64,000 nucleotides of DNA. It comes from Heptranchias perlo. Lineage: Eukaryota. The stretch is taken from contig NC_090363.1 of the NCBI RefSeq assembly GCF_035084215.1, forward strand, positions 4,278,001 to 4,342,000, read 5' to 3'. The position numbers were made by a program, and so were the translations under genes. The notes under the pieces are model-generated. The model saw only the letters and a program-made list of their open reading frames with translations, was not told the origin of the DNA and did not search any database. Shown piece after piece: positions 1 to 64,000 of this stretch; the first letter of the stretch is position 1; every line of letters begins with the position of its first letter.

Positions 1-2075
1 TCCCCCTTCCAATTCCCGCCTGTTCTCCCCCTTCCAAATCCCCCCTGTTCTCCTCCTTCCAAATCCCCCCTGTTCTCCCCCTTCCAATTCCCGCCTGTTC
101 TCCCCCTTCCAAATCCCCCCTGTTCTCCTCCTTCCAAATCCCCCCTGTTCTCCTCCTTCCAAATCCCCCCTGTTCTCCCCCTTCCAATTCCCGCCTGTTC
201 TCCCCCTTCCAAATCCCCCCTGTTCTCCTCCTTCCAAATCCCCCCTGTTCTCCCCCTTCCAATTCCCGCCTGTTCTCCCCCTTCCAAATCCCCCCTGTTC
301 TCCCCCTTCCAAATCCCCCCTGTTCTCCTCCTTCCAAATCCCCCCTGTTCTCCTCCTTCCAAATCCCCCCTGTTCTCCTCCTTCCAAATCCCCCCTGTTC
401 TCCTCCTTCCAATTCCTGCCTGTTCTCCTCCTTCCAATTCCTGCCTGTTCTCCCCCTTCCAAATCCCCCCTGTTCTCCCCCTTCCAAATCCCCCCTGTTC
501 TCCTCCTTCCAAATCCCCCCTGTTCTCCTCCTTCCAATTCCTGCCTGTTCTCCTCCTTCCAATTCCTGCCTGTTCTCCCCCTTCCAAATCCCCCCTGTTC
601 TCCCCCTTCCAAATCCCCCCTGTTCTCCTCCTTCCAAATCCCCCCTGTTCTCCTCCTTCCAACTCCCGCCTGTTCTCCCCCTTCCAAATCCCCCCTGTTC
701 TCCCCCTTCCAAATCCCCCCTGTTCTCCTCCTTCCAAATCCCCCCTGTTCTCCTCCTTCCAAATCCCCCCTGTTCTCCTCCTTCCAAATCCCCCCTGTTC
801 TCCCCCTTCCAAATCCCCCCTGTTCTCCTCCTTCCAAATCCCCCCTGTTCTCCTCCTTCCAAATCCCCCCTGTTCTCCTCCTTCCAAATCCCCCCTGTTC
901 TCCTCCTTCCAATTCCTGCCTGTTCTCCCCCTTCCAAATCCCCCCTGTTCTCCCCCTTCCAAATCCCCCCTGTTCTCCTCCTTCCAATTCCTGCCTGTTC
1001 TCCTCCTTCCAATTCCTGCCTGTTCTCCCCCTTCCAAATCCCCCCTGTTCTCCCCCTTCCAAATCCCCCCTTTTCTCCTCCTTCCAAATCCCCCCTGTTC
1101 TCCTCCTTCCAACTCCCGCCTGTTCTCCCCCTTCCAAATCCCCCCTGTTCTCCCCCTTCCAAATCCCCCCTGTTCTCCTCCTTCCAAATCCCCCCTGTTC
1201 TCCCCCTTCCAAATCCCCCCTGTTCTCCTCCTTCCAAATCCCCCCTGTTCTCCTCCTTCCAAATCCCCCCTGTTCTCCCCCTTCCAAATCCCCCCTGTTC
1301 TCCTCCTTCCAAATCCCCCCTGTTCTCCTCCTTCCAAATCCCCCCTGTTCTCCTCCTTCCAAATCCCCCCTGTTCTCCTCCTTCCAAATCCCCCCTGTTC
1401 TCCTCCTTCCAAATCCCCCCTGTTCTCCTCCTTCCAAATCCCCCCTGTTCTCCCCCTTCCAAATCCCCCCTGTTCTCCTCCTTCCAAATCCCCCCTGTTC
1501 TCCTCCTTCCAAATCCCCCCTGTTCTCCCCCTTCCAACTCCCGCCTGTTCTCCTCCTTCCAACTCCCGCCTGTTCTCCTCCTTCCAAATCCCCCCTGTTC
1601 TCCTCCTTCCAAATCCCCCCTGTTCTCCTCCTTCCAAATCCCCCCTGTTCTCCCCCTTCCAAATCCCCCCTGTTCTCCTCCTTCCAACTCCCGCCTGTTC
1701 TCCTCCTTCCAAATCCCCCCTGTTCTCCTCCTTCCAAATCCCCCCTGTTCTCCCCCTTCCAAATCCCCCCTGTTCTCCCCCTTCCAAATCCCCCCTGTTC
1801 TCCTCCTTCCAACTGCCCCCTGTTCTCCTCCTTCCAAATCCCCCCTGTTCTCCTCCTTCCAAATCCCCCCTGTTCTCCCCCTTCCAATTCCCGCCTGTTC
1901 TCCCCCTTCCAAATCCCCCCTGTTCTCCTCCTTCCAAATCCCCCCTGTTCTCCTCCTTCCAACTCCCCCCTGTTCTCCTCCTTCCAAATCCCCCCTGTTC
2001 TCCTCCTTCCAAATCCCCCCTGTTCTCCTCCTTCCAATTCCTGCCTGTTCTCCTCCTTCCAACTCCCCCCTGTTT
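1..2075. repeat. 25-bp minisatellite (TGTTCTCCYCCTTCCAAATCCCCCC)n, about 80 copies, truncated by window start
   Basis: 25-nt periodicity with a few recurring variants is directly visible. Confidence 0.97.
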
Positions 2076-2737
2076 TCCACTCTATCGGGATCCAGCCATT
2101 GTACAGAATTATGAATTATGCAATACACTATTTATAATAAACGGGCAATGCCTGTGTTAAAACAGTGGAGTCAGGAATGTTGACCCAATAGTAGACGGAC
2201 AATTGCAATTGTTGGGTATTTTTCAGGGAACAGTTTTGTGAAGGAGATGCAGTAAATTTCGAAAAAGTCCAATTCACACATACGTGTGGGGACCGATCCC
2301 TCGGCTTGCGCCCTTAATTCTACGAAAGCGTGACAGACAAGTGCATCTGCTCTTCATACAATCAGTCACGCTGCTGCCTCTGTTAGCACTTCAAACGCAC
2401 GGGTTCCAACTTGTTTATAATCTTCTAAGAAAAGAAAAAAAAAGACCCTTCAGTCTCCTGTACAGGAAGGTGAGTAACCTCCAATAGACGAACTGATGCT
2501 GCAGGTTGCTCCGGTAACTTGGGCCTATGAGCTGTGAGGTCACAGCCCAGTCGTTGGGTTTAACCACTTCCTCCGCCACTCGTGAGGTCTCCTGTCAGAG
2601 TTTTATTCAACAAACAGAAACAGCTTTTCAACTATTTGGCCGATCCCTTCACTGCTGCCCTAGTGTTTTTTTCCTGCTCTTTGTCTCCACCCAGGTTTCT
2701 CTGCTCCCTGTCACTTGTCCCCTCTGTTTGTCCCCTC

Positions 2738-3040
2738 TCTGCGCTCCTACGATTCTGGCCTCTTGCACATCCCCGATTTTCATCGCTCCACCATTGGCGG
2801 CCGTGCCTTCAGCTGCCTAGGCCCTAAGCTCTGGAATTCCCTCCCTAAACCTCTCCGCCTCTCCCTCTCTCCTTTAAGACCCTCCTTAAAACCTACCTCT
2901 TTGACCAAGCTTTTGTTCACCTGTCCTAATATCTCCTTACGTGGCTCGGTGTCAAATTTTGTTTGATAATCGCTCCTGTGAAGCGCCTTGGGACATTTTA
3001 CTACTTTAAAGGCGCTATATAAATGCAGGTTGTTGTTTGT
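2738..3040 (+). mobile_element. L2-type LINE 3' end fragment (other copies at about 22810-22920, 23610-23908, 25050-25300, 30460-30975, 57925-58255)
   Basis: TIGGRAFSCLGPKLWNSLP translation and tail AAAGGCGCTATATAAATGCA(GTT)n shared with the SINE. Confidence 0.8.
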
Positions 3041-3627
3041 TGTGCAACAAGTTCGGAAACCCGGTCTTTATTAATATTTTAATAAATATTAAATATTAAA
3101 CTGTGTGCAAACACATCTACCCAGTGTGCACTGTATATATCGAATATTAGAATTTGCAGGGCTAGGGGCAATGAGCGGGGGAGTGGGACTGAAGGGATCG
3201 CTCTTTCAAAGAGCCGGGACAGGCACGATGGGCCGAGTGGCCTCATTCTGTGCTGTTTGATTCAACGATTCTAATGGATTTTCGTTTCGCTAGCACAGAG
3301 AATGTTTCCCTCGATCCTAAAGATGGTGTCCGCTCACTGGTACAGTTCCACGGACACCTTTTTGAGACGCACTGTACCAGATGGGAACTAATTATTAGCT
3401 AGCAGGTACATTGCGTATCATGTAGTTCACGGTGTGATAGATGTAAACTACATTGTACCAGACAGGATACAATTCCTCCCCATTCCCCATGTACAGGAGC
3501 TGACACTGAGGTACACACGAGCCATGTACTACCAGAGGGGTGTTACCCAGTGTCTTATTAACATAGACTTTATAATCCATTAGTCCTGGGTGGCCAGTCA
3601 CTTGTGAATATCTCACACGTACCTGTT

Positions 3628-4097
3628 AGCCGTGTCTCAGTGGGCAGCGCTCTCTCTCTCTCTCGCCTCTGACTCAGCAGGTCGTAGGTTCAATTCCTAC
3701 TCCAGAGACTTGAGCGTAAAATCTCGGCCGACACTCCCAGTGCCAGTACTGAGGGAGTGCTGCACTGTCGGAGGTGCCGTCTTTCAGATGAGACGTTAAA
3801 CCGAGGCCCCGTCTGCCCTCTCGGGTGGATGTAGAAGATCCCACGGCCACTATTTCGAAGAAGAGCAGGGGAGTTCTCTCCGTTGCCCTGGCCGAGATTT
3901 ATCCTTCAGCCAACATCACTAAAAAAAACAGATTATCTGGTCATTGCTGTTTGTGGGACCCTGCTGTGGGCAAATTATCTGCCGCGTTTCCTACATTAAA
4001 GCAGCAACTACACTTTAAATGTACTTCATTGCCTGTAAAGAGCTTTGGGACGCCCTGAGGTTGTGAAAGGCGCTATATAAATGCAAGTCTTTCTTTT
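3628..4097 (+). mobile_element. tRNA-derived Deu-domain SINE (SacSINE1-like), full length
   Basis: tRNA-like head (CTCAGTGG...GGTTCAATTCC), central AAACCGAGGCCCCGTCTG block, tail AAAGGCGCTATATAAATGCAAG. Family assignment is from recall. Confidence 0.85.
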
Positions 4098-4176
4098 ACT
4101 TGTGAAAGCAAAGCAGTAAAATTCCATCACAAGGACAGACTCCATCAGCCCACCCCACTGGCTCAGTGGGTAACAG

Positions 4177-4624
4177 TCATAGAGTCATAGAGTCATAGAG
4201 TTATACAGCACGGATAGAGGCCCTTCGGCCCATCGTGTCCGCGCCGGCCATCAAGCCCTGTCTACTCTAATCCCATATTCCAGCATTTGGTCCGTAGCCT
4301 TGTATGCTATGGCATTTCAAGTGCTCATCCAAATGCTTCTTGAATGTTGTGAGGGTTCCTGCCTCCACAATCCTTTCAGGCAGTGAGTTCCAGACTCCAA
4401 CCACCCTCTGGGTGAAAAAGTTCTTTCTCAAATCCCCTCTAAACCTCCCGCCTTTTACCTTGAATCTATGTCCCCTTGTTATAGAACCCTCAACGAAGGG
4501 AAAAAGCTCCTTAGTATCCATCCTATCTGTGCCCCTCATAATTTTGTACACCTCAATCATGTCCCCCCTCAGCCTCCTCTGCTCCAAGGAAAACAAACCC
4601 AATCTTCCCAGTCTCTCTTCATAG
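4177..4624 (-). mobile_element. CR1 3' fragment
   Basis: YEERLGRLGLFSLEQRRLRGD...FFTQRVV; octamer tail (CATAGAGT)n. Confidence 0.9.
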
Positions 4625-5094
4625 CCTGGCGTCTTGCTGAAGCCCTCGGAGCGTGGGAGGTCCCAAGCCCGAGTACTTGGTGCGTGTTGAGTTGGTTGAT
4701 GACGGTCTAGACAGGACACCACAATTGGCTCCTGTACACCCCGAGTGAGGAGAAAGTCATCCAGGGTTCCTGCTTCTGATGACACCCAGTGACCCCTGTG
4801 GGAAAGTGAGAGTGGGGCGAGGACAGTATTGGGCGATGCCGCTCTGGGTTGAATAGCCTGTTGGCACTCACCGTCTGGGCCCTTGGAACTGCATCCCAGT
4901 GAAAGTCAGCATCTTCAGGGGAGAATGGAGGCATGGGGGGGAGGGGAGACAGCCGGTGAGACCCCCTCATCTGCGTCTCGCAGTGGGTTACAGGACCCCA
5001 CGAGGCCTACTTCAAATTCCTGTGGTGACATTAAACACAAGCTCTTTATTTCATTTGTTTCTTTCAGTTAGTTCTATTTTTGAAAAAGTCATCG

Positions 5095-5495
5095 TTAGCT
5101 CAGTGAGCAGCACTCTCTCTCGCCTCTGGGTCAGAAGATCATGGGTTCAAATCCCGCTCCAGAGACTTGAGCACGGAATCCAGGCCGACACTCCCAGCGC
5201 CAGTACTGAGGGAGTGCTGCACTGTCAGAGGTGCTGTCTTTCAGATGAGTCATTAAACCGAGGCCCCGTCTGCTCTCTCAGGTGGATATAAACGATCCCA
5301 TGGCCACTATTTCAAAGAAGGGCAGGGGAGTTCTCCCCAGTGTCCTGGGCCAATATTTATCCCTCAACTAACATCACTAAAAACAGATTATCTAGTCTTT
5401 ATCACATTGTGGGAGCTTGCTGTGTATAAATTGGCTGCCGTTTTTCCTACATTAAAACATTGACTACACTTCAAAATATTTAATTGGCCTGTAAA
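5095..5495 (+). mobile_element. SacSINE1-like SINE
   Basis: Same head and central blocks as 3628-4097. Confidence 0.85.
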
Positions 5496-6849
5496 GGATA
5501 TATTGGCCATGGAGGGGGGAAAATGCAGAAACACCAGAATGATACTGGGGCATAAAGGGTTAAATTATGAGGACAGGTTGCATAAAGTTGGCTTGAATTC
5601 CCTCGAGTACAGAAGATTGAGGTCTTTAAAACAATCAAGGGATAGGGAGCGAAGGCGGGTACATGGAGCTGAGGTGCAGATCAGCCATGATCTGATTGAA
5701 TGGCGGAACAGGCTCGAGGGGCTGAATGGCCTCCTTCTGTTCCTAATGTTTGTTAAGACGCAGCTGGCACAGAACAGCTTCCATGTTTGCTCACATAACA
5801 AAAAGTAATTCAATGCAAGAAGTGGTTTAAGGCATCATAAAGCATTATGGAAATGCAGTTATTTCATATCAGTAAAAAAAATGCTGGAAGGATGAATCTC
5901 AATTTGACTGCAGTGAGGTTGTAATATGAACACCTTCCCAAAAGAGGGCAACAGCGAGCAATTGAAATACAGAGCTCAGACTCACCTTAAATAAGCTCCT
6001 TGGGAATTTGATCAGGATGTGTTATTACTGTTCATAAATTTATCAATAAAATGATTTCACTTATCCAAATGGATTTGCTTAAACCTGCAATACTCAAAAC
6101 CATTAAAAAATGCAAACAAAGCACTGGGGTTCATTTCTAGAGGGGCCATGATAAACTTAACATAATGCCATGGGATCTTTTCTGTCTACCTGAGAGGGCA
6201 GACGGGGCCTCGGTTTAACGTCCCATCCGAAAGACAGTGCAGCGCTCCCTCTGTACGGACACTGGGAGTGTCAGCCTGCATTATGTGCTCAAGTCTCCGG
6301 AGTGGGGATTGAACCCATGACCTTGTGACTCTTGTCGATTATTAAGGTCTCTGTTAAAATGGCCAGCCAAGGAATTACACGTGACTGGATTAAGTGTTCA
6401 TTCGCTGACAGTCATCCTGTGGGCACTGGGGCTTCCTATGTGCTTTGTGGCTGAGGTGAATGCTATCAATTAAGCTATTAATCAAACACAATTGTTATTA
6501 TAAAATCTTTCAAAATCGTTTTATGTTGTCTCAGGAGTTCCAAGAACACGGGATTGCAGGAATTTAATATGTGACTCAATGGAACGATGAGTTGATTTGT
6601 GAACAATAAGGATTAAAAGAGCATTCGCTCAGATACAATGCTCTCTTGTTATCAGCAGGTACTAAGACATTGGGATAAAGTTTATATAGTGCCTTTCAAA
6701 CAGCAATATGATAAATGGCTAGTTTTGTTTTGGTGGTGTTGGTTGAGGGGTGAATGTTGGCCGGGACACCAGGAGAATTCGATTTTCGATAGTGTCATGG
6801 AAACTTCTCCGTCCACCTGAGCAGGTAAACGGGTTAATATCTCATCCAT

Positions 6850-7420
6850 GGGAACAGGAAGAGGCCACTCAGCCCCTCGAACCTGTTCCACCATTCAATT
6901 AGATCATGGCTGATCTGTATCTTAACTCTATCTGCCCGCCTTGGTTCCATAACCCTTAATAACCCTTAACTAACAAAAATCTATCGGTCTCAGTTTCGAA
7001 ATGTTCAGTTGACCCCCAGCCTCAACAGCACTTTTGGGGGAGAGAGTTCCAGATTTCCACTCCCCTTTGTGTGAAGAAGTGCTTCCTGACATCACCCCTA
7101 GCTCTAATTTTAAGGTTATTCCCCCTCGTTCTGGACTCTCCCCACCAGAGGAAATAGTTTCTCTCTATCGACCCTATCAAATCCTTTAATCATCTTAAAA
7201 ACCTCAATTAGATCACCCCTTAATCTTCTCTGCTGGAGGGAATACAAGCCTAGTCTGTGCAACCTGCCCTCATAATTTAACCCTTTTAGCCCCGGTATCA
7301 TTCTGGTGAATCTGCGCTGTACCCCCTCCAAGGCCAATATATCCTTCCTGAGGTGCGGTGCCCAGAACTGAACGCAGTCCCTCCAGATGGGGTCTGACCA
7401 GGGCTTTATATAACTGTAAC
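6850..7420 (-). mobile_element. CR1 3' fragment (degenerate)
   Basis: LYKALVRPHLE, VQRRFTRMIPG, RRLRGDLIEVFK, with frameshifts. Confidence 0.85.
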
Positions 7421-8576
7421 AGGCAACAAAACAGCATTCCTAAGTAAGGCAATGAAGTGTCAGAGAGTTCAACATAGTGGGACTGGAGCCCACAACCACA
7501 GAACACAACCACAGAACTGACACATAAGGCAAAGGGATAAATAAATAAATTAGACAGATGGATCAATAGACAGATAAAGAGATTGAGACAGAGGATAAAA
7601 TAGTTGACCTGATTTACAGATACACAGATGAGAATAATGAAAGCAGTGTTCACATATCACCGATCAAAACATACCTTTCTGATCTGTGGTATTCAGTCAG
7701 CAGATAAACCATTCTGTGATGGGCAGTTTCCCCAGAATGCATAATGCTGCTTCATGCTCATGAATAATAAACTTAGGGCCAGGCGGCCACAACGAATATG
7801 GAACAATTGAACCCAGTCCCGATAAAATGCAACAGTCATTAAGTCTTTGTCCCACTGATGCTCAAAAAAAATCCATTCAGATAGTCAATCCGAGCAAAAC
7901 AGCACAAAACACAGAGCACGATATATACAATCGAGAGATCCTATCTGAAACACAGAGCACATAATTCATTTGGGGATTGGGGAAATTCTGCCCAGTGGAA
8001 GTAAACGTGGAGAGGTTTTAATCCACTGGAATTCGATACAGTGCAAAGGGGTTTCGTCCATTGAAATTCTGTATAATTGGAGGGAATGGGGAAGGAATTG
8101 GATTGATTTCTGTACAATGACTGGGAATGGGATTAACTTCAAATAAATCACATCCCCTCTGTGCACTGCCCGATCCCCTTGTTCCGTTAATTCCTTTCCT
8201 TTTGGATTCCCTTTCCTTTTTAAAAATACAGTTTCCTGCCTTTAACAAACCCTCCCTATCCTCCATCACCCCCCGCTCCCCCATTATCCTCCTGCTCTAT
8301 AGATTTCCCTCTACACTACGCTGGATATGACTTTAAATCTATGATTAATTCTATTACTTATCGATGATTTTGAAAAATTCACTTTCAAGAGAAAATGTGA
8401 ATAAAATCAAGAGAGAGATGGTGCAGGGAGGGGAATACCCGAATATTTTAAAAGTTTAAAAAAAACTTTTACTTTCATCTGCAACTCAATTCCCGTACAA
8501 GCCTCTCTTTTTCCACCTCTCTCTCTCTCACACACCCCCCACCACACAGCCTGCTTCCCGGGGGCTGGCCTGAACT

Positions 8577-8604
8577 GGGTAATCCCCACGAGGCACTTAA
8601 AATA
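8577..8604 (+). promoter_or_regulatory. Paralog 1 proximal promoter: kB-like site plus TATA-like box
   Basis: GGGTAATCCC at 8577-8586 followed 10 nt later by TTAAAATA at 8597-8604, about 130 nt before the ATG. A second kB-like GGGAATACCC lies at 8431-8440. Confidence 0.5.
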
Positions 8605-8728
8605 CGTAGCAGCTTCACCGTGTTGGCTAGAGGCAATTCAAGAGTCGAGAGAGAGAGAGAGAGACATACAGAGAGAGAGAGAGAGAGAAAATCTCCGAAA
8701 GCGTTTTTGGAGCAGTGCAGCAGGGACC

Positions 8729-11700
8729 ATGAACGACGAGAAGACATTGTTGGGTCTTGAGGCTGGCAGGGAGATTGTCATTGAACAGCCAGCGTCTCAG
8801 GGCAGCCGATTGCTCAAGTTGATCTGTACAGTTACAGTTCTGGTGTTTGTGGCTGTTTCTTTGTATCTGTTATTCAGTCAGATTGGATTTCCGCCTTCCA
8901 ACCAGCCTGGCCGGGTATGTAAGATCTCTTCCAAACATCAAGGGGGTTTTAAAATAAATATATAATTCCTTCTCTTTAACCTTCCTTTTATTTAAAGATT
9001 GAAATCTTGTTTCGTTTGTGTTTTAGTTCTGTCTAATTGTGGGTCCAGTCTCTGTATTGTCCTTATGTTAAACCCCATGGGTTGAATCTCATCCTTGTTA
9101 AATCAGTGATGTGACTATGTGTTGCCCCGTTCTGAGGGAAGGGGGGGTGAATTTCCTGCGAGTTTCTCGACTGGCTCTAATTTCGACGGTTTGCCCCGAA
9201 TTTCTGCCGAAATTGCAGAAGCTCCGAGGAAATTCAACCCCCCCGGTTATTCCAGCCCGGTGGTCAACCAGCCCCACTTCTGCCCACCATGAGGCCAACT
9301 TTCCTCTTCCCGGGTGCTGGGAAGAGGCGCACAAAACACTTGTCGCAAATTTCGAGTGCAAACTGCCCGCGATTTGAGTGTTTTAAGTGAAATGAGTCCA
9401 GCCTGTGCCCGGATTTATGATCAGCACTGAGGAGGAACATCTGGATGAATGTTTAACACATCTGTGGGACATTCCTCTGTCTGCTGTTGTCACAGGGGCT
9501 TTAACCCGTCAATTTTAGAGGGGATTTAGTGAGTCCGTCACAACAGTGGACACGGTAATCATAGGAACACATTCTGGGGGGGATCGTTAAATGGGAGGGA
9601 TCGTTAAACGGGAGGGATCGTTAAACGTGGGATCGTTAAATGTGGGATCGTTAAACGGGAGGGATCGTTAAACGGGAGGGATCGTTAAACGGGAGGGATC
9701 GTTAAACGGGAGATCGTTAAACGGGAGGTATCGTTAAACGTGGGATCGTTAAATGTGGGATCGTTAAACGGGAGGGATCGTTAAACGGGAGGGATCGTTA
9801 AACGGGAGGGATCGTTAAACGGGAGATCGTTAAACGGGAGGGATCGTTAAACGGGAGGGATCATTAAATGTGGGATCGTTAAACGGGAGGGATCGTTAAA
9901 CGTGGGATCGTTAAACGGGAGGGATCGTTAAACGGGAAGGATCGTTAAACGGGAGGGATCGTTAAATGGGGGGGATCGTTAAACGGGAGGGATCGTTAAA
10001 CGTGGGATCGTTAAACGGGAGGGATCGTTAAACGGGGGATCGTTAAACGGGAGGGATCGTTAAACGTGGGATCGTTAAACGGGAGGGATCGTTAAACGGG
10101 GGATCGTTAAACGGGAGGGATCGTTAAACGGGAGGGATCGTTAAACGTGGGATCGTTAAACGGGAGGGATCGTTAAACGGGGGATCGTTAAACGGGAGGG
10201 ATCGTTAAACGGGAGGGATCGTTAAACGTGGGATCGTTAAACGGGAGGGATCGTTAAACGGGGGATCGTTAAACGGGAGGGATCGTTAAACGGGGGATCG
10301 TTAAACGGGAGGGATCGTTAAACGTGGGATCGTTAAACGGGAGGGATCGTTAAACGGGGGATCGTTAAACGTGGGATCGTTAAACGGGAGGGATCGTTAA
10401 ACGTGGGATCGTTAAACGGGAGGGATCGTTAAACGGGGGATCGTTAAACGGGAGGGATCGTTAAACGTGGGATCGTTAAACGGGAGGGATCATTAAATGT
10501 GGGATCGTTAAACGGGAGGGATCGTTAAACGTGGGATCGTTAAACGGGAGGGATCGTTAAATGGAGGATCGTTAAACGGGAGGGATCGTTAAATGGGGGG
10601 GATCGTTAAACGGGAGGGATCGTTAAACGGGGGATCGTTAAACGTGGGATCGTTAAACGGGAGGGATCGTTAAACGGGGGATCGTTAAACGTGGGATCGT
10701 TAAACGGGAGGGATCGTTAAACGTGGGATCGTTAAACGGGAGGGATCGTTAAACGTGGGATCGTTAAACGGGAGGGATCGTTAAACGGGGGATCGTTAAA
10801 CGGGAGGGATCGTTAAACGGGAGGGATCGTTAAACGTGGGATCGTTAAACGGGAGGGATCGTTAAACGGGGGATCGTTAAACAGGAGGGATCGTTAAACG
10901 GGAGGGATCGTTAAACGTGGGATCGTTAAACGGGAGGGATCGTTAAACGGGGGATCGTTAAACGTGGGATCGTTAAACGGGAGGGATCGTTAAACGTGGG
11001 ATCGTTAAACGGGAGGGATCGTTAAACGGGGGATCGTTAAACGGGAGGGATCGTTAAACGGGAGAGATCATTAAACGGGAGAGATCACATCTGCTGCCTG
11101 TTATACGCCACACCTGATATTAGGTTCTATTGAAGTCAATGAGACCCAATTATCAGACGGGGCGTAGAACAGGCAGACGATTCGATACTGATTGCTTTGC
11201 ACAACTGCCCGGGACTGATTTCTACCCCGAAGTGTCCGTTGAGGTCAGCAGTAATATCTAGGCTTTGGTGTGAATCTCCTGTTTAATCTCGAACTCTCTC
11301 TGTTTCCTTCTGCAGAAAGCAGCACTGAGAGAAGCTGAGAATCTGCCTGCTAACAGTGGTGAGCGCTCCCTGCCTCTCCCTCCCTCTCCCTCCCTGCCTC
11401 TCACCCTGTCTGTCTCTCTCTCTCCCTCTCACCCTGTCTGTCTCTCTCCCTCCCTGCCTCTCACCCTGTCTGTCTCTCTCTCTCCCTCCCACCCTGTCTG
11501 TCTCTCTCCATCCCTGCCTCTCACCCTGTCTGTCTCTCTCCATCCCTGCCTCTCACCCTCTCACCCTGTCTGTCTCTCTCTCTCCCTCCCACCCTGTCTG
11601 TCTCTCTCCATCCCTGCCTCTCACCCTCTCACCCTGTCTGTCTCTCTCCCTCCCTGCCTCTCACCCTCTCACCCTGTCTGTCTCTCTCCCTCCCTGCCTC

Positions 11701-14700
11701 TCACCCTCTCACCCTGTCTGTCTCTCTCCCTCTCTGTCTTTCTCCCTCTCTCTCCCTCTCCGCCTCTGTCCCTCTGCCTCTCTGTCTCTCTTTGCCTGTC
11801 TGATCTCTGTCTCTCTCCCTCTCTGTCTCTCTCCCTCTCTCTCCCTCTCTCTCCCACTCTGCCTCTCACCCTCTCTGTCTCTCACCCTCTCTGTCTCTCT
11901 CCCTCTCTGCCTCTCACCCTCTCTGTCTCTCTCCCTCTCTCTCCCACTCTGCCTCTCTCCCTCTCGTCTCTCTCCCTCTCTNNNNNNNNNNNNNNNNNNN
12001 NNNNNNNNNNNNNNNNNNNNNNNNNNNNNNNNNNNNNNNNNNNNNNNNNNNNNNNNNNNNNNNNNNNNNNNNNNNNNNNNNNNNNNNNNNNNNNNNNNNN
12101 NNNNNNNNNNNNNNNNNNNNNNNNNNNNNNNNNNNNNNNNNNNNNNNNNNNNNNNNNNNNNNNNNNNNNNNNNNNNNNNNNNNNNNNNNNNNCTCTCTCT
12201 CCCTGCCTCTCTCCCTCTCTCTCTTTCTATCTCTCTGTCTCTCTCTTTCTATCTCATTGTCAGTCAGTTTTCGGTACAGGTATATTATAATAGTGACTGA
12301 GAGTCCGGCTTTTCTGTTCCAGGTCTGCCTGTTCTCATGAAGCAGGTGGGAAACGATCTGACAACGAAAATCGCAGCTCACCTGACAGGTACGAGTCGAT
12401 ATTTGACGTTAATAGTCGTTTAATAGGCTATCAGAGGAGGAGTCAATAACTTCCGTGATGATAAACACCACAGTCAGCAGGCTTCACATGAATCTGTTAA
12501 CGTGCCCTTCCTGATATCACACACCACAATTCTAACCTTAATTACCGTTCATTTTTGACCTCCTGACGTACTTCTTCTGCCCTTTTGTGGTATCTGGTCC
12601 CCTCTCTCGTGTCTCTCACCGGCTGCAGCTGCCCTCTAGTGTCTGGTGCACGCGCCAGGATGATCAGTGAGTGTCCCGTGGGCTATTAAACCAGGGTGGG
12701 CATCACAAGTCGGGCTCTATCCGAGTCTGATCTACCGAGAATCTGCTCTACTGTAACCAAGGACCTGAAGAAAAGAGGAGGCTGAGGGGGTGACCTGACC
12801 GGGGTCTTTAAAATGATGAAAGGGTTTGATAGGGTAGACGTAGAGAAAATGTTTCCACTTGTGGGGGAGGCCAGAACTAGGGGGCCATAAATATAAGATA
12901 GTCACTGATAAATCCAATAGGGAATTCAGGAGAAACCTCTTTACCCAGAGAGTGGTGAGAATGTGGAACTTGCTTACCACAGGGAGTAGTTGAGGTGAAT
13001 AGTGTAGATGGATTTTAGGGGAAGCTCGATGAGGGAGAAAGGAATAGAAGGATATACTGATAGGGTGAGATGATGAGGGGAGGGAGGAGGCTCGTCTGGA
13101 GCATAAACACCAGCATAGACCAGTTGGGCCGAATGGCCTGTCTCCCTGCTGTAAAATTCTGTGCGAGCTTAAGATCAACGTAATTAAGTTTAAACTGTTT
13201 ATCAGAACCAGAAGAGATGAGCTGGGTGTTTGTGTGTCTGATTCTGAATGCATTTTTAATTTTTACATCTTATTTCTCCTCTCCCGTTTTCTCTCTCCCT
13301 CTCCACTCCCCACCGACCGCTCCCAAAAGCTCCACCTCAGGCTGGGATGCAGCTCCTGCCCTACGATAGCTCATCCAAGGGCTCGTGTATGAGCCAAGGC
13401 AGTGAGTTTTGCCAGACTATTTGACCAGCAGCTGAGTCCAATGCTGCCCTCACGCACATGCAGTGCCAGCAGAGGTGATCGGATAGCGATCGAGAGCAGG
13501 AAGCTGCCTCAATTTGTTTGTCCTCACTAATCCTGTGCTCAGATCCACTCTCCGGGGATTGTCTGAGCAGGTGCGTGAGAACGCCATCACCGCCAAGCCC
13601 CCACCCCCACTCCGAGTCACACACCCCCATCCCGACTTGGAAATATATCGCCCGTTCCTTCATCGTCGCTGGGTCAAAATCCTGGAACTCCCTTCCCAAC
13701 AGCGCTGTGGGAGAACCTTCACCACACGGACTGCAGCAGTTCAAGAAGGCGGCTCACCACCACCTTCTCGAGGGGCGGGCGATAAATGCCAGCCTCGCCA
13801 GCGACGCCCACATCCCCGAGAATGAATTGAAGGCAAAAGACCATCCTCGGGCTTAGTTCAGAACCGGGCAGTGCGTTAACCAAGTGACCTGTTGTGTGCC
13901 TGTGCGGAGCATGGTCCAGTTGGGCCGAATGGCCCTTGTTTCTGTGCTGTGCATTCCATGTGATGCTTAGCTTTTAAGAGGCGAGAGAGATGAAGGAAGG
14001 AAGCAAGAAATGGAAAATGGAAGGAATCAAAAGAAGTTTTGCAGTTGCGCCAAAGTGCATATGCGTCCAGCAGAGGGCGATCCTCTGGCATTGTAGCACT
14101 GCAGGGGCTGCTGCACTCTTCTGACGGGCAGGCTGCCACTCAACAAGATGCTCCTGCTAGCCTGAATTCTAAAGTCTTCCAGTCCCTCAACGCTTAAAAA
14201 CCCCGCTCTCCTTCATGAGCACAAAAACAGAAGCCCCCTCTCCCTCCCCGCACCCACCCCCCCACAAAAAAATAAAAGTCAATGCTGTCCATTTACGTTT
14301 CCTCTTTATCTCTGTCTCTCTCAGCCGACCCCAACAAAGACAAGACCAAAGAGCTGACCTGGCAGGAGGAGGCCGGCGTTGCGTTCTCTTACGGGGTCGA
14401 GTTCTTCAACAACAGCCTGCTGATCAGGAAGCCGGGTTTTTACTTTATCTACAGCCAGGCGGTCTTCTACGCCGGCAGCTGCAATGGACACACCATCTTC
14501 CTGAGCCACGGCATGCACAAGCTCTCCTTGGCTTACCCAGAGGAGACCATCCTGCTGAAGGCCACCAGGTCTGCCTGTCACAACGGTCGGCACGACGACC
14601 CCTGGTACAAGACCTCCTACCAGGGCGCCATATTCGAGTTCGAGGCCGGAGACAGGGTCTTCTCCAGGGTCAGTCAGGAGGTGGTGAAGTATTTGGACAC

Positions 14701-14740
14701 GAAAGAAGGGAAGACGTTTTTCGGGATATTTGCTTTGTGA
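8729..14740 (+). CDS. TNF/lymphotoxin-like ligand, paralog 1 (4 coding exons, 236 aa)
   Basis: Exons 8729-8914, 11316-11358, 12323-12388, 14325-14740, all GT-AG, phases 0/1/1, 711 nt in frame. Exon 1 encodes a cytoplasmic tail plus hydrophobic TM (LICTVTVLVFVAVSLYLLF). Exon 3 ends KIAAHLT. Exon 4 carries THD motifs: LTW, GFYFIYSQAVF, Cys pair, WYKTSYQGAIF, FFGIFAL. An N gap lies in intron 2. Confidence 0.93.
9578..11086. repeat. 15/17-bp minisatellite (GGGAGGGATCGTTAAAC and variants) in intron 1 of paralog 1
   Basis: Near-invariant core GATCGTTAAAC with alternating GGGAGG, GTGG or GGGG spacers. Confidence 0.97.
11365..12255. repeat. CT-rich simple repeat in intron 2 of paralog 1, containing an assembly gap (N 11982-12192)
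   Basis: Low-complexity CTCT/CCCTG tract and 211 Ns. Confidence 0.95.
12770..13160 (+). mobile_element. CR1 3' fragment in intron 3 of paralog 1
   Basis: GGCTGAGGGG...TTTACCCAGAGAGTGGTG...GGGCCGAATGGCCTG CR1 3' end. Confidence 0.8.
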
Positions 14741-14747
14741 GGAATGC

Positions 14748-14781
<34 letters not shown>

Positions 14782-14854
14782 GGCCAGCAGAGACCTCCTC
14801 TGTGTGTCTCTGCTGGGTGTAAACATCCCAAGTGAAATGGGGTTTAAACGAAGA

Positions 14855-15305
14855 ACTTGCATTTATATAGCACCTTTCACAACCTCAGGACGCCCCAAAG
14901 TGCTTTAGAGCCAATGAAATACTTTTTGAAGTGTATCACCGTAGGGAAACGCGGCAGCCAATTTGTGCACAGCAAGATCCCACAAACAGCAATGTGGTAA
15001 TGATCAGATAATCTGTTTTGTAGTGATGTTGGTTGAAGGATAAATATTGGCCCCCCAGGACACCGCGGAGCACTCTCCTGCTGTTCTTCCAAATAGCGGC
15101 CGTGTGACATTTCACGTCCACCTGAGAGAGGAGGCAGACGGGGGGCCTCGGTTTAACGTCTCATCCGACAGTGCGGTGCTCCCTGGGTACTGGCACTCGG
15201 AGTGTCGGCCTGGATTACGTGCTCGAGTCTCAGGAGTGGGACTTGAATCCGTGACCTTCTAACTCAGAGGGGAGAGTGTTATCCACTGAGCTAAGGCTGA
15301 CACCT
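14855..15305 (-). mobile_element. SacSINE1-like SINE in the 3' region of paralog 1
   Basis: Reverse complement of the same family, full length. Confidence 0.85.
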
Positions 15306-16635
15306 GTTAACCTGGTTCCGATTGAGCTTGAGATAACACAGTGTGATCGGTGGCTGATAATTTGGGACTAAATTGGCAGACTCACTCGTGAGAGACCACA
15401 GGGTTGGCGATCGGGGGACATTAAAGTGCCAGTGCGGTCGGAATAGTGTAATCATAAGACAGATTTGCTTTATTTTATAGGCAGGTACATTTTAATTCAG
15501 AATCGATTGGCCTCTATATGAAACGTAGACGCCTATATAAAAAAAGCAAATCTATTTTATGATTACACTTTTAACAGAGACTTACACTTTCTTCACTTAA
15601 CAAGCAAAAGCTAAAGGTTAATATTGATAGAATATAAACATTAACCCTTTCCTCAGCCACCTGTTCTATGCCCCATTCGAGATTCAGTCCCATTGGTAGT
15701 TGACTGGAGACGGGGTCGGGGGGGGAGAGAGGGGAGGGGGGTTTTTACCCGGGTTACAGCCTCCTCTATAATCACTCCAAGTCCGGGCGTGCCGACCGAC
15801 CAGCGGTACATTTGCGGTCCTGTGTCCGTGCCGCGCCTCATTCGCCCTGCTCCGTTAAGCTGGTATTGAATGCGGATGGGGCAGTCTGAGCTCTCCCGCC
15901 TCTCTCTCGGGATCCACCAGCTGTTGTCAAGCCGACAGATGTGCTTGGACCCTACAGGCTGGAGGGGGCCTGAACGCTCCACTCATGCCCCTATAACGCT
16001 CCTGCCCTCCGAGACACCTTTCAAGAAGGATATGCAGATAGGGGTGAGATGAAGAGGAGTCATAAATGGCGACATGGCTCTGTTGGGCCGAATGGCCTGT
16101 TTCTGTGCTGTACATTCCATGTAACACTGAGAGCACAGGTAGGGGCCTCGGTCTGTACCGCTGTTTGAGTTTCTTTATGTTGAAGGAGGATGACGTGTGT
16201 TGTATGTGTGTAGGCGGGCAGTGTTCGCTAATCGCTGATACATTGAACAGAGCTCCTGCACTATATTGTCATCAATCGGCCCTGATTTAATTTATGATGA
16301 ATGTTATTTAAAATGGTACTCCCAGGGAGACACTAATCACAAAATGCCTGGAGCTACCAGCTTGAGATACGTGGCCTGACTCTCTAACCTGTGTATGAAC
16401 TGCCTGCTATCTCAGCATCTCTCGGCACAGTGCCAGTCAAGCGCAGTTGGCACTAAATCGTCCGTGGGCTGATGCCACGCGAATGTATTTATAATGCGTG
16501 TATATTGTCTTTTCTCATGTGAGCTGGTATCGACTTTTATTTATTGGTGAACGATGTGTTTCTTTAAATGCAAATCGAATGTAACCTGCACTTGTCAAAG
16601 TGCATTGTGGGATTGCCTCTGTTGTGCCAGTCAAC

Positions 16636-16748
16636 ATCTGGTCGCTATGCACTATCTGGTCGCTATGCACTATCTGGTCGCTATGCACTATCTGGTCGCT
16701 ATGCACTATCTGGTCGCTATGCACTATCTGGTCGCTATGCACTATCTG
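16636..16748. repeat. 18-bp tandem repeat (ATCTGGTCGCTATGCACT) x6
   Basis: Perfect repeats; they generate the periodic ORFs in the track. Confidence 0.95.
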
Positions 16749-16893
16749 GGAAACCCAAGTCGATCTAATGCTGCTCCCATATTTGGGAAGACTGCAGGTC
16801 AGAATACAGGAACAAGCTTGTCATTTTGATTCCTCCTTCTCTTCCCTCTAGTCTCTAAATCCTCTCTCTCTCTCTCTCTCTCCCTCGCACAAA

Positions 16894-17073
16894 GGGAGCA
16901 ATTTTAACCTAACCCGCCCTCCGGGAAACTTCCAGAATCGGGTGCGACGCTGGTTTTACACCTCCTCCCGATTTTACCCTCCGTTGAAGTTGTCGGAGAG
17001 CGATATCGGGCGGGGGTTTTCCACCCGATCCCGTGGGATTCTCCGTCCAGACAGTTAGGTTAAAATCACCCCC
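16894..17073. mobile_element. MITE-like element, related subfamily
   Basis: GGGAGCAATTTTAACCTAAC ... GTTAGGTTAAAATCACCCCC. Confidence 0.65.
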
Positions 17074-17672
17074 ACAGTCTTCCCTTTCCATGTGCTACTG
17101 ATGGCCCATTCTCTATGGTTGTTACTTATCTGAACACGCCTCTAAACACAGCACTCTAGGTAACCTCCCTCCTCCCTACATTCCCAACTGCGTTGAAGTT
17201 AAGACTCATCGCACCATCACCTAGTTTGCCTCATTCTTTCAGCAGGTCTCGAAAACCCCTCGCCTCCCTCAAATCTTTCCTTCTTTCTACAGTCAAGAGA
17301 TTCAGGCTTGAGGTCACCTCACCTGCACCTCTTTATCTTCTCTCCTATTCCTCTCCACCATGTTGGTGACCGACTCCGTGGACCTGGGCCCAGCACGTAG
17401 GCTTCTCAACAATAAGAACAAAAATCACTTTCCGGCAATCCATAGATTCTTCCGATGGGCATTCATCCCCCGACCCTCTGGAATAGGGCCCGAATTGGGA
17501 AAAGTCAATTATCTTGAATGTGTAGAATCCAATTGGTTTTGTATTCAGCTTATTTTAACCTTTCACCTTATAACCTGGGCAAAACTTGAACATTTTTTAA
17601 TCATGTGTGTGGAGAGGCCAAAGGTTAACAATTGCTGTCTGTGGCAGGAACATGTTTTACGTTAAAAACATT

Positions 17673-17906
17673 GGGGGTGATTTTAACCCCCGAGAAAGGG
17701 TGGGATGGGGGCGGGTGGGAGTTGTTTTTTTTGGGTCGCAACTGCAAAATTTTCGGATTTTGCATTCCCGGTGGGAAGCCTGAACTTTTTCGCGCCCACG
17801 TTAAACCCGGAAATAAAGCCTGGTTGCCGTCGTGACCCAAGAAAGGACTATTTTCAACTCCCACCCGCCCCCAACCCACCTGTTCTTGGGGTTTAAAATC
17901 ACCCCC
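17673..17906. mobile_element. MITE-like element with GGGGGTGATTTTAACCCC terminal inverted repeats
   Basis: Inverted termini, no ORF; second copy at 36073-36316. Confidence 0.75.
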
Positions 17907-18016
17907 TTGGTCTGTTATAAAACAGGTCTTGACTGCTGTCAGAACTGAACTTGTGCAGTTCAGTTATTTTTGAATGTATTTAATTATAAGGACTTGTATT
18001 TATTTATTTTTTATTA

Positions 18017-18022
18017 AATAAA
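18017..18022 (+). terminator. Candidate poly(A) signal of paralog 1 (implies a 3'UTR of about 3.3 kb)
   Basis: AATAAA directly after TATTTATTTATTTT. The preceding AU-rich block resembles the distal block of paralog 3. Confidence 0.45.
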
Positions 18023-18529
18023 GTATTTTGCTACAAAATGAAAGCTACTTTTTCTTCTTTTTTCAATGATGGGTTCAATTATTTAAATCATTAAAATGTT
18101 GGGCCTGTCTAAATGAGTGTACAGTTGCTCATGGCTTCCTCATTGGTAAGTGGTGACCAGAACAATTTTCTTGTAGAAGGACCTCATTGTGCCTGTGTCA
18201 TGTGATCACTGCCCTCCCCGATTCCCCCGAGTTATTTGCTCTAATCTAGTTCCTCTGCCCTTTCCCCGGACCCTTTAACATTTTTCTTTTGTCTGTTTGT
18301 ACACAAATCTTTGAAGGTTGCAAGACAAGTTGAGAAGGCTGTTAAAAAAGCATATGGGATCCTGGGCTTTATTAATAGAGGCACAGAGCACAAAAGCAAG
18401 GGAGTTAGGTTAAACCTTCACAAAACACTGGTTAGGCCTCAGCTGTCCAATTCTGGGCACCACACTTTAGGAAGGCTGTCAAGGCCTTGGAGAGGGGTGC
18501 AGAGGAGATTTACTAGAATGGTACCAGGG

Positions 18530-21500
18530 ATGTTCTGAAGGGGGAGGGTGAACAGCCAGAGGTCGTGGTCCATATCGGTACCAACGACATCGGTAAAAAA
18601 AGGGATGAGGTCCTGCAAGCAGAATATAGGGAGTTAGAAAATAAATTAAAAAGCAGGATCTCTAAGGCTAAATTTAAATCTGAGATTGATAGCTTTTTGG
18701 CAACCAAAGGTATTAAGGGATATGGGCCAAAGGCAGGTATATGGAGTTAGATCACAGATCAGCCATGATCTTATCAATGGCGGAGCAGGCACGAGGGGCT
18801 GAATGGCCTACTCCTGTTCCTATATTCCTATGTTCCTATGTCCTATGTTCCTATGTAGTAATCTCAGGATTACTCCCAGTGCCATGTGCAGAAATAGGAG
18901 AATAGACCAGATGAATGCGTGGCTTGAGAGATGGTGTAGGAGGGAGGGGTTTAAATTCCTGATTCTGGGAAAGGCGGGACCTGTACAAGCTGGACGGGTT
19001 GCACCCAAGCAGAATTGGGACCAATATCCTCGTGGGGGCATTTGCTGGTTCTGTTGGGGAGGGTTTAAACTAGTATGGCAGGGGGGTGGGAACCAAAGGG
19101 CAGGTACAGATAGGACAAATTCAGACCAGGAAACGGGAAGTAGAAAGCAGTTAGTGACGTAGTTAGTGACTCAGGAAGGCAAAAGAAGCAAAGGTTAAAT
19201 AGTGTTCAGCACAGGACTTTGATGGGGTTAAAGGATATATACTTCAATGCAAGGAGTATTACAAACAAAGCAGATGAGCTAAGGGCATAGATAGACACAT
19301 GGCAGCATGATATCATTGCTGTAACGGAAACCTGGCTTAAAGAGGGGGATAATTGGCAGCTCAATATCCCTGGATATAGAGTTTTCAGGCAGGATAGAGT
19401 GGGTGATAAAAAAGGAGGGGGTCTAGCATTATTAGTTATAGAATCAATTACAGTTGTGAGAAGGGATGATATGCTAAATGGATCATCAATCGAGGCCATA
19501 TGGGTTGAGCTAAGAAATAAAAAAGGGGCAGTCACACTACCAGGAGTGTACTATAGACCCCCGAATAGTGAAAGGGAGATAGAAGAACAAATATGTAGGC
19601 AAATTTCTGAGTGCAAAAATAAGAGGGCAATAATAGTAGGGGACTTCAACTACCTGAACATCAACTGGGATTCAAACAGTGTGAGGGGCACAGAGGGCGC
19701 AGAATTCGTGATCGGTGTCCAGGAGAACTTTTTTAGCCAGTACGTGACAAGCCCAACAAGAGGGGATGCAATTCTAAATTTAGTCCTGGGAAATGAAGAT
19801 GGGCAAGTGGGTGAAGTGACAGTGGGTGACCATATTGGGGATAATGACCACAATTCAGTTAGTTTTAGCATTATTATGGAAAAGGACAGAGTTAAATCAG
19901 GAGTAAATGTTTTAAATTGGGGGAAGGCATATTTTACAGAACTAAGAGGTGATTTGGCAGAAGTGGACTGGACACAACTACTTGAGGAGAAATCAGTGGC
20001 AAGCCAGTGGGAGGCACTAAAAAGTGAAATTCTACGGGTACAATGCAGACATGTCCCCTCAAAGAAAAAGGGTGGCACTGCCAAATTTAGAGCCCCCTGG
20101 TTGTCTAGAAGTATACGGGGCAAGATAAAGCAGAAAAAGAAAGGTTATAACTGTCACAGAAAACTAAATACTGTAGAAAGCCTAGAGGAGTATAGAAAGT
20201 ACAGGGATGACGTAAAAAAGGAAATAAGGAAAGCAAAGAGAGGGCATGAAAAAATATTAGCCAGTAAGACTAAAGAAAACCCAAAGATGTTTTATCAGTA
20301 CATTAAGAACAAGAGGATAGCTAAGGAAAAGGTGGGACCCATCAGGGATGATAAGGGTAACTTGTGTGTCGAAGCAGAGGATGTGGGTAGGGTTTTAAAT
20401 GAATATTTTGTCTCCGTATTCACAAAGGAAAGGGATAATCCAGATGTAGTAGTTAAAGAGGAGAGGTGTGAAATATTGGATAAGGTAAACATAATGAGAG
20501 AGGAAGTACTAGAGGGACTGGAATCCTTGAAAGTTGATAAGTCACCAGGGCCGGATGGATTGTTTCCTAGGCTATTGAAGGAAGCCAGGGAGGAAATAGC
20601 GGATGCTCTGAGGATCATTTTCCAATCCTCACTAAATACAGGGGAGGTACCGGAGGACTGGAAGACTGCAAACGTACTACCATTGTTTAAAAAGGGTACG
20701 AGGGAAAGGCCGAACAATTATAGACCGGTCAGTCTTACCTCGGTGGTGGGCAAACTATTAGAATCAATACTGAGAGATAGGATAAACGGTCACTTGGAAA
20801 GGCATGGTTTAATCAGGGATAGTCAGCATGGATTTGTTCAGGGAAGGTCATGCCTTACAAATCTGATTGAATTCTTTGAGGAAGTGACAAGGAGGATTGA
20901 TGAGGGTAGTGCAGTGGATGTTGTCTACATGGATTTTAGTAAGGCATTTGACAAGGTCCCACATGGCAGACTAGTCAGAAAGGTAAAAGCCCATGGGATA
21001 CAGGAAAATGTGGCCAATTGGATCCAAAATTGGCTCAATAACAGGAAACAAAGGGTAAAAGTCGATGGATGTCTTTGCGAATGGAAATCAGTTTCCAGTG
21101 GTGTGCCACAGGGCTCAGTGTTGGGTCCCTTGCTGTTTGTGGTATATATTAATGATTTGGACTTGAATGTGGGGGCATGATTGGCAAATTTGCAGACGAC
21201 ACAAAAATTGGCCGTGGAGCTGATAGTGAAGAGGATAGCTGTAGACTCCAAGAAGATATCAATGGGTTGGTGGAGTGGGCGGAAAAGTGGCAAATGGAGT
21301 TCAACCCGGAGAAGTGTGAGGTAATGCACTTAGGGAGGGCAAACAGTAAAAGGGAATACTCAGTAAACGGGAATATATTGAGAGGGGTAGAGGAAGTGAG
21401 AGACCTTGGAGTGCATGTGCACAGGTCCCTGAAGGTGGCAGTACGGGTAGATAAGGTTGTGAAGAAGGCATACGGAATGCTCTCCGTTATTAGCCGAGGT

Positions 21501-22113
21501 ATAGAATACAAAAGCAGGAATGTAATGATGGAACTGTGTAAAACGCTGGTAAGGCCACAGCTGGAGTATTGTGCGCAGTTCTGGTCACCACATTACAGGA
21601 AGGACATAATTGCTCTGGAAAGAGTGCAGAGAAGATTTACAAGAATGTTGCCAGGGCTTGAAAATTGCAGCTATGAGGAGAGATTGGATAGGCTGGGGTT
21701 GTTTTCCTTGGAGCAGAAAAGGCTGAGGGGTGATTTGATTGAGGTGTACAAAATTATGAGGGGCCCAGATAGAGTAGACAGGAAGTACCTGTTTCCCCTA
21801 GCGGAGAGTTCAAGAACTAAAGGACATAGATTTAAGCTGATTGGCGGAAGGATTAGAGCGGACACGAGGAAAAACTTTTTTACCCAGAGGATGGTGGGTG
21901 TATGGAATTCGCTGCCCGAATTGGTGGTAGAGGCAGGGACCCTCAACTCTTTTAAAAAGTACCTGGACCTGCACCTAAAGTGCTGTAAGCTGCAGGGTTA
22001 CGGACCGGGTGCTGGAAGGTGGGATTAGAATGGGCACCTGGTTGTTCTTCGAGCTGGCGCGGACACGATGGGCCGAATGGCCCCCTTCTGTGCTGTATCT
22101 TTTCTATGGTTCT
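18530..22113 (+). mobile_element. CR1-clade LINE: partial ORF1 (esterase-like) plus nearly complete, disrupted ORF2 (APE endonuclease and RT)
   Basis: ORF1 VVHIGTND motif. ORF2 motifs YFNARS, ETWL, GDFN, NYRPVSLTS, DFSKAFD, GVPQGSVLGP, FADD, FFTQR. Premature TAG at 19288-19290 and frameshift near 21177. Short tandem 3' tail (TTCTATGG-like). Confidence 0.93.
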
Positions 22114-22114
22114 A

Positions 22115-22542
22115 TGAGGGACTTCAGTTATGTGGAGAGACTGGAGAAGCTGGGATTGTTCTCCTTAGAGCAGAGAAGGTTAAGAGGAGATTTGATAGAT
22201 GTGTTTAAAATTATGAAGGGTTTTGATAGAATAAATAAGGAGAAACTGTTTCCAGTGGCGAAGGGTCGGTAACCAGAGGACACAGATTTAAGGTGATCGG
22301 CAAAAGAGCCAGAGGAGACATGAGGAAACATTTTTTTACGCAGCGAGTTGTTCTGATCTGGAATGCGCTGCCTGAAAGGGTGGTGGAAGCAGATTCAATA
22401 ATAACTTTCAAAAGGGAATTGGATAAATGCTTGAATGGAAAAAAATTATGGGGAAAGGGCGGGGGAATGGGACTAATTGGATAGCTCTTTCAAAGAGCCG
22501 GCACTGGGATGATGGGCCGAATGGCCTCCTCCTGGGCTGTGC
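22115..22542 (+). mobile_element. Second CR1 3' fragment; probably the older element (5' part about 18310-18530) into which the long CR1 inserted
   Basis: ...VQRRFTRMVPG at 18530 continues as MRDFSYVERLEKLGLFSL at 22115. Confidence 0.8.
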
Positions 22543-23909
22543 CCACAATGATACTATGTTTATCAAATTCCCTCTTAAATATTGTGATTGGCTGGGCTTC
22601 AATTAGCCACTGTTAGGAACAGGAGGAGGCCATTCAGCCCCTCGAGCCTGCTCCGCCATTCAATTAGATCACGGCTGATCTGTATCTTAACTCCATTTAC
22701 CCGCCTTGGTTCCATATCCCATATTCACTCGGAATACATTCCATTTTCTAATAACCCTTCACATGAAATGTAGACTCCTCCAGTGTTCCCTCTTTAAGCT
22801 TTTAATCCTCCAATCCTGGCCTCTCGCGCATCCCCCACTTCCTTCGCCCCACCATTGGCGGCCGTGCCTTCGGCTGTCCGGGCCCTAAGCTCTGGAATTC
22901 CCTCCCTGAACCTCTCCACCTCCCTACCTCGCAGTTAAACCCTGAAATCCAGAAGTTGATGTCCAAGATGCACTGCCCTTTGTAAACTGCGTGAAAATCA
23001 CATCTGTCTCACCATTAAAATACATTGGATGGACTGAAGTTTCAGTACTTAACTCATAGATATGGACTAAACTCGCCAACGAGAGTTAGGGCTTGTGCAT
23101 TCCAGACCAAGTACCCTTTAATGGCATGGTAGGTCTTAATTACGGCCAAACAACCTCTGTGGCACTGAAAATTAACTATTACAAGTGTGGAGACTCATCC
23201 CTTCAGTTTTTAATTATTGTTGGAGATTTTTTTTAAAATGTAAATACATTTTTTTTTTCCTTTCTGTCTCTTTTATCTCTGTCTCTTAATCCAATCTTTC
23301 TTTCCCTCTCTTTATTTCTCTTTCTGGACCTGATATGACCTTGAATTCACCATTCTAACTCCCTGGTTCTGTCTCAGCGCTGATTTTAACGATGCTTCAA
23401 TCAGAATGGTTAAGGAGATAAACAGGTTACTTGCCCTGTTCGCACAGGCCCCTGATATCCCGTAGAGGTGTTTGGATGTCCCGCTGGGCAAAACCCCATA
23501 GAAAGTCTGTGGCCAAGTGCAAATCCAGCCGTTTGTTCACCGCTCACAGTAAATCCTGGCTCGATATCTCTTTATGTGGCTTGGTGTCAAATTTTGTCTC
23601 ATAAGAACAACAACTACTTGCATTTATATAGCGCCTTTAACATAGTAAAACTTCCCAAGGCGCTTCACAGGAGCGATTATCAAATAAAATTTGACACCGA
23701 GCCACGTAAGGAGATATTAGGACAGGTGACCAAAAATTTGGTCAAAGAGGTAGGTTTTAAGGAGGGTCTTAAAGGAGGAGAAAGAGGCAGAGAGGTTTAG
23801 GGAGGGAATTCCAAAGATTGGGGCCCAGGCAGCTGAAGGCACGGCCGCCAATGGTGGAGCGATTAAAATTGGGGATGCGCAAGAGGCCAGAATTGGAGGA
23901 ACGCAGAGA

Positions 23910-25047
23910 GCACCAAGGAGCCCTAGTAAAATTGAAGTCAATGGGAATCAGGGGGAAAACTCTCCAGTGGCTGGAGTCATACCTAGGACAAAGGAAGATG
24001 GTAGTGGTTGTTGGAGGCCAATCATCTCAGCCCCAGGACATTGCTGCAGGAGTTCCTCAGGGCAGTGTCCTAGGCCCAACCATCTTCAGCTGCTTCATCA
24101 ATGACCATCCCTCCATCATAAGGTCAGAAATGGGGATGTTCGCTGATGACTGCACAGTGTTCAGTTCCATTCGCAACCCCTCAAATAATGAAGCAGTCCG
24201 AGCCCGCATGCAGCAAGACCTGGACAACATCCAGGCTTGGGCTCATAAGTGGCAAGTAACATTCGCGCCAGATAAGTGCCAGGCAATGACCATCTCCAAG
24301 AAGAGAGAGTCTAACCACCTCCCCTTGACATTCAACGGCATTACCATCGCCGAATCCCCCACCATCAACATCCTGGGGGTCACCATTGACCAGAAAATTA
24401 ACTGGACCAGCCATATAAATACTGTGGCTACGAGAGCAGGTCAGAGGCTGGGTATTCTGCGGCGAGTGACTCACCTCCTGACTCCCCAAAGCCTTTCCAC
24501 CATCTACAAGGCACAAGTCAGGAGTGTGATGGAATACTCTCCACTTGCTTGGATGAGTGCAGCTCCAACAACACTCAAGAAGCTCGACACCATCCAAGAC
24601 AAAGCAGCCCGCTTGATTGGCACCCCATCCACCACCCTAAACATTCATTCCCTTCACCACCGGCGCACTGTGGCTGCAGTGTGTACCATCCACAGGATGC
24701 ACTGCAGCAACTCCCCAAGGCTTCTTCGACAGCACCTCCCAAACCCGCGACCTCTACCACCTAGAAGGACAAGAGCAGCAGGCACATGGGAACAACACCA
24801 CCTGCACGTTCCCCTCCAAGTCACACACCATCCCGACTTGGAAATATATCGCCGTTCCTTCATCGTCGCTGGGTCAAAATCCTGGAACTCCCTTCCTAAC
24901 AGCACTGTGGGAGAACCGTCACCACACGGACTGCAGCGGTTCAAGAAGGCGGCTCACCACCACCTTCTCAAGGGCAATTAGGGATGGGCAATAAATGCCG
25001 GCCTCGCCAGCGACGCCCACATCCCATGAACGAATAATAAAAAAAAA
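23910..25047 (+). mobile_element. 5'-truncated CR1/L2-group LINE (RT C-terminal half), second family
   Basis: GVPQGSVLGP, FADD, YKAQVRSVMEY; ends ...CACATCCCATGAACGAATAATAAAAAAA; inserted into an antisense L2 3' fragment. Confidence 0.9.
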
Positions 25048-25737
25048 TCTCGGAGGGTTGTAGGGCTGGAGGAGGTTACAGAGATAGGGAGAGGGGGCGA
25101 GGCTACAGAGGGATTTGAAAACAAGGATGAGAATTTTAAAACTGAGGCGTTCCCGGACTGGGAGCCAATGTAGGTCAGCGAGCACAGGGGGGTGATGGGT
25201 GAATGGGACTTGGTGTGAACTAGGATACGGGCTCCTGTGAAGCACTTTGGGACATTTTACTTGGTTAAAGGCGCTATATAAATGCAAGTTGTTGTTGTTT
25301 ATGGCCCCCTTGTTACCAATAATCTCATGAGATGTCACCGTACATACGTTTAGGAGGGATCCCAAAAAATATTCAAACCCCCTCAACACCAGCTGCCAGT
25401 TACTGTGCTACAGGGTCACAGGCTAGAAATGGATGAGAAAGATCTACTTGATCTATTCTTGTTCAGCCATCCAGAAAACCCTGGAATCCAGCTCCTCCCC
25501 CACCTTCCCAACCCACCTTCCCAGCCCCACATCACAACACCAATTGCTGTTTCTGAAACGATTCTAGAGTGTTACCTCCGTTATACCACCGAGAAGGCCA
25601 GTCCATGAATCTGAAGTGCTGTCTCAAAGCTGTACCTTCTCTGCACTCTCACAGCGAGTGACAGTGAGGTCTCTATCCCTCCCTCGACCCCACACAAAGC
25701 AAAAAAAGACAGTTCATTTGACTCAGTAAAAGGAAAG

Positions 25738-26070
25738 AGTTTGCATTTCTATAGCACCTTTCGCAACCTCAGGACGTCCCAAAGCGCTTTACAGCCAATG
25801 AAGTACTTTTTGAAGTGTAGTCACTGTTGTAAAGTAGGAAAATGCGATAGCCAATTTGCGCACAGCAAGATCCCGCAAACAGCAATGAGATAAATCGCCC
25901 GGTAATCTGTTTTTTTTACTGATGTTGGTTGAGGGATAAATACCGACCGGGACAGCGGGGAGAACTCCCCTGCTCCTCTCCGAAATAGTGGCCACGGGAT
26001 CTTTTACATCCGACCTGAGAGGGCAGACGGGGCCTCGGTTTTAATGTCTCATCCGAAAGACGGCTCCTCT
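25738..26070 (-). mobile_element. SacSINE1-like SINE (5'-truncated)
   Basis: Same family motifs. Confidence 0.8.
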
Positions 26071-27120
26071 GACCTGGGTGTGAACCACAGTCTGCGGTGG
26101 TTAATGCAAAGGTTAGGTATCCTGCTATGTAGGAAGTCTGCTTCCTGGGTGTCATGAGCATCTGATGGAGATGTTACATGTGGAAGGAGGTTTGGATTCC
26201 CCCAGTTGGTAAACACAATTTAGTTTTTGTGGCTGTTATAATGATTTCCATTCACCAGGCGATCTAATGCAATAGGTTTACGCCATGCAGTCAGTGAGAA
26301 AAGCAGCAATCTTGGAAAACATAATTAGCATTACCTCACGGTGAATCACAATGTTTTCAATGAGATTTAATACCGGGGATTATTTCCTGTGTTAGCTAAG
26401 TAATGACTGCTCACTTAAACCTTGTAATAAGGGCTGGGTCCACGGTGAGTTCTTCCTGGGGTGGGGGGAGTATAACTGATTCTACCATTTCCAATGGTCT
26501 GGAAACACCCTCCCAGGCCTTAAGTTTCTGACCGCAGGGTATGGACACTTGGCACAGTGCTCGTGAGGGTCCTCCCTCTGCTATTTCAATGGAGGCGCCA
26601 AAACGGGTTCCCTTAAACTAGCGGAGGGAGGAGGTTGATACGACACGGACATTACACGGACGATATCCCACCGTGCCGCTGGAGTCTCTCGGGCTTAGAA
26701 ACGATCCCGTCAGACGCCAGCGTTTGGACAGTTGGGTATTTTGTTTCACCTGGTCTGAAATTCTGCCATCGCGTTGGATGCAAGCGAATGGGTGGTTGGG
26801 AAGGGGGGAGGGGGTGATTTTAACGTTGGCCCTTGGCATCGAACGGGCAAGTGCGGACGGGCCGCCTCCACCGGAAGCCCGAGCTCACCCGAGGGCGCCA
26901 AGGGAGTGGTGACCTCCCGTCCTGCTCTCCCACAGCAACAAGTCGGCAGCTTCAGCAGGGGCGAGGGAACAGGAGGAGTCAAACTCGACTAGACGAGAGG
27001 AGGTGAGGTTCTGTATTCGCCATGACCAAGCTGGAGTTACACTCCTCTGTGGGGTCGTGAACCCTATTACAAATCTGCGATGGTCACTTCCCATTTCCTC
27101 TGTCGTCACACAGCCCTGTG

Positions 27121-27148
27121 GGGATTTTCCGATGGCCAACTTTAAATA
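27121..27148 (+). promoter_or_regulatory. Paralog 2 proximal promoter: consensus NF-kB site plus TATA-like box
   Basis: GGGATTTTCC (27121-27130) matches GGGRNWYYCC. TTTAAATA is at 27141-27148, about 105 nt before the ATG. Confidence 0.65.
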
Positions 27149-27252
27149 GAGCTCATTGCCCCAACAGAGGCACAAACAAACTCAAAACGCATGTGAATCG
27201 TGACAGAGCCCGAGGCGACAGACACTACCTGTTCAACAAGAAGCCCGTGAAG

Positions 27253-30200
27253 ATGAGTAACGAGAGCATGCTGTCAGATGTTGAGGCGGGCGAAGGGCTG
27301 GTCGAGAAGCAGACTGATGCTAAGAGCAGTCGTCTCTGTCAGACTCTCACCGTGATCACTATTCTGGGCTTGGTGACTTTCTCTTCATATCTGTTACTCT
27401 GTCAACTTGGAGTTTTATCTTCAAACCAGGTGCGTAGATTTATTTTAGAAAATAAATTCAGTTCAGTCTTTACCAGCTCCCTACTTCCTTTCTATCTTTC
27501 ATTCTATCTTTCTCCCTTTTCTTCCTTCCTTCCTTCCTTTCTCCTTTTCTTTCTTTCTCTCTTTCTTTCTTTCCCCCTTACTTTCTCTCTTTCCCTCTCT
27601 CTTTCCCCCTTACTTTCTCTCTTTCCCCCTTTCTTTCCCCCTTACTTTCTCTCTTTCTTTCTTTTCCACTTACTTTCTCTCTTTCCCTCTTACTTTCTCT
27701 CTTTCCCTCTTTCTTTCCCCCTTACTTTCTCTCTTTCCCCCTTTCTTTTTCTCTTTCTTTCTCTCCCACTTACTTTCTCTCTTTCCCTCTTACTTTCTCT
27801 CTTTCCCTCTTTCTTTCCCCCTTACTTTCTCTGTTTCCCTCTTTCTTTCCCCCTTACTTTCTTTCTTTACCCCTTACTTTCTCTCTTTCCCTCTTACTTT
27901 CTCTCTTTCCCTCTTACTTTCCCCCTTACTTTCTCTCTTTCCCCCTTTCTTTCTCTCTTTCTTTCTCTCCCACTTACTTTCTCTCTTTCCCACTTACTTT
28001 CTCTCTTTCTTTCCCCCTCACTTTCTCTCTTTCCCTCTTTCTTTCCCACTTACTTTCTCTCTTTCCCCCTTACTTTCTCTCTTTCCCTCTTTCTTTCCCT
28101 CTTACTTTCTCTCTTTCTTTCCCCCTTACTTTCTCTCTTTCCCCCTTACTTTCTCTCTTTCTCCCTTTCTTTCTCTCTTTCTTTCTTTCCCCCTCACTTT
28201 CTCTCTTTCCCCCTTTCTTTCTTTCGTTCCCTCTTTGTTTCTTTCATTCTCTCTTTCTTTCTCCCATTCTTTCTCTCTTTCTTTTTTGCTGTCATTTTTG
28301 TTTGTATGAAAATATGTTGTCCAGCATTTTAAAGATTTTAGGAGAAGACAGTTCACTTTGTGCATAAAATTCCTTGCTCGTGGGTAAATATCTCTTAACC
28401 AAATCTCTAGTCGTCTATCCTGCTGTCTCTGTGTTAGTTTATAAGTTAGTGAGTAATATATCTCCATATGGATATCTGTCCACCTGTAGAACATAAATTT
28501 GCTCTTCCTGTGCTATTTCATGAACCATGTAATCAATTAAAACAATCTGCTCTATTTTTGGGGCAGATTTTGACTTTGAGTGATAATGTAAAATGGGTGA
28601 TAGCAAATCGGCCGCCCGTTTTACACAGAATCATACAGCATAGGAGGCCATTCAGCCCATCGTACCTGTGCCGGCTCTTTCAAAGAGCTATCCCATTCCT
28701 CCTTGCACTTTCCCCATTGCCCTCCAATTTTCTCCCCCCGATCTCTCACGTTTTTTTATCTCCATTGATGTAAAACGGGCTACTGATTGGCTATCACCCG
28801 ACTTACACTATGGCGCAAGGCTCTAAAACCTGACGCCTTTGTGTTTACATTGTATAATCAATGCTATAAAATAACGAGCTTCTTTATTGCTGCACCTCAG
28901 CCCTCACTCCCGGTTCAATCTGACTACGTTTTATTTAATCTCTCTGTAAGTCCACCGTTGAATTTGCCCCCCTTGGATTTGGGGTCCAGGTCAAGCTATC
29001 TGAAGGAGGTCCTGTCTCTGGACATTTCTCCGTCCTGTCTGACACAGGACGATTAGCCTATTAGCGAAGGGAGAGGGCGTTCAGTAGTGTCACCACCGAC
29101 ATCTTCCCCCACCAGAGGAAGTCGGCAAGTGGTCGATCGCGTGAGATAGGACAAATCTGATCAGTGAAATCTCGTCGGTACAGGAAGGACACACTGCAAA
29201 GGTTCGCAGGGCAGGTGTGTCGCTAAGAGTCAATGTGGAAGTCTCTTAACTACCCTCTGAAGTGGCCTAGAGAGCCAATCGGAGCAGCTAGCAACGGGCG
29301 TAGGATCGCCAACTCTGGTTGGACATATTCCTGGAGGTGTCATACGGATATATGTACGAGCATACGAATTAAGAGCAGGAGTAGGCCATTCGGCCCCTCG
29401 AGCCTGCTCTTCCATTTGATAAGATCATGGCTGATCTGATTGTGACCTCAACCCTACTTTCCCATCTACCTACTATAACCTTTGGCTCCCCTGTTAATCA
29501 GGAATCTATCTAACTCCGCCTTAAAGAATATTCAATGACCCTGCCTCCACCGCTCTCTGGGGAAGGGAGTTCCACAGACTCACGACCCTCTGCGAGAAAA
29601 CATTTCTCCTCATCTCCGTCTTCAATGGGAGACCCCTTATTTTTAAACTGTGGCCCCGAGTTCTAGTCTCTCCCACAAGGGGAAACATCCCCTCAGCATC
29701 TACCCCTTCTAGTCCCCTCAGGATCTTATATGTGTCAATAAGATCACATCTCATTCTTCTAAACTCCAGTGTATACAGGCCCAACTTGTCCAACCTTTCC
29801 TCATAAGATAACCCCCTCATCCCAGGAATCAGTCGAGTGAACCTTCTCTGAACCGCCTCCAAAGCAATTATGTCCTTTCTTAAATAAGGAGACCAAAACT
29901 GCACACAGTATTCTAGATGTGGTCTCACCAATGCCCTGTACAACTGTAGCAAAACATCTCTACTTTTATATTCCATTCCCCTTGCAATAAATGACAACAT
30001 GCCATTTGCCTTCCTAATCACTTGCTGTACCTGCATACTAACTTTTTGTGATTCATGTACTAGGACACCCAGATCCCTCTGTACCTCAGAGTCCTGCAAT
30101 CTCTCTCCATTTAAATAAAATACTGCTTTTCTATCACATGACGTCCTGCCTCTAACGGCCCCGCCCCACTCTCCCGCCATTGGTAACCCCTTATTCATGA

Positions 30201-32736
30201 TGTCCCGCCTTCCCACACCAATTGGGAAGCAAATGGTCCCGTCGTTACCCAATTGGATGATTCTTGATTGTCGGTCAAAGAGACTTTTCTCCCTCTTGTC
30301 CGATATTTTTATAACTTTGTAAACAAAAGTGTTCAAAGAGAAGAAACACTATTTTTTTTCTGCCTGGTATTTTGCTCACAGCGGTGGCCTGGAGATTAAC
30401 CTTTAATTCCTGGAGACTCCAGGACAATCCCGGAGGGTTGTAGGGCTGGAGGTTGTCACCTTGCATTTCTGTAAGCTTGAGCTCATTCAAAACTCTGCTG
30501 CCCCGTATCCTAACTCACACCAAGTCCCGTTCTCCCATCACCCCCTGTGCTCGCTGACCGACATTGGCTCCCGGTCCGGGAACGCCTCGATTTCAAAATT
30601 CTCATCCTTATTTTCAAATCCCTCCGTGGCCTCGCCCCCTCCGTTTCTCTGTCACCTCCTCCAGCCCTACAACCCTCCGAGATCTCTGCGCTCCTCCAAT
30701 TCCTGCCTCTTGCGCATCCCCGATTTTCATCGTTCCACCATTGGCGGCCGTGCCTTCAGCTGCCTGGGCCCGAAGCTCTGGAATTCCCTCCCTAATCCTC
30801 TCCCCCTCTCTCTCCTCCTTTAAGACGCTCCTTAAAACCCAGCGTTTGGTCACTTGTCTTGTTTTCTCCTTATGTGGCTCGGTGTCAGATTTTGTCTGAA
30901 AACACTCTTGTGAAGCGCCTTGGGGTCGTTTTACTACGTTAAAGGCGCTATATAAATGCAAATTGTTGTTGTTGTTACAGAGATAGGGAGGGGCGAGGCC
31001 ACAAAGGGATTTGAACATATGTCTTTGTTTCCTTCTCTAGAAAGCAGCAGTGACCGTGGAGCCTGTCCAGGCACAGAGTGTGGGAGATGTTCCATCGCTA
31101 TCTGTTAATCCAGGTGAGTGCTCCCTTCTCATGGTCACCATCATCTGTTGCCAGTTTTCAGTACTTGCACATTACACAAGCGACTCGCCAGGTGATCCAG
31201 ACTGAGCGTTCAACTCTGCTTTTTCAGGTCTGCCTCGTCTCATGAATGTGGTGGGCAGAGCACCAAAGAAGATTGCAGTCCATCTGACAGGTACGAGACT
31301 GCCTCTGTCTATGAATCTAACGCTAGTCTGTCTTCACTCCAGACGTCAGACTCCAGACACCACACTTAGTTACACGTGTAAAATGTTCTTTAACCCAAGG
31401 GAGAAGGGAAGCCCGTCCTTGACCTGGAGCCTACAATTTACAATCCACCCACTGACTGAACTCAGAGGTTTACAAACAGCCACAGCTGGCTGTGTTTGCC
31501 TATTTGGGCCACTGCCCAAAGGGAGGTTCTTGAGCAGCGACCTCAATGGAACTGGCTGGGTTAGCAGTTAAACATCACAAGCGTGTGGGAGATCCTGCAC
31601 TCGTGAAGCATTCTCTCTCTGTACAGGTGAAGCACTCTCCCCTTGTGCAGGGGAAGAACTCTCCACCTGTACTGGTGAAGCACTCTCCGCCTGTACTTGT
31701 GACGCACTCTCCGCCTGTACTTGTGACGCACTCTCCGCCTGTACTTGTGACGCACTCTCCGCCTGTACTTGTGAAGCACTCTCCGCCTGTACTTGTGAAG
31801 CACTCTCCGCCTGTACTGGTGAAGCACTCTCCGCCTGTACTGGTGAAGCAGTCTCCTCCTGTATAGATGAAGTACTTGCTTTCTGTACAGGTGAAGCACT
31901 CTCCGCCTGTACAGGTGAAGCACTCTCTCTGCCTGTACAGGTGAAGCACTCTCTCTGCCTGTACAGGTGAAGCACTCTCTCTGCCTGTACAGGTAAAGCA
32001 CTCTCCGCCTGTACAGCTGAAGCACTCTCTCTGCCTGTACAGGTGTAGCACGCTCCACCTGTACAGGTGAAGCACTCTCTCCCTCTGTACAGGTGAAGCA
32101 CTCTCCGCCTGTACAGGTGTAACACTCTCCGTCTGTACAGGTGTAGCACTCTCCGTCTGTACAGGTGAAGCACTCTCCGCCTGTACAGGTGTAACACTCT
32201 CCGCCTGTACAGGTGTAGCACTCTCCGCCTGTACAGGTGAAGCACTCTCCGCCTGTACAGGTGTTAACGTACCTTTCTACCCTTGTGATGAATTTCACTC
32301 TCATCTTCTTCTCCTCCTCTGCTCAGCCTCCCCAACCACACGAGGGAAGCGAAAAGTGATGTGGCAGAAGAAGGGAGTCCTCCCTGAGGGCGTGGGGTTC
32401 AGGGACAACAGTCTGGTCATCAAGACCCCCGGTCTGTACTTTGTCTACACACAGGTGGTCTTCTACAGCAGGGGCTGCCAGGACCAGTCCATCTTCCTCA
32501 GCCACGAGCTCGCCAAGCTCTCGACTTCCTACAGATCCAAGGTGACGCTGCTCAGCGCCATGAAGTCCGCCTGCCACGCTGGCCGACACGACGACCCCTG
32601 GTACAGGGCCTCCTACCAGGGGGCCGTCTTCGAGTTTGCGGAGGGAGATAAGATCTTCGCCAGGGTTGGTGCGAACACAGCGCATTACGTGAACACTGAG
32701 GAAGGAAAGAGCTACTTTGGATTATTTGCTTTGTGA
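27253..32736 (+). CDS. tnf: TNF-like ligand, paralog 2 (4 coding exons, 240 aa); N-terminus most similar to mammalian TNF
   Basis: Exons 27253-27429, 31041-31113, 31228-31290, 32327-32736, GT-AG, phases 0/1/1, 723 nt in frame. N-terminus MSNESMLSDVEAG resembles human TNF MSTESMIRDVELA. TM LTVITILGLVTFSSYLLL; KIAVHLT; GLYFVYTQVVF; WYRASYQGAVF; YFGLFAL. The symbol denotes family-level similarity; 1:1 orthology is unproven. Confidence 0.92.
27480..28290. repeat. CT-rich simple repeat (CTTACTTTCTCTCTTTCC-like) in intron 1 of paralog 2
   Basis: Low-complexity polypyrimidine tract. Confidence 0.93.
29346..30130 (-). mobile_element. CR1 3' fragment in intron 1 of paralog 2
   Basis: RDLGVLV...LYRALVRPHLEYCVQFWSP...FSQRVV translation plus CR1 3'UTR. 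Confidence 0.9.
31600..32262. repeat. About 24-bp minisatellite (GTGAAGCACTCTCCGCCTGTACAG) in intron 3 of paralog 2
   Basis: Visible periodicity; ends about 65 nt before the exon 4 acceptor. Confidence 0.93.
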
Positions 32737-33074
32737 GGGGCCCCGAGTAGACGGCTAAAGACACTGTTCTAGGTTAAAGTCTAAGGGGGGTGGGGGGGGG
32801 GGGGCCCATCAGCGGCACAATCCGGGGCAGGTGGACCGGCTCCCGGTTCCGCTGAGCTTCTTCCGTCTGTCTCCCCTCCCCTCCCCCCTCCAGTGCAGGC
32901 GTCACCACAAGACACAGCATCTGGCAGGTTGGCATATTCCATGGGACGTCCCGCCAGTCGTATCTTCGTTGCCTCCCCCCTCCTCCCCCACCCAGCGCTA
33001 AGAACCTCTGCCCAACGCGCGATTCAGGTGGACGAGGTCTTAATGGATCTCCTCCGAAAGACGGCCACTCCGGG

Positions 33075-33440
33075 AGAGGGAGCGCCGCCCTGTCGGAGGT
33101 GCCGTCTTTCGGATGGGACGTCAAACCGAGGCCCCGTCTGGCCTCTCGGGTGGATGTGAAAGATCCCCCCAGGGCCACTATTTCGAAGAAGAGCAGGGGG
33201 GAGTTCTCCCCGGTGTCCTGGGGGGCCAATATTTATCCCTCAACCAACATCACTAAAAAAACAGATTATCCGATCATTATCTCATTGCTGTTTGTGGGAT
33301 CTTGCTGTGCGCAAATTGGCTGCCGCGTTTCCTACATTACAACAGTGACTACACTTCAAAAATAATTACTTCATTGGTGGTAAAGTGCGTTGAGACGTCT
33401 TGAGGTCGTGGAAGGTGTTTTATATAAATGCGAGTTCTTA
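33075..33440 (+). mobile_element. SacSINE1-like SINE in the 3' region of paralog 2
   Basis: Same family motifs. Confidence 0.8.
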
Positions 33441-35559
33441 ATTTCATTTTCTTTCTTGAACCCCTGGCCCTCTGCCTCAGAGGCGAGAGAGTTACCCATC
33501 GAGCCATGGCTGATGCTTACAGGCGTTGAGGGAGCCAGCAAAGGGGATAATCTTGGCTTGAACCAAACACTTGTAGAGCTGTCATTAGCGCCGGAAAGTC
33601 CCTCAGGAAGCCCTCCCTGATTTAATCCACATTATTCCTCAAAGAAAATTCCCAGCTCCACATGTGAAATCTCAAGTCTGATATTCAGACTGTTTTAATC
33701 TGTGTGACCGGATTACTGGTCCTGAAACCTGTATGGCTTTATGCCTTATAATGTAACTTACTGTATAATATACAGTCAGATAGTTTTAATGGCTGTATAT
33801 TTTATTTATTTTTATTTAATTTTGAATGTAACTTGTACTGATTTGCCACTGTTAACTCTATTAACTGATGGGCAGCATTTTTACACTTTAATGCTCCTGG
33901 GACCTGATTTTAGGAAATTCTGTACACCACCCCCTGCCTTTCTACGATTTTCCACCTATTAATTTTAACGATTGGGAAACGGTCATTGCAGAAATTCCTG
34001 ACATACTCCAGGAGCTGAGCTGGTTGAATGATTGCCTCAGACAGCTGGTAACTGTAGCTTTTCATATCTAGGTGTGTTTTCTAAACTAAATTTGAGTTTT
34101 ACAAATTGCCCATGGTGGGATTTGAACTCATGGTTGTCTAGGATTATTAACGCAGACGACATAACCACGATGCTACCATACTCTCCCCACTCCCCAGGGA
34201 GCCAGAGATCTTAAACTTAAGCTTTTATTTCCTCTCTGCATGCCATTTTTAGCTGACTAGTCAATGAGTTTTGTGTAGAATGTTGCTGACTGCGCTAGTT
34301 AAGAAAGTTGCTAACCGTGGGGGGGTTAACCACTGCCCCGGAATAGTACAGAAAGGAATTGAACACAGACTAAAAATAACCTGCAGAGGAAATCACACCT
34401 CCCAAAGTCTGTTCCAGTTACTTGTGGCACAAATGAAAAGATGTCATGTTAAAACACCCTCTTCATTCTAAATATATCCTCAGAAGACAGAGATAGGACA
34501 ACCTTTTGTGAGATTTATTTTAATTTAGTAGCCGATTTCTCAAATAAAAATGTTCCTCACTGTCGGAAAATGCAAGGACGAGGGTGTTGCGCTGTTAGCA
34601 CACTGCGTAATATTCCCTTGCTGAGATGCAGCTGCGTGCAAGCACTGGCCTGTCCCTTTAAGGCTACAAGGCCTGAATAGTGCCACCCGAAGGTCAGTTA
34701 GAGGCTAATTCCCTCTTAGGTACAACCCGCGGTCAGTCAGAGAGTAATTGTTTCTCTTTCGATTTGCAGCTGCTGTTAAATCCCCAGCCAGAAATGACTG
34801 GTTCTCTTTATTTCTTATTTTTTTAGTTTGTTCTTATTTTAAAGACGATTTTTGCATCTGTAACAAAGAACGGACACTTTGAAATATGGCACCCAAAGTG
34901 TGAGAGAATCAAAATTTTATATTGTATGTATATTTGTTTTTTATATTAAAAAAAGCTTCTCCACTGAATGTATTTATTTCATTTATTAAATTCTGAACAG
35001 GGAACGCCATGCGTCTGTTGTCCACACAGAAATCCTACAATACAAGAAAAGTAATGAAATGTTTATTTTGGGAATGCTGAAGGCCACCTTCTCTTTTTAT
35101 AGGCCAGCTCAATCCTCCACTTTGCTTTCCTCTGGTTCCTGCACGGGTTGGGTGTGATAGTACAGGCCCCGATGTTCCTTCGGGCTTTTGGAGGGCGCAG
35201 CAAAGTGGGCTGGAGGTAGCGGGCGTGGAAATTGGGGGCGGGACCCGATGATGTCAGTTCCCTGCCTCTTTTCCCGTAGACTGAAACTTCTGGGTGAATT
35301 TGTGGGCAGGAACATAGTTATGCCCATCCCACAAGTGGGCAGGATAATGCAAACGTGGGGAATGGCATCGAACGGCATAATTCCTGCGTTTACTCCCTTA
35401 GCAACGCTGAGAACAAAGAGCTCTTGAGTGGTCCTGGTGACCGGTGTTGATGAGGACGTCAGAGGCCACTGTTGGTTCAAAGCCGGGGTTTCCCCATGGC
35501 ACTGACTCACAGAGCAGCAGAAAAACCAGCCTATTAGAAAAAGGGACACAAAAGTTGGT

Positions 35560-38500
35560 GGAGAGAAACAATGAGAAACAGTGAGAGAGACAAACAGGGA
35601 GAGAGACAGAGAGAAACAGTGAGAGAGACAAACAGGGAGAGAGACAGAGAGAAACAGTGAGAGAGACAAACAGGGAGAGACAAACAGTGAGAAACAGTGA
35701 GAAAGAAACTGTGAGAAACAGTGAGAGAGACAAATAGGGAGAGAGACAGAGAGAAACGGTGAGAGAGACAAACAGGGAGAGACAAACAGTGAGAAACAGT
35801 GAGAGAGAAACTGTGAGAAACAGTGAGGGAGACAAACAGGGAGAGAGAAACAGTGAGAGAGACAAACAGGGAGAGAAACAGAGAGAAACAGTGAGAGAGA
35901 GAAACAGAGAGAAACAGTGAGGGAGACAAACAGGGAGAGAGAAACAGTGAGAAACAGTGAGAGAGAAAAACAGGGAGAGAGAAACAGTGAGTGAGAAAAA
36001 CAGGGAGAGAGAAACAGTGAGAAACAGTGAGTGAGAAAAACAGGGAGAGAGACAAACAGGGAGAGAGAAACAGGGGGTGATTTTAACCCCCAAGAACGGG
36101 TGGGTTGGGGGTGGGTGGAAGTTGAAAATAGTTGGTTTTTGGCTCGCGACCGCAGCCTGACTTTATTTCCGGGATTAACATCCGTGCGTAAAAGTCCAAA
36201 CTTCCCACTGGGAATGCAAAGTCCAAAAATTTTACAGTTGCGACCCAAAAAACACAACTATTTTCAACTCCCTCCCGCTCCCAACCCACCCGTTCTCAGG
36301 GGTTAAAATCAGCCCCACGGTGAGAGAGAAACAACGAGAGAGAGAAACAGAGAAAAACAATGAGTGACAGAGAGAAACAGTGAGAGGGAAACAGAGAGAA
36401 AGAAACAGTGAGAGGGAAACAGAGAGAAAGAAACAGTGAGAGGGAAAAAGAGAGAAAGAAGCAGTGAGAGGGAAAAAGAGAGAGGAACAGTGAGAGAGAG
36501 AAACAGTGAGAGGGAAACAGAGAGAGGGAAACAATGAGAGAGAAACAGTGAGAGAGAGAAACAGTGAGAGGGAAACAGTGAGAGAGAGAAACAGTGAGAG
36601 GGAAACAGTGAGAGAGAGAAACAGTGAGAGAGGGAAACAATGAGAGAGAAACAGTGAGAGAGAAACAGTGAGAGAGAGAAACAGTGAGAGAGGGAAACAA
36701 TGAGAGAGAAACAGTGAGAGAGAAACAGAGAGAGGGAAACAATGAGAGGGAAACAGTGAGAGAGAGAAACAGTGAGAGGGAAACAGTGAGAGAGAAACAG
36801 AGAGAGGGAAACAGTGAGAGGGAAACAATGAGAGGGAAACAGTGAGAGAGGGAAACAGTGAGAGGGAAACAATGAGAGAGAAACAGTGAGAGAGAGAAAC
36901 AGTGAGAGGGAAACAGTGAGAGAGAGAAACAGTGAGAGGGAAACAGTGAGAGAGAGAAACAGTGAGAGGGAAACAATGAGAGAGAAACAGTGAGAGAGAG
37001 AAACAGTGAGAGGGAAACAGTGAGAGAGAGAAACAGTGAGAGGGAAACAGTGAGAGAGAGAAACAGTGAGAGAGGGAAACAATGAGAGAGAAACAGTGAG
37101 AGAGAAACAGTGAGAGAGAGAAACAGTGAGAGAGGGAAACAATGAGAGAGAAACAGTGAGAGAGAAACAGAGAGAGGGAAACAATGAGAGGGAAACAGTG
37201 AGAGAGAGAAACAGTGAGAGGGAAACAGTGAGAGAGAAACAGAGAGAGGGAAACAGTGAGAGGGAAACAATGAGAGGGAAACAGTGAGAGAGAGAAACAG
37301 TGAGAGGGAAACAGTGAGAGAGAAAGAGAGAGAGGGAAACAGTGAGAGGGAAACAGTGAGAGAGAAACAGTGAGAGAGAAACAGAGAGAGGGAAACAGTG
37401 AGAGAGAAACAGTGAGAGGGAAACAGAGAGAGGGAAACAATGAGAGAGAGAAACAGTGAGAGGGATACAGTGAGAGAGAGAAACAGTGAGAGAGAGAGAA
37501 ACAGTGAGAGGGATACAGTGAGAGAGAGAAACAGTGAGAGAGAGAAACAGTGAGAGAGAGAAACAGTGAGAGGGAAACAGTGAGAGGGAAACAATGAGAG
37601 AGAGAAACAGTGAGAGGGAAACAGTGAGAGAGAGAAACAGTGAGAGGGAAACAGTGAGAGGGAAACAGTGAGAGAGAAACAGAGAGAGAGAGAAACAGTG
37701 AGAGAGAGAAACAGAGAGAGGGAAACAGAGAGAGGGAAACAATGAGAGAGAGAAACAGTGAGAGAGAGAAACAGTGAGAGGGATACAGTGAGAGAGAAAC
37801 AGTGAGAGGGAAACAGTGAGAGAGAGAAATAGTGAGAGAGAGAAACAATGAGAGAGAAACAGTGAGAGAGAAACAGTGAGAGGGAAACAGTGAGAGAGAA
37901 ACAGAGAGAGGGAAACAGTGAGAGGGAAACAATGAGAGGGAAACAGTGAGAGAGAGAAACAGTGAGAGGGAAACAGTGAGAGAGAAAGAGAGAGAGGGAA
38001 ACAGTGAGAGGGAAACAGTGAGAGAGAAACAGTGAGAGAGAAACAGAGAGAGGGAAACAGTGAGAGAGAAACAGTGAGAGGGAAACAGAGAGAGGGAAAC
38101 AATGAGAGAGAGAAACAGTGAGAGGGATACAGTGAGAGAGAGAAACAGTGAGAGAGAGAGAAACAGTGAGAGGGATACAGTGAGAGAGAGAAACAGTGAG
38201 AGAGAGAAACAGTGAGAGGGATACAGTGAGAGAGAGAAACAGTGAGAGAGAGAAACAGTGAGAGAGAGAAACAGTGAGAGGGAAACAGTGAGAGGGAAAC
38301 AGAGAGAAAGAAACAGTGAGAGGGAAACAGTGAGAGAGAGAAACAGTGAGAGAGAGAAACAGTGAGAGGGAAACAGTGAGAGGGAAACAGTGAGAGAGAA
38401 ACAGAGAGAGAGAGAAACAGTGAGAGAGAGAAACAGAGAGAGGGAAACAGAGAGAGGGAAACAATGAGAGAGAGAAACAGTGAGAGAGAGAAACAGTGAG

Positions 38501-41500
38501 AGGGATACAGTGAGAGAGAAACAGTGAGAGGGAAACAGTGAGAGAGAGAAATAGTGAGAGAGAGAAACAATGAGAGAGAAACAGTGAGAGAGAGAAACAG
38601 TGAGAGAGAGAAACAATGAGAGAGAAACAGTGACAGGGAAACAGTGAGAGAGAAACAGAGAGAGGGAAACAGTGAGAGGGAAACAGTGAGAGAGAAACAG
38701 AGAGAGGGAAACAGTGAGAGAGAAACAGTGAGAGGGAAACAGAGAGAGGGAAACAATGAGAGAGAGAAACAGTGAGAGAGAGAAACAGTGAGAGGGATAC
38801 AGTGAGAGAGAGAAACAGAGAGAGAGAGAAACAGTGAGAGAGAGAAACAGTGAGAGGGATACAGTGAGAGAGAGAAACAGTGAGAGGGATACAGTGAGAG
38901 AGAGAAATAGTGAGAGGGATACAGTGAGAGAGAGAAACAGTGAGAGAGAGAAACAGTGAGAGAGAGAAACAGTGAGAGGGATACAGTGAGAGAGAGAAAC
39001 AGTGAGAGAGAGAAACAGTGAGAGAGAGAAACAGTGAGAGAGAGAAACAGTGAGAGAGAGAAACAGTGAGAGAGAGAAACAGTGAGAGAGAGAAACAGTG
39101 AGAGGGATACAGTGAGAGAGAGAAACAGTGAGAGAGAGAAACAGTGAGAGAGAAACAGTGAGAGAGAGAAACAGTGAGAGAGAGAAACAGTGAGAGAGAA
39201 ACAGTGAGAGAGAGAAACAGTGAGAGAGAGAAACAGTGAGAGGGAAACAGTGAGAGAGAGAAACAGTGAGAGGGATACAGTGAGAGAGAGAAACAGTGAG
39301 AGAGAAACAGTGAGAGAGAGAAACAGTGAGAGAGAGAAACAGTGAGAGGGAAACAGTGAGAGAGAGAAACAGTGAGAGGGAAACAGTGAGAGAGAGAAAC
39401 AGTGAGAGAGAGAAACAGTGAGAGGGAAACAGTGAGAGAGAGAAACAGTGAGAGGGAAACAGTGAGAAGGAAAAAGAGAGAGGGAAACAGTGAGAAGGAA
39501 AAAGAGAGAGGGAAACAGTGAGAGAGAGAAAAAGAGAGAGAGGAACAGTGAGAGAGAGAAACAGTGAGAAGAAAAAAGAGAGAGGGAAACAGTGAGAGAG
39601 AGAAAAAGAGAGAGGAACAATGAGAGAGAAACAGTGAGAGAGAGAAACAGAGAGAGAGAAACAGTGAGAAGGAAACAGTGAGAGGGAAACAGTGAGAGAG
39701 AAAAACAGTGAGAGAGAGAAACAGTGAGAGTGAAAAAGAGAGAGGGAAACAGTGAGAGAGAGAAACAGTGAGAGAGAAACAGTGAGAGAGAGAAACAGTG
39801 AGAAGGAAAAAGAGAGAGAGGAACAGTGAGAGAGGGAAACAGAGAGAGAGAAACAGTGAGAGAGAAACAATGAGAGAGTGACAGTGAGAGAGAAACAGTG
39901 AGAGGGAAACAATGAGAGAGAGAAAAAGAGAGAGAGAAACAGTGAGAGAGAAACAGTGAGAGAGAAACAGTGAGAGGGAAACAATGAGAGAGTGACAGTG
40001 AGAGAGAAACAGTGAGAGGGAAACAATGAGAGAGAGAAAAAGAGAGAGAGAAACAGTGAGAGAGAAACAGAGAGAGAGAAACAGTGAGAAGGAAACAGTG
40101 AGAGGGATACAGTGAGAGAGAAAAACAGTGAGAGAGAGAAACAGTGAGAAGGAAAAAGAGAGAGGGAAACAGTGAGAGAGAGAAACAGTGAGAGAGAAAC
40201 AGTGAGAGAGAGAAACAGTGAGAAGGAAAAAGAGAGAGAGGAACAGTGAGAGAGGGAAACAGAGAGAGAGAAACAGTGAGAGAGAAACAGTGAGAGAGAA
40301 ACAGTGAGAGGGAAACAATGAGAGAGAGAAAAAGAGAGAGAGGAACAGTGAGAGGGATACAATGAGAGAGAGAAAAAGAGAGGAACTGTGAGAGTAACAG
40401 TGAGAGGGAAACAGTGAGAGGGATACAATGAGAGAGAGAAACAGTGAGAGAGGAACAGTGAGAGTAACAGTGAGAGGGATACAATGAGAGAGAGAAACAG
40501 TGAGAGAGAGAAACAGTGAGAGGGAAACAGTGAGAGAGAAAAACAGTGAGAGAGAGAAACAGTGAGAGTGAAAAAGAGAGAGGGAAACAGTGAGAGAGAG
40601 AAACAGTGAGAGAGAAACAGTGAGAGAGAGAAACAGTGAGAAGGAAAAAGAGAGAGAGGAACAGTGAGAGAGGGAAACAGAGAGAGAGAAACAGTGAGAG
40701 AGAAACAATGAGAGAGTGACAGTGAGAGAGAAACAGTGAGAGGGAAACAATGAGAGAGAGAAAAAGAGAGAGAGAAACAGTGAGAGAGAAACAGTGAGAG
40801 AGAAACAGTGAGAGGGAAACAATGAGAGAGTGACAGTGAGAGAGAAACAGTGAGAGGGAAACAATGAGAGAGAGAAAAAGAGAGAGAGAAACAGTGAGAG
40901 AGAAACAGAGAGAGAGAAACAGTGAGAAGGAAACAGTGAGAGGGATACAGTGAGAGAGAAAAACAGTGAGAGAGAGAAACAGTGAGAAGGAAAAAGAGAG
41001 AGGGAAACAGTGAGAGAGAGAAACAGTGAGAGAGAAACAGTGAGAGAGAGAAACAGTGAGAAGGAAAAAGAGAGAGAGGAACAGTGAGAGAGGGAAACAG
41101 AGAGAGAGAAACAGTGAGAGAGAAACAGTGAGAGAGAAACAGTGAGAGGGAAACAATGAGAGAGAGAAAAAGAGAGAGAGGAACAGTGAGAGGGATACAA
41201 TGAGAGAGAGAAAAAGAGAGGAACTGTGAGAGTAACAGTGAGAGGGAAACAGTGAGAGGGATACAATGAGAGAGAGAAAAAGAGAGGAACTGTGAGAGTA
41301 ACAGTGAGAGGGAAACAGTGAGAGGGATACAATGAGAGAGAGAAACAGTGAGAGAGGAACAGTGAGAGTAACAGTGAGAGAGAAACAGTGAGAGGGATAC
41401 AATGAGAGAGCGAAACAGTGAGAGAGAAACAATGAGAGAGAAACAATGAGAGAGAGAAACAGAGAGAGAGTAACAGAGAGAGAAACAGTGAGAGAGAGAA
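35560..41500. repeat. About 6-kb (GAAACAGTGAGAGAGA)n purine-rich satellite between paralogs 2 and 3
   Basis: 12-16 nt units; source of the spurious 1700-1800 aa S/L/F ORFs. Confidence 0.97.
36073..36316. mobile_element. MITE-like element inside the GA-rich satellite
   Basis: Imperfect inverted termini of about 80 bp; homologous to 17673-17906 in opposite orientation. Confidence 0.8.
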
Positions 41501-41862
41501 GAAATAATGAGATTAAGGAGAGCAAAACCAAACAGGAAATAAAGAACTAAAATAAGAAAGAATATTTTTTTTAAATCAGAGCGTGAGAACAAAACAAAAA
41601 GACAATTGAGAGAGAGGGAAGGGCAGAGAGAGAAACAACAGACAATGGGCCATCGAACGGAGAACACTCCTTCACTCTCGTATCAGTCCATCGCGTGGAG
41701 AGTGAACAGGCTGTCGGGTGAACCTGGATTATTTTTCTGACTAAATTAAGCGATTTACAAAGTATAATCATGGGCTGATATCGCTGCTGTCGATCATTGT
41801 AAGAGAGTGCATTCACCATTATTTACAAGCGCTGACTCTCTCCCCAGCCATGAAACTTTCCA

Positions 41863-42048
41863 GGGGCAATTTTAACCTAACATTCTGGGCAGGAATCCCA
41901 TGGGAGGGGGTGGAACACCGGTTTTAGACCCCGCCCGATATCGGTCTCCGTTGACGTCGACGGGGAGTAAAATCGGAGGTATGTAAAACCAATATTGCAA
42001 TCGATCCCGTCAGATTCCCGACGGGCGGGTTAGGTTAAAATAGCCCCC
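41863..42048. mobile_element. MITE-like element, related subfamily, about 450 nt upstream of the paralog 3 ATG
   Basis: GGGGCAATTTTAACCTAAC ... GTTAGGTTAAAATAGCCCC. Confidence 0.65.
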
Positions 42049-42374
42049 CCCTGAAAATCGTTAAGAATGACTTATAACTAAACGCCTGGAATGACTGTTA
42101 ATTTCACAATCGAACGTTTAGTGAATTCTCGGGATGTTCGGTGCAAACTAACCATTGAACCTGAACCTGCAGTTAGAGCAGGTGGATAAATGAAGTCTAA
42201 ATACTGTTATCCATTTGACATCACCAGCTCTGGACAGAGGAAAAGGGGAACTAAGAGCTGCATGGAGTTTGGGGGGAGCCCAGATCTCAGAGGCGTTGTT
42301 TCCATTCTGGGTAGACCTGAAACTTACCACAGTGTGATACACCTCCCTTTTCCAATTACATCACACCGACACAT

Positions 42375-42404
42375 AGGTTATTCCAGGGCGACAGGATATA
42401 TAAA
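42375..42404 (+). promoter_or_regulatory. Paralog 3 TATA box with degenerate kB-like site
   Basis: TATATAAA at 42397-42404, 100 nt before the ATG; AGGTTATTCC at 42375-42384. Confidence 0.6.
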
Positions 42405-42503
42405 GTCCTGTCTCTGGCAGAAACGCAGAGAGAGCTGAGAGCGAGACGATCGGTAACCAAGACACGACTGGTACTAGCGGAGCTCCGACTGACACCTGAG
42501 ACC

Positions 42504-44338
42504 ATGAGTGATGAGCAGAAGTTGCTGGACCTTGAGAATGGAGGAGTGCTGGTGGTCAGGAAGACAGAGGAGAAGAGCAACTGTTTCTGGCAGGCTCTCT
42601 GTGCAACGGCTGTTCTGGGCTTGCTGATTGTGTCTTCGTATCTGATACTCTGTCAACTTGGAGTTCTACCTTCCAACCAGGTGTGTGGCTCGCTTTAGAG
42701 CTTGATATTATTCAGCGTTCACCGAGCGAGTTAGTTCATAGCAGTCCGTTCTCTGAGAAATTCTTTATCTGGTTTCAATCTAGATCTGAGAATCAGTCAG
42801 AGTCTGAATGCACAGTTTCTCTGTGTGATGCAGATAAACTGCCTGTAGATCTGGGTTGAACCTTTGTACAGATGGTCATGTGTTTCATGGAGATTTGGGG
42901 TGAATTTCACATGTTAATCTCGTTCCTTGATTTATTTCTACAGAAAGTAACACTGAACTCTGGGAATGCCCAAATACAGGATCGGAGAACTCGGTCAGTT
43001 GTGACGACCAGCCCTGGTAACAGTGGTGAGTGCTCTCTGTATCAATCTCCATCAATCTCCATCAATCTCTCTCTTTATCAATCTCTCTCCATCAATCTCT
43101 CTCTCTCCATCAATCTCTCTCTTTATCGCCCTCTCACTATCAATCTCTCTCTCTATCAATCTCTCTCTTTATCAATTTCTCTCTTTCTCTCTCTCTCTAT
43201 CTCTCTCTCTCCATTTCTCTCTCTCTTTCTTGCTCTCCATCTCTCTCTCTCCACCTCTCTCTCTCTCTCTCTATCTCCATTTCTCTCTATCTCTCTCTCT
43301 CTCTCATTGTCAGTCAGTTTTCAGTAAAGGTACATTATAATAGTGACTGAGAGTCTGGCTTTTCTGTTCCAGGTCTGCCTTACCTCACGAAGCAGGTGGG
43401 AAACGATCCAATCAGGAAAATTGCAGCTCACCTGACAGGTATGAGACTATTCTCCACGTTAACACTAGCGCACCCCCTGCGGAAGTGTTCACTGTTGGGT
43501 GGGGTAAGATGCAGTAGAAGTTTTGGGCGATGTGGTTAAAAAAGGGAAGTGATTGGACATCGATGATGTCATCTTTCCTTGGTTCCTAAGAGGTTTGAGC
43601 CAATTGGGCCAACAGGACATTGGGAACGTGTATTTTGATTGGCTCCAATTTTCTAGGAACAATCAAATGGAGCCCTCTCCCCCCTCCCCCCCAATCTTTT
43701 AGTTTTGTTGACCAACTTAGGTATAAGTGGTCAGGAATCCGGTAGAACCAGGCGGGAGGAGCAAATGGGTCCATGCTAAAAAGTTAACGAACTTTTTAAC
43801 AGAAAATGAAACGAGAGACAAGAAGGAGGGCGTATTATGTGGAGGGATGTCATGACAGGAAGAATATTGCGCCGTTCCTCAGTCCTAGTCCATCCTTATG
43901 TTGTTCCCTCTCTTTCTCCTCTCAGCTTCACAAAGCATTGAAGGAAAGAATGTGATTTGGCAGAACGAGGCGGACTCCACCTTATCTGAGGGCGTGGAGT
44001 TCAAAGACAACAGACTCGTCATTAAGACCCCCGGTCTGTACTTTGTCTACACCCAGGTGGTCTTCTCCGGAATGGGCTGCCAGGGCCAGTCCATCTTTCT
44101 CAGCCACGAACTCTCCAAGTTATCGGCGAGCTACCCGGAGGAATCCTTGCTACTGAAAGCCACCAAGTCCACCTGTCACTACGGCAAACACGGAGAGCCC
44201 TGGTACAAGACCTCCTACCAGGGGGCCATATTTGAGTTCGAGGAGGGAGATCAGATCTTCTCCAGGGTCAGCGAGGAGGAGGTGGGATATGTCGACACTG
44301 CCGAGGGAAAGAGCTTCTTTGGAATATTCGCTTTGTGA
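42504..44338 (+). CDS. TNF/lymphotoxin-like ligand, paralog 3 (4 coding exons, 245 aa)
   Basis: Exons 42504-42680, 42944-43025, 43373-43438, 43926-44338, GT-AG, phases 0/1/1, 738 nt in frame. TM ALCATAVLGLLIVSSYLIL; KIAAHLT; THD GLYFVYTQVVFSG...WYKTSYQGAIF...FFGIFAL. Confidence 0.95.
43030..43305. repeat. (ATCAATCTCTCT)n / CT repeat in intron 2 of paralog 3
   Basis: Low-complexity tract between exons 2 and 3. Confidence 0.9.
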
Positions 44339-44824
44339 GGAGCCCAAGTTACTTCTAGCGAATGGTGAGCGACGATGACTGATCGAGATTTTCAAATTGA
44401 AAGACAGCAGAAACTGTTCGGGACACATGGTCCTATCTGGCACTAATTGGACAAAGAGACTCATCTCTCCACCATTTTATTTAAAGACTTGTAGAGACGG
44501 AAAATATCAAATGTATTCGGATCGGAAGGATTGGGCAGTGGGGTGGGTTATCACACTGCACTTTCACCTCTGTCACTCCAGATTCACACCCAGCACAGGG
44601 CGGATCTGAATGACCTACTCCTGTCCCTATAATGTTCCTGTTCTCTGAGACACCTTTAACACTGGGTGTGTGGGTATGTGTCTCAGGCTGCACTGCTGTG
44701 CGGGATTCTTTATGTTAAAGTAGATGAAGTGTGTTGTAAATGTGTAACGGGGCAGTTGTAGGATAACAGTGCTCTGAATACGCTGATTTTCTCATTTAAG
44801 GAAACCCCATCATCAACTGGTCCC

Positions 44825-44943
44825 TTTATTTAATTTATATTTAATTTATATTTAATGTTATTTAAACTGGTACTCCTCATGGAGAGAGTAATTAGAAAAT
44901 CCCAACAGCTAACAAGTGAGCTATCAGGTCTGATGTTCAGACT
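44825..44943 (+). promoter_or_regulatory. Paralog 3 3'UTR AU-rich element cluster plus triloop hairpin
   Basis: Clustered ATTTA pentamers at 44825-44866, then GGTCTGA-TGT-TCAGACT at 44927-44943. Homologous blocks occur in the other paralogs. Confidence 0.7.
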
Positions 44944-45765
44944 GGTTTGCCTGTGTGACCATTCTCTGGTCCTTGAAGAGTATGGGCTTTGCCTTGTCAT
45001 CTCTTTGTGTTGATAATATTTTCCTAATGCCCCCATGGACCTTCCTTGGCGATGCTCATGGAAAGTCTCTGAGGTTTCTGATTGGTGAGAAAGGCCGGCC
45101 GGTCCCCAATGGACAACTTGCTTTCCACCTCTACAATGCGATTGGTCGTCTTTTCGCGGAACGCTACTTCTCTAGAATGTGAATGGTCGACATTTTAACC
45201 AATTGAAAAGGAGAATATTTTCCAAACACTACGAAAATCAAAAAAAAAAATTTTACAGCGAATCATTTGAAGGAACTGCTATTGGTTTATTTATGCTTTG
45301 TCAGGTCTTTATTCAAGTGGAATATGTGCTGCTCTTATCTGAGGCTCAGGGTTACGGGAGTTTCCTGAGTGGTTGCTATGGAGAAATCACATTCCCCGAC
45401 TGCATGCCATTCTCCACCGGCCTTTCTTAACTCTGAGTAATGGGCAGAGAGCCCAGCGAGAAACTCTGTTTGCTTATACGTAGCAAAGGATTATCTACGT
45501 AGAATATTCAAGGTTGAATATTAATATTGGAATATTGGCAAAATATGTTTTATGTAAAAATATGACCTCTGTTTTAAAGATGTCTTTAAATGGCGTAAAT
45601 ACCGTCAAGTTTAGGATGTTTCAGACTGATTTAAGTTATTATTTGAATATATTTATGAATTGATGTATTTATATTATTTATTGATGGAGTGTATGGAGTG
45701 AACCCAGGGCAAACAGTCGGCCCCAGAAGGGAGGTTTCACCAGGAATTTACTCATTATTAATATT

Positions 45766-45771
45766 AATAAA
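45766..45771 (+). terminator. Candidate poly(A) signal of paralog 3
   Basis: AATAAA after a second AU-rich block (45636-45681), followed by T/GT-rich sequence; conserved in paralog 5. Confidence 0.55.
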
Positions 45772-45902
45772 ATATTTTAACAGCCTGAAATGTTTCTTTC
45801 TGATTATTGCACCTTGGTTTGCATTAACTGGTTTTCATGGGAAATGATTCCAGATCTGGGATGGAATTTGCCGAGTTTACAGACTGAAATTCAGATAGAG
45901 GT

Positions 45903-46190
45903 TCAGTAGATCGGGAATGGGAGAGAGGGAATCAGTAGATTGGGAATCGGAGAGACGGGTTCAGTAGATTGGGAGTCGGAGAGAGGGGATCAGTAGATTG
46001 GGACTGGGAGAGAGGGGATCGGTAGATTGGGAATCGGAGAGAGGGGATCAGTAGATTGGGAGTTGGAGAGAGGGGATGAGGAGGTTGGGAATCTGAGAGA
46101 GGGGATCAGTAGATTGGGAGTCGGAGAGAAGGGATCAGTAGATTGGGAGTTGGAGAGAGGGGATGAGGAGGTTGGGATTCGGAGAGAGGG
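45903..46190. repeat. 29-bp minisatellite (about 10 units) just downstream of paralog 3
   Basis: Unit TCAGTAGATTGGGAATCGGAGAGAGGGGA. Confidence 0.9.
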
Positions 46191-46904
46191 GAGCACCAGT
46201 TTGCAAGCCTGATGGAGCGTATCAACAAATCAGAAGCTGGAGGGATTGGACAATTTGTGGCCTATGGTGTTAACATAAGAACGTTTTAAATCAAGAGAAA
46301 GTCAGTTTGCCCAATCAAAGGCAATGCTGATGATGAACAGGCATGGATACCCTGGGGTCATTACCCCGAGATGTCCTCCTGCTGGACAGATTGACCTGAG
46401 GAGACTGAGCGAGGTTTGTCCCTTCCGGTTGGTTCTTTGCACCTTATTCCTTATTCTTCGGTGCAGCCCCTCTAGATTTCCCCAGGAAGGGCTTTCCGTG
46501 TCCATCACTCAAGGGAACATACCTCTCGGCCCAGTGTATCCTCGCTGATGCTCCCGGCGATGACAGGCAATGACACTTGGTCACTTGCATCTCCTGCTCG
46601 CAGCCAAACCTCGCCTGTGTAATACTTGCACCACTGCAACTCTCCTGCATGTGTCAGGGATTTGGTCCATCTCGTAAATCGACCGGACGATAATCGGTGG
46701 AGTGAACCATAAATGCCTCATTTGCTGCTGCGAGTGTGTCACCAATAGCCAGGTCAGAAACATGACCTCTCAACCTCCTCATAATTGTCACAACTGCCAA
46801 AAAGGCTCTGATCACTGATTAGGCCGAGCAAGACCGGTCGTACAGAACCTCCAGGAACTCGGAGCCTGTCCTTCGAAAACCCGGGGGAGAGAAAGAAAGA
46901 CAGA

Positions 46905-47362
46905 AGTTTTGCATTTATATAGCGCCTTTCACAACCTCAGGACGTCCAAGATCACCTCACTGCCAATGAAGAACTTTTCGAAGTGTAGTCAATGTTGTAA
47001 TGTATGAAACGCGGCAGCCAATTTGCGCACAGCAAGATCCCACAAACAGCAACGTGATAATGACCAGATCATCTGTTTTTTTTAGTGATGTTGGTTGAAG
47101 GATAAATATTGGCCCAGGACAAACTCTCGAGCTCTTCTTCGAAATAGTTGCCCTGGGACCTTTTACGTCCACTCGAGAGGGCAGACTATTGGTTTAACAT
47201 CTCATCCGAAAGATAGCACCTCCGACAGTGCAGCGCTCTCTCAGTACTGGCAGTGGGTAGTGTCAGCCTGGATAATGTGCTCAAGTCTCTGGAGTGGGGC
47301 TCTGAACCCACGACCTTCTGAGTCAGAGGCCAGAGAGTGCTACCCCCTGAGCCACAGCTGGC
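46905..47362 (-). mobile_element. SacSINE1-like SINE, full length
   Basis: Same family motifs including the tRNA-like head. Confidence 0.85.
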
Positions 47363-47494
47363 ACTTTAAACACAACCAACCCCCTCCTCTGCCCCCACCG
47401 GAAGGCCAAGGAACGCTCGGCTTGCGACCCTCACAGATGACCTCAGCTCCCAGAATATTAGGGAGCTCCTTTGCCACGAGGAGAGCCAAGGATT

Positions 47495-49700
47495 ACATAG
47501 GAACATAGGAACAGGATTAGGCCATTCAGCCCCTCGTGCCTGCTCCGCCATTTGATAAGATCATGGCTGATCTGCGATCTAACTCCATATATCTGCCTTT
47601 GACCCATATCCCTTTATACCTTTGGTTGCCAAAAAGCTATCTATCTCAGATTTAAATTTAGCAATTGAGCTAGTATCAATTGCCGTTTGCGGAAGAGAGT
47701 TCCAAACTTCTACCACCCTGTGTGTCTAGAATCTTAGCAGCTGATTCACTTTTTTCCCATTCAAACATTACATTGAACTCGATCATGTTATGATCGCTAT
47801 TGGATAGATGTTCACGCACAGTTAAGCCGTTAACTAAATCTGGTTCATTACTCATTACTAAATCTAGTATGGCTTGCCCCCTTGTTGCCTCTCGGACATA
47901 CTGCTGTAGAAAACTATCCCGGACACACTCAAGAAATTCACTACCTTTCTGACAGTTGCTAGTCTGCTTTTCCCAATCTATGTGAAGGTTAAAGTCCCCC
48001 ATTAAGACCACTATGCCTTTGTTACACGCTTGTCTAATCTCTGCATTTGTACAATCTAGCACTTCAGAGCTGCTGCCAGGGGTCCTACACACAACTCCCA
48101 CTATAGTCTTAGATCCTTTCCTATTTCTCAATTCAACCCATAAGGTCTCTGTTGGCTGCTTACCTCTCGTTATATCCTCCTTTATCATTGAAGTGATTTC
48201 ATCTCTAATCACTAAAGCTACTCCTCCCCCTCTTCCATTTTCCCTGTCTCTCCTGTAGACCTTATAACCCGGTATATTTAGTTCCCAATCATGACCACCC
48301 TGCAGCCATGTCTCCATAATAGCTATCATGTCATACCCTCCAATTTGAATTTGAACCTGTAGTTCATTTAATTTATTCCTTATACTCCGTGCATTTGTAT
48401 ATAGAACTCTTAGTTGGGCCACACACCCTAGCCTGACCTTCAGCTTTGATGCTGGGTTAATCGCCTTACGCCTTCTAGTTTTCACTTTATCTGTAGTGCC
48501 TAAAGTACACTTTCTTTCTGCTGCTCTACGCTTTTCCCTTTCACTTAATCTTGAACAACTGTTTGTACTATTTGTATTGTAGATTTCCCCTGGGTCTTCC
48601 CCTCTCTTGCTGCTCTTATCTTTACTCTCTTCTGACTCCCCGCTCAGGTTCCCATCCCCCTGCCATTCTAGTTTAAACCTTCCCCAACAGCACTAGCAAA
48701 CACCCCCGCGAGGACATTGGTCCCGGTCCTGCTCGGGTGTAACCCGTCACGCTTGTACAGGTCCCACCTTCCCCAGAACCGGTCCCAATGTCCCAGGAAT
48801 CTAAATCCCTCCCTCCTACACCATCCCTGCAGCCACGCATTCATCTGGTCTATTCTCCTGTTCCTATACTCACTAGCATGTGGCACCGGTAGTAATCCTG
48901 AGATCACTACCTTTGAAGTCCTGCTTTTTAATTTATCTCCTAACTCCTTAAATTCACCTTGCAGGACCTCATCCCTTTTTTTACCTATGTCGTTGGTACC
49001 AATATGGACCACGACTACTGTCTGTTCACTCTCCTCCTCCAGAATGTCCTACAGCCGCTCCGTGACATCCTTGACCCTAGCTCCAGGGAGGCAACATACC
49101 ATCCTGGAGTCACGTTTGCGGCCGCAGAAACGCCTATCTGTTCCCCTTACAATTGAATCCCCTATCACTATAGCCCTGCCACTCTTCTTCCTCCCCTCCT
49201 GTGCAGCAGAGCCACCCGTGGTACCACAAACTTGGCTCTTGCTGCTTTCCCCGATAAGCCATCTCCCCCAACAGTATCCAAAGCGGTATATCTGTTTGAG
49301 AGGGAGATGGCCCCAGGGGACTCCTGCTCTACCTGCCTAGTCCTTTTACTCTGCCTGGCGGTCACCCATTTCCTTTCTGCCTGTGTAATCTTTACCTGCG
49401 GTGTGACCACCTCACTGAACGTGCTATCCACGATAGTCTCAGCATCACGGATGCTCCACAGTGAATCCACCCACAGCTCCAACTCCGAAATGCGGTTAGC
49501 CAGTAGCTGCAGCTGGACACACTTCCTGCACACATGGTCGCCAGGGACACTGGTAGTGTCCATGACTTCCCACATAGTGCAGGAGGAGCATATCACGGGT
49601 GCGAGCTGTGCTGCCATGACTTGCCTCAGACTCTCAGACTCTCCACCCGCTCTCGGTGTCTCCTTTTATACTGTGCTCACCTCTCGGACTCTCCTGCCTC
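47495..49700 (-). mobile_element. CR1-clade LINE 5' half (ORF1 zinc finger/esterase plus endonuclease) joined to a CR1 3' tail
   Basis: CSSC...CRKC (49617-49168), HIGTND...DGLHP (49012-48668), YTNARS/ETWL/GDFN/SDHN (48485-47730); RT absent; 3' tail with (TATGTTCC) repeats near 47495. Confidence 0.9.
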
Positions 49701-52700
49701 ACCTGTGACGTTGCACAGTAGTTTTCTCTTGTTGCAGGTCTGCTGCTGCCTTTATTCCCCACTTTCAGTCTTCTGCTGCTCAGGTTCACTGCCACCGCTG
49801 CTCAGATTGCGAGAGATGGAGACGTATGATCCATCAAGTGATGCTCTGAAGGAGCAGGCTGCAGAGGAGGAGGTAAAAACTCGTGGACACAAACAATAAA
49901 CAGATGATCTGGTCATTATCACTTTGCTGTTTGTGGGATCTTGCTGTGCGCAGATTGGCTGCCGCGTTTCCTACATTACAACAGTGACTACACTTCAAAA
50001 AAGTACTTCATTGGCTGTAAAGCACTTTGGGACGTCCTGAGGTCGTGAAAGGCGCTATATAAATGCAACTTCCTTCTTACTTCCCCAGAAAATCCGTTTA
50101 CTGTGGGAACATTCATAGCTCGACCTAGGTTGTTTCAGTGATGGTACAATCCAGGCACGTCCACTCCATAATGGGCATCACATATTACCGTAACCACCCC
50201 CCCACCCACAAACCCATGCCTTGCATAGAATCATAGAATGGGTACAGCACAGTAGGAGGCCATTCGGACCATCGAGCCCGTGCCGGCTCTTTGTTAGAGC
50301 AATCCAGTTAGTCCCACTCCCCCGTTCTTGCAGTCCCTCACCCCTGGAACCATTCTAGTAAATCTTTTCTGCACCCTCTCTAAGGCCTTGACATCCTTCC
50401 TAAAGTGCGATGTGCAGAATTGGACACAATACTCCAATTATGGCCGAACCAGTGTTTTATAAATGTACAGTACTGCACATTCTTACAATATAACAGAGAC
50501 GACACCTCAAATAGTACTTCATCGGCTGTGAGACGCTTTGGGACATCCTGAGGTCATGAAAGGCGCTATAGAAATGCAAGTTCTTTTCATTTATTTTACA
50601 CGGCCCGCATGAGTCGGTGACGCCGTGAAACAATTACGCCGTGACCATTGCGTCAGGGCCATTCCACGCACTCGTGCTTCTCCTCTGCCGCTGGCCCGTC
50701 GAGAGGCCGGAAGTTTAAGAGAGCGTCCGTCAGAGGCCGCTCTCTCCCGACTCGACGTGTGGCGCGGAAGGCCTGGAAGACTGGAACGGGACATCTGGAT
50801 CAGGTAGCTGTGGTTTTCAAAAAAAAAACCCCAGGATGGCCTAATTTGGGTCTAAGTGGACTTCCTCATTCTGTGTGACCGTAGGATATTTTAGGGACTT
50901 TTGTAAATGAAATCTGGAAACTAAAAGTAGGACTAGCTTAAAGGGATGACATTCTTTTCTTGAACCGACTTTGTTGGTTAGTCGGAGCATAACCTCATGC
51001 TACTTTAATCAGAGTGACAAGGAGATTGCTATCAACAAACATGAAGGGGTTTTGATAGAGGAAATAATTAGAAACTACTTCCATTGGCCAGAGAGCCGGT
51101 AACCATTAGAACTCCAAACAAGGCCAAGCTTCCTTCCATTGTTTGCTGTTTGTTTTGTCAGCGCTAACATTAAATTCAAACTCATTTTGCAAAATAACCA
51201 GATGCGGAGAAATATTTTTACGCAGCGAGTCGTTCTGATCTGGAACGCGCTGCCTGAAAGGGCGGTGGAAGCAGATTCAATAATAACTTTCAAAAGGGGA
51301 ATTGGACATATACTTAAAAAGGAAAAAAAACATTGCAGGACTCTGGGGAAAGTTGGGGGGGGGGGTGGGTGGAGAGGGACTAATTGGATAACTCATTCAA
51401 AGAGCCGGCACAGGCAAGATGGGCCGAATGGCCTCCTTCTGTGCTGTGCGATTCTATGAAATTGCCCATTTGCAAACAAAATGGGATTTTTAAATAAAAA
51501 GGGCTTTGCAAACATTTTTTTTTCTCTCCATGAAGACAGTGCCCCTTTAACACCTGTCGCTGGGAGTCAGTCAGGCAGAAGTGAAACTCCAGACAGAGGG
51601 TGTGCAGAAGGAAGGGGCCCAAGGCACAGCGAGTGGTTGAAAGGCAGACTGGTGAAGCCAATGGAACCCTGAACGAGGCAGCGGATGAGGGCTGAGAGGG
51701 GGTGGGTCTAAAACAACAGCAGTCTCGTTAATCCTTCCCTAAGGTCAGGGCAGTGGGTACAATGACGCAGGAAGGTGATATCTCACAGAATGATAAGGGG
51801 CTGCTTTCAGTTGCGTTGAGGCTCATTGAAGGCACTGATCAGTTCCATCTCAGGGCTGTGGAGGGGGGGGAGGAATGGGAGAGGAGGCATCCCCGTTATA
51901 TGGGACAGGCTGGGATGGACCAGCGAGTCTTCTCCTGTCAGTCGTCGTTCGTTTGTTGGTATGTCTCAGGGTGTGGGGACGTGATGGTTGAGAGGTGTGC
52001 AGCACTGTTTTATCAGCATGTACAACAGAACCAACAGTGCGATTTGCATTGGCGTGCACTCCCGTAAAAGCCATGTGAGCAAAATGTACATGTGCCCGCA
52101 CAAGTAAAAACACAATCAGAAGCAAAAGAAAACAGTTCCAGGATCAAAACATTTCGTGACATGTATTTAATGCACATTTGCACTTAAAACCGATTTAAAT
52201 ACATTTCAACATCAGGAGAATTATTTTAAGCCCAACATTAGGTCTTTCAACGAACATCATGTTTTAACGTAAAACATATTGGTTTTGTACACCACCACGA
52301 ACAATTATTGTTAAACATTACAGTATTTGAAATATCTCGAAAATAAAACCCATTTTGTCCGGATGCTACAGTACAGAAAGAGGCCATTCGGCCCATCGTG
52401 CATGTGCCAGCTCTTTGAAAGTCAATCGGCCAGTCTGTAGGGCGTGTGTTGGACAACGGTGGGCCCTGTGCATTGTGGGAAATGGGCTTTCTCCATAGCA
52501 ACCACTCCCCGGTCGGCGCAGGAGAAGAGCCATCCCACAATGCACCAGGTGCCCCGCTACGAGGCCAATGTGAATAAAACAGCAAGTTCGATATGGGCGA
52601 ATTGCCGTAAGAAGTACTTACAAGGAACGCCAGGAGAAAAGCAGCTGAACGGGAACCAACAAATAAATAATACATCAAATCATTCCGGTCAAGAATAATT

Positions 52701-53239
52701 TAAGCACATCATTACATTAAATAGTACCTTGAGGCATAGGACGTTGCCAGGGTGAACTGGCCAATAGGCTAACCAGTCTGAATATCAGGCCCTATACCAA
52801 TTAGCTTTCTGATTGGTCTCTCCCTGAGTCGGACCAGTTTAAATAACGTCTGTCATAAATTAAATTGATGATCGGGTTTTCGCTTAAACGAGAACCATCT
52901 GCTTTTTCAGAGCGGGATTGTGATGTAAGTGCCAGTTAACATACAGCAGCAGAGAGCAGAGACGTCCGTCCCACTGGTCTGGGCTGATTCAATCAAACTC
53001 AGGTGTCAGAGGTGAACCGACAGTGTTGGATCCCACTGTGCCATTCAGTGCCCGCCCCCATCCCACACACTCCGATCCATGCATTTCACACGTTCAATAT
53101 CTCTGCAGCCTACAGAAGGCTGTTTGCTGTAAGAGTGTGGGTGCATTCAGTACCGTCACAGCATGTTACCCAGTCTGCTACCACAGAGGCCTTAATCTGT
53201 TCACTTTAAGCCGGTTGACGCTACTTTAAAAGATCAGAA

Positions 53240-53570
53240 AGGACTTGCATTTATATAGCGCCTTTCACAACCTCAGGAAGCCCCAAAGCGCTTTACAGCC
53301 AATGAAGTACTTTTTGAAGTGTAGTCACTGTTGTGATGTAGGGAAATGCGGCAGCCAATTTGCGCACAGCAAGATCCCACAAACAGCAATGCAATAATGA
53401 CCAGATAGTCTATTTTTGGTGATGTTGGTTGAGGGATAAATATTGGCCAGGGGGAGAACTCCCCTGCTCTTCTTTGAAATAGTGGCTGTGGGATCTTCTA
53501 CATCCACCCGAGAGAGCAGACAGGGGCCTCGGTTTAACGTCTCATCCGAAAGACGGCACCTCCGACAGTG
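53240..53570 (-). mobile_element. SacSINE1-like SINE in the 3' region of paralog 4
   Basis: Same family motifs. Confidence 0.82.
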
Positions 53571-53806
53571 CTTTAAGGTAGTGCACAGAGGAATATCACG
53601 CACTTTCATGCACAAGTATCACAAACAGAAATTTCTGGGCTTGACAGCCTTTGAATAACTAGACAGGGCTAAGATGGCGACAAATAATCTTTGTCCAATT
53701 AGTGCCAGATAGGACCATGTGTCCTGAACAGTTTCTGCTGTCTTTCAATTTGAAAATCTCAATCAGTCATCGTCGTTCACCATTCGCTAGAAGTAACTTG
53801 GGCTCC

Positions 53807-56800
53807 TCACAAAGCGAATATTCCAAAGAAGCTCTTTCCCTCGGCAGTGTCGACGTATCCCACCGCCTCCTCGCTGACCCTGGAGAAGATCCGATCTCCC
53901 TCCTCGAACTCAAATATGGCCCCCTGGTAGGAGGTCTTGTACCAGGGCTCTCCGTGTTTGCCGTAGTGACAGGTGGACTTGGTGGCTTTCAGTAGCAAGG
54001 ATTCCTCCGGGTAGCTCGCCGATAACTTGGAGAGTTCGTGGCTGAGAAAGATGGACTGGCCCTGGCAGCCCATTCTGAAGAAGACCACCTGGGTGTAGAC
54101 AAAGTACAGACCGGGGGTCTTAATGACGAGTCTGTTGTCTTTGAACTCCACGCCCTCAGATAAGGTGGAGTCCGCCTCGTTCTGCCAAATCACATTCTTT
54201 CCTTTCAAGCTCTTTGATGCTGAGGGGAGAAAGAGAGAGAGAGAGAGAGAGAGCAAAGTCAGAATGGAGTACGTTACAGGATTTACAAATGTTCTTCCTG
54301 CCACAACATTATCTCAAAGGATGTCCTGCCACTTTTCGCCTATTTTATATCAGGTTCTCTTTTGTGGCGATTTTGACATTTTTTTCCAGTCCTTATTGCA
54401 CAAAGGCAAGAATTTCCCGTTTCCAACACAAGCTATTTTGTGTCTTCTCAGAACGAGACTGCCAGATTGTGCTCAGCGATGAGCAGTTTTGTGCCGCTAG
54501 CAATTGGTTTAAGACGACCCCAAACCACATTTCACATAGGTTCCTTAAAGGCAACGGAGGAAAGAAAGAAGGGAATTGCATTTATATAGCGCCTTTCCTG
54601 ACCTCAGGACGTCCCAAAGATCTTCACAACCAACAAAGTGCTTTTGAAGCGTAGTCACTGGTGTAATGTGGGAGACACGGCAGCCAATTTGCACACAGCA
54701 AGATCCCACAAAACAGCAGTGAGATAAATGACCAGATAATCTGGTTTTTAGTGATGTTGGTTAAGGGATAAATAATGACCCAGGACACCTGGGGAGAACT
54801 CCTCAGCTCTTCTTCGAAATGGTGGCCGTGGGATCTTTCACGTCCACCCGAGAGGGCAGGTGAGGCCTCAGTTTAATGTCTCAACCGAAAGACGGCACCT
54901 CCGACAGTGCAGCACTCCCTCAGCACTGCACTGAAAGGAGAAAGGTTACTTTCACCCCAGCAGACCTGGCTGATCAGTGTCCAACACACCGAACACTACC
55001 CCATACACCCAGACTATTCAATAGTATTTTCCCAATGCTAGCCTTCCTTTCAGTAAAACCTGATCCATGTGTCATCTGTGGCCAATGTAATAGTGCAGAT
55101 GGGAAAACAGTTTGGAGACTGACGGGTAGATTTTCCAGTTCCTGCTTAAGGGCCCATTGGGTTCACCTGGACGCAGAAATTACAGGAACCAAAAGCACAG
55201 AACCATAGAGGTTCACAGCACAGGCGGAGACCATTTGGCTCATCATTTCTGTGTCGGCTCTTTGCTGGAGCAAACCAAAGCTAGTCTCACTTCCCCACTC
55301 TCACCCCATAGCTTCTGCATCAAATCCATTTTTCGATTAAGAGATGCAATGGTCTCCATTGTATGCAGTAAAGGATTCCAATGGCCCTCTGAGTACTGAC
55401 GTTCTTTGAACCTCTCTCCCCGCTCCCTCGGTGTTCACTTTAAACGGATGATCCCTCGTTTCCGACTTGCCAAGGAGAGGAAATACTCTTTCCTATTTCA
55501 CCCCATCGAAACCCTTCATAAGTTAATGCTCTCCGACCTCCACAACTCGGAGCTGACTTGTTCAGGGATGGTGCTCCCTCTGATATGGCCCTCCCTCCCT
55601 ATGCAGAGGAGATTGGCCTCAACATGGCATCTGCCCCAAGGTGACAAGACTGAGATAGGGAACTCAACCTACAGTTAGGGTTACTGTACACTATGTGACA
55701 AGCTAATGTTAGCTATGAGAAAAATCTTCCTTATTTTCCTTTCATCTGATGAGGGCTTAAATTCAAATATTGTCAGTTGAAATGTGCACATATTAGCCAG
55801 CAAACTGAATCCTCCATTGATAATTCTTGAAAAGCCCATTATATCAAGAGTAGTCTCGTACCTGTCAGGTGAGCTGCGATTTTCCTCCTCGGGTCATTTT
55901 CCACCTGATTCATGAAATGAGGCAGACCTGGAACAGAAAAGTCACTATTGAGATACCCATGTTCAGAAAACTAACTGAGAATGAGAAAGAGAGAGAGAGA
56001 GATAGTGAGACAGAAAGAGACAGAAAATTGGAGAGATGGATAGAGAGATAGACAGAGAGAAAGAAAGAGAGAGAGAGAAAGAAAGAGAGAGCGGTAGAGA
56101 GATCGAGAAAGATAAAGAAAGGGAGAGACAGAGAGATGGAAAGATTGATAGAAAGAGATGGAGAGAGAAAGAGTGAAAGAAAGATCGAGCGAGACAGAGA
56201 AAGAGGGAGAGATAGAGATTGATAAAGAGAGATTCATAGAGAGATAAAGAGAGAGACTGATAGAAAGAGAGTGAGAGAGAGAGATTGATAGAGAGATAAA
56301 GAGATTGACTGATAGAGAGAGAGCGAGAGAGAGATTGATAGAAAGAGAGAGCTAAAGAAAGAGATAAAGAGAGAGAATGATAGAGAGAGAGAGAAAGAGA
56401 GAGATTGATAGAGAGAGAGATAAAGAGGGAGATTGATAGAGAGAGAGATAAAGAGAGAGATTGATAGAGAGAGAGATAATGAGAGAGATTGATAGAGAGA
56501 TTGATAGAGAGAGAGATTGATAGAGAGAGAAATTGATAGAGATTGATAGAGAGAGAGATTGATGGAGAGAGAGAGATTGATAGAGAGGGAGATTGATAGA
56601 TTGATAGAGATTGATGGAGAGAGAGATTGATGGAGAGAGAGATAGATGGAGAGAGCACTCACCACTGGTAACAGGGATGGTTGTCGCAGGTGAATGAGTT
56701 CTCAGATCCTGTATTTGGGCATTCCCAGAGTTCAGTGTTACTTTCTGTAGAAATAAATCAAGGAACGAGATTAACATGTGAAATTCACCCCAAATCTCCA

Positions 56801-57184
56801 TGAAACACATGACCATCTGTACAAAGGTTCAACCCAGATCGACAGGCAACTTATCTGTATCATACAGAGAAACTGTGCATTCAGACTCTGACTGATTCTC
56901 AGATCTAGATTGAAACCAGATAAAGAATTTCTCAGAGAACGGACTGCTATGAACTAACTCGCTCGGTGAAAGCTGAAAAATATCAAGCTCTAAAGCAAGC
57001 CACACACCTGGTTGGAAGGTAGAACTCCAAGTTGACAGAGTATCAGATACGAAGACACAATCAGCAAGCCCAGAACAGCCGTTGCACAGAGAGCCTGCCA
57101 GAAACAGTTGCTCTTCTCCTCTGTCTTCCTGACTACCAGCACTCCTCCATTCTCAAGGTCCAGCAACTTCTGCTCATTGCTCAT
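53807..57184 (-). CDS. TNF/lymphotoxin-like ligand, paralog 4 (4 coding exons, 245 aa)
   Basis: Minus-strand exons 57184-57008, 56744-56663, 55927-55862, 54219-53807, GT-AG, 738 nt in frame. Same exon lengths (177/82/66/413) as paralog 3 and a nearly identical THD. Confidence 0.95.
54572..54932 (-). mobile_element. SacSINE1-like SINE in intron 3 of paralog 4
   Basis: Same family motifs. Confidence 0.82.
55983..56655. repeat. (GAGATTGATAGA)n repeat in intron 2 of paralog 4
   Basis: Reverse complement of the paralog 3 intron-2 repeat type. Confidence 0.9.
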
Positions 57185-57272
57185 GGTCTCAGGTGTCAGT
57201 CGGAGCTCCGCTAGTACCAGTCGTGTCTTGGTTACCGATTGTCTCGCTCTCAGCTATGAGTGGGTCTCTCTC

Positions 57273-57390
57273 TGTACATACCAGGTCACTCTGGAAGAAC
57301 CCATGAGTAGGCGTCAGACAGTCGGAATAGGAAACACCAGTCTAGCATTTGGAAAGTGTCAGGTTCCCCCAGCACACACAGGAAGTGAAA
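57273..57390 (-). promoter_or_regulatory. Paralog 4 promoter: kB-like site, degenerate TATA, Ets-IRF composite motif
   Basis: Minus-strand GGGTTCTTCC (57293-57302) and TATGTACA (57273-57280) occupy positions equivalent to those of paralog 3. GGAAGTGAAA at 57381-57390 (+) matches GGAAnnGAAA. Confidence 0.4.
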
Positions 57391-58384
57391 ACTCGCCCTC
57401 AGATCCCACAATGAATTTACAAGGTCCCCAAAAAATCTGCCACCTTGTCGCTTTTTGACGACACAAGCATTACAGGCTCTGTGATTAACGAAACACTGAC
57501 ACTTTGTAAACTCTCTGCTCACAGTTCATATGTGGGTGGGAGTGGGTGGGGGGTGCTGGAGGCAGTGTGCAACAACGGCAGAAAACAGGTGACAGGTCGA
57601 TGCATGAGTGAGTTTGAATGACCTAATTGTGCGCCAAGCTAGCTGGAAGACTTTGAGCAGGTTCGTCAAATGGCCGCTGGTATATCGGCCCACTTGTACA
57701 ATGATCACTCTCGCCCGTGACACCAGCAACTGTGGCAGACTCGGGGATTGATGCATTAATTCTGTCCGAGCGAGGAGGGAGACAGCTCAGACTGCAGCGC
57801 TTGCAGGAGAGGGCTAATTGGGGTCAGGCTACAAGAAGCTCTCAACGGTGGCCTCTGGACCAGCTTTGGACAACAGGTGAAGGCATCAATGATGAAATTC
57901 CCACCTTATGTTGAGCCCTGAGTCAACAACAACAGCAACTTGCATTTATATAGCGCCTTTAACGTTGTAAAACGTCCCAAGGCACTTCACAGGAGTGTTA
58001 TTGAAACAAAATTTGACACCGAGCCACATAAGGAGATATTAGGACAGGCGACCAAAAGCTTGGTCAAAGAAGTAGGTTTTAAGGTGCGTCTTAAAGGAGG
58101 AGAGTGAGGCGGATGGAATTTCAGAGCTTAGGGCCCAGGCAGCTGAAGGCACAGCCTCCAATGGTGGGGCGAAGGAAATCAGGGATGCGCAAGAGGCCAG
58201 AATTGGAGGAGTGCAGAGATCTCGGAGGATTGTAGGGCTGGAGGAGGTTTGAGATAGAGGGAGGGGCTACTCCAGTACTGGAGATAGAGGTGCCTGCTAA
58301 AATTTGCAAACATTCAAGTTTTGTTCACTGATTTGGAATTTTGAAAGTTAGGAAAGGATTTGATGTGGTAACTTTGGGGAAGAT

Positions 58385-59010
58385 TTTTTTTTATTCGTTC
58401 ATGGGATGTGGGCGTCGCTGGTGAGGCCGGCATTTATCGCCCATCCCTAATTGCCCTTGAGAAGGTGTTGGTGAGCCGCCTTCTTGAACCGCTGCAGTCC
58501 GTGTGGTGAAGGTTCTCCCACAGTGCTGTTAGGAAGGGAGTTCCAGGATTTTGACCCAGCGACGATGAAGGAACGGCGATATATTTCCAAGTCGGGATGG
58601 TGTGTGACTTCGAGGGGAACATGCAGGTGATGTTCCCATGTGCCTGCTGCTCTTGTCCTTCTAGGTGGTAGAGGTCGCGGGTTTGGGAGGTGCTGTCGAA
58701 GAAACCTTGGCGAGTTGCTGCGGTGCATCCTGTGGATGGTACACACTGCAGCCACAGTGCGCCGGTGGTGAAGGGAGCGAATGTTCAGGGTGGTGGATGG
58801 GGTGTCAATCAAGTGGGCTGCTTTGTCCTGGATGGTGTCGAGCTTCTTGAGTGTTGTTGGAGCTGCACTCATCCAGGCAAGTGAAGAGTATTCCATCACA
58901 CTCCTGACTTGTGCCTTGTAGATGGTGGAAAGGCTTTGGGGAGTCAGGAGGTGAGTCACTCGCCGCAGAATACCCAGCCTCTGACCTGCTCTTGTAGCCA
59001 CAGTATTTAT
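58385..59010 (-). mobile_element. 3' fragment of the same LINE family as 23910-25047
   Basis: Near-identical translation (ATRAGQRLGILRRVTH...HLLKGN) and A-rich tail. A shorter copy lies at about 13615-13825. Confidence 0.9.
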
Positions 59011-59530
59011 ATGAGGCAGGCAGTGATATGTGGACTGGAGAGCTTTTGCACAAAAGGTGTGGACAAAGCAACAGTTAGATACCCGGAAGTACCTCCTTTC
59101 TTGCAGGGTTGTTACTCACTGGTAAACATAGTTATCAAAGGATGTGGTCAGTGTGGGTATGCAACAATCCTTTAAAAATATGACATTTTCCTAAAGGAGG
59201 GGGGAAATCAGGGGATTGTGGGTTAGTTACATTTACCTAGTGATGTGTCATGGGTAAGTATTTTTCTCCTGGATCTAGATCATTGACTGATGGAGACGGG
59301 GATGAATTTCCCAGAGTTTGTACCAAACTTAGAGATATAACAGGACCTGTCATCTAACACAGAGACAACCCCTGACCTATGGCCCCGAAGTGAGACATAC
59401 CCTGACCTGTGACCCCTTAGAGCGATATCCCCTGACCTGTGACCCCATTGAGAGACATACCCGGGTCTGTGACCTCACACAGAGACATCCTTTGCCCTGA
59501 CACCTAAAAAAGAGACATCCTCTGACCTGT

Positions 59531-60650
59531 CAGATTCTCAATCTACTGATCCCCTCTCTCCAATTCTCAATCTACTGACCCCCTCTCTCAGATTCCCAAT
59601 CTACCGATCCCCTCTCTCCAATTCCCAATCTACTGATCCCCTCTCTCAGATTCCCAATCTACGGATCCCCTCTCTCCAATTCCCAATCTACTGATCCCCT
59701 CTCTCAGATTCCCAATCTACCGATCCCCTCTCTCAGCTTCCCAATCTACCGATCCCCTCTCTCCAATTCCCAATCTACTGATCACCTCTCTCCAATTCCC
59801 AATCGACTGATCCGCTCTCTCCAATTCCCAATCTACCGATCCCCTCTCTCCAATTCCCAATCTACTGATTCCCTCTCTCAGATTCCCAATCTACTGATCC
59901 CCTCTCTCCAATTCCCAATCTACCGATCCCCTCGCTCCAATTCCCAATCTACTGATCCCCTCTCTCAGATTCCGAATCTACTGATCCCCTCTCTCCAATT
60001 CCCAATCTACTGATCCCTTCTCTCCGATTCCGAATCTACTGATCCCTCTCTCCAATTCCCAATCTACTGATCCCTTCTCTCCGATTCCCGATCTACTGAT
60101 CCCCTCTCTCAGATTCCCAATCTACTGATCCCCTCTCTCCGATTCCCAATCTACTGATCCCCTCTCTCAGATTCCCAATCTACTGATTCCCTCTCTCCAA
60201 TTCCCAATCTACCGATCCCCTCTCTCCAATTCCCAATCTACTGATCCCCTCTCTCCAATTCCCAATCTACTGATTCCCTCTCTCAGATTCCCAATCTACC
60301 GACCCCCTCTCTCGGATTCCCAATCCACTGAACCCCTCTCTCCAATTCCCAATCTACTGATCCCCTCTCTCAGATTCCCAATCCACTGATCCCCTCTCTC
60401 CAATTCCCAATCTACTGATCCCCTCTCTCCAATTCCCAATCTACTGATTCCCTCTCTCAGATTCCCAATCTACCGACCCCCTCTCTCAGATTCCCAATCC
60501 ACTGAACCCCTCTCTCCAATTCCCAATCGACTGATTCCCTCTCTCAGATTCCCAATCCACTGATCCCCTCTCTCCAATTCCCAATCTACTGATTCCCTCT
60601 CTCCAATTCCCAATCTACTGATCCCTTCTTTCCGATTCCCGATCTTCTGA
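59531..60650. repeat. Same 29-bp minisatellite, inverted (about 38 units), downstream of paralog 5
   Basis: Unit CAATTCCCAATCTACTGATCCCCTCTCTC, the reverse complement of the array at 45903-46190. Confidence 0.93.
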
Positions 60651-60781
60651 ACCTCTATCTGAATTTCAGTCTGTAAACTCGGCAAATTCCATCCCAGATC
60701 TGGAAACATTTCCCATGAAAACCAGTTAATGCAATCCAAGGTGCAATAATCAGAAAGAAACATTTCATGCTGTTAAAATAT

Positions 60782-60787
60782 TTTATT
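60782..60787 (-). terminator. Candidate poly(A) signal of paralog 5
   Basis: TTTATT on + (AATAAA on -), homologous to 45766-45771. Confidence 0.55.
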
Positions 60788-62095
60788 AATATTAATAATG
60801 AGTAAATTCCTGGCGAAACCTCCCTTCTGGGGCCGACTGTTTGCCCTGCAGGAGAGCTGCTCACAGGGTTCACTCCATACACTCCATCAATAAATAATAT
60901 AAATACATCAATTCATAAATATATTTAAATAATAACTTAAATCAGTCTGAAACATCCTAAACTTGACGGAATTTACGCTGTTTAAAGACATCTTTAAAAC
61001 AGAGGTCATACTTTTACATAAAACATATTATTTTGCCAATATTCCAAAATTGATATTGATACTTAGAACATTCCAGATAGAAAATCCCTGGGTACATAAA
61101 AGAGCAGCACATATTCCACTCGAATAAAGAGCTGATAAAACAGAAATAAATAAATAACATATTCTTCAAATGATTTTTTTGGTTTTCGTAGTGTTTGGGA
61201 AATAGTCTTTCCTCTTTTTAATTGGTTAAAGTGTCGACCAATCACGTTCTAGAGAAGTAGCGTTCTGCGAAAAGACGACCAATCGCATTGTAGAGGTGGA
61301 AAGCAACTTGTCTATTGGGGACTGGCCGGCCTTTCTCACCAATCAGAAACCTCAGAGACTTTCCATGAGCACCACCAAGGAAGGTCCATGGGGGCATTAG
61401 GAATATATTATCAACACAAAGAGATGACAAGGCAAAGCCCATACTCTTCAAGGACCAGAGAATGGTCACACAGGCAAACCAGTCTGAATATCAGACCTGA
61501 TAGCTCACTTGTTAGTTGTTGGGATTTTCTAATTGCTCTCTCCATGAGGAGTACCAGTTTAAATAACATTAAATAACAATAAATATAAATTAAATATAAA
61601 TTAAATAAAGGGACCAGTTGATGACAGAGTGGCCTGAAATGAGAAAATCAGCGTATTCAGAGCACTGTTATCCTACAACTGCCCCGTTACACATTTACAA
61701 CACACTTCATCTACTTTAACATAAAGAATCCCGCACAGCAGTGCAGCCTGAGACACATACCCACACACCCAGTGTTAAAGGTGTCTCAGAGAACAGGAAC
61801 ATTATAGGGACAGGAGTAGGTCATTCAGATCCGCCCTGTGCTGGGTGTGAATCTGGAGTGACAGAGGTGAAAGTGCAGTGTGATAACCCACCCCACTGCC
61901 CAATCCTTCCGATCCGAATACATTTGATATTTTCCGTCTCTACAAGTCTTTAAATAAAATGGTGGAGAGATGAGTCTCTTTGTCCAATTAGTGCCAGATA
62001 GGACCATGTGTCCCGAACAGTTTCTGCTGTCTTTCAATTTGAAAATCTCGATCAGTCATCGTCGCTCACCATTCGCTAGAAGTAACTTGGGCTCC

Positions 62096-63424
62096 TCACA
62101 AAGCGAATATTCCAAAGAAGCTCTTTCCCTCGGCAGTGTCGACGTATCCCACCACCTCCTCGTTGACCCTGGAGAAGATCTGATCTCCCTCCTCGAACTC
62201 AAATATGGCCCCCTGGTAGGAGGTCTTGTACCAGGGCTCTCCGTGTTTGCCGTAGTGACAGGTGGACTTGGTGGCTTTCAGTAGCAAGGATTCCTCCGGG
62301 TAGCTCGCCGATAACTTGGAGAGTTCGTGGCTGAGAAAGATGGGCTGGCCCTGGCAGCCCATTCTGAAGAAGACCACCTGGGTGTAGACAAAGTACAGAC
62401 CGGGGGTCTTAATGACGAGTCTGTTGTCTTTGAACTCCACGCCCTCAGATAAGGTGGAGTCCGCCTCGTTCTGCCAAATCACATTCTTTCCTTCAATGCT
62501 TTGTGAAGCTGAGAGGAGAAAGAGAGGGAACAACATAAGGATAGAATAAGGAAGGACTTGCTTTTATATAACACCTTTCACGACCTCAGTGCGTCCCAAA
62601 GTATTTTACAGCCAATGAAGTACTTTTGAAGTGTAATCACTGTTGTAAAGTAGGAGACGCAGCAGCCAATTTGCGCATAGCAAGATCCCACAAACAGTAA
62701 TGAAATAATGACCAGGTAATCTGTTTTTTAGTGATGTTGTATGAGGGAGGAATATTGGCCGGGACACCGGGGAGAACTCCCCTGCTCTTCTTTTATGTCC
62801 ACCTGAGAGGGGCAGACAGGGCCTCGGTTTAACGTCTCATCTGAAAGATGGCACTTCTGACAGTGCAGCACTCCCCCAGTACTGCAGTTGAAGCCTCCAA
62901 AGTCATTAGAGAAAAGATACATTCTTGCCAGTCCTGTTGGCTTTGAAGCAAATCCCCAAAGGTGAAAGACCAACACCTGACTTACTGCAGACATCCAAGT
63001 ATTCCTTGGCTTTTAACAATGGTAGTTCCCAAACTATCCCTTCCCTTCTGTTCTTCCTAAACCATTTGCCACTTGTAGCTCAGGTGGTGGCTAGGGTGAA
63101 TCTCCCCCTGATATTTCCCCGTCTGCTCGTATGGACAAGCCAAACCTCAGCTTGGTGTCTCTCGGACAGTGATCGGGATGAGATAGAGATCTCTCACCTG
63201 CACCCCACTGATTCTGATGCCCACTGCAGTTGAATAGCCTACTGCCACTCTCAGTCTCAGCTCACACATCAAGAATGACCACCGGAGAATCATGCTACAG
63301 TAAGAGTGGCTATCTTCAGGACCTGGGTCTATTAATGACATTAAAAATAGTCTCGTACCTGTCAGGTGAGCTGCGATTTTCCTCCTCGGATCATTTCCCA
63401 CCTGCATCATGTGATGAGACTGAC
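62096..63424 (-). CDS. TNF/lymphotoxin-like ligand, paralog 5 (exons 3-4 only; exons 1-2 expected beyond the window end)
   Basis: Exon 3 is 63424-63359 (GQSHHMMQVGNDPRRKIAAHLT, TAG acceptor, GT donor). Exon 4 is 62508-62096 and encodes an intact THD nearly identical to paralog 3. The intron-2 microsatellite runs to the window edge. Confidence 0.9.
62552..62885 (-). mobile_element. SacSINE1-like SINE in intron 3 of paralog 5
   Basis: Same family motifs; absent from the corresponding intron of paralog 3. Confidence 0.8.
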
Positions 63425-63491
63425 CTAGAACAGAAAAGCCGGACTCTCAGTCACTATTATAATGTACCTGTACTGAAAACTGACTGACAAT

Positions 63492-64000
63492 GAGATAGAA
63501 AGAGAGAGAGAGCGAGAGAGGGAGATAAAGATAGAGAGATAGAGACAGAGAGATTGATAGCGAGAGATTGATGAAGAGAGAGATTGATGGAGAGAGAGAG
63601 GGAGAGAGGGAGAGAAAGATAGAGAGAGAGATAAAGAGAGAGAGAGATTGAAAGAGAGATTGATAGAGAGAGAGATTGATGGAGAGAGAGAGATTGATAG
63701 AGAGAGAGATTGATAAAGAAAGAGATTGTTAGAGAGAGAGATTGATAGAGAGAGATTGATGGAGAGAGAGATTGATGGAGAGAGAGATTGATAAAGAGAT
63801 TGATGGAGAGAGAGATTGATAGAGAGAGAGATTGATAGAGAGAGAGATTGATAAAGAGATTGATGGAGAGAGAGATTGATAGAGAGAGAGATTGATAGAG
63901 AGAGATTGATAAAGAGATTGATGGAGAGAGAGATTGATGGAGAGAGAGATTGATGGAGAGAGAGATTGATAAAGAGATTGATAGAGAGAGAGATTGATGG
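63492..64000. repeat. (GAGATTGATRGA)n repeat in intron 2 of paralog 5
   Basis: Same motif as in paralog 4; runs off the window end. Confidence 0.9.

What the first reader, a model, noticed from the sequence alone, without database searches (positions are those of the whole stretch)
8729..63424. Tandem array of at least five membrane-anchored TNF/lymphotoxin-like cytokine genes
Seen: five paralogs in about 55 kb (+,+,+,-,-). Four are complete with no stops or frameshifts, and the two visible exons of the fifth are intact. Each complete gene has four coding exons in phases 0/1/1 and a type II TM anchor. Known: the mammalian MHC class III cluster has three genes (LTA, TNF, LTB), LTA is secreted, and LTa/LTb form heterotrimers. 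Inference: this is a lineage-specific expansion of the TNF/LT locus in a probable shark, giving three divergent ligand types (1, 2, 3/4/5) that could form homo- or heterotrimers. The cluster may extend beyond the window. I cannot tell whether it has already been described.
Basis: partly seen in the sequence, partly recalled or inferred. Interest (0 to 1): 0.85.

Follow-up and report, generated by a model that had tools for sequence, protein, structure and literature searches.

The report
Known shark TNF cluster, patchwork-copied genes
Five intact copies of a membrane-anchored, TNF-like inflammation signal gene sit in a cluster already described in other sharks and rays, so the expansion is not new; three of the copies are near-identical in some parts and old and different in others, likely because they keep overwriting each other's DNA.

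Summary
Observation confirmed. All five genes are intact, with four coding exons, phases 0/1/1 and an N-terminal anchor; gene 5 is complete just beyond the window. Each equals an existing RefSeq 'TNF-like' protein of Heptranchias perlo. Three more TNF-family genes lie upstream, making eight, in the MHC class III region.

The cluster is published: six TNFSF1/2 genes in white shark, eight in whale shark, and a similar gene order in sawfish. All three ligand types have ray orthologues, and a species-specific origin is rejected (AU p=7e-5). The genes are co-orthologues of both TNF and LTA; none is LTB.

Added here: genes 3-5 are about 98% identical in exons 1 and 4, 82-88% in exon 3, and unalignable in most of intron 3 and the promoters. 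Gene 1 shares a 72-nt intron tract at 93-96% with genes 3 and 5. This points to segment-wise gene conversion, a known process that this scan also noted in two other genomes. One guessed-RNA contig splices gene 1. A mixed-trimer model passes, but by family likeness.

The parts
8729..14740 (+). Gene 1 (type 1), 236 aa; exons 8729-8914, 11316-11358, 12323-12388, 14325-14740
   Evidence: =P0033, XP_067829775.1; exon 3-4 junction in one contig of run X5; orthologues in sharks and rays
27253..32736 (+). Gene 2 (type 2; the white shark orthologue is named 'tumor necrosis factor'), 240 aa; exons 27253-27429, 31041-31113, 31228-31290, 32327-32736
   Evidence: =P0015, XP_067829846.1; clade with NP_001409322.1 and ray genes at 100/100
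42504..44338 (+). Gene 3 (type C, 'lymphotoxin alpha-c' in white shark), 245 aa; exons 42504-42680, 42944-43025, 43373-43438, 43926-44338
   Evidence: =P0024, XP_067829847.1
53807..57184 (-). Gene 4 (type C), 245 aa; exons 57184-57008, 56744-56663, 55927-55862, 54219-53807
   Evidence: =P0023, XP_067829848.1
62096..64000 (-). Gene 5 (type C), 245 aa; exons 3-4 at 63424-63359 and 62508-62096; exons 1-2 beyond the window (G000:C42:4342915-4342739 and 4342245-4342164)
   Evidence: =P0001, XP_067829849.1
43886..46203 (.). Left arm of an inverted repeat (gene 3 exon 4 plus about 1.9 kb downstream); partner arm 62548-60350 (gene 5); 95% and 88% identical in two pieces
42433..43311 (.). Inverted homology of gene 3 (5' UTR to intron 2) with gene 4 (57255-56373); intron 1 is 97% identical; homology stops about 70 nt upstream of the ATG
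12251..12322 (+). Last 72 nt of gene 1 intron 2: 69/72 identical to gene 5 and 67/72 to gene 3, but only 49/84 to gene 4 and 31/72 to gene 2 (candidate cross-type conversion tract)
44824..44870 (+). AU-rich element-like block about 490 nt after the gene 3 stop; homologous blocks near 16285(+, g1), 52866(-, g4) and 61609(-, g5); an AU-rich run near 33800(+, g2)
   Evidence: motif-level only, ARE definition recalled
27121..27130 (+). Perfect NF-kB consensus match 132 nt upstream of the gene 2 ATG, just before a TATA-like element; one-mismatch sites at -152 (g1) and -164 (g5)
   Evidence: background 1.8% (0 mismatches) and 15% (up to 1) of 3000 random 110-nt windows; consensus recalled

Best explanation
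These are five intact shark co-orthologues of mammalian TNF and lymphotoxin-alpha in the MHC class III TNF cluster, in three types whose orthologues occur in both sharks and rays, and genes 3-5 are likely kept alike piece by piece by gene conversion between oppositely oriented copies. Shown: gene structure, orthology groups, neighbourhood, mosaic identity and one spliced contig for gene 1. Inferred: each product would work like TNF, as an inducible type II membrane protein that trimerises through its C-terminal domain, may be shed in the stalk, and signals through TNFR1/TNFR2-type receptors. Inferred: conversion resets the anchor exon and most of the receptor-binding exon among genes 3-5, while promoters, stalk exons, intron 3 and (gene 4) the 3' UTR stay distinct, so nearly the same ligand would be made under three regulatory and shedding regimes.
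For: Identity: exact match to RefSeq proteins. Best solved-structure hits are TNF for all three types tested (E 3e-29, 4e-28, 7e-20), with LTA weaker and LTB at 4e-07 or absent. Both domain cysteines align with TNF's. Tree of 71 rows: the elasmobranch clade holding all five (100/99) is sister to bony-vertebrate TNF+LTA (96/88), together 98/92. AU tests reject type 2 with tetrapod TNF (p=4e-6), type C with tetrapod LTA (p=5e-10) and a clade of the five window genes (p=7e-5). Synteny on C42: sialidase at 3.80 Mb (-), CK2-beta at 5.50 Mb, GoLoco gene at 9.94 Mb, RING-B-box gene at 4.50 Mb; the sawfish order is NEU1(-)...LTB-like(+)...TNF(+),TNF(+),LTA-like(-),TRIM39-like. Conversion: exon 1 97.7-98.3%, exon 4 98.1-98.5%, exon 3 82-88%, intron 3 unalignable but for its last 21-40 nt or a shared repeat. 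Differences are concentrated in CDS 177-345 (Fisher p 9e-13, 5e-5, 2e-10; window chosen after seeing the data) and site patterns are mixed. Homology ends 68-86 nt upstream of the ATG. Across 27 type-C proteins, exon 1 is 93% within and 60% between species; in two bamboo sharks exon 1 groups by species (95, 98% against 90, 86%) while exons 2-3 group by paralogue (92, 86% against 57, 48%). Cross-type 72-nt intron tract.
Against: No function was tested. No receptor, shedding or induction data. The trees rest on about 145 columns, no mammalian LTB or teleost TNF-N sequence was among the fetched rows, and several bony-vertebrate rows were labelled by me. Recent duplication followed by fast stalk evolution could mimic part of the mosaic: pS in exons 2-3 is 0.04-0.18 on about 36 sites, and for g4-g5 it is no higher than in exon 1. 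The protein-level exon 3 signal between types is weak: the best type-C match beats the best other type-1 match by 0-2 of 22 residues in most rows and is lower in two. Only 3 of 5 promoters have a good kB-like site. Matching LOC ids to protein accessions in white shark and sawfish is inferred from order and names.
Confidence: 0.78

Rival explanations
1. Birth-and-death without conversion: types 1 and 2 are old, but genes 3-5 arose by recent whole-gene duplications in this lineage, and their stalk exons, intron 3 and promoters then diverged fast or were replaced by insertions.
For: Genes 3-5 form a species clade (100/99). Type C copy number varies widely: 2 found in sawfish, 4 in white shark, many records in Chiloscyllium punctatum. 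Genes 3 and 5 share about 2.3 kb downstream. pN is close to or above pS in exons 2-3.
Against: Neutral intron 3 and the promoters cannot be aligned while intron 1 is 96-98% identical. An oppositely oriented terminal gene also exists in sawfish and white shark. Stalk types are shared across species while exon 1 is species-specific. Gene 1 shares an intron tract with genes 3 and 5.
Confidence: 0.14
2. The three types are subunits of a combinatorial ligand system: co-expressed paralogues assemble into mixed trimers, as LT-alpha and LT-beta do, with their own receptor preferences.
For: A model of gene 3 x2 + gene 1 x1 scored 0.90 against a best control of 0.01; runs agree in at least 89% of contacts and partner pLDDT is at least 86 (the mark was reached by 51 of 78 solved and 2 of 108 mismatched microbial pairs, and on eukaryotes by 39 of 65 solved pairs without a like complex and 2 of 126 unrelated pairs). 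32 of 51 interface positions are invariant in all five genes, against 35 of 93 elsewhere (p=0.005). Run X5 holds contigs of both gene 1 and type C.
Against: TNF-family trimers are solved many times over, so the pass shows likeness only; close cousins passed in 10 of 12 cases in the tool's own test. The same interface enrichment is seen against mammalian LTA (28/51 against 28/93), and it is not significant for gene 2 against gene 3 (p=0.28). All five are anchored, so none needs a partner to reach the surface as LT-alpha does (recalled). Co-expression in one cell is unknown.
Confidence: 0.2
3. Genes 3-5 are an assembly artefact (uncollapsed haplotypes).
For: Exons 1 and 4 are about 98% identical, and about 460 nt after the stop are identical between genes 3 and 5. 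Read depth could not be tested.
Against: There are three different bases at one site (44280: A/C/T), opposite orientations, intron 3 lengths of 487/1642/850 nt and three unrelated promoters. No duplicate was found on small scaffolds among 24 family matches. A multi-copy inverted layout also occurs in white shark.
Confidence: 0.02

Closest known systems
Shark TNFSF1/2 tandem (Marin 2020, PMC7674686, abstract, passages and section 7 read; Marin 2025, PMC11762692, abstract, passages, first part of section 3.2, section 3.4 and supplement rows read)
   Same: Same orthogroup and place: eight TNFSF1/2 genes in Rhincodon, six of them in tandem; 'TNFSF1/2 x 6' beside TNFSF-Fish1, -Fish6 and RGS3 in Carcharodon.
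   Different: Five copies here. This species is not mentioned in Marin 2025, and 'gene conversion' has 0 occurrences in its main text.
White shark and sawfish MHC class III TNFSF cluster (Verissimo et al. 2023, PMC10751288; passages and supplementary tables read)
   Same: White shark: four LTA-C (two +, two -), LTA-A, LTA-B, TNFSF33, TNFSF32 and a further LTA-B near NEU1. Sawfish: seven TNFSF genes ending in one minus-strand gene, between NEU1 and TRIM genes.
   Different: Three type-C copies here, against four and (inferred) two. The block's orientation relative to NEU1 matches sawfish and is inverted in white shark.
Mammalian TNF (TNFSF2) and lymphotoxin-alpha (TNFSF1)
   Same: Sister clade. 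TNF-like anchor, cysteine pair, four coding exons and AU-rich 3' block (TNF's exon layout and ARE are recalled).
   Different: Not 1:1 orthologues of either. None has the secreted LTA-type N-terminus, judged by hydropathy only.
Interlocus gene conversion in tandem or inverted paralogues (general process, recalled)
   Same: Segment-limited identity including intron sequence, and species-wise grouping of some exons.
   Different: Here it spans an inverted trio and apparently reaches a paralogue older than the shark-ray split.

Membership tests
TNF superfamily ligand | C-terminal TNF homology domain (PF00229) | tested here: met
   5 of 5 over the cut-off (96.9-115.1 bits)
TNF superfamily ligand | Type II membrane topology (N-terminal anchor after a short polar tail) | tested here: met
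   hydropathy peak from residue 31-32 in 5 of 5; no dedicated topology or signal-peptide predictor was run
TNF superfamily ligand | Trimer formation | tested here: inconclusive
   one mixed-trimer model, 0.90 against control 0.01, explained by likeness to solved trimers; homotrimers not modelled
TNFSF1/2 orthogroup (TNF+LTA) | Groups with bony-vertebrate TNF/LTA | tested here: met
   98/92; SH-aLRT 94
TNFSF1/2 orthogroup (TNF+LTA) | Located in MHC class III beside LTB/TNFSF32/TNFSF33 | tested here: met
   MHC class I matches (43 of 43) lie on other, small contigs, so linkage to class I is not shown
TNF (TNFSF2) 1:1 orthologue | Type 2 forms a clade with tetrapod TNF | tested here: not met
   AU p=4.4e-06; group named after the tree was seen
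Lymphotoxin-alpha (TNFSF1) 1:1 orthologue | Type C forms a clade with tetrapod LTA; secreted form | tested here: not met
   AU p=5.3e-10; membrane anchor present
Lymphotoxin-beta (TNFSF3) | Closest to LTB | tested here: not met
   LTB chain E=4e-07 for gene 3, absent for genes 1 and 2; C42:4.088 Mb groups with a ray 'lymphotoxin-beta-like' at 100/99; no mammalian LTB in the tree
TNF/LTA-type cytokine | Binds TNFR1/TNFR2; shed by a protease; inducible | not testable with these tools
   needs bench work
Paralogues under gene conversion | Tracts of high identity, including non-coding DNA, beside old unalignable DNA; segment trees disagree | tested here: met
   DNA was available for this species only, other species compared as proteins

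The most novel reading that the evidence does not exclude
Sharks run a modular TNF system. Conversion between inverted copies, and across types older than the shark-ray split, keeps anchors and trimer cores interchangeable while each copy keeps its own promoter, stalk and 3' UTR. Co-expressed copies then assemble mixed, all-membrane TNF/LT-alpha-type trimers with tunable shedding, an independent parallel to the mammalian LT-alpha/LT-beta heterotrimer. Rays, whose two type-C paralogues are not homogenised, would have left this regime.
Probability: 0.15. Interest if true: 0.65.

Novelty: new member of a known kind. Interest (0 to 1): 0.27.

Why it matters
The expansion itself adds one species to a published pattern. 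Three points are still useful. (1) These genes are co-orthologues of both TNF and LTA, so database names such as 'TNF' and 'LTA-c' should not be read as 1:1 orthology. (2) Segment-wise conversion means that trees of the TNF domain make old type-C duplicates look young and species-specific, which affects counts of duplications in TNFSF evolution. (3) Near-identical ligands under different promoters and stalks give a natural test of how dose, timing and shedding of TNF are tuned in an early-branching jawed vertebrate.

Tried and rejected
Haplotype duplication was rejected on sequence grounds. Depth could not be tested because only assembled contigs of one sample are held. No holder is on record as RNA; runs X6 and X7 gave no contig on the exons, which is no evidence either way. 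No contig joined gene 3 exons 3 and 4. A Roquin-type decay hairpin was sought with a recalled motif: no hit in the conserved 3' block. kB-like sites in genes 3 and 4 have two mismatches, at background level (62%). A Pfam scan of the 150 longest of 498 non-repetitive flank ORFs found only the three TNF exons, one RING-B-box exon, one endonuclease fragment and two sub-threshold hits. The careful tree of 109 rows did not finish and the quick tree was used; a 71-row subset was then built carefully. Redmond et al. 2022 (J Immunol), which set the shark names, is not held. I saw it only as cited in other papers, and it may already discuss conversion. Literature searches. In the listings I saw no paper on conversion in shark TNF genes or on this species' cluster, but subscription journals are not covered. 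PMC10450919 held only reference-list hits. Marin 2020's supplement was listed but not read.
Full report
1. Observation. A translated search of the window found five TNF-domain exons, four first exons and five third exons. Models from the DNA give four coding exons in phases 0/1/1, 15 of 15 GT-AG introns, no stops, and 236, 240, 245, 245 and 245 aa. Gene 5's first two exons lie just past the window. All five equal RefSeq 'tumor necrosis factor-like' proteins of Heptranchias perlo. Protein identity is 46-59% between types and 91-93% among genes 3-5.

2. Expression. One 477-nt contig of run X5 (RNA by guess, one sample) lies on 12322-12385 and continues on 14322-14436 with no differences. That is the predicted gene 1 exon 3-4 splice, allowing for a three-base ambiguity; the DNA run's contigs cross the same borders unspliced. 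Two X5 contigs cover exon 4 and the 3' UTR of type C. One carries gene 3 bases at three 5' sites, gene 5 bases at three 3' sites and two private bases. It may be a mosaic allele or an assembler chimera.

3. Surroundings. The genome has 24 PF00229 matches, eight of them on C42 between 4.088 and 4.343 Mb. The three upstream ones group with a ray 'lymphotoxin-beta-like', a bamboo shark gene that I take by position as TNFSF32/Fish1, and white shark 'TNF superfamily member 33'. A sialidase (3.80 Mb), a RING-B-box gene (4.50 Mb), CK2-beta (5.50 Mb) and a GoLoco gene (9.94 Mb) lie on the same contig. NEU1, CSNK2B and GPSM3 are listed in the white shark class III region. MHC class I matches lie on other, small contigs. 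The order NEU1(-), LTB-like(+), further TNFSF(+), a terminal minus-strand TNFSF and TRIM genes is that of sawfish; in white shark the block is inverted relative to NEU1.

4. Prior description. Marin 2020 reports eight TNFSF1/2-like genes in whale shark, six in tandem, and the same tandem in white shark. Marin 2025 lists 'TNFSF1/2 x 6' in white shark and TNFSF1/2 expansions in ten lineages. Verissimo et al. 2023 tabulate the cluster gene by gene. White shark proteins carry the curated names lymphotoxin alpha-c1 to -c4, tumor necrosis factor and TNFSF33.

5. Phylogeny. Trees of the TNF domain used 109 rows (quick) and 71 rows (careful, 145 columns), chosen by me from the fetched proteins. No mammalian LTB or teleost TNF-N had been fetched. 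All five genes fall in an elasmobranch clade (100/99), sister to bony-vertebrate TNF plus LTA (96/88; joint 98/92), apart from FASL, LIGHT and TL1A-like rows. Type 1 has shark and ray members, type 2 has shark and ray members (100/100), and type C has several copies per species that mostly group by species. AU tests reject type 2 with tetrapod TNF (p=4e-6), type C with tetrapod LTA (p=5e-10) and a clade of the five window genes (p=7e-5) (groups named after the tree was seen). Several bony-vertebrate rows are unnamed and were labelled by me from their sequence.

6. Mosaic among genes 3-5. Exon identities are 98% (exon 1), 88-96% (exon 2), 82-88% (exon 3) and 98% (exon 4). Intron 1 is 96-98% where shared; intron 3 aligns only at its last 21-40 nt or through a repeat. 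Upstream homology ends 68-86 nt before the ATG. Of 45 variable coding sites, 33 lie in positions 217-339 of 738; the longest invariant run is 163 nt (permutation p=0.0005), and sharing patterns alternate among all three pairs. Genes 3 and 5 are identical for about 460 nt after the stop and form inverted arms around gene 4. The last 72 nt of intron 2 are 93-96% identical among genes 1, 3 and 5, but 56-58% to gene 4, although type 1 predates the shark-ray split. In 27 type-C proteins, exon 1 is 93% within species (23 pairs) and 60% between (328 pairs). In two bamboo sharks exon 1 follows species while exons 2-3 follow paralogue, and in two rays the paralogues are not homogenised (65%). Against: synonymous sites are few, g4-g5 pS in exons 2-3 is not raised, and the cross-type exon 3 signal in proteins is slight. 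I put conversion at about 0.8.

7. Mechanism. Shown: anchor, TNF-type cysteine pair, an AU-rich block conserved in genes 1, 3, 4 and 5 and an AU-rich run in gene 2, and a perfect kB site in gene 2 with one-mismatch sites in genes 1 and 5 (consensus recalled; background 1.8% and 15%). Inferred from TNF biology (recalled): inducible, short-lived mRNAs that make membrane trimers, sheddable in the stalk and acting on TNFR1/2-type receptors. Genes 3-5 would supply almost one ligand domain (95-96% identical) under three promoters and stalks. Mixed trimers: a gene 3 x2 + gene 1 model scored 0.90 against a best control of 0.01, with at least 89% of contacts shared and pLDDT at least 86 (mark reached by 51 of 78 solved and 2 of 108 mismatched pairs; eukaryotes 39 of 65 and 2 of 126). 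Solved TNF trimers abound and close cousins pass, so this shows compatibility only. Interface conservation (32/51 against 35/93) is also seen against mammalian LTA.

8. Earlier notes of this scan. None fit this place. Two notes on other genomes describe conversion mosaics and two stalk types in shark TNF copies. I had reached both points before reading them; they are unchecked AI notes and not independent support.

9. Verdict. Real, intact, annotated genes of a published shark and ray cluster: a new member of a known kind. The conversion pattern is a clear instance of a known process that I did not find in print for this locus, with the caveat that Redmond et al. 2022 was not available. Interest 0.27.

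Noticed in passing
C42 cluster relative to NEU1 (G000:C42:3.80-4.50 Mb): The TNFSF block has the sawfish orientation here, but is inverted relative to NEU1 in white shark, which suggests a later inversion in the white shark lineage.
   Followed up: partly
cluster of P0046: Chiloscyllium punctatum has at least 16 RefSeq accessions for near-identical 238-aa type-C proteins in that cluster, and Hemiscyllium ocellatum four: a possibly much larger type-C array (isoforms not excluded).
   Followed up: no
window 42944-43025 (gene 3 exon 2): Only gene 3 has a minimal furin motif in its stalk (residues 73-76); genes 4 and 5 lack it. Gene 2 has one at 110-113, inside the TNF domain.
   Followed up: no
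window 44013-44504: An X5 contig is a gene 3/gene 5 mosaic with two private bases: an allele with a conversion tract, or an assembly chimera.
   Followed up: partly
ray proteins P0047/P0052 and P0053/P0055: The two ray type-C paralogues group by paralogue across species and are only 65% alike in exon 1, so homogenisation seems to have stopped in rays.
   Followed up: partly
window 45903-46192 and 59534-60650: A 29-nt minisatellite sits in both inverted arms (10 and 39 copies); TC-rich repeats fill intron 2 of genes 1, 3, 4 and 5, next to the borders of high-identity tracts.
   Followed up: no
window 1-2078, 9576-11086, 31603-32263, 36320-41500: Long tandem arrays (25-, 17-, 24- and 14-nt units); the second and third lie in introns of genes 1 and 2.
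   Followed up: no
window 19291-21177 (+), 23773-24978 (+), 47679-48692 (-): Long open frames that read like LINE endonuclease/reverse-transcriptase fragments (family recognised from memory, not searched).
   Followed up: no
G000 small contigs C1050, C1097, C1101, C1105 and others: All 43 MHC class I exon matches lie on contigs other than C42, many with identical scores, so the adaptive MHC is fragmented or multi-copy in this assembly.
   Followed up: no
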